Source of the DNA: Nanobdellota archaeon
Lineage (GTDB): Archaea; Nanobdellota; Nanobdellia; Pacearchaeales; GW2011-AR1
Length of the DNA stretch: 57,385 bases
Assembly (NCBI GenBank): GCA_030611805.1
Contig: JAUWPB010000003.1
Location: forward strand, 1-57,385
Reading direction: 5' to 3'
Shown here: positions 1 to 57,385 of the stretch, piece by piece
Layout: each line of letters starts with the position of its first letter
Numbering within the stretch: position 1 is the stretch's first letter
Translations under genes and position numbers: made by a program
The notes under the pieces: generated by a model
Databases searched by the model: none
What the model was told of the DNA's origin: nothing
Seen by the model: the letters and a program-made list of their open reading frames with translations, nothing else

Positions 1-73
1 TAAACTTCGGAATTTTATTTATTAATTTTTTGGCTGAAACCAAAAATGTTTTAAGTTCAGATATCTCTTTCAT
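1..73 (-). CDS. partial CDS (first 24 codons, continues past window start), unknown function
   Basis: ATG at 73..71 with GAGGTG SD-like motif about 8 nt upstream. Frame is open to the window edge (MKEISELKTFLVSAKKLINKIPKF...). Confidence 0.3.
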   Translation of the reverse strand, partial: MKEISELKTFLVSAKKLINKIPKF

Positions 74-75
74 TT

Positions 76-111
76 TAGCCACCTCGTTTTTTAGTTAGAA
101 TAAGGTGGCTA
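76..111. repeat. 9-bp inverted repeat TAGCCACCT / AGGTGGCTA with 18-nt spacer in a divergent intergenic region
   Basis: Read directly: arms at 76..84 and 103..111. It overlaps the SD region of the leftward gene. Confidence 0.5.
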
Positions 112-163
112 CCTTATTTTATAATGGTTTCACCAAAGCCATTATTATTGTATTTTGATTAAA

Positions 164-796
164 ATGACATTAAAATCAGTATTAAAACCATTGAAATGGG
201 CAGATGAGCAAGTGCTTAGACAGTATACTAAGCTGACTAAAAAATGGGAAGATAAAGGAAGAAATATAAAACTTCTTACTCTCCCTCTTAATGTTGGTGG
301 TTTGGGTATATATTTAATGGCTTCTTCTCTTGTTCCTAGTTATGCATTTTTTGGGGGGATGGATTTAGCTAGGAATATTTTTGAAAAAAAAGAAAACATT
401 ACTTCAGAAACAAGAGTTGAGCAATCCCCGATATTTTTATTATATAAAAAAATAACTAATTTTGGAAGATTGCCTTTGTTTGTAGCAGGAGCGGGCATGA
501 CTGTAAAAGGTTTAGCTGATTTATATAATTCGTTCATAAATAATGAAAATATTCAATTAAATGATTCTTTTGAATCTTTAAAAATGGGCTTAAGTTTTTT
601 GTCTGTTTCTTCATCTATATATTTGAAATCTGGAGACCCAAAACTTTTAGATAAAAAACCATTTTGGAAAACAGCTTATGAAAAAGTTAGAGACAAAGTC
701 AAAGATTTAGGTTTAAAACCAATTCCTGTTCCAGTTCCTGCCTCAAATTGTGGGACTTTGGAAAATTATGTTGGAATGAATGATTCTGTTAATTAA
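164..796 (+). CDS. hypothetical membrane protein
   Basis: ORF track 155..796 begins with TTG; the first ATG is at 164. Hydrophobic segments are present (LPLNVGGLGIYLMASSLVPSYAFFGG, LPLFVAGAGMTV). Confidence 0.55.
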   Translation: MTLKSVLKPLKWADEQVLRQYTKLTKKWEDKGRNIKLLTLPLNVGGLGIYLMASSLVPSYAFFGGMDLARNIFEKKENITSETRVEQSPIFLLYKKITNFGRLPLFVAGAGMTVKGLADLYNSFINNENIQLNDSFESLKMGLSFLSVSSSIYLKSGDPKLLDKKPFWKTAYEKVRDKVKDLGLKPIPVPVPASNCGTLENYVGMNDSVN

Positions 797-843
797 TTTT
801 GCGGTTGAGAAAACTTTATAAACATATATGAATTAAACTTCAT

Positions 844-1185
844 ATGAAATCAAATACATATCACATTTTTTTTACAAATCTTGCAAATCCTTTAAAGATA
901 AATATTATTCTTAATCTTAGGGAAAAAGAAAAAAATGTTTCTGAAATTTCTAATGAATTAAAGGTTGAACAAAGTAAGATTTCACATGCATTATCTTCTT
1001 TAAGATGTTGCAATATTGTTCAGGTCAAACAAAAAGGAAAACAAAGAGTTTATTTTTTAAATAAAAAAACAATTGTGCCAATGTTGAAACTTATTGACAA
1101 GCATGCGAAAAGTTTTTGTGAAGGAAATTGTGCGGGGTGTGGGCAAAATAATCAAGTGATGAGCAGGGTTGGGAGGAAGAAATGA
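844..1185 (+). CDS. ArsR/SmtB-family winged-helix transcriptional regulator
   Basis: HTH-like stretch VSEISNELKVEQSKISHALSSLRCCNIVQVKQKGKQRVYFLN and C-terminal Cys cluster CEGNCAGC. First gene of an overlapping operon. Confidence 0.7.
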   Translation: MKSNTYHIFFTNLANPLKINIILNLREKEKNVSEISNELKVEQSKISHALSSLRCCNIVQVKQKGKQRVYFLNKKTIVPMLKLIDKHAKSFCEGNCAGCGQNNQVMSRVGRKK

Positions 1186-1631
1186 AAATAAGAAAGGCGA
1201 AAAAATCTGATGTAAAACAAATCACACAACTTAGAAAAGATAATTTAAGAGATGTGGATACTAAAAAATATCCAAAAAAGGTAAGAGATTTTCTTATAAA
1301 AAGAGATACCGATGAGAGAAATTTAAGACATATAAATCAAAGAGATTATTTTTGTTTAGTAGATAAAGATAAAATATTTGGAACAATAAGTTTGGATAAT
1401 GGAGAGATTGGAGATTTATTTGTTAAATTTGACTGTATTCAACAAGGAAATGGTTTAAAGTTAATAAAACATGTTGAAGAATTTGCAAAAAAGAACGGGC
1501 TTAAGAAACTTTGGTTAGAGTCTGCACAACATTCAAGAGGTTTTTATGAGAAAGCGGGATTTAAGATGAAAGAGAAAATTAATAAGAGAAATAGGAGAAT
1601 AAATTTTGTTATGGAGAAAAATCTAAAATGA
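1182..1631 (+). CDS. GNAT-family N-acetyltransferase
   Basis: GNAT motif-A-like QQGNGLKLIKHVEEFAKKNG and C-terminal FYEKAGF. ATGA overlap with the upstream gene; GGGAGGAAG SD. Confidence 0.7.
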   Translation: MKIRKAKKSDVKQITQLRKDNLRDVDTKKYPKKVRDFLIKRDTDERNLRHINQRDYFCLVDKDKIFGTISLDNGEIGDLFVKFDCIQQGNGLKLIKHVEEFAKKNGLKKLWLESAQHSRGFYEKAGFKMKEKINKRNRRINFVMEKNLK

Positions 1632-2794
1632 AACAAATTTACTTAGATAACGCAGCAACAACAAAAGTTGATGAACAAGTTATAAAAGCAATGCTGCCAT
1701 ATTTTGATGAGAAGTTTGGAAACGCGTCTTCTGTTCACTTGGTTGGGCAAGACTCAAAAAATGCTTTGGAAAAAAGCAGGAAAATAATTGCAAAATCAAT
1801 TGGAGCAAAAACACGGGAAATTATTTTTACCTCCGGAGGCACAGAATCAAATAATCTTGCTTTGAAAGGTTTGTTCTTTAGCAATTACCCAAATAAAAAT
1901 CACATTATCACAACAAAAGTAGAACATGATTGTGTACTGAACACTTGTAAATGGCTTGAAACACAGAGTGCAGAAGTGACTTATCTTGATGTTGATGAAG
2001 AGGGGTTTGTTAGCTTAGAACAATTAAAAAATTCAATTACAGACAAAACAATTGTTGTGTCAGTTATTCACGGAAATAATGAAATTGGAACGATTCAGGA
2101 TTTAGAGGCGATTGGAAAAATTTGCAGAGAAAGAAATGTTTTATTTCACACAGATGTCTGCCAGAGTTTTACAAAAGTCCCAATAAATGTTCAAAAAGAT
2201 AATTTAGATTTGGTAACTTTGAACTCGCATAAGATTCACGGACCAAAAGGTGTTGGTGTTTTGTATATTAGAGAAGGAATAAAAATAACGCCTTTATCTC
2301 ATGGAGGAGGGCATGAAAGAAATTTAAGAAGTGGAACAGAAAATATTTCCGGGATTGTGGGGTTTGCAAAATCAGTGGAGATTTCTAATACCCTAAAGGG
2401 CACGAGAACAAAAGATATTGAAAGGATGACAAAATTAAGAGATAAATTAATTAAAAGTATTTTAGAAATCCAGGATACTAAACTAAACGGCTCTAATGGA
2501 GAAAAAAGATTGTGCAATAATATTAATGTCTCGTTCAGTAATGTGGAAGGAGAAGCTATCGGCGGTTATCTGGAAAACTCAGGGATTTATACTTCAACAG
2601 GTTCGGCATGCGCGTCTCATTCATTAGAAACAAGTCATGTTTTAAAAGCCATTGGACTTTCCCCTGTTCAATCAAATAGTTCATTAAGGATAAGCATAAG
2701 TAAGTTCACCACAGATGAGGAAGTGGATTATGTTTTGGAAAAATTAAAGAAGATAATAATTAAATTAAGAAGGATAAGTCCTTTGGTGAGATGA
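1628..2794 (+). CDS. iscS: cysteine desulfurase (NifS/IscS, class V aminotransferase)
   Basis: PLP-lysine motif SHKIHGPKG, catalytic Cys loop STGSACAS, 388 aa. ATGA overlap with the upstream GNAT. Confidence 0.93.
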   Translation: MKQIYLDNAATTKVDEQVIKAMLPYFDEKFGNASSVHLVGQDSKNALEKSRKIIAKSIGAKTREIIFTSGGTESNNLALKGLFFSNYPNKNHIITTKVEHDCVLNTCKWLETQSAEVTYLDVDEEGFVSLEQLKNSITDKTIVVSVIHGNNEIGTIQDLEAIGKICRERNVLFHTDVCQSFTKVPINVQKDNLDLVTLNSHKIHGPKGVGVLYIREGIKITPLSHGGGHERNLRSGTENISGIVGFAKSVEISNTLKGTRTKDIERMTKLRDKLIKSILEIQDTKLNGSNGEKRLCNNINVSFSNVEGEAIGGYLENSGIYTSTGSACASHSLETSHVLKAIGLSPVQSNSSLRISISKFTTDEEVDYVLEKLKKIIIKLRRISPLVR

Positions 2795-2854
2795 GAATTG
2801 TGACAAAAAAAATTAAAATAAAAAATATCTTAATAAATTAAAAAAAGGATTATA

Positions 2855-3055
2855 ATGGCAAAAAAAATAACTGGAAAAACAAAACTAAGTGAAATAATGG
2901 AAATAAATCCTGAATCAGCAGAAGTTTTATTTGAAGCAGGAATGGGTTGTGCATGCTGTCCAATGGCACAGCAAGAAAGTTTAGAAGATGGTTGCAAGGC
3001 ACATGGAATGAATAAAAAACAAGTTGATGAATTAATAACAAGGTTGAATAAATGA
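2855..3055 (+). CDS. DUF1858-type small redox-disulfide domain protein
   Basis: 66 aa with AGMGCACCPMAQQESLEDGCKAHG, a pattern typical of hybrid-cluster-associated DUF1858 domains. Confidence 0.6.
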   Translation: MAKKITGKTKLSEIMEINPESAEVLFEAGMGCACCPMAQQESLEDGCKAHGMNKKQVDELITRLNK

Positions 3056-3573
3056 AAATTGAAATAAAAAAAGGGACAAAATTATCCAAGGAATTTATAG
3101 ATATATTTGATAAAGCAAAACAAAGCGAATTTACATCAGGACCAATTAAGGATTTTTCTAAATATAGCAGTGATATATTTTTTATTATAAAATCCAATAA
3201 TAAAACTGTTTCTTTTGGGCATCTTAAAAAAATAAAAATAGATTATCTTGGAAAACAATATAATCTGTTTGGGATAGCAAATTTAATTTCTATTAGAAAG
3301 GGGGAAGGATATGGTAAAAACATAGTAAAGAATATGATAAATTATGCAAAGAAGAAAAATAAAACTCTAATTGGTTTTTGCAAAAAACATAATAAAAAAT
3401 TTTATGAGAAATGTAATATGGGATTAAATAAACAACTCTTAAAGAGATTTTTGTACAAAAATTCAATGAATAAGCATGAAGATTATGTTATATATTTCGA
3501 AGGCAAAGATGAATTTATTCAAAAAGTTATTTTAACCAAATCAAATATCACATTACATATCCCTTTTTGGTAA
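3052..3573 (+). CDS. putative GNAT-like acetyltransferase
   Basis: Motif-A-like RKGEGYGKNIVKNMINYAKKKN. ATGA overlap with the upstream gene. Confidence 0.45.
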   Translation: MKIEIKKGTKLSKEFIDIFDKAKQSEFTSGPIKDFSKYSSDIFFIIKSNNKTVSFGHLKKIKIDYLGKQYNLFGIANLISIRKGEGYGKNIVKNMINYAKKKNKTLIGFCKKHNKKFYEKCNMGLNKQLLKRFLYKNSMNKHEDYVIYFEGKDEFIQKVILTKSNITLHIPFW

Positions 3574-3580
3574 ATAAAAA

Positions 3581-3967
3581 ATGACACCCCCATATACAAA
3601 AAAACTTTTAAAGCATTTTAAAAATCCAAAGTTTGTGAAAGATGTTAAAAATCCAGATGGAATTGGAGAGGTTGGCAATGTTGCTTGTGGAGACATAATG
3701 CATTTAGAAATAAAAGTCAAGGATAATAAAATAGAAGATATTGGGTTTAAAACATTTGGTTGTGCAGCTGCTATTGCAAGTTCTGATGTTGTCTGTGAAA
3801 TAGCAAAAGGAAAAACACTTGAACAAGCTAAAAAAATCACAAAAGATGACATCATCAAAAAATTAGGCGGTATGCCTCCAATAAAAGTTCATTGTTCTGT
3901 TCTGGGAATACAGGCTTTGAAAAAGGCGATTAAAGATTATGAAGGGGGAAAGAAAGGTAATTGTTGA
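3581..3967 (+). CDS. iscU: Fe-S cluster assembly scaffold (IscU/NifU N-terminal domain type)
   Basis: Three conserved Cys contexts: GNVACGD, FKTFGCAAAIASS, HCSVLG. Confidence 0.9.
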   Translation: MTPPYTKKLLKHFKNPKFVKDVKNPDGIGEVGNVACGDIMHLEIKVKDNKIEDIGFKTFGCAAAIASSDVVCEIAKGKTLEQAKKITKDDIIKKLGGMPPIKVHCSVLGIQALKKAIKDYEGGKKGNC

Positions 3968-4016
3968 GTAGTAACAAAATAGAAAGATTTATAAATAGTT
4001 CTTTTATTATTTTTAG

Positions 4017-4703
4017 ATGAAACAAGAAAAATTTGATAAAGAAATGCGCAAACTTTATAGAAGGATTGGGGCAAGACAGCAACTCCATTATTTTGATAAG
4101 AAATATATTGGGGCATCAAGTGGTTATGCTATTGGTAGTGGAAGATGTGATAATACTCCTTTTAGCAGAAAACAACTTGAATTTGCACTTATCACGAGTA
4201 AACATCCTATTGTGAAAGAAATTTTAGAAACAGGGTTGGTAGATGATTATGAAAATTGGGAGAATTTTATAGCAAATGGAAAAAAACTTTCAGAAAAATT
4301 AGAAAAAAATTTAGTATTAAAAGGAGTGAAAATTCTTGATTTGGGATGTGGATACATTCCTTCTTTTGCAAGATGTTCGAGAAAACTTGGAGCAGAAGTA
4401 TATACTGTTGATTTAATACCCTCGGAAGAATTTGAATTTGATGAAGAATATTTTTCACAACAAGATAGAGACGAAGAAATTAATAAACATATAAAATTAG
4501 ATTTGTGGGATCCAAACTCACTAGAAAAAATTACACAAAAAACAAAAAGCAATTTTGATTTAATGAGTTCTGCTCATTTAAGCACTTCAGATGGTCCTAA
4601 CGGACATGATGTTATGGAAAGATTTGCTCCTTTATTAAAAAAAGATGGAATTTATTTTGATGCCATGGGAAATATGCTTGATGGGAAAGTTTATCAAAAA
4701 TAA
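4017..4703 (+). CDS. class I SAM-dependent methyltransferase
   Basis: Motif I VKILDLGCGYIP followed by acidic VYTVDL. Confidence 0.65.
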   Translation: MKQEKFDKEMRKLYRRIGARQQLHYFDKKYIGASSGYAIGSGRCDNTPFSRKQLEFALITSKHPIVKEILETGLVDDYENWENFIANGKKLSEKLEKNLVLKGVKILDLGCGYIPSFARCSRKLGAEVYTVDLIPSEEFEFDEEYFSQQDRDEEINKHIKLDLWDPNSLEKITQKTKSNFDLMSSAHLSTSDGPNGHDVMERFAPLLKKDGIYFDAMGNMLDGKVYQK

Positions 4704-4772
4704 TTTTCCAGATTAATTACATTAATCCTTAAAACCCAAAAACCCTAAAAACTCTTGTCCCATCTTCTTATT

Positions 4773-5573
4773 ATGATTGAATCAAAAGTCAAACAAACTC
4801 TAAGAAAAATCAAACTTCCCACAAATACAAAAATCCTCGTGGCTTTGTCAGGAGGAAAAGATTCTGCTGTAACTGCTTATTTATTGCAAAGATTTGGGTT
4901 TAAAATTGAAGGATTGTATATTGATTTGAGAATAGGAAAATATAGTGAAGATTGCTTGAAAGCTGTAAAAGAATTATGCAAGAGGTTAAAGATTAAATTA
5001 CATGTTTATGATATAAAGAAAGAGCAGGGAAAAACAATGCAGGATATTTGGAAGAAGATAAAAAAGAAAAGGTTGAACAATTGTGCTGTTTGCGGGGTTT
5101 TTAAAAAATGGATTTTAAATAAAACAGCAAGAAAATTCAAAGCCGACAAAATTGCAACCGGTCATAATTTAGACGACGAGGCCCAGACTTTTTTAATGAA
5201 TGTCTTTAAAGGCAGCCCGGAGTTAAGTGCAAATTCAGGAGCAATTACCAAAAATATAAAAGACAAGAAATTTATTCCAAGAATCAAACCTTTGTTTTAT
5301 GTTTTTGAGGAAGATGTCAAGAAATATGCCATTCAAAAAAAATTGCCTTTTATTAAAGGTAAATGCAGATACTCTCAGGAATCATACAGGGGAGAAGTAA
5401 GAAATTTTATCAATAGTTTGTCGGGAAAAGACAAAAAAAATATTATGAAAAACTTTCAAAGTTTTTCTGGGAAAATTCAAAAGGATAAAAAAACAAAAAT
5501 GCTATATTGTGAGGTTTGTGGTGAACCATCAAGAGGAAAAATTTGTAAAAGATGCGTACTATTTAGACATTAA
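4773..5573 (+). CDS. ttuA: PP-loop ATPase, tRNA 2-thiolation protein (TtuA/NcsA family)
   Basis: PP-loop ALSGGKDSAV plus Cys pairs CAVCG and CEVCG..CKRC. The track start at 4755 is non-ATG; the first ATG is at 4773. Confidence 0.8.
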   Translation: MIESKVKQTLRKIKLPTNTKILVALSGGKDSAVTAYLLQRFGFKIEGLYIDLRIGKYSEDCLKAVKELCKRLKIKLHVYDIKKEQGKTMQDIWKKIKKKRLNNCAVCGVFKKWILNKTARKFKADKIATGHNLDDEAQTFLMNVFKGSPELSANSGAITKNIKDKKFIPRIKPLFYVFEEDVKKYAIQKKLPFIKGKCRYSQESYRGEVRNFINSLSGKDKKNIMKNFQSFSGKIQKDKKTKMLYCEVCGEPSRGKICKRCVLFRH

Positions 5574-5630
5574 TAAAAAATTATTTCCTCTTATCACAAT
5601 ATTTAGTAAATCAGGTTTGATATTAATTAT

Positions 5631-6101
5631 ATGGAAAAGGGTCTGGAAATATTGCTTGAAAAAATTCCAAAGAATGGCATGTCAAAAAAGTGCCAGGAGT
5701 TTTTTCCCTTTATCACAAAATATTATTTTGAGGGAAAACCCCAAAAAGATTGTCCATCCAAATTTGGAAAACAAAACATTAATCTTGTATATAATAGGTT
5801 AAATCAAATAAAAATAAATGGTCTAAAAAAAATAAGCGGGGTCCTTGCAAAACATCCAAAAGATATTGAAGATGATGTTGCATTTGCCGATGCAGTTATA
5901 GAATATAGTTTTTATTTTAAAAAATTAAAAAAAGAAATTTTTAAAATTTTTAAAAAGCTCAATACAAAAAATAGAAATATTTTGAATAAAAGATATAAAG
6001 AAGATAAAAAATTTAATGAAGATTATCATTCACTACAAGCTCTTACAAGAAACCCAGACTTTTATGTTTTTATCATAGACAAAATACTGGATAAAAAATA
6101 A
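5631..6101 (+). CDS. hypothetical protein (Lys-rich C-terminal half)
   Basis: 156-aa ORF with no motif I recognise. Confidence 0.5.
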   Translation: MEKGLEILLEKIPKNGMSKKCQEFFPFITKYYFEGKPQKDCPSKFGKQNINLVYNRLNQIKINGLKKISGVLAKHPKDIEDDVAFADAVIEYSFYFKKLKKEIFKIFKKLNTKNRNILNKRYKEDKKFNEDYHSLQALTRNPDFYVFIIDKILDKK

Positions 6102-6104
6102 AAA

Positions 6105-6380
6105 TTACTTTTTCTTTGCTATTTTCTTTTTAACAGCTTTTTTTCCTGGCTTTGCTTTATTTGATTTGCAACATTTCATTTTTGAAAACACAAAGATATA
6201 AAGAATTGGCAAAATTCCTACTGTATTAAATACTGCTAACACGATGAACCAAACTACTGAACCCTGTCTTGCTGATTTCCACAATGCTAAAAGCTTCCAA
6301 ACTGCTGACCAGACAATAATGATTATAAATAACCACAAAGAAATTCCAAGCTGAGATGATATAGTTGTTAAATAATCCAT
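6105..6380 (-). CDS. small two-TM membrane protein with Lys-rich tail
   Basis: ISLWLFIIIIVWSAVWKLLALW and VVWFIVLAVFNTVGILPILYIFVF, followed by KKAVKKKIAKKK. Confidence 0.55.
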   Translation of the reverse strand: MDYLTTISSQLGISLWLFIIIIVWSAVWKLLALWKSARQGSVVWFIVLAVFNTVGILPILYIFVFSKMKCCKSNKAKPGKKAVKKKIAKKK

Positions 6381-6493
6381 TTTTCCCTCTTTTACATTTT
6401 AAAGGGAGCGTTGTTTAAAAATATTTTTGATGTGTCACCTCTTTAAAATAATTCTAAATGTTTAAATACTATTTATTGCTAATCTTTTTGCTT

Positions 6494-6509
6494 ATACAAC
6501 TTATAGTAA
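6494..6509. promoter_or_regulatory. candidate NrdR box 1 (degenerate)
   Basis: ATACAACTTATAGTAA matches about 11/16 of the NrdR-box consensus as I recall it. Its start is 31 bp from box 2. Confidence 0.35.
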
Positions 6510-6524
6510 TAAAGGGTATTAAAT

Positions 6525-6540
6525 ATACAATATATTGTAT
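6525..6540. promoter_or_regulatory. candidate NrdR box 2 (perfect 16-bp palindrome)
   Basis: ATACAATATATTGTAT is self-complementary, about 14/16 to the consensus acaCwAtATaTwGtgt, and lies 35 nt upstream of the nrdR ATG. Confidence 0.6.
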
Positions 6541-6574
6541 GTCTCTTTTAAATTGGGTCGCGCTAACAAATAAA

Positions 6575-7012
6575 ATGAATTGTCCATTTTGTTCAAACAC
6601 CACATTAAAAGTAACAGATAAAAGAACTTCTCCTGAAGGCATAAGGCGGAGGAGAGAGTGTTTAAAGTGCAAAAAGAGGTTTACAACTTCTGAAAGAGTG
6701 GTGGAAAATAGCTTTTACATCATAAAAAAAGATAAAAGGAGAGAAAAATTTGAAAGGGATAAATTAAAAAACGGGATAGAAAAAGCATTTGAAAAACGTC
6801 CTGTTTCAAAAGAAAAAATTGATAAAATGATAAACGACATTGAAGAACAATTAAGAAGAAGAGGGAAAAAAGAAATCAAGAGTTCTGTTCTCGGAGAATT
6901 AATTATGAAAAAAATAAAAAAATTAGACAATGTTGCTTACATAAGATTTGCTTCTGTGTACAGGGACTTTCAGGATGTTAGAGATTTTAAGCGGGAGTTG
7001 AGGAGGTTATAA
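6575..7012 (+). CDS. nrdR: transcriptional repressor NrdR (Zn-ribbon + ATP-cone)
   Basis: MNCPFCSNT...CLKCKKRFTT zinc ribbon followed by an ATP-cone-like region. The track start at 6458 adds an implausible hydrophobic extension. Confidence 0.88.
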   Translation: MNCPFCSNTTLKVTDKRTSPEGIRRRRECLKCKKRFTTSERVVENSFYIIKKDKRREKFERDKLKNGIEKAFEKRPVSKEKIDKMINDIEEQLRRRGKKEIKSSVLGELIMKKIKKLDNVAYIRFASVYRDFQDVRDFKRELRRL

Positions 7013-9546
7013 TGGCAAAATATAGTGATGGGTTAGAAGATAAATTAGATATTTCCCAAGTCTCTGTAACAGTATTAGAAAGCAGATATTTAACAAAAGA
7101 CCTTTCTGGAAAATTGCTTGAAACAGGAGAAGACATGTTTAGAAGAGTGGCAAAAGATATTGCTTGTGCAGATGCTTTGTACTTGCCTGAATTCAAAGGA
7201 AAAATTAATCCTGATATACCCACCAAAGAACTTTATAAAATATGTAGAGGCAATGAGCAAATAGAAAAAAGAGAACAAGAATTTTTTGACATTATGAGTA
7301 AAAATTATTTTTTGCCTAACTCTCCAACTTTAATGAATGCGGGGAAAAAATTACAGCAATTATCTGCTTGTTTTGTTTTGCCAATAGAAGACAGTATTGA
7401 AGGCATATTTAATACTAAAAAATATATGGCAATAGTTCATAAAACAGGGGGGGGAACCGGTTTTAGTTTTTCAATATTAAGACCAAATGGAGCATTCATT
7501 CATTCTACAAATGGATATTCTCCAGGACCGTTATCTTTTCTTTTTACATTTAATGAAGACGCCGGGCAAATAACTCAGGGAGGTAAAAGAAGAGGAGCAA
7601 ATATGGGAATCCTAAGAGCAAACCATCCAGATGCACTGTGTTTAACAAGAGTTAAAGAAGAAGAGGGCGTATTAAAAAATTTTAATCTTTCAATAGCTTT
7701 TACAGATAAAGAAATAGAAGCTATCAGGAATGACGACTATATTTTAATGGAAGACCCCAGAAAAGAAGTAGAATATACTATTGAAAATGCAAGAAAAAGA
7801 GCAAAAGACATACATTTTGGAAAAGGCGATATATTCAAAACATCATGGAGATTATCTAATGATGAAAAATCAATAATTGACAATTATTCTGAAAAAGAAA
7901 TTGGAAAAGTTGAAGATAATAAATTATATCTCAAAGCAAAAAGTTTATTTGATATTATCATAGAAGGTGCATGGAAAAAAGGAGAACCAGGAATAATTTT
8001 TATAGATAAAATAAATAAATATAATCCCACTCCTGGACTTGGAGATATAGAAGCTACAAATCCTTGTGGAGAGCAACCTCTTCTTCCTTATGAATCATGC
8101 AATCTTGGAAGCATAAATTTAAGCAAGATGGTTGATAAAGGAAAAATTAACAAATCTCGTTTAGAGAAAACTATCCGCTCAGCTACAAGATTTTTAGATA
8201 ATGTAATTGACAGAAATAATTATCCTTTAAAAGAAATAAATGACATCACCAAAGCAAATAGAAAGATTGGATTAGGAATAATGGGGTTTGCCCATATGTT
8301 AGTGGATATGGGAGTTAGTTATCAAAGCCAGGAAGCCGTAGATACTGCAGAATATGTGATGAAATTTGTAAGAGATGTTGCTAGAAATGAATCACAAAAA
8401 CTTGCAGAAGAAAGAGGGGCATTTTCAAATTTTGACAAAAGTATTTACAAGGATGAAAAACCTCTTAGAAACTCTACTACAACCACTCTTGCTCCCACAG
8501 GAACAATCGGAATAATTGCATCTACTTCACAAGGGGTTGAACCAATTTTTAAGCTTGTTACATTAAGAAAAGTAAAAGATACTCTTGGAAAAGATTTAGT
8601 TGAAACAGACAGGGCGTTTAAAAAATATTTGCAGGAAAAAGATTTGTATGATGAAGACATTATGCAAAGAATGGAGAAGGAAGGATTAGGGATTGATGGT
8701 TTATTGTTACCTAAAAAAACTAAAGATGAAATTAAAAGACTATTTGTTACGGCTCATGATGTTGTTCCTGCACAGCACATAAAAGTTCAGGCAGCTTTTC
8801 AAAAATATACAGATAATGCTGTGAGTAAAACAATAAATATGCCAGCTGAAACAACAAAGGATGATATTGCCAAGGCTTACTTAATGGCTCATGAAATAGG
8901 ATGCAAAGGTTTGACAATTTACAGAGATAAAAGCAGAGAATTTGAATTATTAACTGGTGTTGAAGGATGTCTTGAAGAAAAAGTAGGGAAAGGATTTAGG
9001 GTAATTCCTGTTAGAGGGAGAGATTTGTCAAGGGTTAGAGGAATTCAGGGAATAACTTATGAAATAAAAACAGGATGCGGACCTCTTTTTGTAACTGTAA
9101 ATTATGATGAGAAAGGAGCAGTAGAATTATTTTCAAACATGAATCCTCCAGGAGGGTGTGCTGCTGCGCAAACTGCAACAGCAGGAGTTCTTAGTTCATT
9201 TAATTTGCATAGGGGAGAATCTCCTGAAAGAATCGCTAAACACCTTAGGTCAACACAATGTCCGGAATCAAATGATTTGCTTAGAAAAAACTCCTGCCCT
9301 CAGGCAATGGCAAAAGCATTAGATTTATTCCAAAAAGATTTTGAAAAAATTCAAAAAGGATATACTGGACTTTTGTTTGAAGAAAAAAGTGAGGAGAAAA
9401 ATAATCCTTCAAATAAAATTATAGACAATAGTAATGGTTTGAATTCAGTTGATAAATTATTTTGTCCGGAATGCAACTCAAGATTAGAATTTTCTGGAGG
9501 GTGTAAAGGAGGATTGTGCAATAATTGTGGTTTTGCTAATTGTTAA
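7012..9546 (+). CDS. nrdJ: class II (adenosylcobalamin-dependent) ribonucleotide reductase
   Basis: Active-site block NPCGEQPLLPYESCNLGSINL, 844 aa, C-terminal Cys-rich tail CPEC..CNNC. TAATG overlap with nrdR and GAGGAGG SD. Confidence 0.92.
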   Translation: MAKYSDGLEDKLDISQVSVTVLESRYLTKDLSGKLLETGEDMFRRVAKDIACADALYLPEFKGKINPDIPTKELYKICRGNEQIEKREQEFFDIMSKNYFLPNSPTLMNAGKKLQQLSACFVLPIEDSIEGIFNTKKYMAIVHKTGGGTGFSFSILRPNGAFIHSTNGYSPGPLSFLFTFNEDAGQITQGGKRRGANMGILRANHPDALCLTRVKEEEGVLKNFNLSIAFTDKEIEAIRNDDYILMEDPRKEVEYTIENARKRAKDIHFGKGDIFKTSWRLSNDEKSIIDNYSEKEIGKVEDNKLYLKAKSLFDIIIEGAWKKGEPGIIFIDKINKYNPTPGLGDIEATNPCGEQPLLPYESCNLGSINLSKMVDKGKINKSRLEKTIRSATRFLDNVIDRNNYPLKEINDITKANRKIGLGIMGFAHMLVDMGVSYQSQEAVDTAEYVMKFVRDVARNESQKLAEERGAFSNFDKSIYKDEKPLRNSTTTTLAPTGTIGIIASTSQGVEPIFKLVTLRKVKDTLGKDLVETDRAFKKYLQEKDLYDEDIMQRMEKEGLGIDGLLLPKKTKDEIKRLFVTAHDVVPAQHIKVQAAFQKYTDNAVSKTINMPAETTKDDIAKAYLMAHEIGCKGLTIYRDKSREFELLTGVEGCLEEKVGKGFRVIPVRGRDLSRVRGIQGITYEIKTGCGPLFVTVNYDEKGAVELFSNMNPPGGCAAAQTATAGVLSSFNLHRGESPERIAKHLRSTQCPESNDLLRKNSCPQAMAKALDLFQKDFEKIQKGYTGLLFEEKSEEKNNPSNKIIDNSNGLNSVDKLFCPECNSRLEFSGGCKGGLCNNCGFANC

Positions 9547-9573
9547 AAATTTAGAGATAGATTATATTTGAAA

Positions 9574-9999
9574 ATGCTAAAAATAAAAGTAAAAAAAATT
9601 CATCCTAATGCAGTTATCCCAAAGTATGCTTATGAAGGGGATGCCGGCATGGATCTGCATTCTGTTAAAAATTATGTTTTAAAACCAATGGAAAAAACAA
9701 TAGTTAAAACAGGGTTGCAAATGGAGATTCCAGAAAAATATTTTGGTTCTATCAGAGACAGGTCAGGTTTGGCTGCAAAGCATTCTATACACACTTTGGC
9801 AGGAGTTATTGACTCTCATTATAGGGGGGAAATTGGAGTTGTGTTAATAAATTTAGGAGAAAAAGAATTTAAAATAAATAAATATGATAGAATTGCTCAA
9901 TTAATAATCCAACCCATTAAAATAGCAGAAATTCAGGAAGTTGAAAATCTTTCTGAAACTTCAAGAGGAGGAGGGTTTGGGAGTAGTGGAATAAATTAA
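9574..9999 (+). CDS. dut: dUTP diphosphatase (trimeric dUTPase)
   Basis: AGVIDSHYRGEIGVVLINLG and C-terminal RGGGFGSSG. The track start at 9568 is TTG; the ATG is at 9574. Confidence 0.9.
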   Translation: MLKIKVKKIHPNAVIPKYAYEGDAGMDLHSVKNYVLKPMEKTIVKTGLQMEIPEKYFGSIRDRSGLAAKHSIHTLAGVIDSHYRGEIGVVLINLGEKEFKINKYDRIAQLIIQPIKIAEIQEVENLSETSRGGGFGSSGIN

Positions 10000-10006
10000 A
10001 TAAATT

Positions 10007-11059
10007 TCAGCCCCAGAATCTTGGATATGCTTGAGGCACCACACCTGAAAATTTTTCAATTTTTACTTTTCCCTGTTTAAGTATATCCTCTGTTAACTCA
10101 GAATTATATCCTCCCAAATAAAACACTTTTTTAATTCCTGATTGAACAATTTCTTTTGCACAATGTGAACAAGGATATATTGTTACGTGAAGTGTTGCTC
10201 CAATAAGATTTTTTCCTTCTCTTCCGGCATTAATTATGGTATTTTGCTCTGCATGAACTCCTCTGCACATCTCATGCCTTTCTCCGGATGGAATATTCAG
10301 TTCTGTTCTTATGCATCCTAATTCTAAACAATGAGGTGAACCTCTTACTGCTCCATTATATCCGTCAGAAGAAAAAATATTATTTTTACTGGCTACTGCT
10401 CCGACATGCCTTCTTAGACATGTTGACCTATGACTTGCTTCAAAAGCCCCTCTCATATACTTTTCCCCAAAACTTGGTCTCCTTTTTTGATCTCTCACCA
10501 AATTAACAAAACCATTTTTCCCTTCTGCAAATTCTTTTTTCGCTTTTTCAATAGTTGAATAATTATTTAGAAAAAAATAATCAGAATAATTCATGCAATA
10601 ACTTAAATTTTGTTTTCCAGAATCGTCAGAAAACATTTCTCTTTTTTCCTGTTCAACAAATTTCTCAAAGCTTACATTATCTGTTTCAGATTGTGCTTTA
10701 ACTGCTCGGTCATATCTTATCTTTTGCTCTGCATCAACAGCAATAAGAAAAAAATCTTCTCTTCCATATTTTCTCAAAAAATCAACTTCTCCTTTAGTTC
10801 GTATGCTTTCAATTACAGAATCTTTTCCTTTCTCTTTTGCTTTGTTATATAATTGTTCAACAATAAAACTTGGGGAATTTTTCTCTCTTAATTCATTTGC
10901 AATTTCAATCATTGAATCTCTGTTCACTGGTTTATCTCTCTTCTCAATTTCTTCTATTAGAAATTCTCTTACAGAATAATGCTCAAAATTATTCTCCTTA
11001 AGAACTTCAACTAAAGTTCCTTTTCCTGCTCTTAATGTTCCTGTCAATCCAATTATCAT
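10007..11059 (-). CDS. fusion protein: N-terminal P-loop (nucleotide-kinase-like) domain + C-terminal dCMP deaminase
   Basis: Walker A GLTGTLRAGKGT at the N-terminus; zinc motifs HAEQNTIINA and PCSHCAKEI in the C-terminal half. Confidence 0.8.
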   Translation of the reverse strand: MIIGLTGTLRAGKGTLVEVLKENNFEHYSVREFLIEEIEKRDKPVNRDSMIEIANELREKNSPSFIVEQLYNKAKEKGKDSVIESIRTKGEVDFLRKYGREDFFLIAVDAEQKIRYDRAVKAQSETDNVSFEKFVEQEKREMFSDDSGKQNLSYCMNYSDYFFLNNYSTIEKAKKEFAEGKNGFVNLVRDQKRRPSFGEKYMRGAFEASHRSTCLRRHVGAVASKNNIFSSDGYNGAVRGSPHCLELGCIRTELNIPSGERHEMCRGVHAEQNTIINAGREGKNLIGATLHVTIYPCSHCAKEIVQSGIKKVFYLGGYNSELTEDILKQGKVKIEKFSGVVPQAYPRFWG

Positions 11060-11093
11060 AAAAAAACATTACGAAAGAATTTTTAAGAATTGT

Positions 11094-11110
11094 TGTGATA
11101 AAATATCACA
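11094..11110. promoter_or_regulatory. palindrome TGTGATA-AAA-TATCACA upstream of the kinase::dCMP-deaminase gene
   Basis: 7-bp perfect arms, 35-50 nt upstream of the ATG at 11059. The operator role is speculative. Confidence 0.3.
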
Positions 11111-11141
11111 TCCTAATCTTTCTTTTACACAATTATAAATT

Positions 11142-11960
11142 TTATTTAAATAAATCATCCAGTTTCATTGTTCTTAATTTAGCTAAATCTTCGGCATAAC
11201 CATAAAGATGAAGTCCTTTGCTTTCAACTATCATTTCTCCGTCTTCAACACCAATCTCTCCTGCCATATATTCTTTTAAATTTTGAATCCCAGCCAGATT
11301 TGCAGGCATACCACCCCATAAATCCCAGGAACGAAACATAACTGGTGCAAAATGAAGTTTTCCGTCCTGAATCCTTGTGTCAATTGAACGAAGACAAGGT
11401 GGGTCAAGAAGGGTCAGGTCTGAGGGATGTGCAATCTGGAGAACCATCTGATTATTACGAGGTCCATGTTTTTTATAAGTATCAATAACCCATTCTATCT
11501 GATTAATATAAAGAGCTCCTTTCTTTTCAAAAACAATTTTTCCATCTGGTTCAGAGAACAATCTTTCATCCATAACATCTTTATCCAGTCCCCTTAACCT
11601 CATTAATTTCTCTCCGGTAATTTGGGCTTTAGTCATTCGCTCTCCATAAGTATACGATTCACCAGCCTCTTTTTCAGGAGTCATAAGATATTCAAGATAA
11701 GACCTGTCATATCCTTCTCCTCCATAAATATATGCTTCTTCAACAGGATTTGGTATCCCGCACGCCGGAGGAATATCTGGCAACAATGGTTGTGCACCAG
11801 GATATTTCACATGACCAATAAAATAATCATATTCTAAACGCGTTTGCCCTGCATAAGAACCCCGATCAATTTTAAATCTCTTACCTTTGTCAAAAATATC
11901 ATTAACTGCCTGAAACCACAAGTCAGGTAAATCCCTTGCCTCTATTTTGTGAATCTCCAT
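11142..11960 (-). CDS. thyA: thymidylate synthase, divergent archaeal ThyA type
   Basis: PPCLRSIDTRIQDGKLHF...FRSWDLWGGMPANLAGIQNL parallels the ThyA PPCH...RSxDxxLGxPFNIA blocks. Confidence 0.78.
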   Translation of the reverse strand: MEIHKIEARDLPDLWFQAVNDIFDKGKRFKIDRGSYAGQTRLEYDYFIGHVKYPGAQPLLPDIPPACGIPNPVEEAYIYGGEGYDRSYLEYLMTPEKEAGESYTYGERMTKAQITGEKLMRLRGLDKDVMDERLFSEPDGKIVFEKKGALYINQIEWVIDTYKKHGPRNNQMVLQIAHPSDLTLLDPPCLRSIDTRIQDGKLHFAPVMFRSWDLWGGMPANLAGIQNLKEYMAGEIGVEDGEMIVESKGLHLYGYAEDLAKLRTMKLDDLFK

Positions 11961-12061
11961 TTGAAAAATGAGCCCTCATACTTTTTAAATAAATCTATAC
12001 TCTAAAGTATATTCTCCATGCTAAACTAAAATTTTATAAATCTCTTTTTCTCTTTTTGTTT

Positions 12062-12382
12062 ATGTCAGTTCCTGAATTAAGTAAAAGCGAATTTGAAAAA
12101 TTTATCAAAGAAGGAATTGTGTTTATAGATTTTTTTGCAGAATGGTGCATGCCTTGTTTAACAATGTCTCCGATAATTGATGAGTTGAGCGAAAAATTCA
12201 AGGGCAAGATTAAATTCGGGAAAGTCAATGTTGGAGAGAACCAAGAACTTGCACAGAAATTCAAAGTTAGTTCTATTCCTAATTTTACTATTTTAAAAGA
12301 TGGAAAAGTTATTGAGCAATTTATTGGTTCAATGTCTGAAGAGGAATTAGAAGAGAAGTTGGAGAGAGTTTTAAAGAATTAA
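12062..12382 (+). CDS. trx: thioredoxin
   Basis: FFAEWCMPC active site and SIPNFTILKDGK. The ATG is at 12062 (track start is TTG). Confidence 0.9.
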   Translation: MSVPELSKSEFEKFIKEGIVFIDFFAEWCMPCLTMSPIIDELSEKFKGKIKFGKVNVGENQELAQKFKVSSIPNFTILKDGKVIEQFIGSMSEEELEEKLERVLKN

Positions 12383-12464
12383 TTTTCTTGTTAATGCAAA
12401 GTGGCCAAGCATTTTCAACTATACCATAATAATCTTTATAAATTAGAAGTTTCATTAAAATTTT

Positions 12465-12674
12465 ATGACAGAAAGTTCATTAATAGAATTAATTGAAGAT
12501 GTTGCTAAAGTTAGAAAGGATATGCCTCTTCCAAGAGAATATATTATTGATGCACTAAAAAAGATTGAGGATGGAGATATCGAAGTGGAAAGATATCCTA
12601 TGGGGAATCCTTCATTAAAAGGCGTTTATGACATTGCTTTAGAATTATATGAAGCAGATCAAACAAGACATTAA
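12465..12674 (+). CDS. hypothetical protein (69 aa, acidic)
   Basis: ORF with a strong TATA-like box CTTTATAAAT 22-31 nt upstream. Confidence 0.5.
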   Translation: MTESSLIELIEDVAKVRKDMPLPREYIIDALKKIEDGDIEVERYPMGNPSLKGVYDIALELYEADQTRH

Positions 12675-12760
12675 TTCCTTTTAAATTCTAGAATTAATTT
12701 TTACTCTTTGTCATCCCTACGGCGAACTTCTCTTAAGCCCGACAGAATATATTTTAACAC

Positions 12761-13687
12761 TCACAAAAACTTCAAATTTCCTTTAACCTCGTCTATAGAA
12801 TTATAATTTTTTCTTTTCATGATTTCTTCAAACTCTTTATTTATTCTTTCAAAACAAGTTGCACCTTCTTCTTTAAATGTTGTGGCAACCTGAACAGCGT
12901 CCGCTCCGGCAAGAAGAAACTCAAATACATCTGCTCCTGATTCAATTCCCCCAACTCCAAAAATTTGCACCTCGCCTTTTAAAAGTTCATAAAATTTTCT
13001 CACATTTGCAAGTGCAATAGGTTTAATACAACTCCCTCCCAATCCTGCAAAACCTTTTTTTGGTTTTATTATTGGTGTTTCTGTTTCAGGGTCAATAACT
13101 AAAACATTCCCGACAGAATTTATGCAAGTAACAAAAGAAACATTATATTTTTTTATTAATTCTGCCATCTGTTTGGTGTGAGCAAAATCATAATAAGGAG
13201 GGAGTTTTAATCCAATTGGTTTGTTGCCTAAATCTGAGATTGCTTTTAAAATTTCCTCGCTTTGTTTAAAATCATAAGCAGCTTGTGGTTTTCCTTCTAA
13301 ATTCGGGCAAGAAAGGTTTACTTCAATTAAATCAACCTCGCTGTCTTGAAATGCTTTAACCATTTTTTTATAATCTTCAACACATAATCCTGCAACACTT
13401 GCAATAATTGGTTTGTTATATTTTTGCAATTGAATTGGAAATTTTATATATTCTTGATAACCTAAATTTGGCAATCCCATGCATTGAATAGAACCACTCA
13501 AAAGTTTTGCATATCTTGGTTCTTCATTCCCCTGTCTTGGTTCAATTGTTGAGGATTTCATCATAATAGCAGAAGAGCCAGAACCTCCTATAACTTTTAA
13601 TTCCTCAAGTGTTGAACAGTCTGGACCCGAAGCATTAAGAACATAAGAACCAAATTCTACCCCTGCAATTTTTGTTTTAGTTTCCAT
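12761..13687 (-). CDS. pyrD: dihydroorotate dehydrogenase, class 1
   Basis: VNLSCPN catalytic-Cys loop and GGIESGADVFEFLLAGADAVQVAT. Start set at METKTK; the longer track ORF runs through the tRNA. Confidence 0.87.
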   Translation of the reverse strand: METKTKIAGVEFGSYVLNASGPDCSTLEELKVIGGSGSSAIMMKSSTIEPRQGNEEPRYAKLLSGSIQCMGLPNLGYQEYIKFPIQLQKYNKPIIASVAGLCVEDYKKMVKAFQDSEVDLIEVNLSCPNLEGKPQAAYDFKQSEEILKAISDLGNKPIGLKLPPYYDFAHTKQMAELIKKYNVSFVTCINSVGNVLVIDPETETPIIKPKKGFAGLGGSCIKPIALANVRKFYELLKGEVQIFGVGGIESGADVFEFLLAGADAVQVATTFKEEGATCFERINKEFEEIMKRKNYNSIDEVKGNLKFL

Positions 13688-13701
13688 GATAATAAAATAC
13701 A

Positions 13702-13776
13702 TGGCCCCGAAGGGATTTGAACCCTCGACACCTGGATTAAAAGTCCAGTGCTCTGACCAAGCTGAGCTACGGAGCC
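13702..13776 (-). tRNA. tRNA-Lys (anticodon UUU), 75 nt, no encoded CCA
   Basis: Cloverleaf folded by hand: acceptor GGCTCCG/CGGGGCC, D arm GCTC..GAGC, anticodon arm CTGGA-CTTTTAA-TCCAG, T arm GAGGG-TTCAAAT-CCCTT, discriminator A. Confidence 0.92.
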
Positions 13777-13885
13777 ATATTTGGCGACTGCGAAGCAACT
13801 TAAAAGGATGAAGTCTCGAAATGAGAGGTCACCTCGTTAGAGGTTCTTGTGCCGGGAGCCTTGGCGAGACGGTATCCCTGTGGGA

Positions 13886-13900
13886 AGCTACGGAGCCATA
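13886..13900 (-). repeat. 15-nt direct copy of the tRNA-Lys 5' end (stub) 121 bp upstream of the gene
   Basis: agctacggagccata occurs at 13765..13779 and at 13886..13900. Confidence 0.8.
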
Positions 13901-14191
13901 ATTAAATAATGAAAAAATGGTTTAAAAATTTAATGTATCAGAATAACTCTTCATTCCTCACGTGGATTTTTATGAGGATGACAACATAAAACATTACCAG
14001 AGCGAAGCGACGCAGAGTTTTAATCTTTCTTTTCAGGTTGGGGGAGGACGGTGGGACGACCAATGTATTAGAGGGATAAGCCCGCTTTTTGTTTCTTTTT
14101 TCTAAAAAGAAAATGGGGAGTTCCTATTTTGCCTTCTTTTTTGAAAGACGTATACATAAATCTATAATGTATAATTTACTTTTTTAGCTTA

Positions 14192-14908
14192 ATGAATAAA
14201 ATAAATAGAATCAAAGAAGAATGGGAAGGAAGAAGTGAAGGTTATCTAAAAGAATATAACCCGATAGAAATTGATTACGGACCAGGAGTTCCAAATGAAA
14301 ATAAATTAAACATAATTGGGTCTGTAAAAAATAAAAAAGTTTTAGATCTTGGATGTGGAGGAGGGCAAATTTCGATTGCATTTGCTAAGAAAGGTGCAAA
14401 AGTCACTGGAATAGACCTTTCTGACAAACATATAGAATTTGCAAAGAAATTAGCAAAAAAACATAAAGTAAAAATATTATTTGAACGAGGAAGCTTTCAG
14501 AAATTCCCAATGATAAAATCTAAAAGCCAAGATATTGTTTTTTCTTCATGGGCATTCTTATATTCTCCAGACCTAAAGCAAGTATTCAAGGAGGCTAATA
14601 GAGTTTTAAAAAATGAGGGATTGTTTGTATTTAGTCAAGACCATCCTTTTTTTCATTGTTTTGGAAATAATGATCTAGAAATTAAACAAAGCTATCTTAA
14701 GAGCGGAAGTGCTGGAAATCCAAATTTTATGGCTTTTAGAAGAACAATTAGTGAGATTTTCAATGCCCTAAAAGAATCTGGATTCAATGTGGAAAAAATT
14801 ATTGAACCAAAAAGTAAATGGTATGCTCGTTGGAAGGATGAAAAATATTTTAATAAAAAGAAGATAGAAATGCTTCCGACAACAATCATTTTTAAGGCAA
14901 GAAAATAA
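14192..14908 (+). CDS. class I SAM-dependent methyltransferase
   Basis: KVLDLGCGGGQISIAFAKKGAKVTGIDLS motif I/II. Confidence 0.8.
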   Translation: MNKINRIKEEWEGRSEGYLKEYNPIEIDYGPGVPNENKLNIIGSVKNKKVLDLGCGGGQISIAFAKKGAKVTGIDLSDKHIEFAKKLAKKHKVKILFERGSFQKFPMIKSKSQDIVFSSWAFLYSPDLKQVFKEANRVLKNEGLFVFSQDHPFFHCFGNNDLEIKQSYLKSGSAGNPNFMAFRRTISEIFNALKESGFNVEKIIEPKSKWYARWKDEKYFNKKKIEMLPTTIIFKARK

Positions 14909-14951
14909 CTCTTATCGAAAGGTTTATATACTACTTTGGAGTAATAAATGT

Positions 14952-15275
14952 ATGACAACTAGATATATACCGAACATAGGTGAAACGTATGACGAATATG
15001 TAGCCGAAGGTATAAAAAGTATAGGGGAATATCTTGATGGAGAAATATTTTGGGGTCCTACTGACAGAGGACGAGCTTTTGCAGCAAGAGTGGGCAGATT
15101 AAAAGATAAAGAAAGAATATATAATGAAAAATTAGCTGAAGGCAGAAGAGAAATAAGCAAAGAGCTGGATGATCAAATATTTTGGGGTCCTACTGACAGA
15201 GGACGGGCATTAGCATACAGAACATCAATATTAAGAGAAAAATTAGACAACAATCCTTTCTTTTGTGATAATTAA
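14952..15275 (+). CDS. hypothetical protein with two 44-aa repeats (core (E/Q)IFWGPTDRGRA)
   Basis: The repeats are marked by a perfect 31-nt direct repeat at 15043..15073 and 15175..15205. Confidence 0.6.
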   Translation: MTTRYIPNIGETYDEYVAEGIKSIGEYLDGEIFWGPTDRGRAFAARVGRLKDKERIYNEKLAEGRREISKELDDQIFWGPTDRGRALAYRTSILREKLDNNPFFCDN

Positions 15276-15399
15276 TTCTCGGCAAAGCCGAACTATCTAT
15301 ATAAAGGATTGGGAACTCCCCTTATCGATGAAAAATTTGCGTGAGCCTTGCGAACATTTTATCCTTGGTTATGCGAAATTTTAATTTCGTTGTTATGTT

Positions 15400-15412
15400 C
15401 CTTCGGGGCCAT
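15400..15412 (+). repeat. 13-nt inverted copy of the tRNA-Lys 3' end
   Basis: ccttcggggccat is the reverse complement of 13701..13713. It is GC-rich in an AT-rich background. Confidence 0.6.
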
Positions 15413-15421
15413 ATTATAGAC

Positions 15422-15462
15422 TTTTTGTGCAAACTATCTCCTAAAACCGGTTTTTGTGCAAA
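15422..15462 (+). promoter_or_regulatory. two 12-bp direct repeats TTTTTGTGCAAA (29-bp period) just upstream of rpoH promoter candidates
   Basis: Repeats at 15422..15433 and 15451..15462. TATA-like TTTATAAA follows at 15481. Confidence 0.45.
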
Positions 15463-15548
15463 GCTCCAAAAATCAAAAACTTTATAAATCAAATTTTATT
15501 GTTTTTCATTATTATAAAGTTGTTAAAGTAATTCCTAACTTCAATAAA

Positions 15549-15755
15549 ATGCACATTCTTCAACCAAAACATTTTAAACTCTCTGAGAAAGAGGCTGATA
15601 AACTTTTGGAAAAATTAAATGTTTCCAAAGCACAATTACCAAAAATTCTTTCAAATGACCCTGCTCTTCCAGAAGGTTGTAATGTAGGAGATATAATCAA
15701 AATAGAGAGGAAAGAAAAAGATAAAATAAATATTTATTATCGAGTTGTTGTATAA
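15549..15755 (+). CDS. rpoH: DNA-directed RNA polymerase subunit H (Rpo5)
   Basis: 68 aa, MHILQPKHFKLSEKEADKLLEKLNVSKAQLPKI...IYYRVVV; position 5' of rpoB. The track start at 15456 is GTG and extended. Confidence 0.87.
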   Translation: MHILQPKHFKLSEKEADKLLEKLNVSKAQLPKILSNDPALPEGCNVGDIIKIERKEKDKINIYYRVVV

Positions 15756-15767
15756 TTTTTTAATAAA

Positions 15768-15941
15768 ATGAAAATAAATCCAAAACCATTAGAAAAGAAA
15801 ACACGTCCTAATAATAAATTTCAGGACACGGTAGAATATTATTTGGGAAATGGCAATCTCCCGGAAGAATCAAGAAAATATGCTCGAGACTTAATTAAAT
15901 ATCAATGTAGAGACTCCAAAAAAAATGACAGATAAACATTT
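15768..15941 (+). CDS. hypothetical 57-aa ORF between rpoH and rpoB
   Basis: ATG at 15768; the stop overlaps the rpoB start by 17 nt. Not in the track (under 60 aa). Coding status uncertain. Confidence 0.35.
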
Positions 15942-18900
15942 GATTGTAAAAAAATATTTGGAAAAACATTCGCTAGTTGAATCTAATATTACTTCTTTTA
16001 ATAATTTTATTGAGCACAGAATGCAGGAGATTGTTAATGAAATATCAGAAACTATGAGTAGCGACGAATTTGAAATCATCCTCGGAAAAATAAAAGTTGG
16101 GAAACCCAAAGTAACTGAAGCCGACGGTAGTTCTTCCCTGATTATGCCTTTTGAAGCAAGAATAAGAAAACTGACTTACTCTGCTCCGATTACTCTTGAA
16201 CTAACTGTAAAAAAAGATAATCAAATTGATTCAGAAACTGTGGAAATTGGAAAAATTCCAATCATGGTTGGAAGTAGCGTGTGTAATACTCATGGTTTAT
16301 CACACGAACAATTAATTGAAAACTATAATGACCCTCGAGACCCTGGAGGCTATTTTATCATCGGAGGGAATGAAAGAGTTATGATTATGGCAGAGGACCT
16401 TGCAGAAAACCAACCATTTATTGAAACAGATAAAAAAGGAAATTTAACTTTGAGATTGTTTTCGTTAAAAGGAACATACAGAATACCGGTAACAATTTCA
16501 GAAAATAAAAAAGGAATACTTGAGACAACATTCAGCAGATTTAGAGACTTGCCGGCGATAGTAATTCTAAAGGCACTTGGTTTAACAAAAGAGTCAGACA
16601 TTGCTAAATATATCGGAAAAGAAACAGATAGTGTTATTATTAATCTTTATGAATTTGTAAACTTGGCAACTAAAGAAGATGCGATGATGGCTATTGCTGA
16701 GCAGACAAATTTGCAGGGGACAAAAAAAGAAATTCTTGACAGGGTAAACCAGAGAATTGATGCTTACTTGTTTCCACACATTGGAACGAAAAAAGAAGAC
16801 CGAATGAAAAAAGCTGTGACTTTATGCAAATTAATAAAACAATTTTTGATTGCAAAACAAAATCCTAAATTAAGAACAGACAAAGACCACTATTCAAATA
16901 AAAGGGTCAGACTTTCAGGAGATTTATTGGCTACTTTATTCAGAGTTAATTTAGGAATTTTAATAAGAGATATTCAATACTCACTGCAAAAAACAGTTAA
17001 AAGAAGAAAGTTCTTTTCTATTCGGATAATTGCAAAATCTACTTTATTTTCTCACAGGGTTGAATCTGCAATTGCAACAGGAAGCTGGACTGGGGAAAGA
17101 AGCGGTATCACGCAAAACATGGACAAGACAAATTATCTGGCAACAATTTCCCAACTGCAAAGAGTTTCAAGCATGTTGCCAAGTGATCAGGAAAACTTTT
17201 TGGCGAGAACACTTCATCCAACTCACTATGGAAGATTCTGTCCAATAGAAACTCCTGAAGGAACAGAAATTGGTTTAAGAAAAAACCTCGCAATTTTGGC
17301 AAAAATATCTACAAGAGTTGTTCTTGATGAAAACAAATTTCTAAAAGAATTAGAAGCTCAGGGGTTAAACAAAGAAGGGATTGGTGAAAAAGAAGTTTTC
17401 TTTAACGGGGAATTTATTGGAAGTGTAAATGAGCCAAAAGAATTTGTTAAAAAAATAAGAGAAAAAAGAAGAGACGGGGAACTCCCCCCACAAATGAATA
17501 TCAGGGATGACCAAAATTTCCAGTTGATTTTAATTTCAACAGAACCAGGCAGGGCTTTAAGACCATTAATAATTATCGAGGACGGAACACCAAAATTAAA
17601 AGACCAACACTTAGTTCAATTAGAGCAAGGAGAATTAGAATGGATTGATTTGATAAAACAAGGAGTAATTGAATACCTTGATGCGTCCGAAGAGGAAAAT
17701 GCTTTGGTTGCTTTGTATAAGGAAGAGGTAAGCCCGGAACACACTCATCTTGAAATAGATTCTATGGATTTGTTTGGGGTTGTAACAAGTCTTGTGCCTT
17801 ATGGAAATCACGACCAGAGTTCAAGATTAAACAGAGGAAGTAAAACGCAAAAGCAGGCTTTGGGATTGTATGCTGCGAATTATTTATGCAGATTGGATAC
17901 AGATGTGAGCATTCTCCAGTATCCTCAAAAACCAATTGTTAGAAGTTTTGTTTATGATACCTTGAACACTTATCCTGCCGGGCAAAATTTAGTGGTCGCA
18001 ATTATGACTCATGAAGGATATAATATAGAAGATGCTTTGGTATTTAACCAGGGTAGTTTAGACAGAGGCGTCGGAAGAAGTTTTTATTTCAGGCCTTACT
18101 CTGCGGTGGAAATGAGTTATGCAGGAGGTTTGAACGATGAACTTGCTATTCCTGAAAAAGATGCTACTGGATATAGGATGGAAACAAGCTACAAATTTTT
18201 GGAAAATGATGGTATTGTTTATCCTGAAGCAGAAATTAACGAGGGAGAAGTTCTTATTGGAAAAATGTCTCCTCCAAAATTTTTATCAGAGGTAAGAGAA
18301 ATTTCAGTTAAAACAAAAAAAGAATCAAGTGTAGCAATGAGACAAGAAGAAAAAGGAATTGTTGAATCAGTATTCATCACCGAAGATTCAGAAGGGAATA
18401 AAATTGTTCAGGTTAAAACAAGGGACCAAAGAATTCCTGAATTAGGAGACAAGTTTGCTACATCTCACGGACAAAAAGGTGTTGTTGGAATGATAATTCC
18501 CGAAGAGGATATCCCATTTACTTCAAAAGGAATCAAGCCAGATGTTTTATTTAACCCGCATGGATTGCCAAGCAGAATGACTGTAGGATATTTGTTGGAA
18601 TTATTGGCAGGCAAAGTTGGATGTTTAAAAGGGGAAACAATTGACGGAACTTCTTTCTCTGGAGTTGACAAAAAAGAATTAGAAAAACAATTAAAAAATT
18701 TAGGATTTAGATATGATGGAAAAGAAACAATGTTCAATGGGATTACTGGGAAAAGACTGAGTGCGAAAATTTTTATTGGGAATTTATATTATTTGAAATT
18801 AAAATATATGGTTGGGAACAAATTGCACGGAAGAGCTTCTGGAAAAGTTGCGTTATTGACAAGACAACCTATTGAAGGAAGAGCGAGAGGAGGGGCATTA

Positions 18901-19176
18901 AGATTAGGAGAAATGGAACAGCAGGCATTAGTTGCTCACGGTGCTTCATTATTATTAAAAGAAAGATATGATTCGGATAAAGTTGTGTTGCCAATCTGTA
19001 CAAAATGCGGAGCCATTGCAATAGACGACAGCATAAGGAATAAAATAGAATGCCCTCTATGCCACTCTGAAGATACAGAACCTGTTGAAGTATCATATGC
19101 ATTTAAATTATTATTAGAAGAATTACAAGGATTGCACATCCGAACATTCTTTGGATTAAAAAACAAATACGAATAA
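15925..19176 (+). CDS. rpoB: DNA-directed RNA polymerase subunit B (unsplit)
   Basis: 1083 aa with blocks GYFIIGGNERV, SHGQKGV, GEMEQQALVAHGA and a C-terminal Zn motif CTKCG..CPLC. Confidence 0.97.
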   Translation: MTDKHLIVKKYLEKHSLVESNITSFNNFIEHRMQEIVNEISETMSSDEFEIILGKIKVGKPKVTEADGSSSLIMPFEARIRKLTYSAPITLELTVKKDNQIDSETVEIGKIPIMVGSSVCNTHGLSHEQLIENYNDPRDPGGYFIIGGNERVMIMAEDLAENQPFIETDKKGNLTLRLFSLKGTYRIPVTISENKKGILETTFSRFRDLPAIVILKALGLTKESDIAKYIGKETDSVIINLYEFVNLATKEDAMMAIAEQTNLQGTKKEILDRVNQRIDAYLFPHIGTKKEDRMKKAVTLCKLIKQFLIAKQNPKLRTDKDHYSNKRVRLSGDLLATLFRVNLGILIRDIQYSLQKTVKRRKFFSIRIIAKSTLFSHRVESAIATGSWTGERSGITQNMDKTNYLATISQLQRVSSMLPSDQENFLARTLHPTHYGRFCPIETPEGTEIGLRKNLAILAKISTRVVLDENKFLKELEAQGLNKEGIGEKEVFFNGEFIGSVNEPKEFVKKIREKRRDGELPPQMNIRDDQNFQLILISTEPGRALRPLIIIEDGTPKLKDQHLVQLEQGELEWIDLIKQGVIEYLDASEEENALVALYKEEVSPEHTHLEIDSMDLFGVVTSLVPYGNHDQSSRLNRGSKTQKQALGLYAANYLCRLDTDVSILQYPQKPIVRSFVYDTLNTYPAGQNLVVAIMTHEGYNIEDALVFNQGSLDRGVGRSFYFRPYSAVEMSYAGGLNDELAIPEKDATGYRMETSYKFLENDGIVYPEAEINEGEVLIGKMSPPKFLSEVREISVKTKKESSVAMRQEEKGIVESVFITEDSEGNKIVQVKTRDQRIPELGDKFATSHGQKGVVGMIIPEEDIPFTSKGIKPDVLFNPHGLPSRMTVGYLLELLAGKVGCLKGETIDGTSFSGVDKKELEKQLKNLGFRYDGKETMFNGITGKRLSAKIFIGNLYYLKLKYMVGNKLHGRASGKVALLTRQPIEGRARGGALRLGEMEQQALVAHGASLLLKERYDSDKVVLPICTKCGAIAIDDSIRNKIECPLCHSEDTEPVEVSYAFKLLLEELQGLHIRTFFGLKNKYE

Positions 19177-19177
19177 A

Positions 19178-19432
19178 ATGACAGACCATATAGAAAGAAC
19201 AACGAATAATATTGGAAGAGACATAGCCTCTAAGATACCTCCTGAATATTTAGATGATTATCTTAAGAAATTGGATGTATTAGGAGATGAGGGATTAGAC
19301 CTTAGTAATGGATGGATCAATATTTGTGAATTTACTAATGAAGGCTGTAAAGGGGTGGCTAAAAAAGGAAAGTTTTATGACTGTTGTGTAAATAAAGGAA
19401 AAAATTGTTCGGAATACTTAAATTTAAAATGA
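19178..19432 (+). CDS. hypothetical 84-aa protein, Cys-rich C-terminus, between rpoB and rpoA
   Basis: Starts 2 nt after the rpoB stop and has an ATGA overlap with rpoA. Contains CEFTNEGCKGVAKKGKFYDCCVNKGKNC. Confidence 0.55.
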   Translation: MTDHIERTTNNIGRDIASKIPPEYLDDYLKKLDVLGDEGLDLSNGWINICEFTNEGCKGVAKKGKFYDCCVNKGKNCSEYLNLK

Positions 19433-22400
19433 ATAAACCAATAAGAAAAAAAATTAGCGAAATAAAATTTTCTCTGCTTAATCCTGAGCAGATTAAAAAA
19501 CTCTCGTGTGCAAAAATAGTTACACCAGAATTATATAATATCGACGGGTATCCAGTAGATGGAGGGCTTATGGATTTAAAACTTGGAGCAATAGACCCTG
19601 GAGTAAAATGTCGGACATGTGGTGGGCGGCTTAAAGAGTGTCTGGGTCATTCTGGAAGTATTGACCTTGCAAGATCTGTAATGCATTTAAAATATATTCC
19701 TTTAGTTGAATTAGGATTAAGATGTTTTTGTCGTTCATGTGGGAAATTATTACTTGCAGACAAGGACTTGGAAAAGTATTCTCCAAGCCAAAGAGCAAAA
19801 AAAGCAAAAGATTCTAAAAAATGTCCTCATTGTGGGGAGGCTAATGAAAAAATTAAATTAGATAAACCAACAAGCTTTTACATAGGACGAGTAAGGTTAT
19901 TCCCGACAGAAATCAGAGAAATTCTGACAAAGATTCCGGATTCTGAATTGCACAAAGTTGGAATTGACACCGAAACTTGCAGACCAGAATGGGCGGTTTT
20001 GACTTCGCTGTTAGTTCCTCCTGTAACAGTCAGACCAAGTATTATTTTAGAATCTGGTGAAAGAAGCGAGGATGATTTAACTCACAAACTTTCTGATATT
20101 ATAAGAGCTAATCAACGGCTTTGGGAAAACCTGAATGCAGGAGCTCCGGAAGTTATCATAGAAGATTTATGGGATTTGTTGCAATTTCATATTACAACTT
20201 TTTTCGATAATACTGTCGCAAGAATTCCTCCCGCAAGGCACAGGAGTGGACAGCCATTAAAAACAATCACAGAAAGAATCAAAGGAAAAGAAGGAAGAAT
20301 CCGAAAAAATTTAGCAGGAAAAAGAGTTAATTATTCCGGGAGAACTGTAATCTCTCCTGATTCCTCAATTGAAATTAATGAAGTTGGTGTTCCTTATGAA
20401 ATTGCCAAGATAATTACTGTTGCAGAAAGTGTTACTGATTTGAATATTGAAAAATTAAAAAAGTTAGTTGAAAAAGCAGAGAAATATCCAGGAGCAAATT
20501 ATATTATAAGACCAGATGGAAAAAGAAAAAAAATCGTTCCTGAACTTAAGGAAGAAATCATAAGTGAACTTAGGGTAGGATATAAAGTTGAAAGGCATTT
20601 GCAGGACGGGGATGTTGTTTTATTTAACCGGCATCCAAGTTTGCATAGAGGAAGTTTGATGGCTCATTTTGTAAAAGTTCTGCCAGGAAGAACATTTAGA
20701 CTCCACCCTTCTGTAGCATTTCCATATAACGCTGATTTTGACGGGGATGAAATGAATATTCACTCTCCACAAACAGAAGAAGCAAGAGCAGAGGCAAAAA
20801 TACTTCTTGATGTTAAAAAGAATTTAATCTCTCCAAAGAATAATACAAATCTTATAGGCTGTGTAGCAGATGCAATTACCGGAAACTATTTGTTAGGATT
20901 GGATGAATTTCCAAGAGATTATGCAAATCAAATTCTTTACAAAGCAGGAATTGATGCCCAAATTTCAAAAAAAACGATTTCAGGGACAGATATATTTTCT
21001 GAAGCATTGCCAAAAATAAATTTATCCAATGACTCAGTGAATATAAAAGATGGAAAAATAATCAAAGGAAAAATAGACAAAACTCTTTTTGGAAGCGAAG
21101 ACGGAGAATTAATTAAAGAACTGGATAAAAAATTTGACAAGGAAAAAACTTTTGAAACAATAAAAAAAGTTTTTAATTTAGGAATAAATTACCTGACTGA
21201 CAGAGGTATAACAATCTCTGTTAATGATTTGGATTTAGATGAACATGTTGTTAATTCCGGAAAAGAAATTATCAAAAAAGCCGAGAAAAAAACAAATGAA
21301 ATAATTGATTCTTACAACCAAAAAACTCTTGAGATAATCCCGGGAAAAACAGAAGAGGAATCCAGAGAAATAAAAATACTTCAGGTTTTGAATGAAGTTA
21401 GAACAAAAATTGGAGAGATAGTAAAAAAAGAGTTCCCTGAAAAAAATCCTGTAAGTTATATGATTAAGTCAGGAGGCGGGGGCAATATTTTAAACATCAC
21501 ACAAATGGCTTGCTGTGTCGGGCAACAGGCATTTGTCGGAGGAAGAGTAGACATTGGTTATACTGAAAGGACACTTTCATTTTTTAAACGAAGGGATTTA
21601 TCTCCGAGGTCAAGAGGATTTATCCATAGCTCATTCATGAAAGGATTAAGACCTGACGAGTTTTTCTTTGGTGCGATTACTGGAAGAGATTCACTTATGG
21701 ATACTGCATTAAGAACACCTAAATCAGGTTATCTTTACAGAAGATTAGCTAATGCACTGCAGGATATCAAGATTGAATATGACAAAACTGTAAGAGATAG
21801 CAATAACAGTATAATCCAATTTAAATATGGGGACGATGGAATAGATGTTTCAAAACTTCATAAAAATGAGAAGCTGGAATCCGGAGAAGCGATTGGAATT
21901 ATTACTGCTCAATCTTTTGGTGAACCTTCAACCCAGATGGTTATGAGAACTTTCCATATGGCAGGAGTTGCAGAAATGCAGGTTACTATGGGTCTTCCAA
22001 GACTTATAGAAATTTTTGATGCAAGAAAAAAACCGTCTTCGCCTAAAATGGAGATTTATTTAAAAAAAGAATATAACAATGAAAAAGATGCCAGAGTTTT
22101 TGCGGAAAAGATAAAAGAAGTTACATTAAAAGAAATATCTTCAGAGATTAATTTGAATTTTAGTGATAAGGAAATTGAAATAAAGATTGATAAAAAAGGG
22201 TTAAGACAAACTCATACTTCAATAAAGAAAGTTGTGGAAAAACTTAATGGTCTGAAGTTTAATGTAAAAGAAAAAACAGACTCAATAATTTTGAATGCGT
22301 CTGAATCAAGTTTTACAGAAATATATCAACTCAAAGAAAAACTTAAGAAAACAATAATTTCAGGGATTAAAGGAGTGGAGCAAATTTTAATTGTTAAGAA

Positions 22401-22917
22401 AGACAAAGATTTCGTGACAACCACTCTTGGAACAAATTTGAAAAAAATAATTGAGCTAAAAGAAGTTCATGTGGATAAAACAATTTCAAATGATTTGCAT
22501 GAGATGGCAAAAGTTTTTGGAATTGAAGTGGCAAGGCAATTAATAATTGATGAAATTTATAATGTGATTAATACTCAGGGACTGGACATTGATATAAGAC
22601 ACCTTAAACTTATTGCAGATGCCATGACTAATACTGGAGGAGTTAAGGGAGTTACAAGAATGGGAATTATTGCACAAAAAGATTCTATACTTGCGCGTGC
22701 AACTTTTGAAATCCCGGACAAGCAATTTGTGAATGCGTCGATAAAAGGAAGCAGTGATAAATTAGTGGGAATTATAGAAAATATTATTCTTAATCAGCCA
22801 ATCCCGGTTGGTGCAGGATTGCCGGGGCTTTTTGTTAAAGTCATTGGACCGTTAGTAAAGAAAGAAGAGGAAAAGAAAACAGCAAAGAGAAAGGTTGTGG
22901 AGAGTACTAATAAATAG
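19429..22917 (+). CDS. rpoA: DNA-directed RNA polymerase largest subunit, A' and A'' portions in one ORF
   Basis: NADFDGDEMN (20728..20757) and GEAIGIITAQSFGEPSTQMVMRTFHMAG lie in the same uninterrupted frame; 1162 aa from the ATG at 19429. Confidence 0.93.
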   Translation: MNKPIRKKISEIKFSLLNPEQIKKLSCAKIVTPELYNIDGYPVDGGLMDLKLGAIDPGVKCRTCGGRLKECLGHSGSIDLARSVMHLKYIPLVELGLRCFCRSCGKLLLADKDLEKYSPSQRAKKAKDSKKCPHCGEANEKIKLDKPTSFYIGRVRLFPTEIREILTKIPDSELHKVGIDTETCRPEWAVLTSLLVPPVTVRPSIILESGERSEDDLTHKLSDIIRANQRLWENLNAGAPEVIIEDLWDLLQFHITTFFDNTVARIPPARHRSGQPLKTITERIKGKEGRIRKNLAGKRVNYSGRTVISPDSSIEINEVGVPYEIAKIITVAESVTDLNIEKLKKLVEKAEKYPGANYIIRPDGKRKKIVPELKEEIISELRVGYKVERHLQDGDVVLFNRHPSLHRGSLMAHFVKVLPGRTFRLHPSVAFPYNADFDGDEMNIHSPQTEEARAEAKILLDVKKNLISPKNNTNLIGCVADAITGNYLLGLDEFPRDYANQILYKAGIDAQISKKTISGTDIFSEALPKINLSNDSVNIKDGKIIKGKIDKTLFGSEDGELIKELDKKFDKEKTFETIKKVFNLGINYLTDRGITISVNDLDLDEHVVNSGKEIIKKAEKKTNEIIDSYNQKTLEIIPGKTEEESREIKILQVLNEVRTKIGEIVKKEFPEKNPVSYMIKSGGGGNILNITQMACCVGQQAFVGGRVDIGYTERTLSFFKRRDLSPRSRGFIHSSFMKGLRPDEFFFGAITGRDSLMDTALRTPKSGYLYRRLANALQDIKIEYDKTVRDSNNSIIQFKYGDDGIDVSKLHKNEKLESGEAIGIITAQSFGEPSTQMVMRTFHMAGVAEMQVTMGLPRLIEIFDARKKPSSPKMEIYLKKEYNNEKDARVFAEKIKEVTLKEISSEINLNFSDKEIEIKIDKKGLRQTHTSIKKVVEKLNGLKFNVKEKTDSIILNASESSFTEIYQLKEKLKKTIISGIKGVEQILIVKKDKDFVTTTLGTNLKKIIELKEVHVDKTISNDLHEMAKVFGIEVARQLIIDEIYNVINTQGLDIDIRHLKLIADAMTNTGGVKGVTRMGIIAQKDSILARATFEIPDKQFVNASIKGSSDKLVGIIENIILNQPIPVGAGLPGLFVKVIGPLVKKEEEKKTAKRKVVESTNK

Positions 22918-22964
22918 TTTTAATCTTGAATATAAATCTTTAAGAAGTCTATTAAATAATTTAA

Positions 22965-23396
22965 ATGCATATGAAGTTTAGAGAATGGTTAGATAGAAAG
23001 AAGGAGTTAAGGAAAATTAGAATTGGAACAAATGAAAGATTGATAGGAAACGAATATATCTCAAAACTTGATTGGCAGTTGCTAGAATTTATACAGACAG
23101 AAATTCCAAATTACTTATTTGTGGGAGAAAGACATTCTTTATTATTTTCATTAAATCCAAAAGAAAGGGCAGTGATTATTGGAAGATATGTAAAAGATAA
23201 AAATGGGGGTTATCATTTAGGAACGAATACTTCTTTAGAGAGAAATAGCGAGAGGGTTTATCTAAGTTTATTAATTGGGAAAGATGGTATTGAAGAGAAA
23301 AGGCCTACTTTAGATAAAACTTATTCTTTAATGGAAAAAGTTTTTATAGGACTACAAGAAATTGAAAAAGGAGATTGTGAGGAGGAAGGTTCATAA
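22965..23396 (+). CDS. hypothetical protein (143 aa) in the slot normally held by rpl30e
   Basis: ORF with its own TATA-like box; no L30e-like motifs. Confidence 0.55.
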   Translation: MHMKFREWLDRKKELRKIRIGTNERLIGNEYISKLDWQLLEFIQTEIPNYLFVGERHSLLFSLNPKERAVIIGRYVKDKNGGYHLGTNTSLERNSERVYLSLLIGKDGIEEKRPTLDKTYSLMEKVFIGLQEIEKGDCEEEGS

Positions 23397-23411
23397 TGTT
23401 GAATATCATAA

Positions 23412-23503
23412 GTTGTTTTTGAAACAGCATTGTTAAAACAACCCCTCGGGGCGACACTGCATGTTTGGAGTGTTAAAATTCGTATCAGATTTTAGCGAAT
23501 TTT
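23412..23503 (+). other. candidate structured RNA/DNA element: four consecutive hairpins
   Basis: GTTGTTTT/AAAACAAC (8 bp), CCC-CTCG-GGG, ACACT/AGTGT (5 bp), AAAATTCG/CGAATTTT (8 bp). A T-tract follows. Confidence 0.3.
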
Positions 23504-23627
23504 GACCAAAGTATTTTTATTAATCCCATATTTATTTCTTTAAATCTTTATTTAAATATTTTTCTCAACAAATTCTCCTGAATACAAACTTTTATAAAAC
23601 ACTCTTATCTAAAAATTTTATCTGAAC

Positions 23628-24044
23628 ATGGTTAATACAATTGATATGCAGGATATGAGATATTTGAATTTGTTTGGTAAAATCACAAGAGTGAGCACAA
23701 GATTTTGTTTTAAGTATAATGAAGCAATAATGTTTTGTGTGCCAAAGCAATTACTTTCCCGGGCAATTGGTGAAACAGGGAAAAACCTGAAACAAATGCA
23801 TAATATTCTTGGCAAAAGAATAAGAGTTATTCCGCTTCCAGATGGAATTCATCACGCAAAGCAATTTATCGAGGCTGTTGTTAACCCAGTTACATTTAAG
23901 GATTTAGAAGTTAAAGATAATGAAATGATTCTAACCGCAGGAAGCCAAAGTAAAGCAGCATTGATTGGGAGAAACAGAAGAAGATTTTTAGAGATGCAAA
24001 AAATTGTCAGGGATTTTTTTAAAAAAGAGTATAAGATTGTTTGA
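23628..24044 (+). CDS. nusA: archaeal NusA-like KH-domain transcription factor
   Basis: 138 aa, LFGKITRVSTRFCF...AIGETGKNLKQMHNILGKRIRVI. Conserved position before rps12. Confidence 0.85.
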   Translation: MVNTIDMQDMRYLNLFGKITRVSTRFCFKYNEAIMFCVPKQLLSRAIGETGKNLKQMHNILGKRIRVIPLPDGIHHAKQFIEAVVNPVTFKDLEVKDNEMILTAGSQSKAALIGRNRRRFLEMQKIVRDFFKKEYKIV

Positions 24045-24084
24045 TTAAACAAATCTTTAAATAGTTCTTAAATTTTTGAAAAAC

Positions 24085-24279
24085 ATGGGATTAAATATAA
24101 AAACAATTGAGATGGTGGCAAAGATTCAAAGTAGGCGAAAACCACATGTGCGTCTCTCTTGTGATGTCTTATTTGCCGACTATATACCAACTATGGATGA
24201 TTGCCTTCGCGAGATGCATGTATATATTAAAAAAAGACAGAAAGAACTTAAGGAAGAAAATAAAGAGTATAGAAATTAA
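24085..24279 (+). CDS. hypothetical 64-aa protein between nusA and rps12
   Basis: The track ORF starts at TTG 24076; the first ATG is at 24085. No recognisable motif. Confidence 0.4.
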   Translation: MGLNIKTIEMVAKIQSRRKPHVRLSCDVLFADYIPTMDDCLREMHVYIKKRQKELKEENKEYRN

Positions 24280-24371
24280 TTTGAGATAGCAACTTTAAAG
24301 AGCAAAAACAAAGTTTTTCCACTAAAACTTTCTTCCAGAAACTTTTTAAACTAATTTCTCACAAATATAAT

Positions 24372-24794
24372 ATGGGATTAAAGAATGCACTGAAAAAAAT
24401 AAAGACCAGGAAAAAGTTTAGATGGAAAGATAGCAAGTATAAAGTTAGAACTTTAAATTTATTTGCAAAATCAGACCCTCTTGAAGGTGCCAGCCAGGCA
24501 AAAGGAATTGTTCTTTCTAAGTTTCAAAAAGAAGCAGCACAGCCAAATTCTGCAATGAGAAAATGTTGCAAGGTTCAGCTTACGAAAAATGGAAAAACTG
24601 TCGGAGCATTTATCCCGGGAAACCTTGCTCAAAAATTTATTGATGAGCATGACGAAGTTATGATTGAAAGAATTGGTGGAAAACAAGGACGGGCTAAAGG
24701 AGATATTCGTGGAATCAGATGGCAAGTTATTCAAGTAAATGATCAACCACTTTCCAGATTAGTTAGTGGAAAGATTGAAAAGGGAAGGAGATAA
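24372..24794 (+). CDS. rps12: 30S ribosomal protein S12 (uS12)
   Basis: 140 aa, [16 protein letters not shown]...[14 protein letters not shown]...[10 protein letters not shown]. Confidence 0.95.
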
Positions 24795-24795
24795 A

Positions 24796-25014
24796 ATGAG
24801 TGTAGGAACATATGAAGGATTAGGAAATACTCAATCTGAAAAGAATTATTGTCCAGAATATGAAACTTTAAAATGCCCAAGAAAGTGTGTAATTAGACAA
24901 AAACTTTTAGGAGCCGAAAACATTTTAACGATAAGTGAAAAAACAAGAATTGAATTAAAAAATTTTATCATAAAAAATTTTGATAATAAATGTGAAAAAG
25001 GAAGAATAAAATGA
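24796..25014 (+). CDS. hypothetical 72-aa protein (4 Cys) between rps12 and rps7
   Basis: ATG 2 nt after the rps12 stop, with GGAAGGAG SD inside the rps12 3' end. Confidence 0.5.
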   Translation: MSVGTYEGLGNTQSEKNYCPEYETLKCPRKCVIRQKLLGAENILTISEKTRIELKNFIIKNFDNKCEKGRIK

Positions 25015-25283
25015 CAGATTTAAAAACAATGCGTGAAAAATTTTCCAAGTATCTTAGAGAGTATACTCTCTTGGATAAACAAATTATAAATATACTTGAT
25101 GTAATCAAACATAACAAAGAAACAGATGATTATTTTTTTCCAGAGTATGTTGGAAGAGACACCCCAATTTATTTATCTCCTAATGGAGCAAGAATTTGGA
25201 TAACAAAAGAAAATCAATTAGTAATTGATAATAAAAGTAATTTAGAAAAAGAATTAAAAAAATCTTTAATGAATATAATTTGA
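25011..25283 (+). CDS. hypothetical 90-aa protein between rps12 and rps7
   Basis: ATGA overlap with the preceding small ORF. Confidence 0.55.
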   Translation: MTDLKTMREKFSKYLREYTLLDKQIINILDVIKHNKETDDYFFPEYVGRDTPIYLSPNGARIWITKENQLVIDNKSNLEKELKKSLMNII

Positions 25284-25302
25284 TAAAATTCAAGAACAAA
25301 AA

Positions 25303-25902
25303 ATGACACTGCAATTTAAAATATTTGATTTGTATGATTTAAGTGAGATTAAAGTAGTTGACCATGGGTTGAAATCAGTGATAAATCTTGAGCCAAAATT
25401 GATTTTAAAAAGTCAGGGAAGAAATGTTGGGAAACTTGGACAAATTAAAGTAAATATTGTTGAAAGGTTAATGAACAAACTTGCTGTTGCAGGACATCGG
25501 GGCAAAAAACACAAATTAGGAATTGGACATACAACTGGTAAATATTCAAAGAACATGAAAATTGTTTTGGAAGCATTTGAATTAATAGGGAAAAAAACCC
25601 AGAAAAATCCTGTGGAGGTTTTTGTCAAGGCAATTGAAAACTCTGCACCGAGGGATGAGATAACAGTTATTGAATATGGTGGGGCAAGATATCCTCAGGC
25701 AGTTGATGTTTCTCCGTTGAGAAGAGTGAATTTAGCTTTAAGAAATATTGTTCACGGGGCTTCAGACAAAGCATTTAACAAAAAGAAAACTATTGCTCAG
25801 GGATTAGCTGATGAGATAATCATGGCTTCTGAGGGAAACCAAGAGAGCTTTGCGATTAAGAAAAAGAGAGAGAGCGAAGCACAAGCTGATAGTGCCCGGT
25901 AG
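25303..25902 (+). CDS. rps7: 30S ribosomal protein S7 (uS7)
   Basis: 199 aa, VERLMNKLAVAGHRGKKHK...IEYGGARYPQAVDVSPLRR. Confidence 0.95.
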   Translation: MTLQFKIFDLYDLSEIKVVDHGLKSVINLEPKLILKSQGRNVGKLGQIKVNIVERLMNKLAVAGHRGKKHKLGIGHTTGKYSKNMKIVLEAFELIGKKTQKNPVEVFVKAIENSAPRDEITVIEYGGARYPQAVDVSPLRRVNLALRNIVHGASDKAFNKKKTIAQGLADEIIMASEGNQESFAIKKKRESEAQADSAR

Positions 25903-26041
25903 TTTTAACCTGTTTATTTTAAGCACAAAAGTTTTTTAAACCAATTTTCCGATTAATTTATATTCTCATTATTTAAAATGGCAAAAGTAAATCTAAAGAT
26001 TTTCATAAACCATTTTATTCAGAAACAATAAAACGAAAAAA

Positions 26042-28198
26042 ATGGCAAAAGAAGATATTGCAAAATTAATGAAACAGCAGGATAAAATTAGAAACATAGC
26101 AATCGCTGCACACATTGACCACGGCAAGACAACATTTTCTGATAACCTTCTTGCAGGAGCAGGTATGCTTTCAGAAGAAACTGCCGGAAAACAAAGAGCA
26201 TTGGATTTTCACGAGGACGAAGCTTCAAGGGGGATCACAATTGATTCAGCTTCAGTTAGCATGATTCATAAGATTAAAGGAGACGATTATTTAATCAATT
26301 TAATTGACACTCCCGGACATGTTGATTTTGGAGGAGACGTTACACGAGCCATGAGGGCTGTTGATGGATGCATTGTTTTGTGCTGTGCTGTTGAGGGTGT
26401 TATGCCACAAACAGAAACAGTTCTTAGACAAGCCTTAAAGGAATTAGTAAAACCAATTTTGTTTATCAACAAAGTTGACAGATTAATCAAAGAAGTTAAA
26501 CTGACTCCTCAGGCAATGGAGCAAAAATTTATTTCTATTATTGAACATGTTAACGAATTAATTGAAAACATTGCTCCCGAGGGCTACAAGGAAAAATGGA
26601 AAGTTGGTGTTGGCGAGGGGAGTGTTGCGTTTGGTTCAGCGTTCCACAATTGGGCTTTAAGTTTTCCATACATGAAAGAAAAAGGATTAACTTTCAAAGA
26701 TGTTATTGATGCTTATGAAAATGATGACCACAAAGGGTTGGCGAAAAAAGCTCCGTTGCATGATGTTGTTCTGGAAATGTGTATAAAGCATCATCCAAAT
26801 CCTATTGATGCTCAAAAATACAGAATCCCAAAAATTTGGCATGGAGATTTGGATTCTGAAATTGGAAAATCTTTAATAAACTGCGACGCAAAAGGCGACC
26901 CTGTTTTTGTTCCAATCAAAATTGTTGTTGATAAACATGCAGGAGAAGTAGCTTGTGGAAGATTATTTTCCGGGACCATAAAACAAGGGGACGAAGTTTA
27001 TATGAATCTCGCAAAAAGAAACGTAAGAGTGCAGCAGGTTTCTGTTTACAAAGGTGCCCAGAGAATTATCGTTGACGAGGTTAGTGCAGGAAACATTATA
27101 GGAATTGTCGGGCTAAAAGATGTTTTTACAGGCGAGACTGTCAGCAAAGAACCAATGGAACCTTTAGAAGCAATCAAGCATTTGTTTGAGCCTGTTGTTA
27201 CAAAATCTATTGAAGCCAAGAAAGCAGCAGATTTACCGAAACTGGTTGAGGTATTAAAGCAGGTTGCAAAAGAAGACCCGTCTATTAAAATAGAGATTAA
27301 TGAACAAACCGGGGAGAGTTTAATGTCTGGTATGGGAGAGTTACATTTGGAAATTATAGAAGACAGAATTAAATCTGAAAAAGGCCTGGATGTTCAAACC
27401 TCTGCTCCGATTATTGTTTATCGGGAGACAGTAGGCAAAGAATCACCTTCTGTCGAGGGGAGAAGCCCTAACAAGCACAATAGTTTTTACATGACTGTAG
27501 AACCTTTGGAGGAAAATATTTATGAAGCAATAAAAAACGGAGAGCTAAGAGAGGGTAGAATCAAAAAGAAAAATAAAGAAATTGCTGAAATACTTGCTGG
27601 TTTAGGATGGGATGGAGATGCTGTTAGAAACATTAGAGACGTCTACAAAGGAAATGTTTTTATGGACGAAACAAGAGGAGAGGTTCATATTGGAGAAGTT
27701 ATTGAAATGGTGTTAAACGCATTTGAAATGGTTATGGATGCAGGTCCTTTGGCTCGTGAGCCGTGCATGAAAATGAAAGTTTCTTTAATTGACATCAAAC
27801 TTCATGAAGACGCAATTCACCGGGGTCCAGCGCAAGTTTATCCTGCTGTGCGGGAAGCAATTACAGGGGCATTTAAAAAAGCCAACTCCTCACTTTTAGA
27901 ACCATTGCAAATCCATGTTATTGAAATGCCTGACAAGTTTTTAGGAGCAATAACTAAGTTGGTCGGGGGCAAGAGAGGTCAGATAATTGAAGTCAAGCAA
28001 GAAGGAACTAATGCCCAGATGAAATCAAAGATTCCCGTGGCTGAAATGCTTGGATGGTCAAATGATTTGCGTTCTGCAACAGAGGGCAGAGGAACATCGT
28101 CAATATTAGAACAGGAATTTGAAAAAGTGCCTATGAGTTTACAGCCAGATGTTATTAGGAAAATAAGAGATAGAAAAGGATTGGCAGAGAATCAGTAA
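26042..28198 (+). CDS. fusA: translation elongation factor 2 (aEF-2)
   Basis: AHIDHGKTT, DTPGHVDF, NKVDR G-motifs, and the diphthamide-loop context HEDAIHRGPAQ. Confidence 0.97.
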   Translation: MAKEDIAKLMKQQDKIRNIAIAAHIDHGKTTFSDNLLAGAGMLSEETAGKQRALDFHEDEASRGITIDSASVSMIHKIKGDDYLINLIDTPGHVDFGGDVTRAMRAVDGCIVLCCAVEGVMPQTETVLRQALKELVKPILFINKVDRLIKEVKLTPQAMEQKFISIIEHVNELIENIAPEGYKEKWKVGVGEGSVAFGSAFHNWALSFPYMKEKGLTFKDVIDAYENDDHKGLAKKAPLHDVVLEMCIKHHPNPIDAQKYRIPKIWHGDLDSEIGKSLINCDAKGDPVFVPIKIVVDKHAGEVACGRLFSGTIKQGDEVYMNLAKRNVRVQQVSVYKGAQRIIVDEVSAGNIIGIVGLKDVFTGETVSKEPMEPLEAIKHLFEPVVTKSIEAKKAADLPKLVEVLKQVAKEDPSIKIEINEQTGESLMSGMGELHLEIIEDRIKSEKGLDVQTSAPIIVYRETVGKESPSVEGRSPNKHNSFYMTVEPLEENIYEAIKNGELREGRIKKKNKEIAEILAGLGWDGDAVRNIRDVYKGNVFMDETRGEVHIGEVIEMVLNAFEMVMDAGPLAREPCMKMKVSLIDIKLHEDAIHRGPAQVYPAVREAITGAFKKANSSLLEPLQIHVIEMPDKFLGAITKLVGGKRGQIIEVKQEGTNAQMKSKIPVAEMLGWSNDLRSATEGRGTSSILEQEFEKVPMSLQPDVIRKIRDRKGLAENQ

Positions 28199-28297
28199 AA
28201 CTTCTAATCAACAAACTTCCTCGCCAAAATTTTCTTGATAGAAAAGTTTTTAAACTATTATTTTTATTAAACAATATTAAAAGTTTATAATAATAAG

Positions 28298-29581
28298 ATG
28301 GCTAAAGAAAAACCAAATATGAATGTTGTGTTCGTGGGGCATGTCGACGCTGGAAAATCAACAGTAGTTGGACAATTAATGTTCCAGTCAGGTGCTGTTT
28401 CTGATCAAGAAATGAAAAAGTTGAAAGAAGAGGCTGAAAAGCATGGTAAAGTAGGTTTTGAATTTGCTTATGTCATGGATAAAATTAAAGAAGAAAGAGA
28501 AAGAGGAGTTACAATTGATCTGGCTTATAAAAAACTTGTAACACAAAAATTTGAAGTCACAATTATTGATGCTCCCGGACACAGAGATTTTGTTAAAAAT
28601 ATGATTACTGGTGCATCACAGGCAGATTCTGCTTTCTTGGTTATTGCTGCACCTGCAGGAGTTCAACCACAAACTACAGAACACTTATGGTTGCTAAGAA
28701 CAGCTGGAGTAAAAAATATTGTTGTTGCGATTAACAAGATGGATGCTGTAGAATACAAAGAAGAAACATATAATAAAGTTAAGGAAGATGTTGGGAAATT
28801 ATTGCAAGGGGTTGGTATAAAAGCTGACGACACTACTTTTATTGCATGCTCTGGATTAAAAGGAGAGAATATTGCTAAAAAATCAGAACATATGGCTTGG
28901 TATAAAGGACCAACAATTTTAGAGCAAATGGATTTATTTCCTGCTCCTGAATCATTGACTAACCTGCCAATGAGAATGCCTGTTCAGGATGTATATGAGA
29001 TTACAGGTATTGGGACAGTTCCTGTGGGAAAAATTGTTACAGGAGTTATGAAAATAGGGCAAAAAGTTAAAGTTTTACCAGGAAGAACTGGAGAAGGGAT
29101 TGAAGGAGAAGTTAAGACAATAGAAGCCCATCATGAACAATTAACAGAAGCAACTGCCGGAGATAATGTTGGAATTAACATAAGAGGGATAGGCAAGAAA
29201 GATATTGCAAGAGGAGATGTTATTTGCGACTCTGCTCAACCTATTTCAATTGTTGAAGAGTTTATTGCCACAATAACTGTGATTAATCATCCAACAGTAT
29301 TAGCTAAAGGATATACACCTGTGTTCCATGTTCATACTGCTCAGGTTCCGTGTCAATTTGTGGAACTGATTGCTCAAATTAATCCTGCAACAGGAGAAGT
29401 TATTAAAGAAAACCCTGACTTCCTGAAAAACGGAGATGCTGCTAAAGTTAGAATTAAGCCTCAGGGAAGCTTAGCATTAGAAACACAAAAAGACAATCCT
29501 ACAATGTCAAGATTCTCAATAAGAGATGCAGGAATTACAGTGGCTGCAGGAATGTGCACTGAAATTACTAAGAGAAAATAA
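28298..29581 (+). CDS. tuf: translation elongation factor 1-alpha (aEF-1A)
   Basis: GHVDAGKST, DAPGHRDF, NKMD motifs; 427 aa. Confidence 0.97.
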   Translation: MAKEKPNMNVVFVGHVDAGKSTVVGQLMFQSGAVSDQEMKKLKEEAEKHGKVGFEFAYVMDKIKEERERGVTIDLAYKKLVTQKFEVTIIDAPGHRDFVKNMITGASQADSAFLVIAAPAGVQPQTTEHLWLLRTAGVKNIVVAINKMDAVEYKEETYNKVKEDVGKLLQGVGIKADDTTFIACSGLKGENIAKKSEHMAWYKGPTILEQMDLFPAPESLTNLPMRMPVQDVYEITGIGTVPVGKIVTGVMKIGQKVKVLPGRTGEGIEGEVKTIEAHHEQLTEATAGDNVGINIRGIGKKDIARGDVICDSAQPISIVEEFIATITVINHPTVLAKGYTPVFHVHTAQVPCQFVELIAQINPATGEVIKENPDFLKNGDAAKVRIKPQGSLALETQKDNPTMSRFSIRDAGITVAAGMCTEITKRK

Positions 29582-29664
29582 AGTTTACTCCAAAGAAGAA
29601 TTCTGTAAAAAATAATATACTAAATTACAATAATCTTTATAAAAAAGATAATTATCTTAATTGT

Positions 29665-29940
29665 ATGCGATACTTTATGAATATGCCTTTTGAAGAAATA
29701 ACAAAGGAAGAATATGTTTCTACAGGGATGTCAGGATTAATTAATTATGAGTTTACTTCAACTTCATTACGTTCCCATAAAATAATGGAAAATGTGGCTA
29801 AAGAAGCAATAAATGCTAATAATAAAAAAGAATTGAAATATGACTCATTTGCAGCATATACATTTTCATATACTTCATTTAATAATAAAATAAAGGGTGT
29901 ATCTCTTCTTGTTATCCAACCTTTAAAGAAGATTTCTTAA
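29665..29940 (+). CDS. hypothetical 91-aa protein in the slot normally held by rps10
   Basis: ORF with the AATCTTTATAAA box upstream; no S10-like motifs. Confidence 0.45.
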   Translation: MRYFMNMPFEEITKEEYVSTGMSGLINYEFTSTSLRSHKIMENVAKEAINANNKKELKYDSFAAYTFSYTSFNNKIKGVSLLVIQPLKKIS

Positions 29941-30192
29941 CAACTCATCAATCCTGCGCCAGCAAACAATTTTTCTAAAATTTTCAAAAATCCACAAAAA
30001 CATTTAAAAACCCTTTAAAATTATAAACATCATTAGAAAAATATCATGAGATTATTTCAAGATATTCACATTCACAATTTACAATCGTTTATTTAGCTCA
30101 GTGCTATTAGTGAGATGCTAACAATCTGTTAGTCAGATATTTTTCTAAGAAATCAATATGATTTCAAAATAAGTAAATAATTTAAATATACA

Positions 30193-31341
30193 ATGGCAAA
30201 AATAAGTCCGGTATCGATAAAATATATGATACATGCTACTTTTGAAGCTGAAGGTGCTTTGGAAAAACCTGATGTAATCGGAGCTATATTCGGGCAGACA
30301 GAGGGATTGCTCGGTGCTGATTTAGAAATGAGAGAATTGCAGAAAGAAGGAAAAATCGGTAGAATTGAAGTTTCCTTGGAACGAAGGGATAGAAGGACTA
30401 TGGGTTCTATTAAAGTTCCTACTGCATTAGACCAATCAGAAACAACTTTGATTGCTGCTGCAATGGAAACAATAGAAAGAATAGGTCCGTGCGATTCTCA
30501 GATAGAAGTTGAAAGAATTGAAGATGTTCGGGGAAGCAAGAGAGATTATATTATTGAAAGAGCCAAAAAGTTAATGACAGAGATTAAAGGTTCGACAGAT
30601 TCAAGAGAAATTGCAAATGAAATCAAAGATTCTGCGAAAATGGCTGAAATTCAGGAATATGGAGAAAATAAACTTCCTTGCGGAGATATTTCAGGAAATG
30701 AATTAATTGTTGTTGAAGGACGGGCAGATGTTCTTAATTTAATGAAGAACGGTGTCAAGAACACAATCGCTATGAATGGAACAAAACTTCCAAAAGAAAT
30801 TAAGGAACTAAGCAAAGAAAAAGAGATTACTTTATTTGTTGACGGAGATAGAGGAGGAAAACTGATTGTCCAAAATGTTGTTGACAATGCTAAAGTAAAA
30901 TATATTGTAATTGCTCCTGATGGAAAAGAAGTTGAAGAATTAACAGGTAAAGAGATTCTAATGAACTTAAGGAAAAAAATTCCGGTTAATGAATTTTTTT
31001 CCAATAGAAGATATCCAAAAAGAAGTTTTGAAAATCCAAAAACAGCAGAAAAGATTAATTTAGATGAAGGGAATAAAACAAAACTTAAAGAGCTTTCAGA
31101 TAAAAACCAAGGAACAGGAAAAGCAATTCTTTTAGATGAATCTTTAGGAGAGATTAAGAAAGTTTCAGTTAAAGGTTTAAGTGGTGCTTTAAGAAAAATA
31201 AGTCAAAAACCATACGTGATTGTAATTGATGGCACTGTTACGGGTCCAATTATTAAGTCTGCAGAAGAAGCAATGTGTCAGGTAATTATCGCAAAGAATT
31301 TTACAACAACAGATACGAATATTGAGTTGTTAAGTTTATAA
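30193..31341 (+). CDS. dnaG: archaeal DnaG-type primase (TOPRIM)
   Basis: N-terminus IKYMIHATFEAEGALEKPDVIGAIFGQTEGLLG and TOPRIM block LIVVEGRADV...FVDGDRGG. Confidence 0.92.
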   Translation: MAKISPVSIKYMIHATFEAEGALEKPDVIGAIFGQTEGLLGADLEMRELQKEGKIGRIEVSLERRDRRTMGSIKVPTALDQSETTLIAAAMETIERIGPCDSQIEVERIEDVRGSKRDYIIERAKKLMTEIKGSTDSREIANEIKDSAKMAEIQEYGENKLPCGDISGNELIVVEGRADVLNLMKNGVKNTIAMNGTKLPKEIKELSKEKEITLFVDGDRGGKLIVQNVVDNAKVKYIVIAPDGKEVEELTGKEILMNLRKKIPVNEFFSNRRYPKRSFENPKTAEKINLDEGNKTKLKELSDKNQGTGKAILLDESLGEIKKVSVKGLSGALRKISQKPYVIVIDGTVTGPIIKSAEEAMCQVIIAKNFTTTDTNIELLSL

Positions 31342-31349
31342 TTTTAAAT

Positions 31350-31388
31350 CCTCAGGGGAAACCTTGGGGTTTTTTATTTTTTTCTTAA
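31350..31388 (+). terminator. hairpin + T-tract terminator after dnaG
   Basis: CCTCAGGG-GAAA-CCTTGGGG (8 bp including G-U pairs, GAAA loop) followed by TTTTTTATTTTTTTCTT. Confidence 0.6.
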
Positions 31389-31418
31389 TATATAATTTAA
31401 TTTTTGCTTTCCCTAATC

Positions 31419-31493
31419 ATGCCAATCAAATTCAAACCTTCAGGACTTAGAAAATTAAAAAAAATAATTTTTAAAAGAAACAAAAACATTTAA
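31419..31493 (+). pseudogene. 5' stub of the endonuclease-IV-like gene (MPIKFKPSGL...), 24 codons
   Basis: 25/30 nt identical to the start of the intact gene at 32158 (MSIKFGPSGL). Has its own TATA-like box. Confidence 0.55.
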
Positions 31494-31517
31494 ATAGGAT
31501 GTAAGATATGTCTTACC

Positions 31518-31787
31518 ATGACAATGATAAATATAACTCGGATGAGTTCAAAAGGGCAAATAGTAATCCCTGTTAATATGAGAAATAACTTGAAAGCAGG
31601 AGATGAATTAATTATAATTAAAGATGATGAAAGAATTATTTTAAGAAAAGCAGAGAATCTAACTGAACAATTAAAAGAAGATTTAGAATTTGCAAGGAGA
31701 ACTGAGGAAGCTTACAAAAGAATAGAATCTGGAGAATTTATAACAGTTGATTCTGAAAATCTTTTTGAGGAAATGGGTAAATGGTAA
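31518..31787 (+). CDS. AbrB/MazE/SpoVT-family antitoxin
   Basis: MSSKGQIVIPVNMRNNLKAGDEL swapped-hairpin motif. A toxin-like gene lies immediately downstream. Confidence 0.78.
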   Translation: MTMINITRMSSKGQIVIPVNMRNNLKAGDELIIIKDDERIILRKAENLTEQLKEDLEFARRTEEAYKRIESGEFITVDSENLFEEMGKW

Positions 31788-31832
31788 AACAAGTTTTTCT
31801 AAGATATATTTTTATTGGAGGAAAAATGCATA

Positions 31833-32081
31833 ATGGTAGAAATCCGTTTTGATAAAAAATTTACAAATATTTTTTCCAAGATAAAAGACGCATTATTTAG
31901 AACAAAGATAATAAAACAAGTTAAAAAAATTTCTGAAAATCCAGAGATTGGAAAGCCAATGAGAAATATTAGAAAAGGAACACGAGAAATTTCCATCAAG
32001 CCATTTAGATTGTCTTATTCTTATTTCCCTGAAAAAGAAATTGTATATATTTTGGACTTGTATCATAAAAAGAAACAATGA
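31833..32081 (+). CDS. RelE/ParE-superfamily toxin
   Basis: 82 aa, ENPEIGKPMRNIRKGTREISIKPFRLSYSY...IVYILDLYHKK. GGAGG upstream. Confidence 0.68.
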   Translation: MVEIRFDKKFTNIFSKIKDALFRTKIIKQVKKISENPEIGKPMRNIRKGTREISIKPFRLSYSYFPEKEIVYILDLYHKKKQ

Positions 32082-32157
32082 TTTTTTCAACAAGCCTTTC
32101 TTTTCTTCCCTTTCCATAAACAACAAATTCTTTAAACTATTTTCATCTTATCCTACT

Positions 32158-32946
32158 ATGTCAATTAAATTCGGTCCTTCAGGACTTGGAGGAATTAAAC
32201 AGGCAATTTCTAATTTAGAAATGTATCACAAGCTCGGAATAAAAGCATGTGAAATTGCATTCACTCATAACATTTATATTCAAAAAAAGAAAGATGCTTT
32301 GGAAATTAGTAAGGCAGCAAAAAAGTTTGGAATTAAATTAAGTATTCATGCTCCATATTATATTAATCTTAATTCCAAGGACAAAGAAATAATTAAAAAA
32401 AGCAAACAAAGAATTTTGAAGTGCTGTGAGATTGGAACATATTTAGGAGCTTACAGAATTGTTTTTCATCCTGGATATTATAATGGATTTGACAAAGAAA
32501 AAACTTATGAAAATATTAAAAATACAATTTTAGAAATGCAAAAAGAAATTAAATCAAAAAAATACATCCCAAAACTTGCTCCTGAAACAACCGGAAAGAT
32601 AAATGTTTTTGGAAGCATTGATGAAATTTCACAGCTTGTCCAAGACACTAAGTGTAGTTTTTGTATTGATTTTGCACACATACTTGCAAGATACAAAACT
32701 TATAAATTCAAAGAAGTCTTAGAAAAATTTGAAAAACATAATGAATTACATATTCATTTTTCCGGAATAGAGTATGGTGAAAAAGGTGAGAAAAGACATC
32801 TTAAAACTCCTGAAAAAGATTTAAACAAACTTGTCTCAGCTTTACCGAAGAGAAAAAGAATAACAATAATTAATGAAAGTCCTTTCCCCTTGCAAGATTC
32901 TATTTTGGGATTGAGAATTCATAAAAAAATAAACTTTTTGCCATGA
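32158..32946 (+). CDS. nfo: endonuclease IV-like / xylose-isomerase-like TIM-barrel protein
   Basis: LSIHAPYYINL, RIVFHPGY, APETTGK, CIDFAHI, HIHFSGIEY metal-ligand-like blocks. Start at MSIKFGPSG. Confidence 0.75.
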   Translation: MSIKFGPSGLGGIKQAISNLEMYHKLGIKACEIAFTHNIYIQKKKDALEISKAAKKFGIKLSIHAPYYINLNSKDKEIIKKSKQRILKCCEIGTYLGAYRIVFHPGYYNGFDKEKTYENIKNTILEMQKEIKSKKYIPKLAPETTGKINVFGSIDEISQLVQDTKCSFCIDFAHILARYKTYKFKEVLEKFEKHNELHIHFSGIEYGEKGEKRHLKTPEKDLNKLVSALPKRKRITIINESPFPLQDSILGLRIHKKINFLP

Positions 32947-33001
32947 CACTAAGTGAATAGTTTTTACTTTAAAATTATTCTTTTCTGTCGTCACCATAAA
33001 G

Positions 33002-33009
33002 TTTATAAA
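33002..33009 (+). promoter_or_regulatory. TATA box candidate of the surface-protein gene
   Basis: AAAGTTTATAAAT, 63-70 nt upstream of the ATG, implying a roughly 40-nt leader. Confidence 0.45.
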
Positions 33010-33031
33010 TCAAATATTTGTGAGTATATTT

Positions 33032-33054
33032 ACAGAAAAACAAAGGTTTTCTGT
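33032..33054 (+). promoter_or_regulatory. 5'-leader hairpin ACAGAAAA-ACAAAGG-TTTTCTGT
   Basis: Perfect 8-bp stem at 33032..33039 / 33047..33054. Confidence 0.5.
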
Positions 33055-33071
33055 GCAATTAAATATATAAA

Positions 33072-34325
33072 ATGAAAATGAATACAAAAAACCTTATGGT
33101 TTCTTTTGTTGCGATTGTGATGGCTTTATTTTTAGTAGCTACAGTAAGTGCATATGATGTTAGCGGTGATTTAATAGTGAACGGTTCAGAATCTGTAAAA
33201 GTTGATGGAACTGAAGTTGACCTTGCAGGTACAACTGTTGTTAGTGTTATTGCTGGTGAAACAATTACTGTAAAAGTATATTTCACAGCTACTGAAGATG
33301 ATACTGATGTTACAGTAGAAGTAGAGATTGAAGGCGAAAAAGTAGATGTTGATGCTATAACAAGTTCTTTTGATGTTGAAGCAAACAAAAGCTATAGAAA
33401 AGTATTAACACTTAAAGTTCCTTATGAACTTAAGGACGATGTTAGTGATGACTTAACTCTTAACATTGAAATAGATGGTAAAGAGTATAAAACAGAAATT
33501 GAAGACATTACTTTAAGAGTTCAAAGACCTACATACAACACAGACCTTAAGTCAATTAGTGTGCCTCAAACTATTGAAGCTGGAGATACTTTCCCGGTAG
33601 ATATTGTTTTGAAAAACATTGGTTATAATGACTTGGACGATGTGTATGTAACTGCAAGTATTTCTGCATTAGGTGTTGAGAAAACATCTTACTTCGGAGA
33701 CTTAATTGCTATGGAATGCTATGATGATGACAACGACTGTGATGAAGACGCAGAAGATACAGTTAGTGGAAGACTTTATTTGAAAGTTCCGTATGCTGTT
33801 GAATCTGGAATTTATACACTTGAAATAACAGTTGAAAACGATGATACAATTAACAGTGTAGTTAAGCAAATCTTCATAGAAAACGACTTTGCTGAAAACG
33901 TGATTGTGACTGCTTATAGCAAAACAGTTGCTGTTGGAAAAGACGCTGAATACAGTTTATTAATTGTGAACCCAACTGACAAGTTGAAAGTTTACAGAAT
34001 TGTTTCAGAATCTACAGGAGATATTTCTTCAAGCACTAATCAAGCTGTTGTTGCTGTGACTGCTGGTTCAAGTAAAACAGTTTCAATAATTGCAAACGCT
34101 GACTCAGAAGGAGAATACAATTTTGATGTTAATGTATTTTCTGGGGAAGAGCTTGTAAGCACAGTTACTCTTAGTCTGAACGCAGAAGGAAAAACAGTAA
34201 CTAGCCCAATTGTAATCTTGACAGTTATTCTGGCAATAGTATTTTTAGTATTGTTAGTTGTCTTGATTGTTTTAGTAACAAAGAAACCTGAAAAAACTGA
34301 AGAATTCGGAGAAAGTTACTACTAA
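33072..34325 (+). CDS. secreted cell-surface (S-layer-like) protein with C-terminal TM anchor
   Basis: Signal-like LMVSFVAIVMALFLVATVSA, acidic beta-rich body, C-terminal PIVILTVILAIVFLVLLVVLIVLV + KKPEK. Confidence 0.72.
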   Translation: MKMNTKNLMVSFVAIVMALFLVATVSAYDVSGDLIVNGSESVKVDGTEVDLAGTTVVSVIAGETITVKVYFTATEDDTDVTVEVEIEGEKVDVDAITSSFDVEANKSYRKVLTLKVPYELKDDVSDDLTLNIEIDGKEYKTEIEDITLRVQRPTYNTDLKSISVPQTIEAGDTFPVDIVLKNIGYNDLDDVYVTASISALGVEKTSYFGDLIAMECYDDDNDCDEDAEDTVSGRLYLKVPYAVESGIYTLEITVENDDTINSVVKQIFIENDFAENVIVTAYSKTVAVGKDAEYSLLIVNPTDKLKVYRIVSESTGDISSSTNQAVVAVTAGSSKTVSIIANADSEGEYNFDVNVFSGEELVSTVTLSLNAEGKTVTSPIVILTVILAIVFLVLLVVLIVLVTKKPEKTEEFGESYY

Positions 34326-34426
34326 ATTTCTTTTTAATTTTTTTTATTTTTTATTTATTACTTTCTCCTTTTTTTTATATTAAATACGAGGAAAAAACCT
34401 CTTTAAAAAATAACTAAACAAAGAAA

Positions 34427-34804
34427 ATGTACACAACAAAATATTGGATAGAAGGCATAAATTCTGAAGATGAGGGAAATGTAAAATCTTATTTAGAAGC
34501 AAATTTTAAGTTTGGACGAGAAACTGCTCCTAGAAATAAGATAAAAGTAAAATCTAGAATTAAAAATAAAAATCCGTTTGGATTAAAAAGTTATTTAAGT
34601 GAAAAAGGTTTTGGTATAATAGAATCAGGACCATTATCACAAAAATATATTCATATGAATAATAGTAGAGAAATAAATATTAATGAACATTTTTTTACAT
34701 TAGGATTTGATTTTTATATGAATGTTAAAGGAGAAGTTCCAAGAAAAGAACTGTTTGATTTAGATTCTTTGAATGATTTTATTTTAACTGGAGAGATTAA
34801 ATAA
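34427..34804 (+). CDS. hypothetical protein (125 aa)
   Basis: ORF only. Confidence 0.5.
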   Translation: MYTTKYWIEGINSEDEGNVKSYLEANFKFGRETAPRNKIKVKSRIKNKNPFGLKSYLSEKGFGIIESGPLSQKYIHMNNSREININEHFFTLGFDFYMNVKGEVPRKELFDLDSLNDFILTGEIK

Positions 34805-34833
34805 TAAGATTTTTACTCTCAAACTTATTTCAT

Positions 34834-35031
34834 TTACCAATCAATAGAACAATAAGCTAATTTTCCTTTGAACTTTTTTTGTTCTTGCTTAAAATGTTTC
34901 CTGCAAAGATAATTCCATCCTTTATTTTTAGGATAAACTTCTTTATATGCTTTATTTTTACATGTTCCATGATAATCACATAAAGGAACTCTTTTTCCAT
35001 TTAATTTTTTATAACGAATTGCATTTTTCAT
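34834..35031 (-). CDS. small basic Cys/His protein (65 aa)
   Basis: LCDYHGTCKNKAYKEVYPKNKGWNYLCRKH, a possible zinc-binding pattern. Confidence 0.5.
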   Translation of the reverse strand: MKNAIRYKKLNGKRVPLCDYHGTCKNKAYKEVYPKNKGWNYLCRKHFKQEQKKFKGKLAYCSIDW

Positions 35032-35067
35032 ATTATTTTGTATTCCTTATAATGTTTAAATCTTTCG

Positions 35068-35730
35068 CTAATCAACAAAAGGAACAAACACAAATCCAGG
35101 AATTTCTTTTTTCACAACAAACTTATTTTTCTTTTTTTGAACAGCAACTAATGACTGTTCATGTTTTGAGCCAACAGGTGCAACAAGTATTCCATTATCT
35201 TTTAATTGAGATAAAAGTTTTTCAGGAATTTTTCTGCAACCAGCACTCATCAAAATTCTGCTAAAATAAAGGGAACCAAAGTTTCCCCTTATCAACCCCT
35301 CCTTTAAGTTTGTGCTCACGGCTGATGCTTTTTCAGGAAATGCTCCACTTCCATGATACACTTTAATATTTTTATAATCCTTTAAATTCTTTTTTGATTT
35401 TTCAGCAAGTTCTTTTATTATTTCTATCCCAAAAACTTTTCCATTATTCCCGACAATTTTTGAAAGTAAAGCAAGAGCATAACCGCAACCAGAACCAACT
35501 TCAAGAACTTTTTGTTTAGGTTTTAATTCAAGTAAAGAAAGCATCATTGCTATTGTGTATGGCTGGGAAATTGTCTGGCCTTTTCCAATAGGCAGTGCAG
35601 AATCTTCATAAGCTTGAGCCTTTAATTCTTCAGGAATAAAATTTTCTCGTTTAACTTTTGAAAAAGCATTTAAGATTTGTTTTGAGAATCCTCTTTGTTT
35701 TAGAGATTGGATGAGTTGGGTTTTGTTCAT
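35068..35730 (-). CDS. pcm: protein-L-isoaspartate O-methyltransferase
   Basis: GQTISQPYTIAMMLSLL and VLEVGSGCGYALALLS. Confidence 0.92.
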   Translation of the reverse strand: MNKTQLIQSLKQRGFSKQILNAFSKVKRENFIPEELKAQAYEDSALPIGKGQTISQPYTIAMMLSLLELKPKQKVLEVGSGCGYALALLSKIVGNNGKVFGIEIIKELAEKSKKNLKDYKNIKVYHGSGAFPEKASAVSTNLKEGLIRGNFGSLYFSRILMSAGCRKIPEKLLSQLKDNGILVAPVGSKHEQSLVAVQKKKNKFVVKKEIPGFVFVPFVD

Positions 35731-35773
35731 GTTGGGGGAAGGGATAGGGAATTTAAATAATTTGAGGGAGCGT

Positions 35774-36358
35774 TTATTTTATTTTGTGTCTTTCTTTTTC
35801 TCTAATTGGAGCTAATTTCTTAAGAATCTCCATTGTTCTTTTCATAATATCTTTTTCTAAATCCTCAAAAATTTCATTCATTTCTTCTAAAGATTTTGAA
35901 CGAAACTCTTTCTCTTCCTTTTTATAATAATTTTCTGAGGGGTCAAGCCTCAGTATTCCACTTTCATAATCTCCAGGGACATGGGCATAGATATTTCTTA
36001 AACCCTTTATCCTGCGAAGATTCTTAATTGTTTCATCTCTCCATTCATCTTTCATCAGATTTTTCTCAAGAATTTTAATAATTTCATCTATTTTTCGCCC
36101 ATAAGACAAAGATAGAACCTTATCCTCTTCCCAACCCATATAAATTAATATTGCCTTAATCACTTGTTCGGACATTATTGCAGACTCTAACCCAGCACCT
36201 CTTGAATTTTGTATTTTTTGCACATGCTCTTGTAAATAAGGTTTCTCTTCCTTTGTCCTTTCAATTGATTCCTTAATCATATAGTCAATGGCTTTATCAC
36301 TCCCTTCTTGATCATTAAAATCTGGTAATTCAGGCAATTTTCTTTTTTTCTTACTCAT
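35774..36358 (-). CDS. HEPN-motif protein (Abi-like, putative RNase/toxin)
   Basis: RRIKGLRNIYAHVP contains R-x4-H in an RNxxAH context typical of HEPN/AbiD-like domains; all-helical, charged sequence. Confidence 0.5.
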   Translation of the reverse strand: MSKKKRKLPELPDFNDQEGSDKAIDYMIKESIERTKEEKPYLQEHVQKIQNSRGAGLESAIMSEQVIKAILIYMGWEEDKVLSLSYGRKIDEIIKILEKNLMKDEWRDETIKNLRRIKGLRNIYAHVPGDYESGILRLDPSENYYKKEEKEFRSKSLEEMNEIFEDLEKDIMKRTMEILKKLAPIREKERHKIK

Positions 36359-36372
36359 TTTTTCTTTTGATT

Positions 36373-36534
36373 CTAAATAAAACCAATTAAATTTAATTTG
36401 CTTATCTTATCTTGCGAAAGATTATCTTTTTTATGCCTTTGTCTCTGATGGCTTGCCCAGTTTGCAAGATATTTTTCTAATTTATTTTTTGAAGTAGTTA
36501 GTGGAAACCTACCGTATTTTTTCTTAATAAACAA
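36373..36534 (-). pseudogene. helicase-associated (HA) domain-like remnant, 53 codons, no ATG
   Basis: Translation ...KLEKYLANWASHQRQRHKKDNLSQDKISKLNLIGFI resembles one HA repeat. Only a TTG start is available. Confidence 0.3.
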
Positions 36535-36582
36535 ATATCTTTTTTAATTATTTTTTCAAAACAACTTTTATATTTTAATAAC

Positions 36583-36897
36583 TTATCTCAACCCGTATTT
36601 GATTTTTATATGATACAATCTTTTTTTAAATTCATTGTAAGCTTTATCATGAGGACCTATTGTTAAAAACCAAAGAATATTTTTATGGATAAAATATATA
36701 ACTCTAATATTTTTTGTAATTGGCTCCCGATAACAATGCGAACCTCCAGTTAGATGTTTTTGCCTTTTTGGATTTTCAAGAATCTTTCTTCTCTTTTTAT
36801 CAAATATCTGAATATCTTTAGAAGAAAGTTTATCTAAATCCTTAAAAAAATTATCGTGAAATTTTACATTCAATTCCTCTTTTTCGGAGATATTCAT
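36583..36897 (-). CDS. RelE/StbE-family toxin
   Basis: ILENPKRQKHLTGGSHCYREPITKNIRVIYFIHKNILWFLTIGPHDKAY. Confidence 0.68.
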   Translation of the reverse strand: MNISEKEELNVKFHDNFFKDLDKLSSKDIQIFDKKRRKILENPKRQKHLTGGSHCYREPITKNIRVIYFIHKNILWFLTIGPHDKAYNEFKKRLYHIKIKYGLR

Positions 36898-37060
36898 TAT
36901 AATCTTCCTGGGTTTTTCCTTTTATTTTTCCCATCTCAATATCCCCCACTCTAATTTTTACTATTTCATTTTGGAACACTTGTTCTACTTCATTAATTAA
37001 TATTTCTGCTGTGTTTAATATTTTATTAAAATCTGTTTTTTCTACTTGAATTGTTTCCAT
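36851..37060 (-). CDS. putative cognate antitoxin (69 aa)
   Basis: Immediately upstream of the RelE-like gene and overlapping it by 47 nt. Family not recognised. Confidence 0.45.
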   Translation of the reverse strand: METIQVEKTDFNKILNTAEILINEVEQVFQNEIVKIRVGDIEMGKIKGKTQEDYNEYLRKRGIECKISR

Positions 37061-37090
37061 ATCTTTTATATAGAATAAAACTTTAAATAT

Positions 37091-37249
37091 TTATTGGTTT
37101 ATAAAAAGAGATAAATCAATTGCTTCTTTTGTTCTTTCAATAAGTTCATCCATGCTCTTTGCTTGAGTATGACACCCAGGCAGTCCGACTACCTCTGAAA
37201 CATAATAACCTTCTTCATCTTTTTCAATAATTATATTAAAGTTAGCCAT
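37091..37249 (-). CDS. HicB-like (UPF0150) antitoxin-family miniprotein, 52 aa
   Basis: Not in the track. Translation MANFNIIIEKDEEGYYVSEVVGLPGCHTQAKSMDELIERTKEAIDL is a classic HicB N-domain pattern. No hicA seen. Confidence 0.65.
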   Translation of the reverse strand: MANFNIIIEKDEEGYYVSEVVGLPGCHTQAKSMDELIERTKEAIDLSLFINQ

Positions 37250-37308
37250 AATAATTACAACATGAAAGAGTATTTAAGATTTGTGCAAGCAGATCTTTAA
37301 ATAAATTT

Positions 37309-38469
37309 TCAAAACTCCAAAATCTTTCTTGCGTTTTCTAAAATCCTGTTTTCAAAAACTGTTGTTGTCTCTCCCTCTTGTTTTTCAATTGAAAGGGAGT
37401 TCATTAATTGCGGAATCAATTCATTAAAACCAGAAGGATTTTTCTCCGAATAAATCTTGATTGTTTCTTCCTCAACATTTTCAGAATCCTTAATTTCAAA
37501 TTCTAACTCAACTTCTTTTGTTTTCAAGTCATGGGTGTTCCTTAACATAAAGTACGAATTTTTTTGTTTTACAAATTCCTCTATTTGCACAAATTTAATG
37601 TCTGAATTTTTCCCCTTTTCCAATTCCCCTTTTAATCTCAAAAGAACGATTTTATTTTCTAAATCTTTTTTATTCAGTTCAGAAATTATCTGCTCTGTTG
37701 CCAAAAGTGCATTTTTAATGTGAATTTCAAAGGATACAATCTCTTTAATTTTTAATTCTATTTTTTGCAAATGATTTTCTGCTTCAGTGTCAACAATATA
37801 AAAACTTCCGTGTTCTAAATCTTCGAGTTCCTGAAAATTGTTAGGAAATACCGGACCAGGGTAAACAAAATTTTTGTATTGGAAATCCATGTGCAAGTGC
37901 CCTAAAGCATAATAATCTGCATGCGGGAGCAAGTCTGTTTCTATAGCATCTATCGGAAGTGTGCCTTTTGCCTTGTCAATTGTTGTGTGCAGCATAAAAA
38001 TTTTAAACATTCCCGGAGAGTCATTTAACTTTATTTTCCTCAGGTCTTGAACTTCTAAACTTGATTTCTTTCCAGGATAACCATAAATCGCGACACCTTT
38101 ATGAAGCACAGGGTTTAACAAAATTAAATTATCTTTTTCTTCAAAATCTGTTACATTCCTGCAAAATCCTGCCTTCTCTAAAACATCTAAAAAAGTTTTT
38201 CCAGAAACAGAGTAATCATGAGAACCGGCAATTATAAAGCAAGGAATTTTGGCTTTTTTGAGTTTCCTGAATTCAGCAAAAGTTTCTTTAAGAATTTCAA
38301 TTGAAGGATAAGCTGAGTCAAATAAATCTCCTGCTATTAAAACAAAGTCTAATTTTTTATTTATGCAAATCTCAATTGTTTTTTGAAATGACCGGAAATT
38401 CAAATCCTGCAGTGGCTGTTGTTTCCATCCTCCAAGATGAACATCTGCGATGTGTGCAAATCTAACCAT
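37309..38469 (-). CDS. mre11: Mre11/SbcD-family DNA repair nuclease
   Basis: Phosphoesterase motifs HIADVHLG, GDLFD, AGSHD, GHLH. Confidence 0.87.
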   Translation of the reverse strand: MVRFAHIADVHLGGWKQQPLQDLNFRSFQKTIEICINKKLDFVLIAGDLFDSAYPSIEILKETFAEFRKLKKAKIPCFIIAGSHDYSVSGKTFLDVLEKAGFCRNVTDFEEKDNLILLNPVLHKGVAIYGYPGKKSSLEVQDLRKIKLNDSPGMFKIFMLHTTIDKAKGTLPIDAIETDLLPHADYYALGHLHMDFQYKNFVYPGPVFPNNFQELEDLEHGSFYIVDTEAENHLQKIELKIKEIVSFEIHIKNALLATEQIISELNKKDLENKIVLLRLKGELEKGKNSDIKFVQIEEFVKQKNSYFMLRNTHDLKTKEVELEFEIKDSENVEEETIKIYSEKNPSGFNELIPQLMNSLSIEKQEGETTTVFENRILENARKILEF

Positions 38470-38645
38470 GATTAAAAGTTGGAGAAGGGATATATAAAGA
38501 TTATTGGAGAGAAGTGTAAGGATTGGAGTTTTGCGTTAAAAATTAAGTTTATAATTCTTAATATGCGTTGTTTAACAATTGAGAATTTATCTTAAATAAA
38601 AAAGAGGAAGGAAGAATTTATAATCTGTAATATTTTTATTAAATT

Positions 38646-39524
38646 ATGTTTACTAAATACAAAAAAAATCCAATCATTATTCCAGATTATAAAATAAGCT
38701 ATGAAAAAGAGTGCGCATACAATCCTTGTGCGATTGTTCATCATAAAAAAATACATCTTATTTATAGGGCAGAAGGACAATACAGGGATTACATTTCCAG
38801 TCTTTGTTTAGCAACAAGTGAAGATGGATATAATTTTACTAAATATAAAAAAAATCCAATAATTAAACCTACAAAGACTGAAGAAAAAAGAGGGTGCGAA
38901 GACCCAAGAATAACAAAAATTAAAGATACATTTTATTTAACTTACACAGCATATAATGGACATGATATTTCGTTATCGCTGGCAACATCCAGAGACCTCA
39001 TTCATTGGAAAAAACAAGGTATCATACTAAAAAACACGAAGTCAGGAGATATTTATCCAAAAAAGATTAATAATGAATATTTGATGTTTGTTGGTAAGGG
39101 AGATATATCTATTGCAAGATCTTCAGATTTAAAAAATTGGAAATTAGATAAAGAACATTTTTTATGCCCAAGAAAAAATTATTTTGACTCCAGATTGGTA
39201 GAAGTTGGACCCCCATTTATAGAACTTAAAGATAAATTGGTGATGATCTATAATTCATCAGATAAGTATATTAGATACTCTCCATCTTTTATTATATTGG
39301 ACAAGAAAAATCCTCTAAAAATTTTATATAGGCATGATAAGCCAATGCTAAGTCCTAATAGCCAGTTTGAATTGTTTGGAAAAGTGAATAATGTAATTTT
39401 TGCAGAAGGGCTTGTTAAATTTAAGGGAAAATATTTTTTATACTATGGCGGGGCAGATAAATGTATTGGCGTGGCAACAGCTACTCAAAAAGAAATTGAA
39501 AAGAGTTTTCCTCCTGTAAGATGA
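38646..39524 (+). CDS. GH130-family glycoside phosphorylase/hydrolase (DUF377 type)
   Basis: Repeated YKKNPII, CAYNPCAI, GCEDPRITKI, YYGGADK blocks. Confidence 0.82.
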   Translation: MFTKYKKNPIIIPDYKISYEKECAYNPCAIVHHKKIHLIYRAEGQYRDYISSLCLATSEDGYNFTKYKKNPIIKPTKTEEKRGCEDPRITKIKDTFYLTYTAYNGHDISLSLATSRDLIHWKKQGIILKNTKSGDIYPKKINNEYLMFVGKGDISIARSSDLKNWKLDKEHFLCPRKNYFDSRLVEVGPPFIELKDKLVMIYNSSDKYIRYSPSFIILDKKNPLKILYRHDKPMLSPNSQFELFGKVNNVIFAEGLVKFKGKYFLYYGGADKCIGVATATQKEIEKSFPPVR

Positions 39525-39553
39525 ACATCTGCAATATGGGCAAATCGTGTCAT
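39485..39553 (-). pseudogene. 5' stub of mre11 (MTRFAHIADVHLTGG..., 22 codons)
   Basis: 29/36 nt identical to the genuine mre11 start (38434..38469). A promoter-like region is also partly duplicated. It overlaps the GH130 stop in antisense. Confidence 0.65.
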
Positions 39554-39782
39554 GAAAATTTTAGAAACAAGAAATATTTAAAGATGATTGTGATTAAGGG
39601 TATAAAAAATTAATTTGATGTGTGTTGGAAAGTATTGTTTTTAGATCCTATTGGAAGATTATCAATAGTTTATTATTGAGAATCTTATGTTAGACGAAAT
39701 CTTATTGTTCTCTAAATAAAAAACAGGAAGCTTAAAAATTTGAAATAGTTTTCTTTATAAATAACGAGGTACCATCTAATTC

Positions 39783-40343
39783 ATGGGAATAGTTACAGGA
39801 TATTTAACAAATCCGAGTTTATCCAAAGTAGATCTTGGGGAAAAGATTGGAAAATTTGAAAGGTTAGGTCTTGAAATTAGATTATTTGATGAAGGATTAA
39901 GAAGGGGGAATACAATTGGTCCAAATGGAATTTTACTTTCTGGTAATGTTGATTTAAGTTCAACAGATATCATGAAAATAATGTATGGTTCAGAAATGCC
40001 TAAAAATATAAAAGGTTTGACTTATGATGTTTCATCATCAGAAGGAGGGGAGGATTTTGACGTTAGAAGATTAATTTTTGGAAATTTTGATTCTTATTTT
40101 GTTTTAAGGGTTAATATTGAAGAGAATAAAAGCAGAGTTTTAGATTTTAATAAAGATTATTTAGAAAAACAAGAAGATATTGGTTTTAGATATGTTGAGC
40201 CAGGATATGTTGCTTATGAATACTTAGTCAATGGCGATGATTTTAATTTAAGATTCAAACAGGCTAAACAGGTTTTATTAAAAGAAAGATTAAAATTAAA
40301 TAAAAAAGAAACAACAATTATTCATAATTTGTTACAAAATTAA
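39783..40343 (+). CDS. hypothetical protein (186 aa)
   Basis: ORF with CTTTATAAAT box 20-30 nt upstream. Confidence 0.55.
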   Translation: MGIVTGYLTNPSLSKVDLGEKIGKFERLGLEIRLFDEGLRRGNTIGPNGILLSGNVDLSSTDIMKIMYGSEMPKNIKGLTYDVSSSEGGEDFDVRRLIFGNFDSYFVLRVNIEENKSRVLDFNKDYLEKQEDIGFRYVEPGYVAYEYLVNGDDFNLRFKQAKQVLLKERLKLNKKETTIIHNLLQN

Positions 40344-40412
40344 AGGAAAACATTTCAAATAATTAAAAAGCCCCTCTTAATTAATACCAATTATGAGGAA
40401 AATCCTGCAAGG

Positions 40413-40453
40413 ATTTTGCCCAAATTTCTTCCACTTCGTTCCAGAAACTTCTC
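40413..40453. repeat. direct repeat copy 1 (41 bp)
   Basis: attttGcccaaatttcttccacttcgttccagaaacttctc is 40/41 identical to 41153..41193 and exactly 740 bp away. Confidence 0.92.
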
Positions 40454-40475
40454 TAAATCCTGATGTTAAATGAAA

Positions 40476-41048
40476 TAATATTTTAGTGTGCTAAATGCAA
40501 ATATTTAATAATATAAAATAATTGTAATAAGATATGAAAGTTGTTTTATACATGGCAATAACTGCAAATGGATATATTGCTAAAGAAAATAATGAAACTC
40601 CTTGGTCTGATGAAGAATGGGAAAGTTTTTCTACAAAAGTTAAAGAGATTAAAAATATTGTAATAGGTAGAAAAACTTTCGAGATTATGGAAAAAGGAGG
40701 GGAGTTTCAAAAAATAGACAATCCATTCACAGTTATAGTTTCTAATAAAAAAGAAAATAATTCAAATTTTGTAAATTCTCCTGAACAAGCAATTGATTTG
40801 TTAAAAGAAAAAGGTTTTTCTGAAGTTCTTGTTGCAGGAGGAGGAATATTAAACTCATCATTTATGCAAAAAGGTTTAGTCGATGAAATTTATTTAGATA
40901 TTGAACCTTTTTTGTTTGGAAAAGGAATTAAACTTTTTGCAGATAATGACTTCGAAACAAAATTAGAATTATTAGAAACAAAACAACTTTCAAAAAATAC
41001 AATACAATTACATTATAAGATTCTTAAGTAACGCACACTAAAATATTA
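40476..41048 (+). mobile_element. 573-bp single-gene cassette bounded by perfect 16-bp inverted repeats
   Basis: TAATATTTTAGTGTGC (40476..40491) and GCACACTAAAATATTA (41033..41048). No recombinase inside. Confidence 0.35.
40534..41031 (+). CDS. dihydrofolate reductase-like protein (RibD C-terminal domain family)
   Basis: MKVVLYMAITANGYIA...IGRKTFE...VLVAGGGILNSSF...DEIYLDIEPFLFGKG. Confidence 0.78.
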   Translation: MKVVLYMAITANGYIAKENNETPWSDEEWESFSTKVKEIKNIVIGRKTFEIMEKGGEFQKIDNPFTVIVSNKKENNSNFVNSPEQAIDLLKEKGFSEVLVAGGGILNSSFMQKGLVDEIYLDIEPFLFGKGIKLFADNDFETKLELLETKQLSKNTIQLHYKILK

Positions 41049-41152
41049 CTCTGCGGTTTGCTTTCAGCAAATCCTCGGGGACGCTGCACTTTCGTCGCTA
41101 TCGCTCCTCACCCTCATATAACAAGGGATAAAAGGAAAAATGCTCAGCTCGC

Positions 41153-41193
41153 ATTTTACCCAAATTTCTTCCACTTCGTTCCAGAAACTTCTC
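41153..41193. repeat. direct repeat copy 2 (41 bp), in the recQ 3' flank
   Basis: See copy 1. A degenerate extension reaches the recQ stop codon (41207..41209). Confidence 0.92.
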
Positions 41194-41206
41194 ATAATCG
41201 TGAATG

Positions 41207-43003
41207 TTATCCCTTCTCAAAACCATTCTCTCCAACATACTCATTTATCACTTTCAAAAAAACATCTCCAAAACTTTTTAATTTTGTTTCTCCAACTCCA
41301 TTAATTTTTAAGAAACTTTCTTTGTTACACGGAAAATAATATGCCATCTCCTGAAGCGAGGCATTACCAAAAATAACAAAAGCAGGCACGTTCCTTTCAT
41401 CAGCTATTTTCTTTCTTAATTCTTTCAACTTCCTGAATAATATTCTGTCGTAATCTAAATCTTCTTTAATTTTTTTCGTGATTATTTTTTCTTCCTCTTT
41501 TGGTTTTTGAATTTCTATCTTAACTGGAGTTTGCAAAAATTCTCTTGCTTTGAATGTAAGTGAAAGTGTTGGATAATCTCCTTCACTCTTTTTAATAAAA
41601 TCCAGATTAATTAAAGATAAAATAATTTCTTTTAATTCATCATCTGAAAAATCCTTTTCAATTCCAAAAACAAAGAATTTCTTATGCCAGTCTTTCACGC
41701 TTTCTTTTCCTTTTAAAACTTTAATTATGTAATTTGTTCCAAAAAAACCTCCTGTTAAATCAATGCAGGAAAAAATGTTTTGTGCAATTTTTGTGGCATT
41801 AAAAAGTTCTTTTTTGGTTAAGCAAATATCACATGCATTGCATTTTTCATTTGAACATTCTTCTCCAAAATAATTAAGAATATATTTTCTCCTGCAACTT
41901 AATGATTCAGCATAATCAATTATCTCTCTTAACTTTCCTTTTTGATACTCGCGGGTTTTCTCATTTTCAATTTGATTAATAAAAAAGTCATGTTTTCTTT
42001 TGTCCCTTGCTGCATAAAACATTACACAATCGCTTTTTAGTCCGTCTCTGCCTGCTCTTCCAATTTCCTGATAATATCCTTCAATGGTTTTTGGAAATGT
42101 GCAATGAATCACCATCCTTACATTGGATTTATCAATTCCCATTCCAAAAGCAATAGTCGCAGCAATAATTTGCACTTCATCTTTTATGAACAACTCCTGA
42201 TTTTTTTTCCTTGTTTCATCATTTAATCCTGCATGATAAAAAACAGCCTTATACCCTCTTTCAATTAAATCGCCTGCCATCTTCTCTGTTTCTTTGCGTG
42301 AAAAACAATAAATTATTATCTGTTCATTCTCATGTTTTTTTATTAACTCTAAAATTTTATCAAATGAGTTCTTTTTTTTCATGACAAGAAGATTAAGATT
42401 CTCCCTGTTGCAACTTGAAATAAAAATTTTCGGATTCTTTAAAGAAAGCTGGTTTATTATATCTTCTCTGACTTTTTTTGTTGCCGTGGCTGTTAAAGCC
42501 ACCATAGGAACTTTTGGGAACATTATTCTTAAATTTTTTAAACTTCTATAATCCGGGCGGAACTCATGCCCCCATTCAGAAATGCAATGAGCTTCATCAA
42601 CTGCAATTAAACTTAAATCAAGCGTCTTTAAAAATTTCTTAAAGCTGTCTTGCGCCAATCTTTCCGGAGCAACATAAAGAATCTTTGTTTCTCCTTGGTA
42701 AATCCTATATTGAATATCTATAATGTCTGTATATGACAAAGACGAATTAATGAACTCTGCGGAAATTCCATTTGCTTTGAGGCTGTCAACCTGATCTTTC
42801 ATGAGTGCAATGAGCGGAGAAATAATTAAAGTCAGCCCATTAAATTTTAATGCGGGAAATTGATAGCAAAGCGATTTTCCTCCTCCTGTAGGCATGAGAA
42901 TAAAAGTGTCTTGGTTTTGCAAAATACTATTTATTATATCTAATTGCATTGGTCTAAATTCTTCATAACCAAAATAAGCTTTAAGGAGATTTTTCATTTT
43001 CAT
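41207..43003 (-). CDS. recQ: ATP-dependent DNA helicase RecQ (with RQC/HRDC-type C-terminus)
   Basis: MPTGGGKSLCYQ, DEAHCISEWGHEFRPDY, TATAT, AFGMGIDK, QEIGRAGRDG, and a Zn-binding C..C..C..C block. Confidence 0.93.
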   Translation of the reverse strand: MKMKNLLKAYFGYEEFRPMQLDIINSILQNQDTFILMPTGGGKSLCYQFPALKFNGLTLIISPLIALMKDQVDSLKANGISAEFINSSLSYTDIIDIQYRIYQGETKILYVAPERLAQDSFKKFLKTLDLSLIAVDEAHCISEWGHEFRPDYRSLKNLRIMFPKVPMVALTATATKKVREDIINQLSLKNPKIFISSCNRENLNLLVMKKKNSFDKILELIKKHENEQIIIYCFSRKETEKMAGDLIERGYKAVFYHAGLNDETRKKNQELFIKDEVQIIAATIAFGMGIDKSNVRMVIHCTFPKTIEGYYQEIGRAGRDGLKSDCVMFYAARDKRKHDFFINQIENEKTREYQKGKLREIIDYAESLSCRRKYILNYFGEECSNEKCNACDICLTKKELFNATKIAQNIFSCIDLTGGFFGTNYIIKVLKGKESVKDWHKKFFVFGIEKDFSDDELKEIILSLINLDFIKKSEGDYPTLSLTFKAREFLQTPVKIEIQKPKEEEKIITKKIKEDLDYDRILFRKLKELRKKIADERNVPAFVIFGNASLQEMAYYFPCNKESFLKINGVGETKLKSFGDVFLKVINEYVGENGFEKG

Positions 43004-43061
43004 TAAAAAATTTCCAGTGTTTAAAAAGATATAAGTTGATTGTGATTAAAGAAAATTATTT

Positions 43062-44276
43062 TTATTTCTTTATTTTAGAATATAAGATTATTGCAGGAAT
43101 TAAAATAAATGAAGCAAGAAAAATAGTATTTTGAGGACCGATTTTGTCTGCACTAAATCCTGCTAAAGGGGCGGCAATAATTATCGATACTGAAGCCATC
43201 ATACTATCAAAAGAACTTATTGTTGCTCTCATTTTTCCAGGAACAAATTTTTGGAAATACATTAATCTTACTGGGCTATAAAAGTCATACATTGACATAT
43301 ATAATATGGAAAGGATCAAAGCAAAAATTAAAGTGTTAATAAATCCTGTTGCAAATAAAAATAATGCCATTAAAGATAAAACAGTAAAAAGATAATTTTT
43401 ATGACCTCCAAGTTTTGTAATTAACGATTTCGAAAAATAAGGGATAAAAATTCCAACAAACATGAGTGCTGAATAAAAGTAACCAAACCAATATTCTTGT
43501 AATCCTAAATCTTGAAGGAAAGGGAACCATGTTAGTTCCCCTGCAAAATTATTTACAAACACCATAACTATTGAAATTAATATTAAAGAAAAAATAGTTT
43601 GGTGTTTTAAAGAATAATTTACTGACTTTTTAGTATGTAAAAATAATTTTTTTGCGTGTTTTTTTAGGTGTTGCTTTTTTCTTACAAAGTGTTCTTTTCC
43701 AAATAAAAGAATTATTGAAGTTAAAATCATTGCCCCTCCTGTTACAAGCCAGATTATTTCAAGACCAAAATTTTTAACAAGTAATGCCCCAATAATTCCT
43801 GAAACTAAAAGAGCCATATTAATGAAACTATGTCGTTTAGTGAAAAACTCATGAATTAAACTTTTTCTTTTTTTATGTTTAAGTAAATCAATTATCCATG
43901 CTTCACCTGCTCCAGACATTAGTGTGCCAAAAGCACCCCAAAGAAAAAATAAAACTAAGATTAAATAAAAATCATGAATGAAAAATATAGAAAGTACTGC
44001 TATTCCTGAAAGAAATGCCCCTAAAATAACTGAAAATTTTCTTCCATAAACATCTGCAATAGCTCCTGTTGGAATTTCAAATAATACCATTGCTAATGCT
44101 GAAGCAGATGCAAAGAAACCAATTTGAGTTAAGGAAAGACCAATCCCTCTAAAATAAAGAATAGAAAAAGCTGGAATAATAAAAAGCATGGAAATTATTA
44201 ATGCATCAAAATAAAAAGGCCATAATAATTTAAGTTCATCTTTTTTAAAAAATTTCATCTTAATCCTCTCCCTCAT
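43062..44276 (-). CDS. MFS transporter
   Basis: About 12 predicted TM segments; GAIADVYGRK loop 2-3 motif. Confidence 0.85.
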   Translation of the reverse strand: MRERIKMKFFKKDELKLLWPFYFDALIISMLFIIPAFSILYFRGIGLSLTQIGFFASASALAMVLFEIPTGAIADVYGRKFSVILGAFLSGIAVLSIFFIHDFYLILVLFFLWGAFGTLMSGAGEAWIIDLLKHKKRKSLIHEFFTKRHSFINMALLVSGIIGALLVKNFGLEIIWLVTGGAMILTSIILLFGKEHFVRKKQHLKKHAKKLFLHTKKSVNYSLKHQTIFSLILISIVMVFVNNFAGELTWFPFLQDLGLQEYWFGYFYSALMFVGIFIPYFSKSLITKLGGHKNYLFTVLSLMALFLFATGFINTLIFALILSILYMSMYDFYSPVRLMYFQKFVPGKMRATISSFDSMMASVSIIIAAPLAGFSADKIGPQNTIFLASFILIPAIILYSKIKK

Positions 44277-44320
44277 TAAAAAATCAACACATTTAAATAT
44301 ATATTGAATTTATTAAAAAA

Positions 44321-45889
44321 ATGAGGTATAACATTCTTTTTGGGGGTGAAGCAGGTCAAGGTCCAAATATTCTTACACATATCTTGGGGGAAGCACTTGT
44401 GAATCAGGGTTATTATGTTTTTTATGCTCGGGATTACCAGTCATTGATAAGAAGAGGGCATAATTTTAATGTTTTAACTTTTTCAGATAAACCTATAAAC
44501 AGTAATGATGGCCAGATAGATATTTTAGTTGCACTTGATGAAAACACTAAAAAGATTCATAAAAAAGATTTAATAAAAAAAGGGATAATTTTAGATGGTA
44601 AACATGAGAACATGTATTCTGCCGGAAGATTATTTAAGATTCTTGGATTAGATTTTAAAATACTTGAGAATAAATTTAAAACACTTAAGCGGAGATTTGA
44701 GGAAAATATGAAAGAGGCAAAAGAAGGATATGCAAACGCAGAAAAGAAATTTGATTTGTCGCCAACTTCAAAGAACCAAAATTATTTTGCAAACGGAAGC
44801 CAGGCAGTTGCCCAGGGGGCAATAAAGTCCGGACTTGATTTTTATTATGCTTACCCCATGACTCCTGCCACCCCTGTTTTTATTGAGCTGGCAAAACAGC
44901 AAACCAAAAATAAATTTTACACTTTTGAATTAGAAAACGAGGTCGCTGTAATCAATGCTGCTGTTGGCAGTTCTATTACCGGAGCAAAAACAATGGTTGG
45001 GACTTCAGGCGGAGGATTTGATCTTATGACAGAAACATTCAGTTTAATAGGCATCGCAAATATCCCAATGGTAATCTACTTGGCACAAAGACACGGACCT
45101 GCAACAGGGGCAGCAACTTACACTGGTCAGGAAGACCTGAACACAGCAAGACACTCGGGACATGGCGAATTTCCAAAACTTGTTGTAGCAGGAGGCGACC
45201 CAACAGAACTAGAAGAATTGACAAGTCAGGCATTTTATTTTTCACAAAAATACAAAATACCTTCAATAATATTAAGTGACAAACATTTAGCTGAAAGTGC
45301 ATACACCTCAACAACTAAGGCCAAAATAACACCTTCACTAAAATCAACTAAATTAGCAAAATATAATAGCAAGGATACAGACAAAAATCAAAGTGCTACA
45401 TCAAGAGCAGACATGATAAAAGCAAATGTGGAAAAGAGGTTGCAAAAAACTATTGAAATAATAAAAGAAGCAAAGAAATTTAATATGTACAAAGTTTACG
45501 GCAACAAAAATTCAAACAATGTAATTGTAAGTTGGGGCTCTCCGAAAGGGGCGATTCTTGATGCAATGAAGGGAATCACACCTTGCTCATCAAAGATGAG
45601 CGATGATTTAAAAAAATCATCTAAAGGGGCAATTCTTGATGCTACAAAAGATTTAGATTGTAAGTTTGTCCAAATACTTTACATTGAACCTTTCCCAACA
45701 GAAATAAAAAAAGAACTAAAAGGAAAAAACTTAATCTTAATTGAGAATAATGCAACAGCACAATTAGGAAGTTTGATTGCTGAGAAAACCGGAATTTTTA
45801 TTGAGAATAAAAATAAAATTTTAAGATATGACGGAAGACCGTTTTTATGTGATGAGTTGAAAAAAGAAATTGTCAGGAGGTTGGGATGA
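44321..45889 (+). CDS. 2-oxoacid:ferredoxin oxidoreductase, fused gamma-alpha subunit
   Basis: Gamma-like GGEAGQGPNILTHILG at the N-terminus, then alpha-like GSQAVAQGAIKSGLDFYYAYPMTPATP. Confidence 0.9.
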   Translation: MRYNILFGGEAGQGPNILTHILGEALVNQGYYVFYARDYQSLIRRGHNFNVLTFSDKPINSNDGQIDILVALDENTKKIHKKDLIKKGIILDGKHENMYSAGRLFKILGLDFKILENKFKTLKRRFEENMKEAKEGYANAEKKFDLSPTSKNQNYFANGSQAVAQGAIKSGLDFYYAYPMTPATPVFIELAKQQTKNKFYTFELENEVAVINAAVGSSITGAKTMVGTSGGGFDLMTETFSLIGIANIPMVIYLAQRHGPATGAATYTGQEDLNTARHSGHGEFPKLVVAGGDPTELEELTSQAFYFSQKYKIPSIILSDKHLAESAYTSTTKAKITPSLKSTKLAKYNSKDTDKNQSATSRADMIKANVEKRLQKTIEIIKEAKKFNMYKVYGNKNSNNVIVSWGSPKGAILDAMKGITPCSSKMSDDLKKSSKGAILDATKDLDCKFVQILYIEPFPTEIKKELKGKNLILIENNATAQLGSLIAEKTGIFIENKNKILRYDGRPFLCDELKKEIVRRLG

Positions 45890-46317
45890 AAATAAGAAAA
45901 GCTACAAAGAAAGATATGGAGAAATTACTTGAAATTGGAAAATCAATAAAAGAATTTAAAGTTGATAAAAAAGAAAATGTTTTTTGGTCAAAGAAACAAT
46001 TATTAAATTGGGTTAAATCAAAAAAAGATATTATTTTAATTGCTGCAGAAAATAAACAAATTGTTGGATTTATTATGTTTGCTCACCATGTGCCTACTGG
46101 AAAAGTTATTCTTGAAAATGTGTGGGTTAACCAAGGATTAAGAAGGAAAAATATTGCTGGAAAATTAATTAAAAAGGGTTTATCTCAATTAAAGAAAAAA
46201 GGAGCAGTTTATTTATGTGCTTCGGCAAAGATAAATAACTTCGCTTCAATTAAATTTTTAGAAAAGAATAAATTTATGAGAGGGTTTGATTTTTCATGGT
46301 TACACCGGAAAATATAA
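45886..46317 (+). CDS. GNAT-family N-acetyltransferase (inside the OFOR operon)
   Basis: VWVNQGLRRKNIAGKLIKKGLSQLKKKG motif A. ATGA overlap with the alpha subunit; AGGAGG SD. Confidence 0.78.
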   Translation: MKIRKATKKDMEKLLEIGKSIKEFKVDKKENVFWSKKQLLNWVKSKKDIILIAAENKQIVGFIMFAHHVPTGKVILENVWVNQGLRRKNIAGKLIKKGLSQLKKKGAVYLCASAKINNFASIKFLEKNKFMRGFDFSWLHRKI

Positions 46318-46318
46318 A

Positions 46319-47071
46319 ATGGCAAAGAAAAAACAAATACAAACAAATGAATTTTTTGATATTAATAAATTTCCTGCGTCAGAGGGAATGCTGGTCTTTG
46401 GAATATCTATGAATCTAATTAGCAATTCTCAGAATGCAACAAGATGTTTTAATTATGTTAAAGAATTAGTAAAAAAAATGGAATACCCTTATATTGGTCT
46501 GACCTTTTTATATTCAGATAATCTTTACCTTTATCAAAAAGCAAATGCTGCAGAATTAAATAAAAAACACCAAAAATTAATTCTTGATCATAAAAACGGT
46601 TTTAAAAAAATACTTGATAAAAATAAGTGGTACATAAGAGATTCCTTTAGTTTTATTTCATGGAATCAGGCAATTCTTGAATCAAAGAATTTTACAAATT
46701 ATCTTGGACAGATAAAAAAATTATATGCAAAAGATTCACAATTTCAAAAATATGTTAAAGAAGATATAAAAAATATGAATAGAAAAATTACAAAACTGAA
46801 TATTTTATTCATCTTAGAAGAATTACTGATTTTTTATCTTGTATCTAAAGGAGAAATTAAATTTTCAAACAAATTTCTCAATGGTAAAGAGAAATGGGTT
46901 TTATGGTGTTATCCTGGCCCCCCTTTAAAATCAGAAATTTACTTATTCAAAAAAAATATTTTTCAACTCAAAAATACTAAAAATGTATATGAAAATTGTT
47001 ATTATGATTTGAAGGCAAAGAAACTGTATGATTATAACAAAGTAAACTTAAGCTCCATAAAACTAAAATGA
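46319..47071 (+). CDS. cyclodipeptide synthase (CDPS)-like protein, XYP-type motifs
   Basis: MLVFGISMNLISNS vs AlbC/YvmC (V/I)GIS..N; FILEEL vs Y..(A)E; LWCYPG vs CYH/AYH; middle helix pattern Y..L...Y..D..F..YV.ED. ATGA overlap with the beta subunit. Confidence 0.5.
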   Translation: MAKKKQIQTNEFFDINKFPASEGMLVFGISMNLISNSQNATRCFNYVKELVKKMEYPYIGLTFLYSDNLYLYQKANAAELNKKHQKLILDHKNGFKKILDKNKWYIRDSFSFISWNQAILESKNFTNYLGQIKKLYAKDSQFQKYVKEDIKNMNRKITKLNILFILEELLIFYLVSKGEIKFSNKFLNGKEKWVLWCYPGPPLKSEIYLFKKNIFQLKNTKNVYENCYYDLKAKKLYDYNKVNLSSIKLK

Positions 47072-47850
47072 CAAACTTATCAACTTCTGCTAAAATAACA
47101 TGGTGTCCTAAATGTTATAATTTCCAGATACTTGAAGGTGTGAAAAAAGTTCTTGAAAGAAAAATTAAATCAGAAAAAGACAGGCAAAAATATGCAATTG
47201 TTTCTGGAATTGGTTGTCATGCAAAGATTTTTGATTATCTGAATTTAAATGGAATTAATACTTTGCATGGAAGAGTTTTGCCAATGTGTCTTGGAATGAA
47301 AATCGCGAGACCTGACCTGACAGTTATTGGTTTCTCCGGGGATGGAGATGCTTATGCAGAAGGCATGGAACATTTAATTCACACTGCAAGATATAATTCT
47401 AATTTCAAATACATTGTTCACAATAATCAGGTTTTTGCTTTAACAGTAGGACAGCCAACTCCAACAACTGAAATCGGATTTAAAGGCAAGACAATTCCTC
47501 AGGGAGTTAAACTCCCTCCGCTCAATCCAATAAAATTAATGCTTGCTTCTGGAGCAACTTTTGTTGCGAGAGTTTTTGCAGATTCTAAGCAAGTTGAGTA
47601 TGTTTTAAAACAGGCATTAAAACACAAAGGATTTGCGTTTATTGAAGTTCTACAACCCTGTATTATTTTCCACCCTGATGCAGGTTACAAAGAAAAAACT
47701 TATTCATTAGAAAAAACAAAACATGACAAATCCAATTTTAGACAGGCATGGAAAAAAGCAGAAGAGTTTGATTATAACACAATAAAAAAAATTCCTGTAG
47801 GAATTTTTTATCAAACTAAAAAACCTGTTTTTGAAGAAGTTGTTAAGTAG
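47068..47850 (+). CDS. 2-oxoacid:ferredoxin oxidoreductase, beta (TPP-binding) subunit
   Basis: TWCPKC, GIGCHAK, GFSGDGDAYAEGMEHLIHTARYN, NNQVFALTVGQ. Confidence 0.92.
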   Translation: MTNLSTSAKITWCPKCYNFQILEGVKKVLERKIKSEKDRQKYAIVSGIGCHAKIFDYLNLNGINTLHGRVLPMCLGMKIARPDLTVIGFSGDGDAYAEGMEHLIHTARYNSNFKYIVHNNQVFALTVGQPTPTTEIGFKGKTIPQGVKLPPLNPIKLMLASGATFVARVFADSKQVEYVLKQALKHKGFAFIEVLQPCIIFHPDAGYKEKTYSLEKTKHDKSNFRQAWKKAEEFDYNTIKKIPVGIFYQTKKPVFEEVVK

Positions 47851-47923
47851 AGAGTTGAAAGATAATAACTCCTAAGTAGTAACTGATAGAAAGATTTAAA
47901 TAGAACTAATTCTTTAGTAGAAT

Positions 47924-48358
47924 ATGAAAACAAAAGTTATTGCATTAGATGTATATGGAACTATGCTCTCTACAATTGGGGAAGGATTACCCAAAAGAAA
48001 GGGATTAAGTTCATTATTAAAAAGGCTTAAAGAAGGAAGATTAACTTTGTGTACTTGTTCAGATGCCAATACTTATAATGTAAAAAAGGACTTGTCAGAA
48101 TCAGGGGTAGATTTAAAATATTTTGATAAGTATTTTAAAATGCCAAGGCAACAAGGAGATTTTACTAAACAACCTAAAAATTTCAACCCCATATTAAAAC
48201 ACTATGATTTAACTCCAAAAGAATTATTAATTATAGGCGACAGAAAAGAAAGAGATATTATTCCTGCTCAAAAATTAGGATGCAAAGCAATTCTTGTTCC
48301 AGAATATTATGGAAAAAATGACAATAATTTTAATATAAATAATATTAAGGTCTTTTAA
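47924..48358 (+). CDS. HAD-superfamily hydrolase
   Basis: Motif I ALDVYGT (DxYGT type) and late motif IGDRKERDI. Confidence 0.68.
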   Translation: MKTKVIALDVYGTMLSTIGEGLPKRKGLSSLLKRLKEGRLTLCTCSDANTYNVKKDLSESGVDLKYFDKYFKMPRQQGDFTKQPKNFNPILKHYDLTPKELLIIGDRKERDIIPAQKLGCKAILVPEYYGKNDNNFNINNIKVF

Positions 48359-48359
48359 A

Positions 48360-48854
48360 ATGAAAATTATCTTTATCAGAGGAGTTCCTGGCACAGGCAA
48401 AACAATTGTTGCTAAATCTATTAAAGAAAGCTTACCAAATTCTGAAATTATTTGTGTGGATGATTTTAAAATTAAAGCAATGAAAAAAGGCACGGGTATT
48501 GATGAATCACGAAAAATTGCTTATAAACAAACCTTGAAAAAATTAAATTTATTTCACAAACAAAATAAAAATTATATTATATTAGAAGAACTAATCTGCG
48601 ATAGAAATTTCTTAGAAAATTTAATTGAATTTTTAAACAAAACAAAATCTCATGCTTATTGGTTTAGACTTATGAGACCAATTAAAAAACTTTTAGAAAT
48701 AGAATCTAACAGAAATAGAAAAATCAAAAACACCCAGGAAGATTTATTTAAACTAAAACAAGACATAGAATCTCTTAAAATCAAAGATGAATATTTAATT
48801 AAAAATGATGATTTGGCTTTGACTATTAAAAAAATTTTGGATATTGTCTGTTAA
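48360..48854 (+). CDS. P-loop NTPase / small kinase-like protein
   Basis: Walker A IRGVPGTGKTIVAKS. Confidence 0.62.
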   Translation: MKIIFIRGVPGTGKTIVAKSIKESLPNSEIICVDDFKIKAMKKGTGIDESRKIAYKQTLKKLNLFHKQNKNYIILEELICDRNFLENLIEFLNKTKSHAYWFRLMRPIKKLLEIESNRNRKIKNTQEDLFKLKQDIESLKIKDEYLIKNDDLALTIKKILDIVC

Positions 48855-48857
48855 GTA

Positions 48858-49250
48858 CTAAATAAATAACCTGTTCAAAAAATTCATTACATCTGATTTA
48901 AATATAAAAATACTTGCTAAAGTTCCAAGTAAAATAATTAAAATAAATATGAAAAGAAAAAGAACCAGTTTTTGTTTGAGTTTAGTTGGCTCTTGCCCAT
49001 AGCCTGAAACTTTTTGAATTGTTTTAACTGGTTGTAATATTTGTTTTTTTGGTTGCGGGATAAATTTTTTATGTTGAGCTGGTTGTGTCTGCTGAGGTCT
49101 CTGTATTTGCAACAAAGTTCTTGCAGCATTTTCAATATTTTCTTTTTTATAACCCGCATTATGAAAACTTATCATAGATTGTTTAAGAGATTCTCCTTTA
49201 GATATGGCTAATTTTAATCCCCCTAAAATATCTTGTTTTATCATAAACAA
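48858..49250 (-). CDS. hypothetical protein with Q/P-rich linker and C-terminal TM segment
   Basis: LVLFLFIFILIILLGTLASIFIF near the C-terminus. Confidence 0.5.
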   Translation of the reverse strand: MFMIKQDILGGLKLAISKGESLKQSMISFHNAGYKKENIENAARTLLQIQRPQQTQPAQHKKFIPQPKKQILQPVKTIQKVSGYGQEPTKLKQKLVLFLFIFILIILLGTLASIFIFKSDVMNFLNRLFI

Positions 49251-49348
49251 TTAAAGAATGTTTGATTTAAAAAATGTTTGGAGGAGATTAAGATTGTTGT
49301 TATAACTGATTATATAAATTCTTATAAAGTCTCAAAAAAAGCTTTATT

Positions 49349-49690
49349 ATGGAAAAAATATGTCATATCTATAAACATATACATTTTGAATACATAAATC
49401 CTAAAGCCCTTGAACAAAATTTATATGCTGTTGTAAAGATTTCAAAAGTTAAAAAAGATAAAGGAAGACATAGGTTTAAATTTGAACAGCTTTGTTTGCA
49501 TGGCAGCCATATTAAACGAATATTTCTTAAAAACCCTGAAATGAAATCAGCAATAAATTTTACAAAACCAAATGAAATACCCAGTTATGAATCATATGTT
49601 GATAGTGTAAAAACTCCTGTAGAGATAGTTAGAAGAGACTTAAATCTGCATGAAATAGATTATGTTTTAGATGTTTTGCGAGGAATATAA
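49349..49690 (+). CDS. hypothetical protein (113 aa)
   Basis: ORF only. Confidence 0.5.
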   Translation: MEKICHIYKHIHFEYINPKALEQNLYAVVKISKVKKDKGRHRFKFEQLCLHGSHIKRIFLKNPEMKSAINFTKPNEIPSYESYVDSVKTPVEIVRRDLNLHEIDYVLDVLRGI

Positions 49691-49692
49691 TC

Positions 49693-51036
49693 TCACAACT
49701 TCAACTTCTGCCCATCCTGCATTAAATGACATTCTTTTCCAGCTCTGTATCCCATTTCTCTTGCAAGTTCAATCATTGGTGTGAGTTGTTGCGTTGAACC
49801 ATGAGCAGGAATTATGTGTTCAGGATTTATTATAGAAAGTAAATCTCTTAAATCTTCTCTTCCTCCATGACCAGAAACATGCACTTCGTCAAATAATCTT
49901 ACTCCGGACTTTTTAAAACGTTTGTCCATGTGCCCTTTGTTTGCTTCATTTACCGGCGTGGGAATTGTTTTTGAAGAGAATATAATATTATCATTTGACT
50001 TAAATTCAAAAGCCAGTTTCCTTCTTGCAAGTCTGTCTAAGATACTCCCTGGTTCGCCCTGATGACCTGTGCAAATAACCAAAGCATTTTCCCGGTTTTT
50101 ATTTACTTTTTTTAAAATTGATTCTACCTGCTTTTTATAACTTCCAATAAAAATATCTTTGTAAAAAGGGCACATTCCAACCTCTTTGGCAGCTGAAATA
50201 TATTTATTCATACTTCTTCCAAGAACATAGATTTTTCGGTTTAATTTTTTTCCAAAATCAACAATGCTTTTTAATCTGGCAATATGCGATGAAAATGTTG
50301 CCACAAAAATTGCTGACCGCTCATTTTTTACTGTCATTAAAACTTCTTCGAGCAAAACCCTTGCCACTTTCTCGCTTGGGGTTTTTCTTTCTGAACCAGA
50401 ATAAAGCGAATCAACTATCAAAGCTTTGACGCCTTGTTTTGCAATTCTTTTCAGAGCAGTATAATTTGGAGGCAATCCAAGAACAGGGGTATTGTCAAGT
50501 TTGAAATCATTTGCATAAAGCACAACTCCCTCGGGCGTGTGCAATGCAATCATTGATGTCTGGATAGTAGAATGTGTTATGTTAATAAATTCAGCCTCAT
50601 AATTTCTTTTTTTCCCTTTAATCATAAAAGAAGAATTAGGATTTACTGTCTTTATTTGATTCGGTATTTTTATTTTATCGTCCTGCATAATTTTTTTCAG
50701 GACAGTTGTTGTGAAAGGTGTCCCTACAACAGGAGCATTATATCTGTATCCTAAATAAGGAACTGCTCCAACATGGTCTAAGTGCGCGTGCCCCAAAAGT
50801 ATTGCTCTAACTTTATTTCTTAAGCCAAGTTTATCAAGAAGCAAATCATCAGGCAATGCACCAATACTTCTTAATTTTTTTTCAGAATAAGTCTGGGGTT
50901 GATTTTCTTCTTCCTGAAGCTCAATAACCGCAGGCAAATAAATCCCAGCGTCAAACATAACTGCATCGTCGCCTGTCTGCACAACAGTCATATTTTTCCC
51001 GACTTCATTAAATCCTCCAATTGTATGAATTTCCAT
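49693..51036 (-). CDS. rnj: ribonuclease J (metallo-beta-lactamase / beta-CASP)
   Basis: MEIHTIGGFNEVGKNMT, LLGHAHLDHVGA, C-terminal VSGHGGREDL and PAHG. Confidence 0.87.
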   Translation of the reverse strand: MEIHTIGGFNEVGKNMTVVQTGDDAVMFDAGIYLPAVIELQEEENQPQTYSEKKLRSIGALPDDLLLDKLGLRNKVRAILLGHAHLDHVGAVPYLGYRYNAPVVGTPFTTTVLKKIMQDDKIKIPNQIKTVNPNSSFMIKGKKRNYEAEFINITHSTIQTSMIALHTPEGVVLYANDFKLDNTPVLGLPPNYTALKRIAKQGVKALIVDSLYSGSERKTPSEKVARVLLEEVLMTVKNERSAIFVATFSSHIARLKSIVDFGKKLNRKIYVLGRSMNKYISAAKEVGMCPFYKDIFIGSYKKQVESILKKVNKNRENALVICTGHQGEPGSILDRLARRKLAFEFKSNDNIIFSSKTIPTPVNEANKGHMDKRFKKSGVRLFDEVHVSGHGGREDLRDLLSIINPEHIIPAHGSTQQLTPMIELAREMGYRAGKECHLMQDGQKLKL

Positions 51037-51116
51037 TTTCTCTTTTACAATTATTAGCATTCTTAGTTTAAAAATGTTTTAGAAAGGTTTTTATGTTTAT
51101 TTTTAATGTAATTATT

Positions 51117-51407
51117 ATGAAAACGAAAAAAGGTGCCAGAAAAATATTTTATATAATAATTGCTTTATTATTTTTGGGCGTTTTAATTTATCTCATTCTT
51201 CAAAATAAAGAAGCTGAAGGAGAATGCTCTCTTGATGAAGATTGTGTTCCTGCGTCATGTTGTCATCCTGATTCTTGCGTGCCTAAATCCCAAACACCTG
51301 ATTGTTCTAATATGTTTTGCACAATGGAATGTAAACCTGAAACAATGGATTGCGGTCAGGGAGAATGCAAATGTATCAAAGGAAAATGCGAGGCAATTAT
51401 GAAATGA
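51117..51407 (+). CDS. membrane-anchored Cys-rich miniprotein (14 Cys in about 60 aa ectodomain)
   Basis: TM IFYIIIALLFLGVLIYLIL, then ECSLDEDCVPASCCHPDSCVPKSQTPDCSNMFCTMECKPETMDCGQGECKCIKGKCE. Confidence 0.6.
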   Translation: MKTKKGARKIFYIIIALLFLGVLIYLILQNKEAEGECSLDEDCVPASCCHPDSCVPKSQTPDCSNMFCTMECKPETMDCGQGECKCIKGKCEAIMK

Positions 51408-54235
51408 GGAAAATACTTTTTGCAGTAGGAATATTTCTTATTTTGATTACAGGGATTTTTTTTGTTAGTTCTGAGGTAAGCAAAGTTAAAGTAAGTGAAG
51501 AAGTAGATGATAATTTAAAAAATAAAAATGAAGTCAGAGTTATTGTGAAGATAAAAGAACCTTCAAGTGAAAAAGGTTTTTTATTTAAAATTCAAAAAAC
51601 TGCTTCTGAAATAAAATCAGAAAAACAAGAGATTAAAGAAAATATAATTAATGAAATTGGGAAAGAAAATGTTAAGCATGTTTTTGATGAATCATTATCT
51701 GCAATTATTTCACTAGAGGAATTAAATAAATTAAAGGTAAATAATTATGTAAATGAAATAAAATTAGAGGGAACAAAACATATTTTTTTGCAGGATTCTG
51801 TTCCGTTAGTAAATGCGAGTGTAACCTGGCCAGTGCAAATTAATGACTTCAATATTACAGGAACTGGCGAAACTGTTTGCATTATTGATACTGGAATTTA
51901 TTATAATCATTCTGACTTTGGAAACTGTTATGGTTATAACAATGCTTCTTCGCCTTGTAAAATTATTGGAGGATGGGATTATTGTGCAGATAATGTTACT
52001 TGTACTTCAGAAGATAATGATCCTATAGATGTTAATGGACATGGAACTCATGTTGCAGGAATTGTCGGAGCAAACGGTTCAATAAAAGGAGTGGCCCCAG
52101 ATGTAAAAATAATAATGATTAAAGCAGGAAATTCTTCTGGTACTTTTTGGAACAGTGATATAAGAGCTGGAATTGATTGGTGTGTGGATAATTCTTCTAA
52201 GTTTAATATTTCTGTGATAAGTATGAGTCTAGGTGGAGGATTACATTCAAGTTATTGTGATGGGGTGTATGCTGACTTAACTTTAGCAATTAACAATGCT
52301 GTTGCTAAAAATATTTCTGTTGTTGTTGCTACTGGGAATAGTGGGAGTACAACTCAAATCGGTTCTCCGGCATGTATTCAAAATGCAACTTCTGTTGGAG
52401 CCACAACAAAATTAGATGTTATTGCCGATTATAGCAATAGAAATAACATTACTGACTTATTTGCCCCAGGAGGAACTTTGGGAGAATCTGGAAATTGTTC
52501 TCCCGGCAGTATGGATTCAGAAAGAATTTGCTCAACATATAATGACGGAAATTACATCTCTTTCTCAGGAACATCCATGGCAACTCCTCATGTTGCAGGA
52601 GCAATTGCTTTAATAAATCAATTCTTAAAACTTACCGGGCAAACTAAAACCCCTCAGGAAATTGAATCTGTTTTAAATTCAACTGGAAAAATAATTAATG
52701 ACTCGGGAGGTTCTGGCTTAAACTTCTCAAGAATTGATATTTATTCTGCAATTTTATTATTAGATGAAACAGCCCCGAATGTAACTTTATCTTCTCCTGC
52801 CGACACTATAACAACTAATACAATGAATCAAACTTTCTCCTGTAATGCAACTGATGAATTAGGGTTGGAAAACATAACTTTTTATTTGTGGAACTCAACG
52901 GGAATTTATAATCAAACAACAACAGATGTTTCAGGGACTTTTAATGAAACGTCTATCAATATTACAAATCTTGCTTATGATAATTATAAATGGAATTGTT
53001 TGGCTTATGACCAAAATGGAAACTCAGCTTTTGCAGATTCTAATTTTAGTTTGTACATTGGAAATGTGAGTGTCACTTTAAACACTCCTTCAAATAATAC
53101 TTTTACAAACCAGAATCAAACTTTCACTTGCTCAGCTGAATCAAACACTGAAACAGGACTTACAAACATGACTTTTTACTTGTGGAATTCCTCACAAAGT
53201 TTGCTTTACAATTTATCTAAAAATATTTCAGGGGTTTCTAATTCAACAACTTTTCAGTATAATTTTACAAATGAAACAGATTACTATTGGAATTGCCAAG
53301 CATATAACAATGTCTCTCAATCCACTTTTGCCGAAGAGAATTATACAATAACTTACGATATAACAAAACCAAATCTAACTTCTGTAAGTCCTTTTCCTGG
53401 TGATGCAACATCAAATTCTGTTTCAAGAACTTTCTATTATAATATTTCAGATAATTTTAATATTGCAAATTGCAGTTTAATTGTGAATAATAATATTCAG
53501 TTAACAAATTATTCTATAACGAATTTCTCTCTAACACAAAATTTTACAAAAAGTTTTACCTCTGGAACTTATAACTGGAAAATAAATTGCACTGACAAAG
53601 CAGGAAATCAAAATAGTTCTATTCAAAAAAGTTTTACAATAACGGCTATAATAATCACGCCAAGTGGAGGAAGCGGGAGTTCAAGTTCAATATCACGAAT
53701 TTACACCCCGACATCTGAACAAACTTCAGGAGGATATTCAAAAGAGTTGCAAAAAAATGACAAGATAAAATTTACTTTTTTTGAGGAAACAGCAGGACAA
53801 CATGTTTTAACCTTAAATTGTATTGGAAAAGATTTTGTTAATATAACTATTCAAAGCAATCCAATAAAAATTGTTTTAGGGATAGGGCAAAGTGCAAAAC
53901 TTAATTTAACATCTCCTGATTATTATAATTTGTATGTTAAATTAGAAAGTATTATGAATCAAAAAGCAAAAATTACAATCCAGACAATTCATGAGGAAAT
54001 CCCAAAGCCACCAGAGATAACAGGAAAAGCAATTGATGAAGAAGACAATGAGACAGACCAGGAAGATATTGAAAAAAAGAGAACATTCTTAAATCTTGAG
54101 GTAAAAAAACTTAAAAAAATCATTTATATTTTCATACCAATATTTATAATTGTAATTATCATTATTTTATTGAAAAAACTGAAAAATAAAGAAACAAAAA
54201 ATGAAACCATTAAAACCAAGTCAAAGAGAAAATAA
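51404..54235 (+). CDS. subtilisin-like serine protease (S8) with Ig-like repeats and C-terminal TM anchor
   Basis: Triad contexts VCIIDTGI, HGTHVAG, GTSMATPHVAG. N-terminal signal/TM and C-terminal IYIFIPIFIIVIIIILL. ATGA overlap with the upstream miniprotein. Confidence 0.92.
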   Translation: MRKILFAVGIFLILITGIFFVSSEVSKVKVSEEVDDNLKNKNEVRVIVKIKEPSSEKGFLFKIQKTASEIKSEKQEIKENIINEIGKENVKHVFDESLSAIISLEELNKLKVNNYVNEIKLEGTKHIFLQDSVPLVNASVTWPVQINDFNITGTGETVCIIDTGIYYNHSDFGNCYGYNNASSPCKIIGGWDYCADNVTCTSEDNDPIDVNGHGTHVAGIVGANGSIKGVAPDVKIIMIKAGNSSGTFWNSDIRAGIDWCVDNSSKFNISVISMSLGGGLHSSYCDGVYADLTLAINNAVAKNISVVVATGNSGSTTQIGSPACIQNATSVGATTKLDVIADYSNRNNITDLFAPGGTLGESGNCSPGSMDSERICSTYNDGNYISFSGTSMATPHVAGAIALINQFLKLTGQTKTPQEIESVLNSTGKIINDSGGSGLNFSRIDIYSAILLLDETAPNVTLSSPADTITTNTMNQTFSCNATDELGLENITFYLWNSTGIYNQTTTDVSGTFNETSINITNLAYDNYKWNCLAYDQNGNSAFADSNFSLYIGNVSVTLNTPSNNTFTNQNQTFTCSAESNTETGLTNMTFYLWNSSQSLLYNLSKNISGVSNSTTFQYNFTNETDYYWNCQAYNNVSQSTFAEENYTITYDITKPNLTSVSPFPGDATSNSVSRTFYYNISDNFNIANCSLIVNNNIQLTNYSITNFSLTQNFTKSFTSGTYNWKINCTDKAGNQNSSIQKSFTITAIIITPSGGSGSSSSISRIYTPTSEQTSGGYSKELQKNDKIKFTFFEETAGQHVLTLNCIGKDFVNITIQSNPIKIVLGIGQSAKLNLTSPDYYNLYVKLESIMNQKAKITIQTIHEEIPKPPEITGKAIDEEDNETDQEDIEKKRTFLNLEVKKLKKIIYIFIPIFIIVIIIILLKKLKNKETKNETIKTKSKRK
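52771..53645 (+). repeat. three tandem ~95-aa Ig-like repeats, extremely rich in N-x-S/T sequons (coding)
   Basis: Repeated pattern ..P..T...NQTF.C.A......L.N.TFYLWNS.......... . Boundaries approximate. Confidence 0.6.
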
Positions 54236-54497
54236 AAGATATTTGTTGGTTCAAGGAAAAAATCTTAAAACAAATATTGAAAAAGCGATTTTAGATTTTA
54301 TTGGAGTTTTGGGAATGTCTAAAGTTGGACTGGGCTGGATTAAAACAAAATACCCTCAAAAGCACAAGAAAGATTCTGTTATTATTTGTGTAAATCGTGA
54401 GATGTTGGATTCTGTGAGGGCTTCATTGTGTGTCTGGCCTGAGAAAATGAGTGTTGAGAAAGTTAGCGGGACTTTGAAGGGGTTAGGGAGGAAATAG
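54201..54497 (+). CDS. rnp2: RNase P protein component Pop5 (Rnp2)
   Basis: MKPLKPSQRENKRYLLV start typical of archaeal Pop5. Conserved neighbourhood with psmA. Confidence 0.78.
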   Translation: MKPLKPSQRENKRYLLVQGKNLKTNIEKAILDFIGVLGMSKVGLGWIKTKYPQKHKKDSVIICVNREMLDSVRASLCVWPEKMSVEKVSGTLKGLGRK

Positions 54498-54566
54498 TAT
54501 TAATTTGATAGGGGTAACAAATAGAAAAGCTTATATAGTTTAAAGTGTATAATATATCTATATAAA

Positions 54567-54959
54567 ATGAGAGATTATTCCACAGATTTAACATTTAATG
54601 CCTACGATAGCCAGGTTGGAAAGGCTAGCTTAGAATCAACTTTAGCATTAGTTAATAACACGAATTCTTCTGATGAAAAGGCAACTAAAGATGTAACAAA
54701 ATTCTTAGGAGTATATAATATTGATTTTCACTCTGAAGACAAAGATGTCCCAAGGGAACTTCCTGCATTATATGAGGAGATAGATAATGGGCGAACACAA
54801 CTTACTATTTACTCTCCAAGAGATGGACATATAAAAGATGTTACTGAAAATTTAAAAGCTCCAAAAGAATTACGGGAACCAATTGTTCCAATGGGGAAGG
54901 ATAATGATTGGATGTATTTTTCTTCTGCACAAACAAACTATGCTGTAAACATTCAATAA
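54567..54959 (+). CDS. hypothetical protein (130 aa)
   Basis: ORF with a TATA-like box upstream. Confidence 0.5.
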   Translation: MRDYSTDLTFNAYDSQVGKASLESTLALVNNTNSSDEKATKDVTKFLGVYNIDFHSEDKDVPRELPALYEEIDNGRTQLTIYSPRDGHIKDVTENLKAPKELREPIVPMGKDNDWMYFSSAQTNYAVNIQ

Positions 54960-54981
54960 AATAATTTTTCAATAAAAAACC

Positions 54982-55371
54982 CTAAACACTAACAACCATC
55001 TGCGGACTTGGTAATTTTGCTGTGTTTTCCTGAATTATTATTGGAGTTTTTTCTATGATTTTATTTCTGATATTTATTTTATAAAAAAGTCTTATTTCAA
55101 TTACTCCCTGATTTATTTTTGATTTAAATTTCCATTTAGGTATTGTTCTTAAATTGTGTTTAGAAATGCCTAAAAATTCAGAAGCATTGAATATTTGAAT
55201 TCCTGTAATAAACTGCTCTTTATCAACATCAATAACCATGTTATAAAATTCCAATGAAAAATCATAATCTCTATTTTTTAATTTAAAAAACAAAATATCA
55301 TTTACAAAATCATAATCCATTTCTCCTTCTGCTTCTAAATGCCTTTGTTTTATACTTTTGGTATTTGCCAT
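54982..55371 (-). CDS. DUF2283-like protein (putative antitoxin-type partner)
   Basis: MDYDFVNDILFFKL...VIDVDKEQFITGIQIFNASEF matches the YD..D.L.i...G.v.GIEI..AS pattern. Confidence 0.55.
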   Translation of the reverse strand: MANTKSIKQRHLEAEGEMDYDFVNDILFFKLKNRDYDFSLEFYNMVIDVDKEQFITGIQIFNASEFLGISKHNLRTIPKWKFKSKINQGVIEIRLFYKINIRNKIIEKTPIIIQENTAKLPSPQMVVSV

Positions 55372-55679
55372 TGTTCAATATAATAAAATGTAACTATATT
55401 AATCTTTTGGGGTTTCATCCCCAATATTATTTTAAGATTCTTATTTTTATATTTATAAAAAACTGCGTAGTTCTTATTATGCTGAATTCCAACTAAAAAT
55501 GGCTTTTCATCAAATAAAATTCTCTTTAATTCCTCGCATGTAAATATTTCTCTTTGTTTCTGGCTTAATCTAAAAAATGTATGGTCTGTACATTCTATTT
55601 GTTCTTTTTCATATTCTTTAATGAACTTAACAAACTCATTTATATTAACTCTTTTTTTTATTTTTGTATTCTGGAACAT
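55350..55679 (-). CDS. DUF4258-like protein (putative toxin-type partner)
   Basis: CTDHTFFRLSQKQREIFTCEELKRIL pattern. 22-nt overlap with the downstream gene. The track start at 55751 is TTG; the ATG is at 55679. Confidence 0.42.
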   Translation of the reverse strand: MFQNTKIKKRVNINEFVKFIKEYEKEQIECTDHTFFRLSQKQREIFTCEELKRILFDEKPFLVGIQHNKNYAVFYKYKNKNLKIILGMKPQKINIVTFYYIEQWQIPKV

Positions 55680-55842
55680 ATAATAATTACAGATCAAGAT
55701 TTTAATAATGTTTTGAAAAATTAACTTTACAAATCCAAAAAATTCGCCCAACCCGAAAACCTTAAAAAGAGTTATTTCTTAAAATTTTGGTAAGAGAAAA
55801 AAAACAAATAGTTAATTTATTATAAAATTCTCTAAAATTAAA

Positions 55843-56568
55843 ATGGATATGCCAATAGATATGCAACATCAGGCAATGGGCTATGACCGGACTGCGACAA
55901 TGTTCTCGCCGGAAGGTTCTTTGCTTCAGGTAGAATATGCTGAAAAAGCCGTGAGACGGGGAAGTGCCAGTATAGGAATGGTCTGCACCGACGGAGTTTT
56001 TATAATCGCTGATAAAAGAGTGGATGACCCATTAATAGTTTTGAAATCTGCAAATAAGATACACGAAATTGATTCACACATTATGACAAGTGTGGCAGGA
56101 ATTCTTTCTGATGCAAGAGTGCTAATTGAAAGGTCTCAAGTTGCAGCCCAACAGCACAGAATAACTTATGATTCTCCAATAGAACCAGAATTAATAATCA
56201 AAGACATCTCAAATATGAAGCAACAATTCACACAATATGGCGGGGCAAGACCTTTTGGTGTTTCACTAATGGTTGCAGGGATTAACAGAAAAAAACCAGA
56301 GCTTTACACAAGCGATATAACTGGAAATTATTTTTCGTATTATGTAAATGCCATTGGAGAAAATGATGAAAAATTAAAGGACAACTTAAGGGAAAAGTAT
56401 AAACAAGATTTAACAATCAAAAAAGGCGTTAAACTTGCATTAGATATTTTTGAAAAAGTTCAGGAAAAAAAATTCAACTTGGGAAGACTTGAACTGGTTT
56501 ACATTGATAAAAAAGAAGCAAAGTTAAAAAGATTAGAAGCTGAAAAAATTAAGGAGTTTATAAAATGA
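55843..56568 (+). CDS. psmA: proteasome subunit alpha
   Basis: YDRTATMFSPEGSLLQVEYA signature. Confidence 0.95.
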   Translation: MDMPIDMQHQAMGYDRTATMFSPEGSLLQVEYAEKAVRRGSASIGMVCTDGVFIIADKRVDDPLIVLKSANKIHEIDSHIMTSVAGILSDARVLIERSQVAAQQHRITYDSPIEPELIIKDISNMKQQFTQYGGARPFGVSLMVAGINRKKPELYTSDITGNYFSYYVNAIGENDEKLKDNLREKYKQDLTIKKGVKLALDIFEKVQEKKFNLGRLELVYIDKKEAKLKRLEAEKIKEFIK

Positions 56569-57245
56569 GAAACACCTTAGCAAGAATAAAACAAGCAGGG
56601 AAAAATTTTGAAATAATGGTGGATTTAGATGAAGCTCTAAAGTTTAAGAAAGCCGAGGTTTCTTCAATAGAAGCTGAAACAGACAAGATTTTCACTGACT
56701 TAAAACAAGGGAAGGTTGCATCAAGTTCTGATTTGCAGGAGGCTTTTGGAACAACTGATGTTCAGACAATAGTTGAAAAAATAATTAAAGACGGAGAAGT
56801 CCAATTAACTCAGGAACACAGGGACGAAGAAAAAGACAAAAAGTTAAAACAGGTTGTTGAGTTTTTAGTTACTAACGCTATTGACCCTCAAACAGGAAAC
56901 CCACACACAGGAGAGAGAATTAAAAATGCTTTAGAACAAAGCCATGTTAATATAAAGAATGTGCCGATAGAAAATCAGATTAAAGATATTCTTGAAGAAG
57001 TAAGCAAAATTATTCCAATAAAAATTGAGACAAAAAAAGTCAAGATAACTGTTCCTGCAATACACACTGGAAAAGTTTATGGAATAATTAATCAATATAA
57101 AGAACAGGAAAAATGGCTTGACGACGGAAGTTTGGAAGTTGTAGTTAGTGTTCCTGCAGGAATAATTATTGATTTTTATGATAAATTAAATTCGGTGACT
57201 CATGGTTCAGCTTTGACTGAAGAGATAAAGGGAGATGCAGAATAA
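56565..57245 (+). CDS. sdo1: SBDS/Sdo1 ribosome maturation protein
   Basis: ARIKQAGKNFEIMVDLDEALKFKK N-terminal FYSH pattern. ATGA overlap with psmA. Confidence 0.9.
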   Translation: MRNTLARIKQAGKNFEIMVDLDEALKFKKAEVSSIEAETDKIFTDLKQGKVASSSDLQEAFGTTDVQTIVEKIIKDGEVQLTQEHRDEEKDKKLKQVVEFLVTNAIDPQTGNPHTGERIKNALEQSHVNIKNVPIENQIKDILEEVSKIIPIKIETKKVKITVPAIHTGKVYGIINQYKEQEKWLDDGSLEVVVSVPAGIIIDFYDKLNSVTHGSALTEEIKGDAE

Positions 57246-57257
57246 AATAAATAACCC

Positions 57258-57271
57258 CGCCCTAAAGGGCG
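57258..57271. terminator. GC hairpin CGCCC-TAAA-GGGCG between convergent gene ends
   Basis: 5-bp GC stem. T-rich on the minus strand downstream (ttatttattttatt). Confidence 0.35.
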
Positions 57272-57300
57272 AGGTATCAAGGTAAAAAAAAATGTTAAAA

Positions 57301-57385
57301 CTATTGAACCCAAGGTTGAGAAGAAGTAATGTAGTGAGCAACAGCTTCAGTGGTTGTGTTGCCGACGCTTCTAAAGAATTTTCCA
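57301..57385 (-). CDS. possible C-terminal end of a leftward gene entering from beyond the window
   Basis: Open frame ...GKFFRSVGNTTTEAVAHYITSSQPWVQ* followed by hairpin and T-rich tract. A competing plus-strand ATG at 57292 cannot be excluded. Confidence 0.3.
   Translation of the reverse strand, partial: GKFFRSVGNTTTEAVAHYITSSQPWVQ

Follow-up and report, generated by a model that had tools for sequence, protein, structure and literature searches.

Homology-facilitated illegitimate recombination (HFIR) is an established mechanism, and it has been invoked for the stub-leaving displacement of genes in T6SS and Rhs loci (PMC5361080, PMC2884548; original work by de Vries & Wackernagel 2002, Prudhomme et al. 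2002 and Meier & Wackernagel 2003, as represented in these two articles). It resembles the structures described here in combining a homologous anchor, placed in a conserved gene, with a non-homologous joint at microhomology, without a dedicated enzyme or site, and in the gain of foreign genes beside the anchor. We analysed 57,385 nucleotides of a Nanobdellota archaeon (the window), in which a sequence-only reading had pointed out short copies of gene ends, each parted from the intact gene by a small cargo, at tRNA-Lys, nfo, mre11 and recQ, and had proposed one uncharacterised insertion machinery. The repeats at the four loci are real, all of them lying at or beside the places indicated. We consider it about an even call that the stubs are scars of gene gain via general recombination (HFIR or insertion-duplication) filtered by selection, with no dedicated cassette system.

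Only three local pairs of direct repeats in the window reached 45 bits at spacings of 250-3000 nt (nfo, mre11 and the DHFR unit beside recQ; 45.7-69.3 bits), while the best score in 40 block shuffles, which served as the null, was 39.4 bits with none higher. The stub and insert structures were recovered in independent Logan and ENA assemblies, and therefore an assembly artefact is excluded, as the sequence-only reading had argued. At least five cases are found in the 57 kb, with promoters duplicated every time; a promoter copy lies upstream of both stub and gene, and every host gene is left or made intact. Repeat length and composition vary between loci. The cargos are insertions, since the tRNA, nfo and mre11/recQ loci have empty counterparts in relatives, and the polarity and logic seen in the sequence-only reading are supported. 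In relatives, the stubs do not occur as conserved uORFs.

Repeats and cargos at protein genes

The mre11 locus is the most informative. The 86-nt match between positions 38421-38506 and 39505-39590 has 69.8% identity (E 8e-8), rising to 78% in a 51-nt core. The intact gene (37309-38531, minus strand) has a type-B promoter and 5' UTR, CCAACTTTTAATC, and the stub (39515-39615, minus strand, ATG at 39553-39551) has a type-A promoter and 5' UTR, CTCTAAAATTTTC, followed by the first 36-39 nt of coding sequence, which confirms the promoter plus about 36 coding nt proposed before. The cargo is a GH130 gene with its own 70-nt upstream region (38576-39524, plus strand). A GH130 locus with unrelated surroundings is homologous over 38576-39514 and no further, positions 39505-39514 being GH130 and not derived from mre11. 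The antisense of the mre11 stub supplies the last three codons and the stop of GH130, the protein ending in SFPPVR instead of the native NFLPTS, and a microhomology, GGAGGA, is found at the joint. A joint of this kind, with GH130 running into stub antisense, is illegitimate.

The stub haplotype, CTCTAAAATTTTC-ATGACNCG, is common to the stub and to relatives L130 and L009, its 5' UTR being found also in L003 and L004, and the haplotype of the intact gene, CCAAYTTTTAATC-ATGGTT, is common to the window gene and L131. Upstream of the stub, 36/41 positions agree with L009, versus 22/41 with the intact copy of the window, and in the first 12 codons the differences between stub and intact copy are mostly synonymous. 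To judge from these matches, the two promoter-proximal copies of mre11 are different natural haplotypes or alleles. A homologous crossover could not be located inside mre11, which counts against the recombination route; an apparent mosaic there is due to L131 and not to the window.

A rival origin is duplication of the target in situ. In such a case, a fragment would be taken up where a break is staggered, through a template switch in replication or by genome copies exchanging unequally; fill-in would then leave 15-120 nt of the target doubled at either side, with decay of whichever copy is not functional. We regard this origin as unlikely, since the two mre11 copies are of different haplotypes, each found in other genomes, with the 36/41 against 22/41 matches given above. 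Also, we know of no process in archaea that yields target duplications of 50-120 nt. The nfo locus bears on it in both directions. There, 31393-31474 and 32133-32213 are 69.5% identical over 82 nt (E 5.7e-5) at a spacing of 740. The stub (31393-31474, plus strand) comprises 26 nt ahead of the ATG at 31419 and ~56 coding nt from there on and is decayed, mainly by G-to-A changes; the intact gene, of the endonuclease IV family (32133-32946, plus strand, ATG at 32158), has a promoter orthologous to the nfo promoter of L117. Stub and intact nfo share derived states versus all relatives and appear to be the same allele, which, with the G-to-A bias, favours duplication in situ, but the stub promoter lacks ~37 nt found in the intact one. 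The cargo (31518-32081) carries its own promoter and encodes, according to Pfam, an AbrB/MazE antitoxin (31518-31787, plus strand) and a ParE toxin (31833-32081, plus strand). It was absent from 41/41 related nfo loci, and the empty site reads DnaG, 108 nt and nfo in L117, with 10-45 nt in between in other relatives.

In the recQ region, the sequence-only reading had seen the recQ 3' end duplicated around a DHFR gene. The DHFR unit (40413-41203, plus strand) contains direct repeats, inverted repeats, the gene and a G+C-rich stretch: 40413-40463 and 41153-41203, at a spacing of 740, form a 51-nt match of 92% identity (E 4.5e-12), the RibD_C/DHFR gene (40534-41031) is framed by a perfect 16-bp inverted repeat (40476-40491 and 41033-41048), and the G+C-rich 104 nt lie at 41049-41152. 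In the close relatives L130 and L131, which show the empty site (POR, recQ of 596 aa, a 66-nt spacer and mre11), nothing similar to the 51-mer was found in the spacer. As the 51-nt repeat is missing behind recQ in these relatives, it is assigned to inserted material and not to the recQ terminus, and the proposed duplication of the recQ end is not upheld. The 3' flank of p186 may be its source; this cargo without family match (39783-40343, plus strand) comes directly after the recQ stop in the comparison with L130/L131. recQ itself is intact (41207-43050, minus strand, 598 aa) behind its own promoter copy, TTTAAACACTGGAAATTTTTTAATG. POR lies directly by mre11 in many other species.

A further cargo, the transporter MFS404 (43062-44320, minus strand), starts behind an ancestral-type recQ promoter copy (44277-44320, TTTAAATGTGTTGATTTTTTAATG), and L130 has no MFS404 between POR and recQ. 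This second promoter copy flanking MFS404 constitutes a fifth case, beyond the four listed before.

The resemblance of both recQ promoter copies to L130, the 92% identity of the DHFR repeats and the exact tRNA repeat described below are again what duplication in situ would leave. For the nfo, DHFR and recQ-promoter repeats, very close donors or duplication in situ could fit equally. The same-allele look of nfo and the DHFR repeats also tell against HFIR as the route common to all loci.

The tRNA-Lys locus and its strain-specific tract

A second copy of the start of the intact tRNA-Lys(UUU) (13701-13777, minus strand; ARAGORN; Rfam 71.4 bits) sits 121 nt upstream, exact over 15 nt. The 15-mer TATGGCTCCGTAGCT occurs at 13765-13779, as the first 12 nt of the tRNA plus 3 upstream nt, and at 13886-13900 (minus strand), where sequence and comparison with L126 identify a 5' stub (12 nt of the gene plus TAT). 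The 106 nt between the copies (13780-13885, minus strand) form a G+C-rich insert, delimited by sequence, with a TATA-like CTTTTAAG ~27 nt upstream of the tRNA. The promoter ahead of the stub, TTTTTAAAC, matches that of the uninterrupted tRNA in L126, and in L126 and L128 the promoter runs straight into the tRNA; the sister allele L124 has the insert.

Stub and insert may instead act as a leader or small RNA and have nothing to do with the loci at protein genes, which we find improbable. Between two alleles ~10% apart and distinguished also by an intron, the stub has not changed at all, a hint at function that goes against its being a scar. One hairpin shows a compensatory change (UCUC/GAGA versus CUUGC/GCAGG), and the first 12 nt of the tRNA find their complement in the 3' part of the insert. 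However, these are two sequences only, the folding z-scores reach only -1.3 and -1.6, the insert has no match in Rfam, and the tRNA of L126/L128 works without it.

The tract 13157-15453 is the sole one in which the window departs from ENA contig NODE_147 of a near-clonal sister, the two being 99.5-99.96% identical elsewhere over ~42 kb. Here the 5' half of DHODH is ~9% diverged (46 mismatches), the tRNA module is inverted or rearranged, and a further 1.5 kb carries p107 and a methyltransferase (14192-14908). It is an imported allele, diverged and structurally different, and its divergence stops inside the conserved DHODH. At the edge of the strain-specific segment 13901-15406 we also observed a 12-nt 3' stub of tRNA-Lys, CCTTCGGGGCCA (15400-15411, plus strand, inverted with respect to the gene), which had escaped the sequence-only reading; L124 has a diverged 3' stub at the equivalent place.

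A pattern of this kind is the classic signature at tRNA genes, and integrase scars may be present at this locus as well. Decayed integrative elements would have carried an attP mimicking the gene end, their tyrosine or serine recombinase being lost or located elsewhere, and internal deletions would have left the small cargos. The paired 5' and 3' stubs, the one in L124, the exact core of 15-16 nt and the inversion between near-clonal strains all agree with this. As an account of the stubs it is nevertheless quite doubtful: integrase, transposase, Cas1 and HUH domains were absent from the ~30 window ORFs scanned and recombinases from the 9 cargo ORFs scanned at relatives' events, and viral contigs lacked the cargos and repeats. 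For inserts as small as these (106 nt to 1.2 kb), near-total internal deletion would be implied in every case, and a precise att crossover would not replace the native stop of GH130. The analogy with tRNA-targeting elements may hold literally for tRNA-Lys, with its 5' and 3' stubs; each of the protein loci would require a separate att.

A proposed recombination route without a dedicated system

Comparable scars at 5' and 3' gene ends exist in the Pacearchaeota relatives L006, L015, L046, L065, L086 and L117. A dedicated, undescribed system capturing sub-kb cassettes into promoters and gene starts, with regeneration of the gene end, could be invoked for at least five cases in 57 kb, each with a duplicated promoter, for the spacing of 739-740 nt in three independent units, and for L065 and L086, whose 5' duplicates with promoter and codons are similar to those of the window. 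The repeat density looks several-fold above that in 1.18 Mb of relatives, as counted by hand in a window picked for its repeats. We hold such a system to be very unlikely. No candidate enzyme emerged from the ORFs scanned and a common site is lacking, the inserted units on comparison have neither sequence nor end motif in common, joints and repeat lengths are heterogeneous, 3'-end events occur too, and selection for intact essential genes explains regeneration without any special mechanism. Given no enzyme or motif, heterogeneous repeats, an illegitimate GH130 joint, allelic mre11 copies and the DHODH tract, general recombination plus selection would suffice, and the single machinery of the sequence-only reading is not upheld.

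Under general recombination, DNA of co-occurring Pacearchaeota, 5-30% diverged, would enter the cell, putatively by natural uptake. One side would pair with a conserved housekeeping gene or promoter (mre11, nfo, recQ, tRNA-Lys, DHODH) and be resolved by homologous exchange, and the non-homologous other side would be joined illegitimately at microhomology, either through HFIR of a linear piece or, equivalently, through Campbell-type single-crossover insertion-duplication of a circularised one. If the illegitimate joint fell a few dozen bases within the resident anchor gene, the resident promoter and first codons would remain as a stub; the cargo would follow, and the incoming promoter and gene start would then read into the resident gene, keeping it intact. 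Survivors would be the events that regenerate a working essential gene, and short or diverged repeats alone would escape deletion by recombination between copies. This selection against long repeats is an extra assumption, needed because the 5' stubs are all at most 56 nt. The insertions, their empty sites, the two mre11 alleles, the illegitimate GH130 joint and the imported tract with its limit inside DHODH are observed, whereas how the steps followed one another, how the DNA came in and that all loci took one route are inferred.

Comparison with known systems

Integron gene cassettes are likewise sub-kb, often promoter-poor single-gene or toxin-antitoxin cassettes that gather at one spot; here, however, the cassettes lie at separate genes with no array, and there is no IntI, attI or shared attC-like imperfect palindrome. 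Integrons have reportedly been found in archaea. With an inverted repeat on either side of it, perfect over 16 bp and imperfect over 51 nt, the DHFR gene recalls mobile insertion cassettes and MITE-like passenger elements; however, the unit is single in ~2 Mb of related sequence, a transposase is lacking, and the inverted-repeat ends carry no short duplication of the target. Integrative elements that target tRNA genes by tyrosine integrases (SSV-type, pTN3-type, bacterial islands) also leave a partial tRNA copy flanking the insert and a reconstituted tRNA, and make hotspots with nested scars and inversion. In contrast, no integrase was found here in the ORFs scanned, the insert is of 106 nt on the 5' side while in most of these elements it is the 3' part of the tRNA that is replaced, and the protein loci would need their own att.

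Campbell-type insertion-duplication gives the same order of truncated copy, inserted DNA and intact copy, with repeat spacing equal to circle length, but it is known mainly from laboratory (pop-in) constructs, and natural sub-kb circles with a gene start are putative here. In Rhs/CDI tips and T6SS effector-immunity arrays, which grow through repeated events, an incoming homologous module displaces the resident gene end and leaves an orphan stub (PMC5361080). There, the 5' part is constant and the variable 3' toxin tip is displaced under diversifying selection, whereas here mostly housekeeping 5' ends with promoters are displaced and the cargos are unrelated genes. HFIR, finally, comes from naturally transformable bacteria and usually deletes recipient DNA, while in these uncultured DPANN archaea short duplicated gene starts with promoters remain, and the donor arrangement (GH130-mre11, TA-nfo or MFS-recQ adjacency) was not seen in about 130 related loci. 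In this sense, the gene-end stubs may represent a variant of an already known process, here in a tiny-celled archaeon.

Repeated gene ends in the window

The window has a G+C content of 31% and, by record titles, its genes resemble those of Pacearchaeota/Woesearchaeota-type DPANN archaea. The gene calls of the sequence-only reading hold, namely tRNA-Lys(UUU) (13701-13777, minus strand), DnaG, AbrB/MazE-ParE, nfo (family AP_endonuc_2), mre11 (family Metallophos), GH130, a RibD_C/DHFR-like gene and recQ. In a whole-window self-comparison, three pairs at protein loci are the strongest local direct repeats besides a tandem repeat inside a gene: the DHFR-unit pair beside recQ (40413-40463 / 41153-41203; 92%, E 4.5e-12, 69.3 bits), the mre11 pair (38421-38506 / 39505-39590; 70% over 86 nt, E 8e-8, 55.2 bits) and the nfo pair (31393-31474 / 32133-32213; 70% over 82 nt, E 5.7e-5, 45.7 bits). 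All three exceed the best score from the shuffle control that the sequence-only reading had proposed, which we ran on the window: 40 composition-preserving shuffles gave no pair above 39.4 bits at a spacing of 250-3000 nt. At tRNA-Lys, an exact 15-nt repeat occupies 13765-13779 and 13886-13900, its copies 106 nt apart, and we estimate that this G+C-rich sequence would recur within 500 nt by chance at ~2e-7. The same structures are found, identical, in four Logan contigs (L081, L082, L139, L140) and in the ENA contig NODE_147 (L124, L138), a near-clonal sister. Since these independent assemblies share them, an assembly artefact is excluded, as had already been argued from the divergence between copies.

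Ancestral layout of the mre11, recQ and nfo loci

Ancestral states were drawn from 80 species-level mre11 loci, 41 metagenome nfo loci and targeted contigs. The proposed comparison with relatives revealed empty sites at mre11/recQ, nfo and tRNA-Lys. As these loci are empty and free of stubs (short copies of a gene end), the stubs are not conserved small ORFs, which the sequence-only reading had named as a possible refutation, and the cargos (the genes between stub and intact gene) are gains. In the closest relatives, L130 and L131 (mre11 88-89% identical), POR on the minus strand is followed by recQ and, after 66 nt, by mre11, both on the plus strand; POR and mre11 are directly joined in many other species. 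Therefore the whole segment from the window's recQ stop to its mre11 promoter was inserted, with the DHFR unit, p186 (an ORF without family match at 39783-40343), the mre11 stub and GH130 in it, and so was MFS404, between POR and recQ.

GH130 together with 70 nt upstream (38576-39514) shares homology with a GH130 locus whose genomic setting is unrelated (P0247/L134). The homology stops at 39514, 9 nt short of the native stop, and the C-terminus ...SFPPVR* replaces the native ...NFLPTS*, the last codons and the stop being antisense of the mre11 stub. The motif GGAGGA is present on both partners at this joint, which is an illegitimate fusion with no precise cassette boundary. Homology-facilitated illegitimate recombination (HFIR) predicts such a joint, non-homologous and with microhomology, at the far end of the cargo. 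As to the att core repeat of integrase elements, the mre11 repeat contains an identical 15-nt stretch, GCAGATGTTCATCTT, but its far joint is the out-of-frame fusion with GH130. No cargo homologues were seen near mre11 or nfo in relatives, and the nearest long-contig relative of GH130 stands in an unrelated context. GH130 also encodes FTKYKKNPII twice (38649-38679 / 38835-38865, 94%); homologues carry this repeat too, so it is a family feature.

HFIR also predicts that the stub and the regenerated end are different alleles, and the promoter-proximal region of mre11 does come in two haplotypes, both of which occur in other genomes as well. Type A, CTCTAAAATTTTC-ATGAC(A/G)CG, is complete in L130, L009 and the window's stub, its 5' UTR being common to L003 and L004, while L131 and the window's intact mre11 have type B, CCAAYTTTTAATC-ATGGTT. 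The 41 nt upstream of the stub match L009 at 36/41 positions vs only 22/41 in the intact copy. With separate haplotypes and this difference in matches, the two mre11 copies are not in-situ twins, and on these alignments one of them is derived from another lineage. A duplication of the target in situ, which we consider unlikely as an account of the scars, does not fit mre11. A crossover inside mre11, with an apparent breakpoint near position 778 (informative-site scan, p = 3e-6), was rejected because distance matrices trace the signal to the divergent 3' part of L131; no 5' fall in identity to L001 was seen.

In-situ duplication does fit nfo. The backbone at this locus is EF1a-DnaG-nfo-S-layer, and in the closest relative here, L117, DnaG and nfo lie 108 nt apart, with neither toxin-antitoxin pair nor stub; the stub was found in none of the related nfo loci compared. 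It has derived bases in common with the intact nfo, from which it has diverged mostly through G-to-A decay, so that stub and intact gene look like the same allele here, and not different alleles as HFIR would predict. The stub also lacks ~37 nt of promoter that are present in the intact copy and in L117. In a further relative (L096), three copies of an ~80-nt element (785-868, 2867-2950 and 5906-5977; ~80% alike) flank inverted DnaG and nfo and may have mediated their inversion.

The DHFR unit likewise fits duplication in situ. Its gene lies between the arms of a perfect 16-bp inverted repeat with an imperfect extension to 51 nt, of which no further copy appears in any sequence fetched; an apparent DHFR match in L073 turned out to be low-complexity sequence within rad50. 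The stub-insert-intact pattern reported at four loci is largely confirmed, but the fourth had been taken as a duplicate of the recQ 3' end, and this does not stand. The 51-nt repeat begins 3 nt past the recQ stop. In L130 and L131, nothing in the 66 nt between recQ and mre11 resembles it. By this comparison the repeat belongs to the inserted DNA, and it may be the 3' flank of p186, whose hairpin precedes copy A. The ~125 extra C-terminal residues of recQ in L062 had suggested a truncated recQ in the window; this was rejected, as the gene has 596 aa in L130/L131 vs 598 aa in the window. A fifth case lies on the other side of recQ: the POR-proximal recQ promoter of L130, TTTAAATGTGTTGCTTTTTTTAAT, has a window counterpart that now precedes MFS404, and the window's recQ has a second promoter copy, TTTAAACACTGGAAATTTTTTAATG.

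In the same region, at 37091-37249, a truncated HicB of 52 aa is left without HicA; in L130 and L117 the hicBA pair is retained. A p69-ParE104 pair lies on the opposite side of hicB in L130; the hicB toxin-antitoxin islet was therefore rearranged, without leaving a stub.

The tRNA-Lys locus and an allelic tract

In L126 and L128 the promoter directly precedes an intron-containing tRNA-Lys, and the stub and insert are present in the window and L124. Decayed integrase elements, whose mark is an identical core repeat overlapping a gene end, are most plausible at this locus, where the repeat is exact over 15-16 nt. As an explanation of the loci they are nevertheless improbable, somewhat more so than in-situ duplication: integrase, resolvase, transposase, Cas1 and HUH domains were all absent from the Pfam results for ~30 window ORFs (the genes of the loci and ORFs without relatives) and for nine cargo ORFs from events in relatives, in line with the earlier remark that the window has no integrase. 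Moreover, the cargos are absent from ~130 related loci and viral contigs, so that no such element was seen at the same att or free, and viral-contig searches with the 51-mer, the tRNA-insert core, DHFR and p186 returned nothing.

NODE_147 (ERZ4220366) is 99.5-99.96% identical to window 2761-45057 (~42 kb) with the sole exception of 13157-15453. This tract has 46 mismatches (~9%) in the 5' half of DHODH, the divergence ending near 13157. Its tRNA-Lys module lies in opposite orientations in the two and is ~10% diverged, and only the NODE_147 copy has an intron (52 nt). The window exceeds NODE_147 here by 1.5 kb (a methyltransferase, the ORF p107 and a G+C-rich stretch), and a 12-nt 3' stub of tRNA-Lys lies at the far edge (15400-15411). 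The tract looks like an imported allele, with divergence ending inside the conserved gene DHODH, and either strain may be the recipient. Here a homologous crossover inside an anchor gene, another expectation of HFIR, is directly visible. Within p107 (14952-15275) there is a 123-nt tandem repeat (14988-15110 / 15120-15242, 71%). The G+C-rich non-coding stretch in this strain-specific segment (14019-14094) ends in GCCCGCTTTTT on the plus strand and might represent a small RNA plus terminator; in Rfam it matches wcaG alone, far below threshold (22.9 bits vs a cut-off of 42). DHODH (12761-13687) has, beyond a few close kin, its best matches in CPR/Patescibacteria proteins (72-75% identity), which suggests a cross-domain transfer of this dihydroorotate dehydrogenase.

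The tRNA stub is perfectly preserved in the two diverged alleles, and one hairpin shows a compensatory change between them. In addition, the first 12 nt of the tRNA are complementary to the 3' part of the insert. Stub and insert may thus form a functional leader, although this draws on two sequences and weak z-scores. A BHB intron was discarded, as we saw by eye no complementary 4-mers at the putative junctions. Rfam, at gathering and permissive thresholds, had nothing for this insert, the G+C-rich stretch of the DHFR unit or the L117 insert.

Recurrence, routes of gene gain and known systems

Analogous scars were sought in 1.18 Mb of relatives. Duplicated 3' ends were found of a methyltransferase (L006, with a 277-aa ORF between or beside), of a small ORF (L015, with a NYN gene and a spacing of 739) and of SMC (L117, 8467-8721: a 41-nt copy, 95%, placed 214 nt downstream with a 172-nt G+C-rich insert between and hicBA after it); the SMC case is a 3'-end counterpart of the window stubs. 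Gene ends are duplicated in L046 (with two ORFs between or beside), the mre11 promoter and start in L065 (98%, the upstream copy on a neighbouring gene), and a promoter with six codons, common to two different ORFs, in L086. A common family of small G+C-rich inserts was also considered and dropped, with scores at shuffle level.

Start-to-start spacing is alike in three independent pairs, 31393->32133 (740), 40413->41153 (740) and L015 5684->6423 (739-741), whose units share no sequence. Cassettes of ~0.7 kb, circular or linear, that carry a captured promoter and gene start and re-insert by a single homology-guided crossover might be a regular means of gene gain in Pacearchaeota, which we regard as a long shot. 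If so, the identical spacing of 739-740 nt would reflect a size-defined intermediate, and the route would be a quasi-specific, possibly enzyme-assisted promoter trap. A dedicated new system is more doubtful still; the single uncharacterised machinery proposed for all loci finds no support, with no recombinase in the scanned ORFs and no sequence shared among units.

We find the simplest account of the scars in homology-anchored acquisition, by HFIR or single-crossover insertion-duplication, and give it about an even chance. Selection would keep only those events that regenerate the essential gene. Both processes are established (PMC5361080, PMC2884548). If this recombination account is right, very short homologies at conserved gene starts are used, gene flow among co-occurring strains suffices for variable islets without integrases, and stubs offer a practical marker to date and count events in metagenome-assembled genomes. 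DPANN archaea have tiny genomes and, to our knowledge, no well-described gene-gain route. The loci are base-level snapshots of single accessory genes (here toxin-antitoxin pairs, a glycoside phosphorylase, a reductase and a transporter) added beside essential genes that stay unbroken.

Integrase-mediated integrative elements carry an integrase or recombinase in or beside the insert, unlike the ORFs scanned here. Integrons have a shared attC-like site and an intI/attI platform; an all-against-all comparison of seven units gave chance-level matches only, with no common attC-like site, and Pfam scans of window ORFs found no IntI. Transposons and MITEs show terminal inverted repeats, a fixed short target duplication and many copies, whereas here inverted repeats occur only in the DHFR unit and the direct repeats, of 15 to ~120 nt, do not adjoin inverted repeats. 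In DGRs the mismatches between template and variable repeats are confined to adenines of one copy, while between the window repeats substitutions are mixed and indels occur. A DGR explanation does fit pairs at 3' ends of ORFs in L052 (9408-9504/9798-9894), L058 (8777-8866/9188-9277) and L055 (17913-17990/18234-18311), which by their A vs G/C/T mismatches are template/variable repeats unrelated to the scars. These loci represent a known kind of recombination scar in a variant form, unusually dense and mostly at promoters and 5' ends, in a DPANN genome.

Follow-up and report, generated by a model that had tools for sequence, protein, structure and literature searches.

A DHFR gene cassette between attC-type sites in a DPANN archaeon: a probable integrase-less integron-type array

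The locus between recQ and mre11

In the window (the whole analysed stretch of 57,385 nucleotides) two small genes lie antisense between recQ and an mre11-like gene, and each of them is followed by one copy of a direct repeat (Table 1). The second gene had been called DHFR/RibD_C-like from its translation, and the Pfam matches agree with this. Its closest solved structure is the DHFR of Thermotoga maritima (PDB 1cz3, E 7e-19, full length), and 619 relatives are found in DPANN and CPR genomes. An AT-rich TATA-like stretch is located about 25 nt 5′ of the ORF. The ORF of the upstream cassette has homologues of 55–71% identity in unrelated contexts; in one of them (L143) a GC block and then an R''-N4-R' core come after the homologue.

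The repeats were recovered as given in a preliminary description of this DNA. The copies of the direct repeat (40413–40463 and 41153–41203) span 51 nt with 92% identity and a start-to-start distance of 740 bp, and local alignment widens the similarity to 40372–40468 versus 41111–41209. Its 35-nt core occurs exactly twice in the 57 kb (chance expectation 0). The perfect 16-bp inverted repeat around the DHFR gene is present as well, and no further copy was found at up to two mismatches (0.13 expected). The two hairpins preceding the repeat copies also exist, 2–3 nt away from the positions first assigned to them, with the arms AAAATCCT/AGGATTTT at 40399–40417 and AAAATGC/GCATTTT at 41137–41157. 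The GC-rich block of about 100 bp has 49% GC (41050–41149) versus ∼27% nearby. As a known RNA this block was rejected, since Rfam (which holds no attC model) and tRNA scans of the window gave only a tRNA-Lys at 13701–13777; RNA folding of 41030–41215 yielded unremarkable z-scores of −0.95 and −2.05. The window has no match in tblastn to the tyrosine recombinase of related arrays (see below), and ten mid-size ORFs compared with Pfam are all housekeeping genes with no recombinase among them, in agreement with the earlier remark that transposase and integrase are missing. The locus is not misassembled, because a separately assembled contig (NODE_147, 43.6 kb, ENA analysis ERZ4220366) carries the same structure and is 99.97% identical over 14.5 kb.

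The preliminary description had raised the prospect of an empty site and of alternative cargo in relatives, and both were found. RecQ orthologues with 88–89% identity are encoded in L139–L142. In L140 and L141 recQ and mre11 are separated by a spacer of 66 bp that contains no attC, and L140 (RecQ 89% identical) lacks the block 39598–41213. A different ORF of 277 aa occupies the same spot in L142. The recQ–mre11 interval is a hot spot seen in three states, namely empty, with other cargo, and with the present pair of cassettes. The last G/TT junction of the array (the slash marks the crossover point) lies immediately left of the recQ stop codon at 41207–41209.

Table 1. Features of the array and its flanks, with positions in the window
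Feature	Position	Strand	Basis or remark
Upstream cassette	39690–40465	+	Preceded by R'-like core G39689/TTAGACGAAAT, read from sequence
Imperfect ORF-flanking inverted repeat, upstream cassette	39732–39757 / 40341–40366		26 nt, 81%
ORF of upstream cassette	39783–40343	+	186 aa, no assigned function
attC-type site 1 (with direct-repeat copy 1)	40370–40479	+	Covariance model R1, 74.7 bits, E 8e-14; family alignment A2
Site 1 R'' (degenerate)	40378–40385	+	
Site 1 L''	40387–40397	+	CCAATTATGAG
Site 1 hairpin A	40399–40417	+	
Site 1 CCCAAATTT and hairpin B	40419–40450	+	
Site 1 L'	40451–40461	+	CTCTAAATCCT
Site 1 R'	40465–40471	+	GTTAAAT
DHFR gene cassette, mobile unit (741 bp, right end predicted)	40466–41206	+	From TTAAAT after the G/TT crossover to the G of the next R'
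5' arm of cassette-specific perfect inverted repeat, 16 nt	40476–40491	+	TAATATTTTAGTGTGC
DHFR-family ORF	40534–41031	+	165 aa; Pfam RibD_C 6e-19, DHFR_1 1e-8
3' arm of inverted repeat, 16 nt	41033–41048	+	Exact reverse complement of TAATATTTTAGTGTGC; 1 nt past stop codon
GC-rich block with small hairpins	41049–41114	+	Composition; between 3' arm and R''
attC-type site 2 (with direct-repeat copy 2)	41107–41220	+	Model R1, 66.7 bits, E 6e-12; colinear with L009:9854–9971
Site 2 R''	41116–41122	+	ATATAAC
Site 2 L''	41124–41134	+	AGGGATAAAAG
Site 2 hairpin A	41137–41157	+	
Site 2 CCCAAATTT and hairpin B	41159–41190	+	
Site 2 L'	41191–41201	+	CTCATAATCGT
Site 2 R'	41206–41212	+	GTTATCC; overlaps recQ stop codon
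recQ, flanking chromosomal gene	41207–43003	−	Pfam

Two attC-type sites of one family

Judged from sequence comparison, the two copies of the direct repeat lie in neighbouring attC-type sites of one widespread family and make up the 3′ two-thirds of each site, its conserved portion. This portion consists of hairpin B, which has CCCAAATTT...AAACTT at its base, and of L' and R' after it. When the 57-kb window is scanned with a covariance model of the family, exactly two sites result; they coincide with the repeat copies and both have + orientation. The same model detects sites 3′ of DHFR homologues in L009 and L010. In public metagenomes the core pattern of the repeat is matched at least 120 times, always with the common order GC block, R'', L'', hairpin A, CCCAAATTT, hairpin B, L', and R'. 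In viral contigs neither the attC core nor the 5′ end of the DHFR cassette gave a match.

The pairing of the boxes is conserved by covariation. In the family alignment A2, 83.9% of the cells are paired versus 26–46% when the partners are slid, and none of 500 shuffles attains the observed pairing. Compensatory changes are found at four L-box and four R-box positions, and the four L-box positions switch on a large scale, for example, GC in 41 with AU in 38 sequences or AU in 61 with UA in 28. The R'' box faces the first bases of its own cassette: ATTTAAC (L004) and ATATAAC (window) stand against TTAAAT, and elsewhere AACTAAC goes with TTAGTT and ACATAAC with TTATGT. The sites have the paired R''/R' and L''/L' palindrome around a variable region that characterizes attC, with weak L boxes in the window itself, where L'' and L' pair at 6 of 11 (site 1) and 7 of 11 positions (site 2), compared with 10–11 of 11 in 80 of the 102 family members. 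Because their L boxes are poorly paired, both window sites may be decaying and may have lost their mobility. Two strand asymmetries were seen in addition, which we regard as hints only: the two sides differ in spacer length (1 nt versus 3–4 nt), and all 102 sequences have A.C as third pair of hairpin B in the top strand (G.T in the bottom strand). The R''-N4-R' cores of L004 had at one point been considered as a complete site; comparison with L009 and the metagenome family led us to the long attC as the full site and to the L004 cores as collapsed forms.

The other elements around the DHFR gene find their place in the same architecture. The GC-rich block recurs in L002, L004, L009, and at most metagenome sites, and is a standard module that spaces the 3′ arm from R''. 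The arm at 40476–40491 is identical in L003, L004, and L008 despite ∼12% divergence of the coding sequence. ORF-flanking inverted repeats with a sequence particular to each cassette surround most ORFs in L004, L008, and L009, and such a repeat is present in 26/83 metagenome cassettes versus 1/83 controls. The 16-nt inverted repeat is likewise internal to its cassette.

Cassette limits, recombinase and alternative explanations

The left end and most of the length of the DHFR cassette are found in at least five unrelated contexts, archaeal as well as bacterial. Among these are L003, an archaeal contig of the same ENA analysis as L001, a Nanoarchaeota array (L004–L008), and L002 with bacterial neighbours. 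The DNA homology of 85–90% is confined to the region from ∼40464/6 to 41083–41132. With L003, L004–L007, and L002 the left breakpoint falls at 40464/40466, and the sequence further left is unlike in each context; G40465/TTAAAT is the breakpoint of homology in three independent contexts. This is the G/TT of a GTTRRRY core, and the R'' (RYYYAAC) is complementary to the bases with which its cassette begins. The right limit at G41206 is predicted from the attC architecture shared with L009:9854–9971 and not from a change of context: in L004 and L002 the homology stops at 41130–41132, left of G41206, because their attC sites are collapsed or diverged. The idea of a mobile single-gene cargo unit without a recombinase of its own is borne out. 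An intermediate state with the 186-aa cassette and no DHFR was searched for among the homologues and was not found.

A recombinase does occur beside related arrays. In L009 a 271-aa tyrosine recombinase is encoded divergently upstream of the array, homologues are present at 12 more attC loci, and the orientation is divergent in 11 of the 13 cases. In L010 (Woesearchaeota) the DHFR gene is the first cassette next to the recombinase. These proteins of ∼270 aa are both XerA- and IntI-like. The best family for the 271-aa protein is XerA_Arch with 222 bits (cut-off 220), and with TIGR02249 it reaches 202 bits, below the cut-off of 265. Its alignment with VchIntIA (2a3v) is broken into two parts, and the region of IntI residues 177–240 is absent. 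The IntI-specific domain is regarded as essential for recombination at attC sites. A complete integron, as IntegronFinder defines it, has an adjacent IntI with this additional domain near patch III; the window has no such enzyme and the related platforms have no such domain.

Taken together, we suggest, with a probability of roughly 85%, that the region 39690–41206 of this archaeal chromosome (DPANN, Nanoarchaeota-type) is a two-cassette integrase-less array of the integron type (CALIN). CALINs are recognized by at least two attC sites of the same orientation within ∼4 kb and no adjacent integrase, and here two + sites lie 740 bp apart. In the folded sites a variable region of two hairpins would be enclosed by the R''/R' and L''/L' stems. 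A tyrosine recombinase acting in trans could excise the DHFR cassette as a circle, which would be re-inserted by strand exchange at G/TT of GTTRRRY-type cores. The predicted junction of the circle is ...CGTGAATG joined to TTAAATGAAATAAT..., and that of the excised array ...ATCCTGATG joined to TTATCCCTTCTC.... In the excised circle the 16-nt arms might lengthen the attC stem at its base.

The preliminary description had taken the inverted repeats as the ends of a mobile unit and the direct repeat as a duplicated recQ 3′ UTR with terminator or as a target-site duplication. A non-autonomous transposon of this kind, with the 41–57 nt repeat as target duplication of the recQ 3′ flank, would account for a perfect inverted repeat and for a gene flanked by a direct repeat. 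However, homology with other contexts passes both arms, reaching from 10 nt left of the left arm to at least 84 nt beyond the right arm, no such sequence follows recQ in the empty site of L140, and the repeat is a member of the large metagenome family described above. In addition, the two whole sites have a mere 56% identity, and for either of them unrelated metagenomes contain closer relatives, which also speaks against a duplication. In an IS or a MITE the inverted repeats would be outermost and the direct repeat would derive from the target; neither is the case here, and hardly anything of the transposon explanation is left. The direct repeat was also considered as a lost C-terminus of recQ, and all minus-strand frames have stop codons and lack homology; the HTH_40 extension of some RecQ relatives is unrelated to the repeat.

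Campbell-type integration appears unlikely to us. In this case a circular DHFR cassette would have recombined with a resident site by homology within the 35–41 nt core, leaving two chimeric sites with the repeat as footprint. The exact identity over 35 nt amid otherwise diverged sites is what one would expect, both window sites have mismatched L boxes, and the L'' box of site 1 has a slightly better partner in the L' box of site 2 (9/11). Yet the cross-pairings of 9 and 8 equal the family mean of 8.7 for random cross-pairs, mismatched L boxes also occur in L042, L074, and L093, and the repeat region of each copy is 88–90% identical to unrelated metagenome sites versus 86% to its partner. A swap of 3′ halves between the window sites finds no support, as the cross-pairing equals background, and local duplication or gene conversion is not needed as a source of the repeat, unrelated sites being as similar as the partner. 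We consider it very improbable that the repeats are structured 3′-end elements (terminator or REP-like) without a role in recombination and that the gene differences arose by ordinary homologous exchange. The sites are indeed chains of hairpins bordered by A and T runs, and the neighbouring GH130 insertion and that of L142 are flanked by duplicated mre11 promoter sequence and not by attC. Nevertheless, the left breakpoint is exactly G/TTRRRY in every examined context, the R'' of each cassette is complementary to its own 5′ TTRRRY, a dedicated tyrosine recombinase stands beside the arrays, and the covariation spans the long-range L and R stems beyond the local hairpins.

The CALIN reading makes DHFR, a core metabolic gene, a ready-made travelling cassette of ultra-small archaea and bacteria, with DNA identity of 85–90% across domains. 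The cassettes seem to have their own promoters, in contrast to classical integron cassettes. It is conceivable, though we hold it only tentatively, that DPANN and CPR share a common integron-like gene capture with a ∼270-aa XerA/IntI-related recombinase devoid of the IntI domain, own-promoter cassettes, and ORF-flanking arms that extend the stem. IntegronFinder would then fail to see the recombinase, many CALINs of Archaea would turn out to be complete platforms, and the recombinase clade could be an intermediate between Xer and the integron integrase. A recombinase without the defining domain suggests that complete integrons are under-called by current tools in Archaea and CPR, and, if it acts on these sites, it bears on the origin of integrons from Xer-type enzymes. 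The ORF-spanning inverted repeats are a structural feature that lends itself to testing.

Comparison with known systems

Archaeal arrays of small ORFs between folded attC sites, most of them without detectable IntI, have been described, also in Nanoarchaeota and with cassettes common to Archaea and Bacteria (Ghaly et al. 2022, PMC9668308). The array resembles these CALINs in these respects and is probably a CALIN of this type, known from Archaea, with unusual features. The authors required the IntI-specific domain, which the recombinase beside the related arrays lacks. In the text of PMC9668308 we found neither ORF-spanning cassette-specific inverted repeats nor the GC-rich module described, and a literature search on attC arrays associated with Xer or XerA in DPANN or CPR gave nothing beyond this study.

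The array also has some likeness to pdif modules and IMEX elements, which are small gene modules without their own recombinase, moved by enzymes of the Xer family. The pdif modules of Acinetobacter plasmids and IMEX elements are Xer-dependent, and a pdif module has short double-stranded XerC/XerD sites of ∼28 bp at its ends, in inverted orientation. The collapsed cores of L004 and L008 (xCATAA-CAAGGG-TTATGTGCAAT) resemble the 11-6-11 organization of dif sites; they are the only dif-like sequences and are also in direct orientation. In contrast to pdif, the sites here are direct, ∼110 nt long, and show structural covariation.

The preliminary description had stated that the locus resembles no standard element, but an integron-type cassette with attC sites fits. 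The classical bacterial examples are the dfrA and dfrB cassettes of class 1 integrons and the VCR cassettes of the Vibrio superintegron. The likeness comprises a single ORF with an attC behind it (R''-L''-variable region-L'-R'), the G/TT crossover of GTTRRRY, first bases complementary to the cassette's own inverse core, apparent direct repeats that result from similar neighbouring sites, and DHFR as typical cargo. The differences are the unusually conserved variable region (CCCAAATTT...AAACTT, three-way fold), the promoters that the cassettes seemingly carry, the extra stem extension that the ORF-flanking arms may provide, and an archaeal host without IntI.

Repeats and gene of the DHFR locus

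The direct repeat, the inverted repeat and the GC-rich block of the preliminary description are all present, and the gene between the repeats indeed encodes a dihydrofolate reductase-family protein, whose nearest solved structure is T. maritima DHFR. The window contains exactly two occurrences of a 35-nt core of the direct repeat, where 0 are expected by chance. Both hairpins exist as well, 2-3 nt away from the positions first assigned to them. Misassembly, which had been considered, can be dismissed, as the structure recurs with 99.97% identity in a separately assembled contig (NODE_147 of ENA analysis ERZ4220366). The window comes from an archaeon. Among its genes are those of aEF-1alpha and a proteasome alpha subunit, RecQ relatives at ~64% identity carry the label Pacearchaeota, and the nearest named DHFR cassette is from a Nanoarchaeota MAG. 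Elsewhere in the window lie a thymidylate synthase-like gene and a dCMP deaminase fusion. ThyA-type thymidylate synthesis in this reduced genome would be in keeping with the capture of a DHFR.

Table. Coordinates of the features (window unless another locus is named)
Feature	Position	Remark
Direct repeat	40413-40463, 41153-41203	51 nt, 92% identity, start-to-start spacing 740
Similarity by local alignment	40372-40468, 41111-41209	~97 nt
Hairpins	40399-40417, 41137-41157	
Inverted repeat	40476-40491, 41033-41048	16 nt, exact, unique within the window
DHFR-like ORF	40534-41031	
GC-rich block	41050-41149	49% GC; ~27% nearby
DHFR cassette	40466-41206	741 bp, between G|TT cores; right end predicted
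AAGGGATAA	41123-41131	L'' region of site 2
TTATCCCTT	41207-41215	last recQ codons and stop
recQ	41207-43003	
Insertion relative to L140	39598-41213	BLAST
GH130 gene	38646-39524	mannoside phosphorylase-like
Repeats flanking GH130	38395-38644, 39492-39762	direct, diverged, ~250 nt
Pseudo-gene start	39512-39553	minus strand; MTRFAHIADVHLTGG
MFS transporter gene	43062-44276	minus strand; region 43011-44277
Thymidylate synthase-like gene	11142-11960	
dCMP deaminase fusion	10007-11059	
Repeats flanking L142 cargo	L142 9795-9851, 10700-10751	TAATCACAATCAAATTTATA
RecQ relative P0128	L139 8001-10133	
Recombinase homologue	L137 5146-7152	two tblastn pieces
Collapsed sites	L004 1-9030, L008 1-8666	13 consecutive

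attC-type sites and the boundaries of the proposed mobile unit

Sequences matching the core of the direct repeat also occur elsewhere: scanning metagenome contigs with the repeat-core pattern CCCAAATTTN{8,38}AAACTTCTCNWAATC gave at least 120 matching stretches. All matches listed have the order of parts seen in L009, a contig on which an array with long sites has bacterial genes as neighbours (GyrB, GatB, ThrRS). The L009 spacer before the DHFR homologue is colinear with window positions 41049-41212 and consists of the 3' arm, GC block, R'' (xATAAC), L'' (GGGATAAAAGG), hairpin A, CCCAAATTT, hairpin B, AAACTT, L', a short spacer and R' (G|TTATAC...AAT). When 102 distinct sites from the matches listed were aligned and pairing was scored, the proposed R, L and hairpin-B stems were 83.9% paired, compared with 26-46% with the partners slid, and the observed values were matched by 0 of 500 shuffles. 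Four L-box positions show heavy compensatory change (GC:41/AU:38, GC:59/CG:26, AU:61/UA:28 and AU:59/UA:28). The covariance model from this alignment identifies exactly two sites in the window, namely both repeat copies (74.7 and 66.7 bits), as well as sites 3' of the DHFR homologues in L009 and in the Woesearchaeota locus L010. The direct repeat is the conserved part of two neighbouring putative attC-type sites.

The L boxes of the window sites are poorly paired (6/11 and 7/11, compared with 10-11/11 in 80 of the 102 aligned sites), so both sites may be decaying. In the array context the predicted fold is dominated by a 9-bp stem between AAGGGATAA and its exact reverse complement TTATCCCTT, which may be due to chance or may act as a surrogate L' pairing.

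Proteins related to the DHFR occur on many short contigs (85-93% identity) and in DPANN and CPR genomes (60-80%). DNA homology of the other contexts with the window is confined to the stretch from ~40464/40466 to 41083-41132; these contexts are an archaeal contig belonging to the ENA analysis that also gave NODE_147, where the unit adjoins an eIF-2-beta-like gene (L003), a Nanoarchaeota array (L004-L008) and a contig on which the neighbours, RecG among them, are bacterial (L002). The left breakpoint can be placed exactly: three differing upstream sequences are all joined at ...G|TTAAATGAAATAATATTTTAGTGTGC (L004 has A for G), and the join falls between G and TT of a GTTRRRY core. The predicted last G|TT junction, G41206|T41207, directly adjoins the stop codon of recQ and therefore leaves recQ intact.

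The preliminary description had read the structure as terminal inverted repeats plus a long target duplication around a single gene. The exact breakpoint at G|TT places the arms inside the unit and not at its ends. Local duplication was likewise rejected as the source of the direct repeat, since in the repeat region the two copies are no closer to each other (86% identical) than each is to unrelated sites (88-90%); over the whole site they are 56% identical. We thus replace the transposon-like reading by an integron-type cassette with attC-type sites and internal arms. The best-supported reading of the locus is an integron-type cassette pair whose movement would depend on a tyrosine recombinase provided in trans, with strand exchange presumably at G|TT. 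Folding predictions for the circularised cassette have the 16-nt arms closing the entire ~180-nt region, with energies of -28.5 (top) and -31.9 kcal/mol (bottom), compared with -20.8 and -24.8 kcal/mol in the array context.

Insertions around recQ and mre11

The loci of the closest RecQ relatives (88-89% identity) were compared with the window. An empty site is found in L140 and L141, where 66 bp separate recQ from the mre11-like gene and attC is absent, and alternative cargo, a different 277-aa ORF, occupies the same spot in L142. On either side of the L142 cargo stands a copy of the mre11 promoter region, both in direct orientation; at this hot spot insertions without attC involvement come with promoter duplication. 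The repeat around the window's GH130 gene takes in the promoter of mre11 together with its first 14 codons. Its copy after GH130 contains a pseudo-gene start matching the mre11 start of L140, and the functional mre11 begins MVRF as in L142. As GH130 is absent from L140, it looks like a second insertion, bringing a replacement 5' end for mre11.

The MFS transporter gene is a third strain-specific insertion. Its neighbours on either side are recQ and the pyruvate:ferredoxin oxidoreductase gene, two genes that are adjacent in all four relatives (L139-L142), where the MFS gene is missing; no attC was detected beside it. RecQ itself occurs among close relatives (such as P0123 and P0128) in a short form of 596-598 aa, the window's type, and in a long form of 710-724 aa with a C-terminal HTH_40 domain. 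The short forms have differing end residues (FEKG, LKKN, VEGKE) at the same point, which suggests repeated truncation or recombination at this boundary.

Cassette arrays, recombinase and known integrons

L004 and L008 contain an 8.6-kb run of small ORFs, most on one strand, with 13 cores in direct orientation (WTAAC-ARNR-RTTAKRYGCAAT) between them. Each cassette has its own 5' TTRRRY complementary to its 3' RYYYAAC (ATTTAAC/TTAAAT, AACTAAC/TTAGTT, ACATAAC/TTATGT). Around most of these ORFs there is also a perfect inverted repeat of 11-17 nt with a sequence of its own, one arm after the core's ...CAAT and the other usually at the stop codon; the 16-nt inverted repeat of the window is therefore a feature of the family. 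Among metagenome cassettes, 26 of 83 have an inverted-repeat partner that is exact over 11 nt or more, as against 1 of 83 controls. Despite ~12% divergence of the coding sequence, the window shares identical 16-nt arms with L003 and L004, which argues for selection acting on the arms.

The sites of L004 and L008 are collapsed to R''-N4-R' (for example, ACATAAC AAGG GTTATGTGCAAT) without L'', variable region and L'. Similar to 11-6-11 dif or simple attI sites, they appear as if L'' (GATTATG) were fused to R' (GTTATG).

As first described, the window contains no recombinase. Upstream of the L009 array and divergent from it lies the gene of a 271-aa tyrosine recombinase, whose motifs, as read from the sequence, fit an intact R-K-H-R-H-Y catalytic set. 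By tblastn of all fetched loci, homologues were found in 12 further loci, which had been retrieved by attC pattern or DHFR only, and the gene is divergent from the array in 11 of the 13 loci. In L010 DHFR is the first cassette after a GTTATAC core beside the recombinase. The recombinase resembles archaeal XerA (4a8e, 5hxy) and VchIntIA (2a3v) to about the same degree, lacks a region matching the IntI-specific domain (IntI residues 177-240), and passes the XerA_Arch cut-off (222 vs 220 bits) while failing that of integron integrases (202 vs 265). The L137 homologue, in pieces ~1.3 kb apart, appears to be interrupted by an insertion.

Archaeal integrons and CALINs, some of them in Nanoarchaeota, and cassettes common to Archaea and Bacteria have been described (Ghaly et al. 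2022, PMC9668308), and the feature in the window fits this kind. A targeted search found no paper on XerA-like recombinases with attC arrays; as the searchable literature is limited, this speaks only weakly for novelty. Interest centres mainly on the recombinase and the inverted-repeat arms. In contrast to the archaeal integrons of Ghaly et al., the recombinase associated with the related arrays has no IntI domain, and their cassettes have a GC block, inverted repeats that span the ORF and are specific to each cassette, and apparently promoters of their own.

What the first reader, a model, noticed from the sequence alone, without database searches (positions are those of the whole stretch)
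45886..47071. Cyclodipeptide-synthase-like gene plus GNAT, translationally coupled inside a 2-oxoacid:ferredoxin oxidoreductase operon
The OFOR gamma-alpha gene (44321..45889) and beta gene (47068..47850) are normally adjacent. Here two genes sit between them with tight coupling: an ATGA overlap at 45886, a 1-nt gap at 46318, and an ATGA overlap at 47068. The second gene (250 aa from the ATG at 46319) aligns by eye to tRNA-dependent cyclodipeptide synthases (AlbC, YvmC as I remember them). MLVFGISMNLISNS matches the catalytic-Ser block (L/V)(I/V)GIS..N. SWNQAILESKNFTNYLGQIKKLYAKDSQFQKYVKEDIK matches F.DF...K.Y..L...V...F.....F...C.DM. FILEELLIF matches YV(L/I)AE(A/L)P(L/F)F with the conserved Glu. 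WVLWCYPGPP matches the Y-H/Y-P block. The Leu at the N40-equivalent position plus Y-P would place it in the XYP subfamily. Two caveats apply: the Tyr178-equivalent is Phe, and the Glu-to-Tyr spacing is 30 rather than 20 residues. A CDPS with an adjacent acetyltransferase, co-translated with a central redox enzyme in a reduced archaeal genome, would be an unusual secondary-metabolite or signalling module.
Basis: partly seen in the sequence, partly recalled or inferred. Interest (0 to 1): 0.75.

Follow-up and report, generated by a model that had tools for sequence, protein, structure and literature searches.

The report
Divergent cyclodipeptide-synthase-like gene with GNAT partner
A 250-residue "hypothetical" protein in this DPANN-type archaeal fragment belongs to a previously undescribed, highly conserved branch of the tRNA-dependent cyclodipeptide synthase family; it travels with a small acetyltransferase, and its position between the two oxidoreductase genes is incidental because that junction collects assorted small genes in related genomes.

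Summary
The gene layout is as described: OFOR alpha (44321-45889), GNAT (45886-46317), a 250-aa ORF "X" (46319-47071) and OFOR beta (47068-47850), with ATGA overlaps and a 1-nt gap. A separately assembled contig reproduces both junctions.

X has no Pfam or NCBIfam hit, but three lines of evidence place it in the cyclodipeptide synthase (CDPS) superfamily, nearest the XYP subfamily:
- The AlphaFold model (pLDDT 92.9) gives CDPS structures as its top 41 Foldseek hits.
- A family profile hits Rickettsiella CDPS 5MLP by sequence (E 1.3e-4).
- hhalign against an XYP profile gives 95-96.5% probability.

X belongs to a conserved family (about 177 clusters at 50% identity). All 58 species-genome loci come from MAGs labelled DPANN archaea or CPR bacteria, apart from three probable mislabels. 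In the window's clade, X almost always sits beside a dedicated GNAT or a SET-domain methyltransferase, or is fused to the SET domain.

The OFOR embedding is not a functional link. In 45 of 66 related OFOR loci the alpha-beta junction holds other, varied small genes. The closest X relatives carry GNAT-X in non-OFOR contexts.

The verdict is a new divergent CDPS clade. The product is unknown.

The parts
44321..45889 (+). 2-oxoacid:ferredoxin oxidoreductase alpha subunit (gamma-alpha fusion, 522 aa). It is the upstream flank of the insertion. It contains an internal near-repeat KGAILDA(M/T)K at 45545 and 45623.
   Evidence: Pfam POR 3.5e-14 and POR_N 2.9e-41; NCBIfam TIGR03710 8.6e-115; repeat located.
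45886..46317 (+). Small GNAT acetyltransferase (143 aa). It is the dedicated partner of X. Its start overlaps the alpha stop (ATGA), and a GGAGG lies at 45876-45880.
   Evidence: Pfam Acetyltransf_1 2.9e-11. An orthologous GNAT subfamily is adjacent to X in about 12 other loci (HMM E 1e-47 to 1e-68), plus L064-L066. Nearest PDB sequences are generic small-amine or N-terminal acetyltransferases.
46319..47071 (+). X: a 250-aa divergent cyclodipeptide-synthase-like protein (XYP-like). Predicted active-site codons are Ser30 46406-46408, Asp67 46517-46519, Phe164 46808-46810, Glu167-Glu168 46817-46822 and Tyr198-Pro199-Gly200 46910-46918. A family-specific insertion Lys177-Gly189 lies at 46847-46885.
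   Evidence: AF2 pLDDT 92.9. The top 41 Foldseek PDB hits are all CDPS. Profile A2 vs 5MLP gives E 1.3e-4. hhalign vs the XYP profile gives Prob 94.8/96.5. Residue mapping is, conservation, coordinates.
47068..47850 (+). 2-oxoacid:ferredoxin oxidoreductase beta subunit (260 aa). It is the downstream flank, and its start overlaps the X stop (ATGA).
   Evidence: Pfam TPP_enzyme_C 1.1e-29 and PFO_beta_C 6.2e-11; NCBIfam NF008820 1.7e-90.

Best explanation
X (46319-47071) is a member of a previously undescribed, strongly conserved clade of the cyclodipeptide synthase superfamily, most closely related to the XYP subfamily. It is found in DPANN archaea and CPR/Patescibacteria.

Most likely mechanism (inferred by homology): X binds the acceptor end of an aminoacyl-tRNA and transfers the aminoacyl group to Ser30, which is probably polarised by Asp67 as in ParcuCDPS. 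It then uses Glu168 to couple a second aminoacyl-tRNA, giving a dipeptidyl-enzyme. It releases a cyclodipeptide with the help of Tyr198. Phe164 takes the place of the usual Tyr178.

The co-translated GNAT, which in other genomes is replaced by an adjacent or fused SET-domain lysine-type methyltransferase, most likely caps an amine on the product or on a substrate. One possibility is a Lys-type side chain held in the P2 pocket, which carries a family-specific conserved Asp149.

The location between OFOR alpha and beta reflects insertion of a mobile two-gene cassette into a junction that accumulates varied small genes in this lineage. It does not indicate a functional link to OFOR.

Shown: the fold, the homology, the conservation of catalytic positions, the partner association and the incidental nature of the OFOR context. 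Inferred: the chemistry, the substrates and the role of the GNAT.
For: - **Fold:** the AF2 model has pLDDT 92.9 and pTM 0.89. Foldseek vs PDB returns CDPS structures for ranks 1-41 (6EZ3 E 5.9e-6, TM 0.53-0.63, prob 1.00). TyrRS and TrpRS appear only from rank 42, at E >= 0.02.
- **Sequence:** the divergent-family profile hits Rgry-CDPS 5MLP at E 1.3e-4 over nearly the full length, and Fdum-CDPS at 0.074. hhalign of 134 family sequences vs 120 XYP CDPSs gives Prob 94.8 (local) and 96.5 (global), E 4.9e-8 and 7.6e-10. Against NYH the values are Prob 72.8, E 3.2e-5. One family member reaches Pfam CDPS at 5.4e-4.
- **Specificity control:** an XYP HMM searched against 1,495 ORFs puts X-family proteins in 55 of the top 57 places.
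- **Catalytic mapping:** S37->S30 (129/134), E182->E168 (131/133), Y202->Y198 (131/133), H203->P199 (121/133), Y178->F164 (126 F, 4 Y), N40->variable. The XYP Asp on the strand after the Ser maps to D67.
- **Tolerance of Phe164:** Tyr-to-Phe at the Y178 position retains activity in ParcuCDPS and three other XYP enzymes. Asp58 forms a Ser/Asp dyad in ParcuCDPS (PMC7613923).
- **Weak weight of the Pfam miss:** many genuine XYP CDPSs also lack a Pfam PF16715 hit.
- **Partners:** a GNAT subfamily is adjacent in about 12 loci, and a SET subfamily is adjacent in 2 loci and fused in 3 proteins. In the tree, 12 of 13 members of the window's clade have a partner, and a SET-partnered member nests among the GNAT-partnered ones.
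- **OFOR context is incidental:**
Against: - There is no hit to Pfam PF16715 or to any NCBIfam model for the window protein.
- Identity to solved CDPSs is only 8-18%, with TM about 0.5-0.6 and RMSD 4.3-6 A.
- The alignment register around the catalytic Glu depends on the profile used. The NYH profile and plain HMMER pair Y173/K177, not F164/E168, with Y178/E182. I could not superpose coordinates.
- The canonical Tyr178 is Phe, and a 13-residue insertion sits next to the active site.
- The family is far more conserved than typical CDPSs (40-75% identity across archaea and bacteria). It has extra near-invariant residues (Q38, Y65, Y70, H91, W193, Y208, Y229) with no CDPS counterpart, which hints at a distinct, tightly constrained function.
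- My literature searches found no description of GNAT or SET enzymes as CDPS tailoring partners. A plain cyclodipeptide also has no free alpha-amine for them to modify.
- About three quarters of the loci have no partner gene nearby.
- One genome (L020) has X next to a canonical CDPS, so X is a paralogue with possibly different chemistry.
- There are no experimental data.
Confidence: 0.6

Rival explanations
1. X has the CDPS fold and uses aminoacyl-tRNA through a Ser30 acyl-enzyme, but its output is not a cyclodipeptide. It could transfer an aminoacyl or dipeptidyl group to another acceptor such as a protein lysine or N-terminus, a lipid or a polyamine. Alternatively it could release a linear N-capped dipeptide. 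The GNAT or SET partner would act on the same amine-bearing substrate.
For: - Conservation is unusually high, and extra invariant residues are absent from CDPSs.
- The partners belong to families that mostly act on protein lysines or N-termini or on small amines. The SET is nearest to KMT2-type lysine methyltransferases. The GNAT is nearest to polyamine, Naa30 and RimI-type enzymes.
- X-SET fusions occur in both orders.
- A 13-residue insertion lies beside the active site.
- X coexists with a canonical CDPS in L020.
Against: Tyr198-Pro199, the residues tied to cyclisation and to XYP pocket architecture, are nearly invariant. The P1 pocket positions resemble those of Rgry-CDPS, including the Trp. 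No candidate acceptor gene recurs in the neighbourhood.
Confidence: 0.25
2. The insertion into the OFOR operon is functional. OFOR makes acyl-CoA, which the GNAT consumes, so the cassette is metabolically coupled to OFOR through co-translation.
For: All four genes are tightly coupled by start/stop overlaps. Three different kinds of GNAT occur among the cargo genes at this junction in related genomes.
Against: GNAT-X occurs in at least 12 other loci with no OFOR nearby, including the closest relative. Most junction cargo is unrelated to acyl-CoA: a membrane protein, a YdeN-type hydrolase, a HIT protein, a methyltransferase and a Bro-N protein. In 21 of 66 loci alpha and beta are directly adjacent.
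Confidence: 0.07
3. GNAT-X is a toxin-antitoxin or defence pair. The GNAT would acetylate aminoacyl-tRNA, as TacT and AtaT do, and X would remove or divert the blocked aminoacyl group.
For: Both proteins could plausibly act on aminoacyl-tRNA. The two genes form an overlapping pair that moves between genomic contexts.
Against: X and the GNAT hit no PADLOC family, and X hits no PHROG family; the GNAT matches only generic PHROG acetyltransferase families. No TacT, AtaT or KacT structure appears among the top 60 PDB matches to the GNAT. X usually occurs without the GNAT, and in some genomes the GNAT is replaced by a SET methyltransferase. The family is absent from viral contigs.
Confidence: 0.03
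4. X is an inactive or ATP-dependent class Ic aaRS paralogue, not a CDPS-type enzyme.
For: TyrRS and TrpRS catalytic domains appear in the Foldseek list.
Against: The aaRS hits are about 4 orders of magnitude weaker than the CDPS hits. X has no HIGH-like or KMSKS-like motif. The CDPS catalytic Ser, Glu and Tyr positions are nearly invariant.
Confidence: 0.03

Closest known systems
XYP-subfamily cyclodipeptide synthases (Rgry-CDPS 5MLP, Cglo-CDPS 6Y4B, Nbra-CDPS 5MLQ, ParcuCDPS 7QB8)
   Same: The fold is the same Rossmann-type fold with a 1:1 order of secondary-structure elements. The shared motifs are G-I-S(M) with the catalytic Ser, [ST]-D-x-L on the next strand (the Asp of the Ser/Asp dyad in ParcuCDPS), aromatic-x-L-E-E with the catalytic Glu, and Y-P-G. 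The N40 position is non-conserved. The P1 pocket positions are similar to those of Rgry-CDPS, including Trp115/W120.
   Different: - Phe replaces the Tyr178-equivalent.
- A 13-residue insertion lies between the Glu and the Tyr.
- The family has extra invariant residues (Q38, Y65, Y70, H91, W193, Y208, Y229) and a conserved Asp149 at a P2 position.
- The profile-profile score to XYP (E about 1e-8) is much weaker than XYP to NYH (E 2e-17), so this is a more remote third clade.
- Conservation within the family is much higher.
- Its partners are GNAT or SET enzymes, not oxidases, P450s or class I methyltransferases.
- It is restricted to DPANN and CPR genomes.
NYH-subfamily CDPSs (AlbC 3OQV/4Q24, YvmC 3OQH, Rv2275 2X9Q)
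   Same: Same fold, and these structures are among the top Foldseek hits. The helix-alpha4 to 'F..D..F' block is collinear in HMM and hhalign alignments. The Ser, Glu and Tyr positions are conserved.
   Different: Positions 40 and 203 are not Asn and His. hhalign probability is only 73%, and the register at the Glu helix is ambiguous.
Class Ic aminoacyl-tRNA synthetase catalytic domains (TyrRS, TrpRS)
   Same: Related Rossmann fold. These are the weaker Foldseek hits, at E 0.02-0.05.
   Different: X has no HIGH or KMSKS motif and no anticodon-binding domain. The CDPS-type Ser nucleophile is present.
CDPS biosynthetic gene pairs with tailoring enzymes
   Same: A small synthase gene is tightly linked, and sometimes fused, to a modifying enzyme.
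   Different: The partners here are a GNAT acetyltransferase or a SET-domain methyltransferase. My literature searches found no description of either as a CDPS partner.

Membership tests
Cyclodipeptide synthase (CDPS) superfamily | Class-Ic-aaRS-like Rossmann fold | tested here: met
   AF2 pLDDT 92.9. Foldseek PDB ranks 1-41 are all CDPS, with prob 1.00, E down to 5.9e-6 and TM 0.45-0.63.
Cyclodipeptide synthase (CDPS) superfamily | Match to the curated family model Pfam PF16715 above its gathering score | tested here: not met
   The window protein has no hit. One of 46 divergent relatives reaches E 5.4e-4. Caveat: many bona fide XYP CDPSs, including Rgry and Cglo, also have no PF16715 hit on record.
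Cyclodipeptide synthase (CDPS) superfamily | Significant sequence or profile similarity to characterised CDPSs | tested here: met
   Profile A2 vs 5MLP gives E 1.3e-4. hhalign vs the XYP profile gives Prob 94.8/96.5, E 4.9e-8 and 7.6e-10. In the specificity control, 55 of the top 57 hits among 1,495 ORFs are family members.
Cyclodipeptide synthase (CDPS) superfamily | Catalytic Ser (AlbC S37) at the end of the first strand | tested here: met
   Ser30 in G-I-S, present in 129 of 134 family sequences. It aligns to the catalytic Ser in every alignment.
Cyclodipeptide synthase (CDPS) superfamily | Catalytic Glu (AlbC E182) | tested here: met
   Glu168, present in 131 of 133 sequences, aligns to Rgry E193 and AlbC E182 with the XYP profile. 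The NYH profile and HMMER instead place the variable K177 there. Conservation and the shared L-E-E motif favour E168.
Cyclodipeptide synthase (CDPS) superfamily | Tyr at the AlbC Y178 position | tested here: not met
   The position is Phe164 (126 F, 4 Y of 133). Y-to-F mutants of XYP CDPSs keep activity (PMC7613923), so this does not exclude the chemistry.
Cyclodipeptide synthase (CDPS) superfamily | Tyr at the AlbC Y202 position (cyclisation) | tested here: met
   Tyr198, present in 131 of 133 sequences and aligned in all alignments.
Cyclodipeptide synthase (CDPS) superfamily | Ser, Glu and Tyr residues lining one pocket in three dimensions | not testable with these tools
   Model coordinates are not exposed, and Foldseek output gives no residue pairs.
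Cyclodipeptide synthase (CDPS) superfamily | aa-tRNA-dependent formation of a cyclodipeptide | not testable with these tools
   This needs expression with LC-MS and acyl-enzyme trapping.
XYP subfamily of CDPS | Non-conserved residue at position 40, with Tyr202 and Pro203 | tested here: met
   Position 33 is Leu in the window and R/K/Q across the family. Tyr198-Pro199 is present, with Pro in 121 of 133 sequences.
XYP subfamily of CDPS | Closeness to XYP members comparable to that among known CDPSs | tested here: not met
   Family vs XYP gives E about 5e-8, whereas XYP vs NYH gives E 2e-17. The family lies outside both known subfamilies, nearest to XYP.
GNAT acetyltransferase (gene 45886-46317) | Match to Pfam Acetyltransf_1 above the gathering score | tested here: met
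   44.1 bits against a cutoff of 20.7, E 2.9e-11.
GNAT acetyltransferase (gene 45886-46317) | Canonical acetyl-CoA motif R/Q-x-x-G-x-G/A | tested here: inconclusive
   The window has R-R-K-N-I-A-G, and the Gly positions vary among the orthologues. The invariant Arg is present.
GNAT-type toxin-antitoxin pair (TacT/AtaT-like) | GNAT related to aa-tRNA-acetylating toxins, paired with a small RHH antitoxin | tested here: not met
   No such PDB match appears in the top 60. The partner is a 250-aa CDPS-like protein. There is no PADLOC hit.
Two-subunit 2-oxoacid:ferredoxin oxidoreductase (flanking genes) | Alpha with POR gamma-like and POR_N domains; beta with a TPP-binding domain and PFO_beta_C | tested here: met

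The most novel reading that the evidence does not exclude
X is not a cyclodipeptide synthase in function. It would be the founding member of a new kind of tRNA-dependent aminoacyl transferase in ultra-small symbionts (DPANN and CPR). It would install an amino acid on an amine or lysine of a cellular target, or build an N-capped aminoacyl or dipeptidyl compound. The interchangeable GNAT and SET partners would acetylate or methylate the same amine. This would be a tRNA-dependent modification system built on the CDPS fold.
Probability: 0.15. Interest if true: 0.85.

Novelty: new variant of a known kind. Interest (0 to 1): 0.62.

Why it matters
CDPSs are currently described as two subfamilies, NYH and XYP (2026 review PMC12945691). 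This family would be a third, more remote clade. It has about 177 clusters at 50% identity and is invisible to Pfam and NCBIfam. Every source name recorded for its members reads "hypothetical protein". It is confined to the two radiations of ultra-small, host-dependent prokaryotes.

These organisms have minimal biosynthetic capacity. A conserved enzyme that diverts charged tRNAs into a small molecule, or into a modification, is therefore a plausible candidate for host-symbiont signalling or interaction. It is directly testable by expressing 45886-47071.

The GNAT/SET partner swap gives a concrete handle on the chemistry, pointing to an amine-bearing product.

The finding also shows that Pfam PF16715 under-detects XYP-type CDPSs.

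Separately, the OFOR alpha-beta junction acting as a recurrent landing site for small genes is an unexplained feature of genome organisation in these archaea.

Tried and rejected
- **Direct family searches on X found nothing.** Pfam, NCBIfam, PADLOC and PHROGs gave no hit.
- **PDB sequence searches with X alone or the close-homologue profile A1 found nothing relevant**. The weak GlmS and YchF hits were noise.
- **hhalign of A1 against a 4-sequence NYH seed found nothing** (Prob 0.2%). It needed deeper profiles, and the XYP profile was decisive.
- **The Y173/K177 register was rejected.** It was suggested by the NYH hhalign and by HMMER. Position 177 is variable (K/Q/E/R/N), whereas F164, E167 and E168 are nearly invariant and match the XYP Y-x-L-E-E motif.
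- **No other conserved neighbour was found.** I looked for tRNA-related genes, transporters and classical CDPS tailoring enzymes. Only GNAT and SET recur.
- **No other genome has the OFOR-embedded arrangement** among 62 X loci and 80 OFOR loci.
- **The family is absent from viral contigs**.
- **Literature searches found no prior description** of a CDPS-like family in DPANN or CPR, or of GNAT or SET partners.
Full report
**Observation.**
- OFOR alpha (a gamma-alpha fusion) runs from 44321 to 45889. Its stop overlaps the start of a 143-aa GNAT (45886-46317) as ATGA, and a GGAGG lies just upstream.
- One base separates the GNAT stop from the ATG at 46319 of a 250-aa ORF, here called X (46319-47071).
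- The X stop overlaps the ATG of OFOR beta (47068-47850), again as ATGA.
- Pfam and NCBIfam confirm the OFOR subunits and the GNAT.
- A Logan contig from run SRR12623521 is 100% identical to window 45802-47190 and spans both junctions. An assembly chimera is therefore unlikely.

**What X is: the negative results first.** X has no hit in Pfam (including CDPS PF16715), NCBIfam, PADLOC or PHROGs. Neither X nor a profile of its close homologues hits any PDB sequence.

**A conserved family.** X is nevertheless a real, conserved gene.
- A word-indexed search returned 69 homologues at 41-75% identity. None carries a Pfam domain, and every source name recorded is "hypothetical protein".
- An exhaustive HMMER scan of 1.84 billion cluster representatives found 177 with E <= 1e-3.
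- A scan of one genome per GTDB species found 58 loci. All are in MAGs labelled as DPANN archaea (Pace-, Woese-, Nano-, Micrarchaeota) or CPR/Patescibacteria, apart from three probable mislabels.
- In a 134-sequence alignment the near-invariant positions are S30, Q38, Y65, L69, Y70, H91, F164, E167, E168, L195, Y198, P199, G200 and Y229.

**Structure.** An AlphaFold2 model built from 45 homologues is confident, with mean pLDDT 92.9 and pTM 0.89.
- In a Foldseek search of PDB, ranks 1-41 are all cyclodipeptide synthases. They include Shae 6EZ3, AlbC 3OQV/4Q24, SsBcmA 9J61, Fdum 5OCD, Rgry 5MLP, YvmC, BtCDPS, Rv2275, Nbra and ParcuCDPS.
- These hits have probability 1.00 for nearly all (0.99 for the last two), E down to 5.9e-6 and TM 0.45-0.63.
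- Class Ic TyrRS and TrpRS follow only from rank 42, at E >= 0.02.
- X has no HIGH-like or KMSKS-like motif.

**Sequence-level confirmation and the register problem.**
- A profile of divergent family members hits the XYP-type Rickettsiella grylli CDPS (5MLP) at E 1.3e-4 over almost the full length.
- hhalign of the deep family profile against 112 NYH CDPSs gives Prob 72.8% and E 3.2e-5, collinear over 150 columns.
- Those two alignments paired family Y173/K177 with AlbC Y178/E182. This conflicts with conservation, because position 177 is variable while F164, E167 and E168 are nearly invariant.
- XYP CDPSs share the motif Y-[FL]-L-E-E ... Y-P-[GQ] and [TA]-D-x-L on the strand after the Ser.
- I therefore built a 120-sequence XYP profile. 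hhalign against it gives Prob 94.8% (local) and 96.5% (global), with E 4.9e-8 and 7.6e-10.
- Mapping through Rgry to AlbC gives S37->S30, N40->L33 (R/K/Q in the family), Y128->F125, Y178->F164, E182->E168, Y202->Y198 and H203->P199.

**Controls.**
- The XYP and NYH profiles align at Prob 99%, E 2e-17. The family is therefore more remote from XYP than the two known subfamilies are from each other.
- An XYP HMM searched against 1,495 ORFs from all fetched loci puts X-family proteins in 55 of the top 57 places. The window's X scores E 8.7e-6, and the next unrelated ORF scores E 0.31.
- Many genuine XYP CDPSs, including Rgry and Cglo, also have no PF16715 hit on record. The Pfam miss therefore carries little weight.

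**Compatibility with CDPS chemistry.**
- The literature defines CDPSs by S37, Y178, E182 and Y202, and by the NYH or XYP signature (PMC11580168).
- The pocket positions are given in PMC5816076.
- The one deviation here, Phe at the Y178 position, is tolerated. ParcuCDPS Y167F and the equivalent mutants of three other XYP enzymes still make product.
- ParcuCDPS also uses an Asp on the neighbouring strand (D58) as a Ser/Asp dyad (PMC7613923). D67 matches this.
- The mapped P1 positions (V26, G/P28, L64, S/T66, W115, I171, F172, W196) are hydrophobic. They resemble those of Rgry-CDPS, which makes cFF and cFL.
- A family-specific Asp149 maps to a P2 position. This mapping is of low confidence.

**Genomic context of X.** Clustering of neighbours, Pfam scans and custom HMMs across 62 loci found only two recurrent partners.
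- The first is a specific small GNAT subfamily. It is adjacent in the window, L001, L002/3, L006-L008, L011, L021, L023, L044, L058 and L064-66. It occurs upstream or downstream, on the same or the opposite strand, in both archaea and CPR.
- The second is a specific SET-domain subfamily. It is adjacent in L009 and L012, and fused in P0124 and P0134 (C-terminal) and P0031/L010 (N-terminal).
- In a neighbour-joining tree, 12 of 13 members of the window's clade have a partner. The clade mixes archaea and bacteria, and a SET-partnered member nests among the GNAT-partnered ones. The two partners therefore look interchangeable.
- The GNAT resembles generic small-amine or N-terminal acetyltransferases.
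- The SET resembles KMT2-type lysine methyltransferases.
- Other clades, about three quarters of the loci, have no partner nearby.
- The family is absent from viral contigs.

**The OFOR context is incidental.**
- None of the other 61 X loci has OFOR next to X.
- The 75%-identical closest relative has GNAT-X with the same overlapping starts and stops, but its flanking genes are not OFOR.
- Conversely, I examined 80 metagenome loci whose OFOR beta is 66-82% identical to the window's. Of these, 66 show both the alpha C-terminus and the beta N-terminus.
- In 45 of those 66 loci the two genes are separated by 110-1,630 bp holding 1-3 small, mostly same-strand, tightly packed genes.
- The cargo families are varied: a ~121-aa membrane protein (13 loci), a PF06821 serine hydrolase (10), a HIT protein (10), two other GNAT types, a class I methyltransferase and a Bro-N protein. 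None contains X.
- The junction is thus a hotspot for gene accretion, and GNAT-X is one cargo among many.

**Interpretation.**
- Shown: X is a remote homologue of CDPSs with the CDPS fold. Its catalytic Ser, Glu and Tyr-Pro positions are conserved. It forms a distinct clade nearest to XYP. It is linked to GNAT or SET partners. Its OFOR embedding is lineage-specific and incidental.
- Inferred: X uses two aminoacyl-tRNAs by the ping-pong Ser-acyl-enzyme mechanism to make a cyclodipeptide, and the partner caps an amine (possibly a Lys-type side chain) on the product or on a substrate.
- The main rival is that the CDPS scaffold has been re-purposed as a tRNA-dependent transferase with a different acceptor or a linear, N-capped product. 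The unusual conservation, the extra invariant residues, the nature of the partners and the coexistence with a canonical CDPS in L020 all keep this open.
- The toxin-antitoxin, ATP-dependent aaRS-paralogue and OFOR-coupling readings are poorly supported.

**Novelty and score.** No paper in the searchable library describes a CDPS-like family in DPANN or CPR, or GNAT or SET partners. A 2026 review still lists two subfamilies. I rate this a new variant of a known kind: a third, remote CDPS clade with new partners and a restricted, cross-domain distribution. Interest is 0.62. It would surprise and interest CDPS and DPANN/CPR specialists and is directly testable, but the chemistry is unproven and the eye-catching OFOR embedding turns out to be incidental.

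Noticed in passing
Window 45886-47071, compared with loci L068-L147 (OFOR alpha-beta junctions): The junction between the OFOR alpha and beta genes is a recurrent insertion site in this lineage. In 45 of 66 related loci it holds 1-3 small, mostly same-strand, tightly packed genes of varied families: a ~121-aa membrane protein, a PF06821 serine hydrolase, a HIT protein, two other GNAT types, a class I methyltransferase, a Bro-N protein and small TM proteins. In the other 21 loci alpha and beta are directly adjacent. The reason for the hotspot is unknown.
   Followed up: partly
L020: 5983-6729 (+) and 7589-8290 (-): A Woesearchaeota MAG encodes X and a canonical, Pfam-positive CDPS (PF16715, 6.3e-16). 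They are about 860 bp apart, separated only by an M10-like metallopeptidase gene, and a class I methyltransferase lies upstream. Only one of 62 loci shows this arrangement.
   Followed up: partly
L009 5526-5993, L012 6731-7189, L010 5527-6765 (= P0031), P0124, P0134: A dedicated SET-domain subfamily replaces the GNAT as the neighbour of X, or is fused to X at either end. In L009 and L010 the canonical NHSC motif of the SET domain is degenerate (N-D-Y-G). All these SET domains share a C-terminal K-Y-x-x-Y-I-S-D-Y-L motif.
   Followed up: partly
Proteins P0340-P0459: Many bona fide XYP-subfamily CDPSs have no precomputed Pfam PF16715 hit. They include the structurally characterised Rickettsiella and Glomeribacter enzymes. 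The Pfam model therefore under-detects this subfamily.
   Followed up: no
Window 45545-45565 and 45623-45643 (inside OFOR alpha): There is an internal near-duplication in the OFOR alpha C-terminal region: KGAILDAMKG and then, 26 residues later, KGAILDATKD. The sequence between them is a low-complexity Ser/Lys-rich linker. It may be a small tandem duplication or an insertion.
   Followed up: no
L019, L026, L047 (record titles): Three X-bearing MAGs are labelled Methanosarcinales or Rhodospirillales, unlike all the others, which are DPANN or CPR. Binning or labelling errors are likely. I did not check this.
   Followed up: no
P0074 (525 aa) and P0171 (670 aa, 11 matched stretches): Two further unusual architectures occur in the family. 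One has a ~280-residue N-terminal extension with a weak winged-helix hit. The other appears to repeat the N-terminal segment of X many times. I did not analyse either.
   Followed up: no
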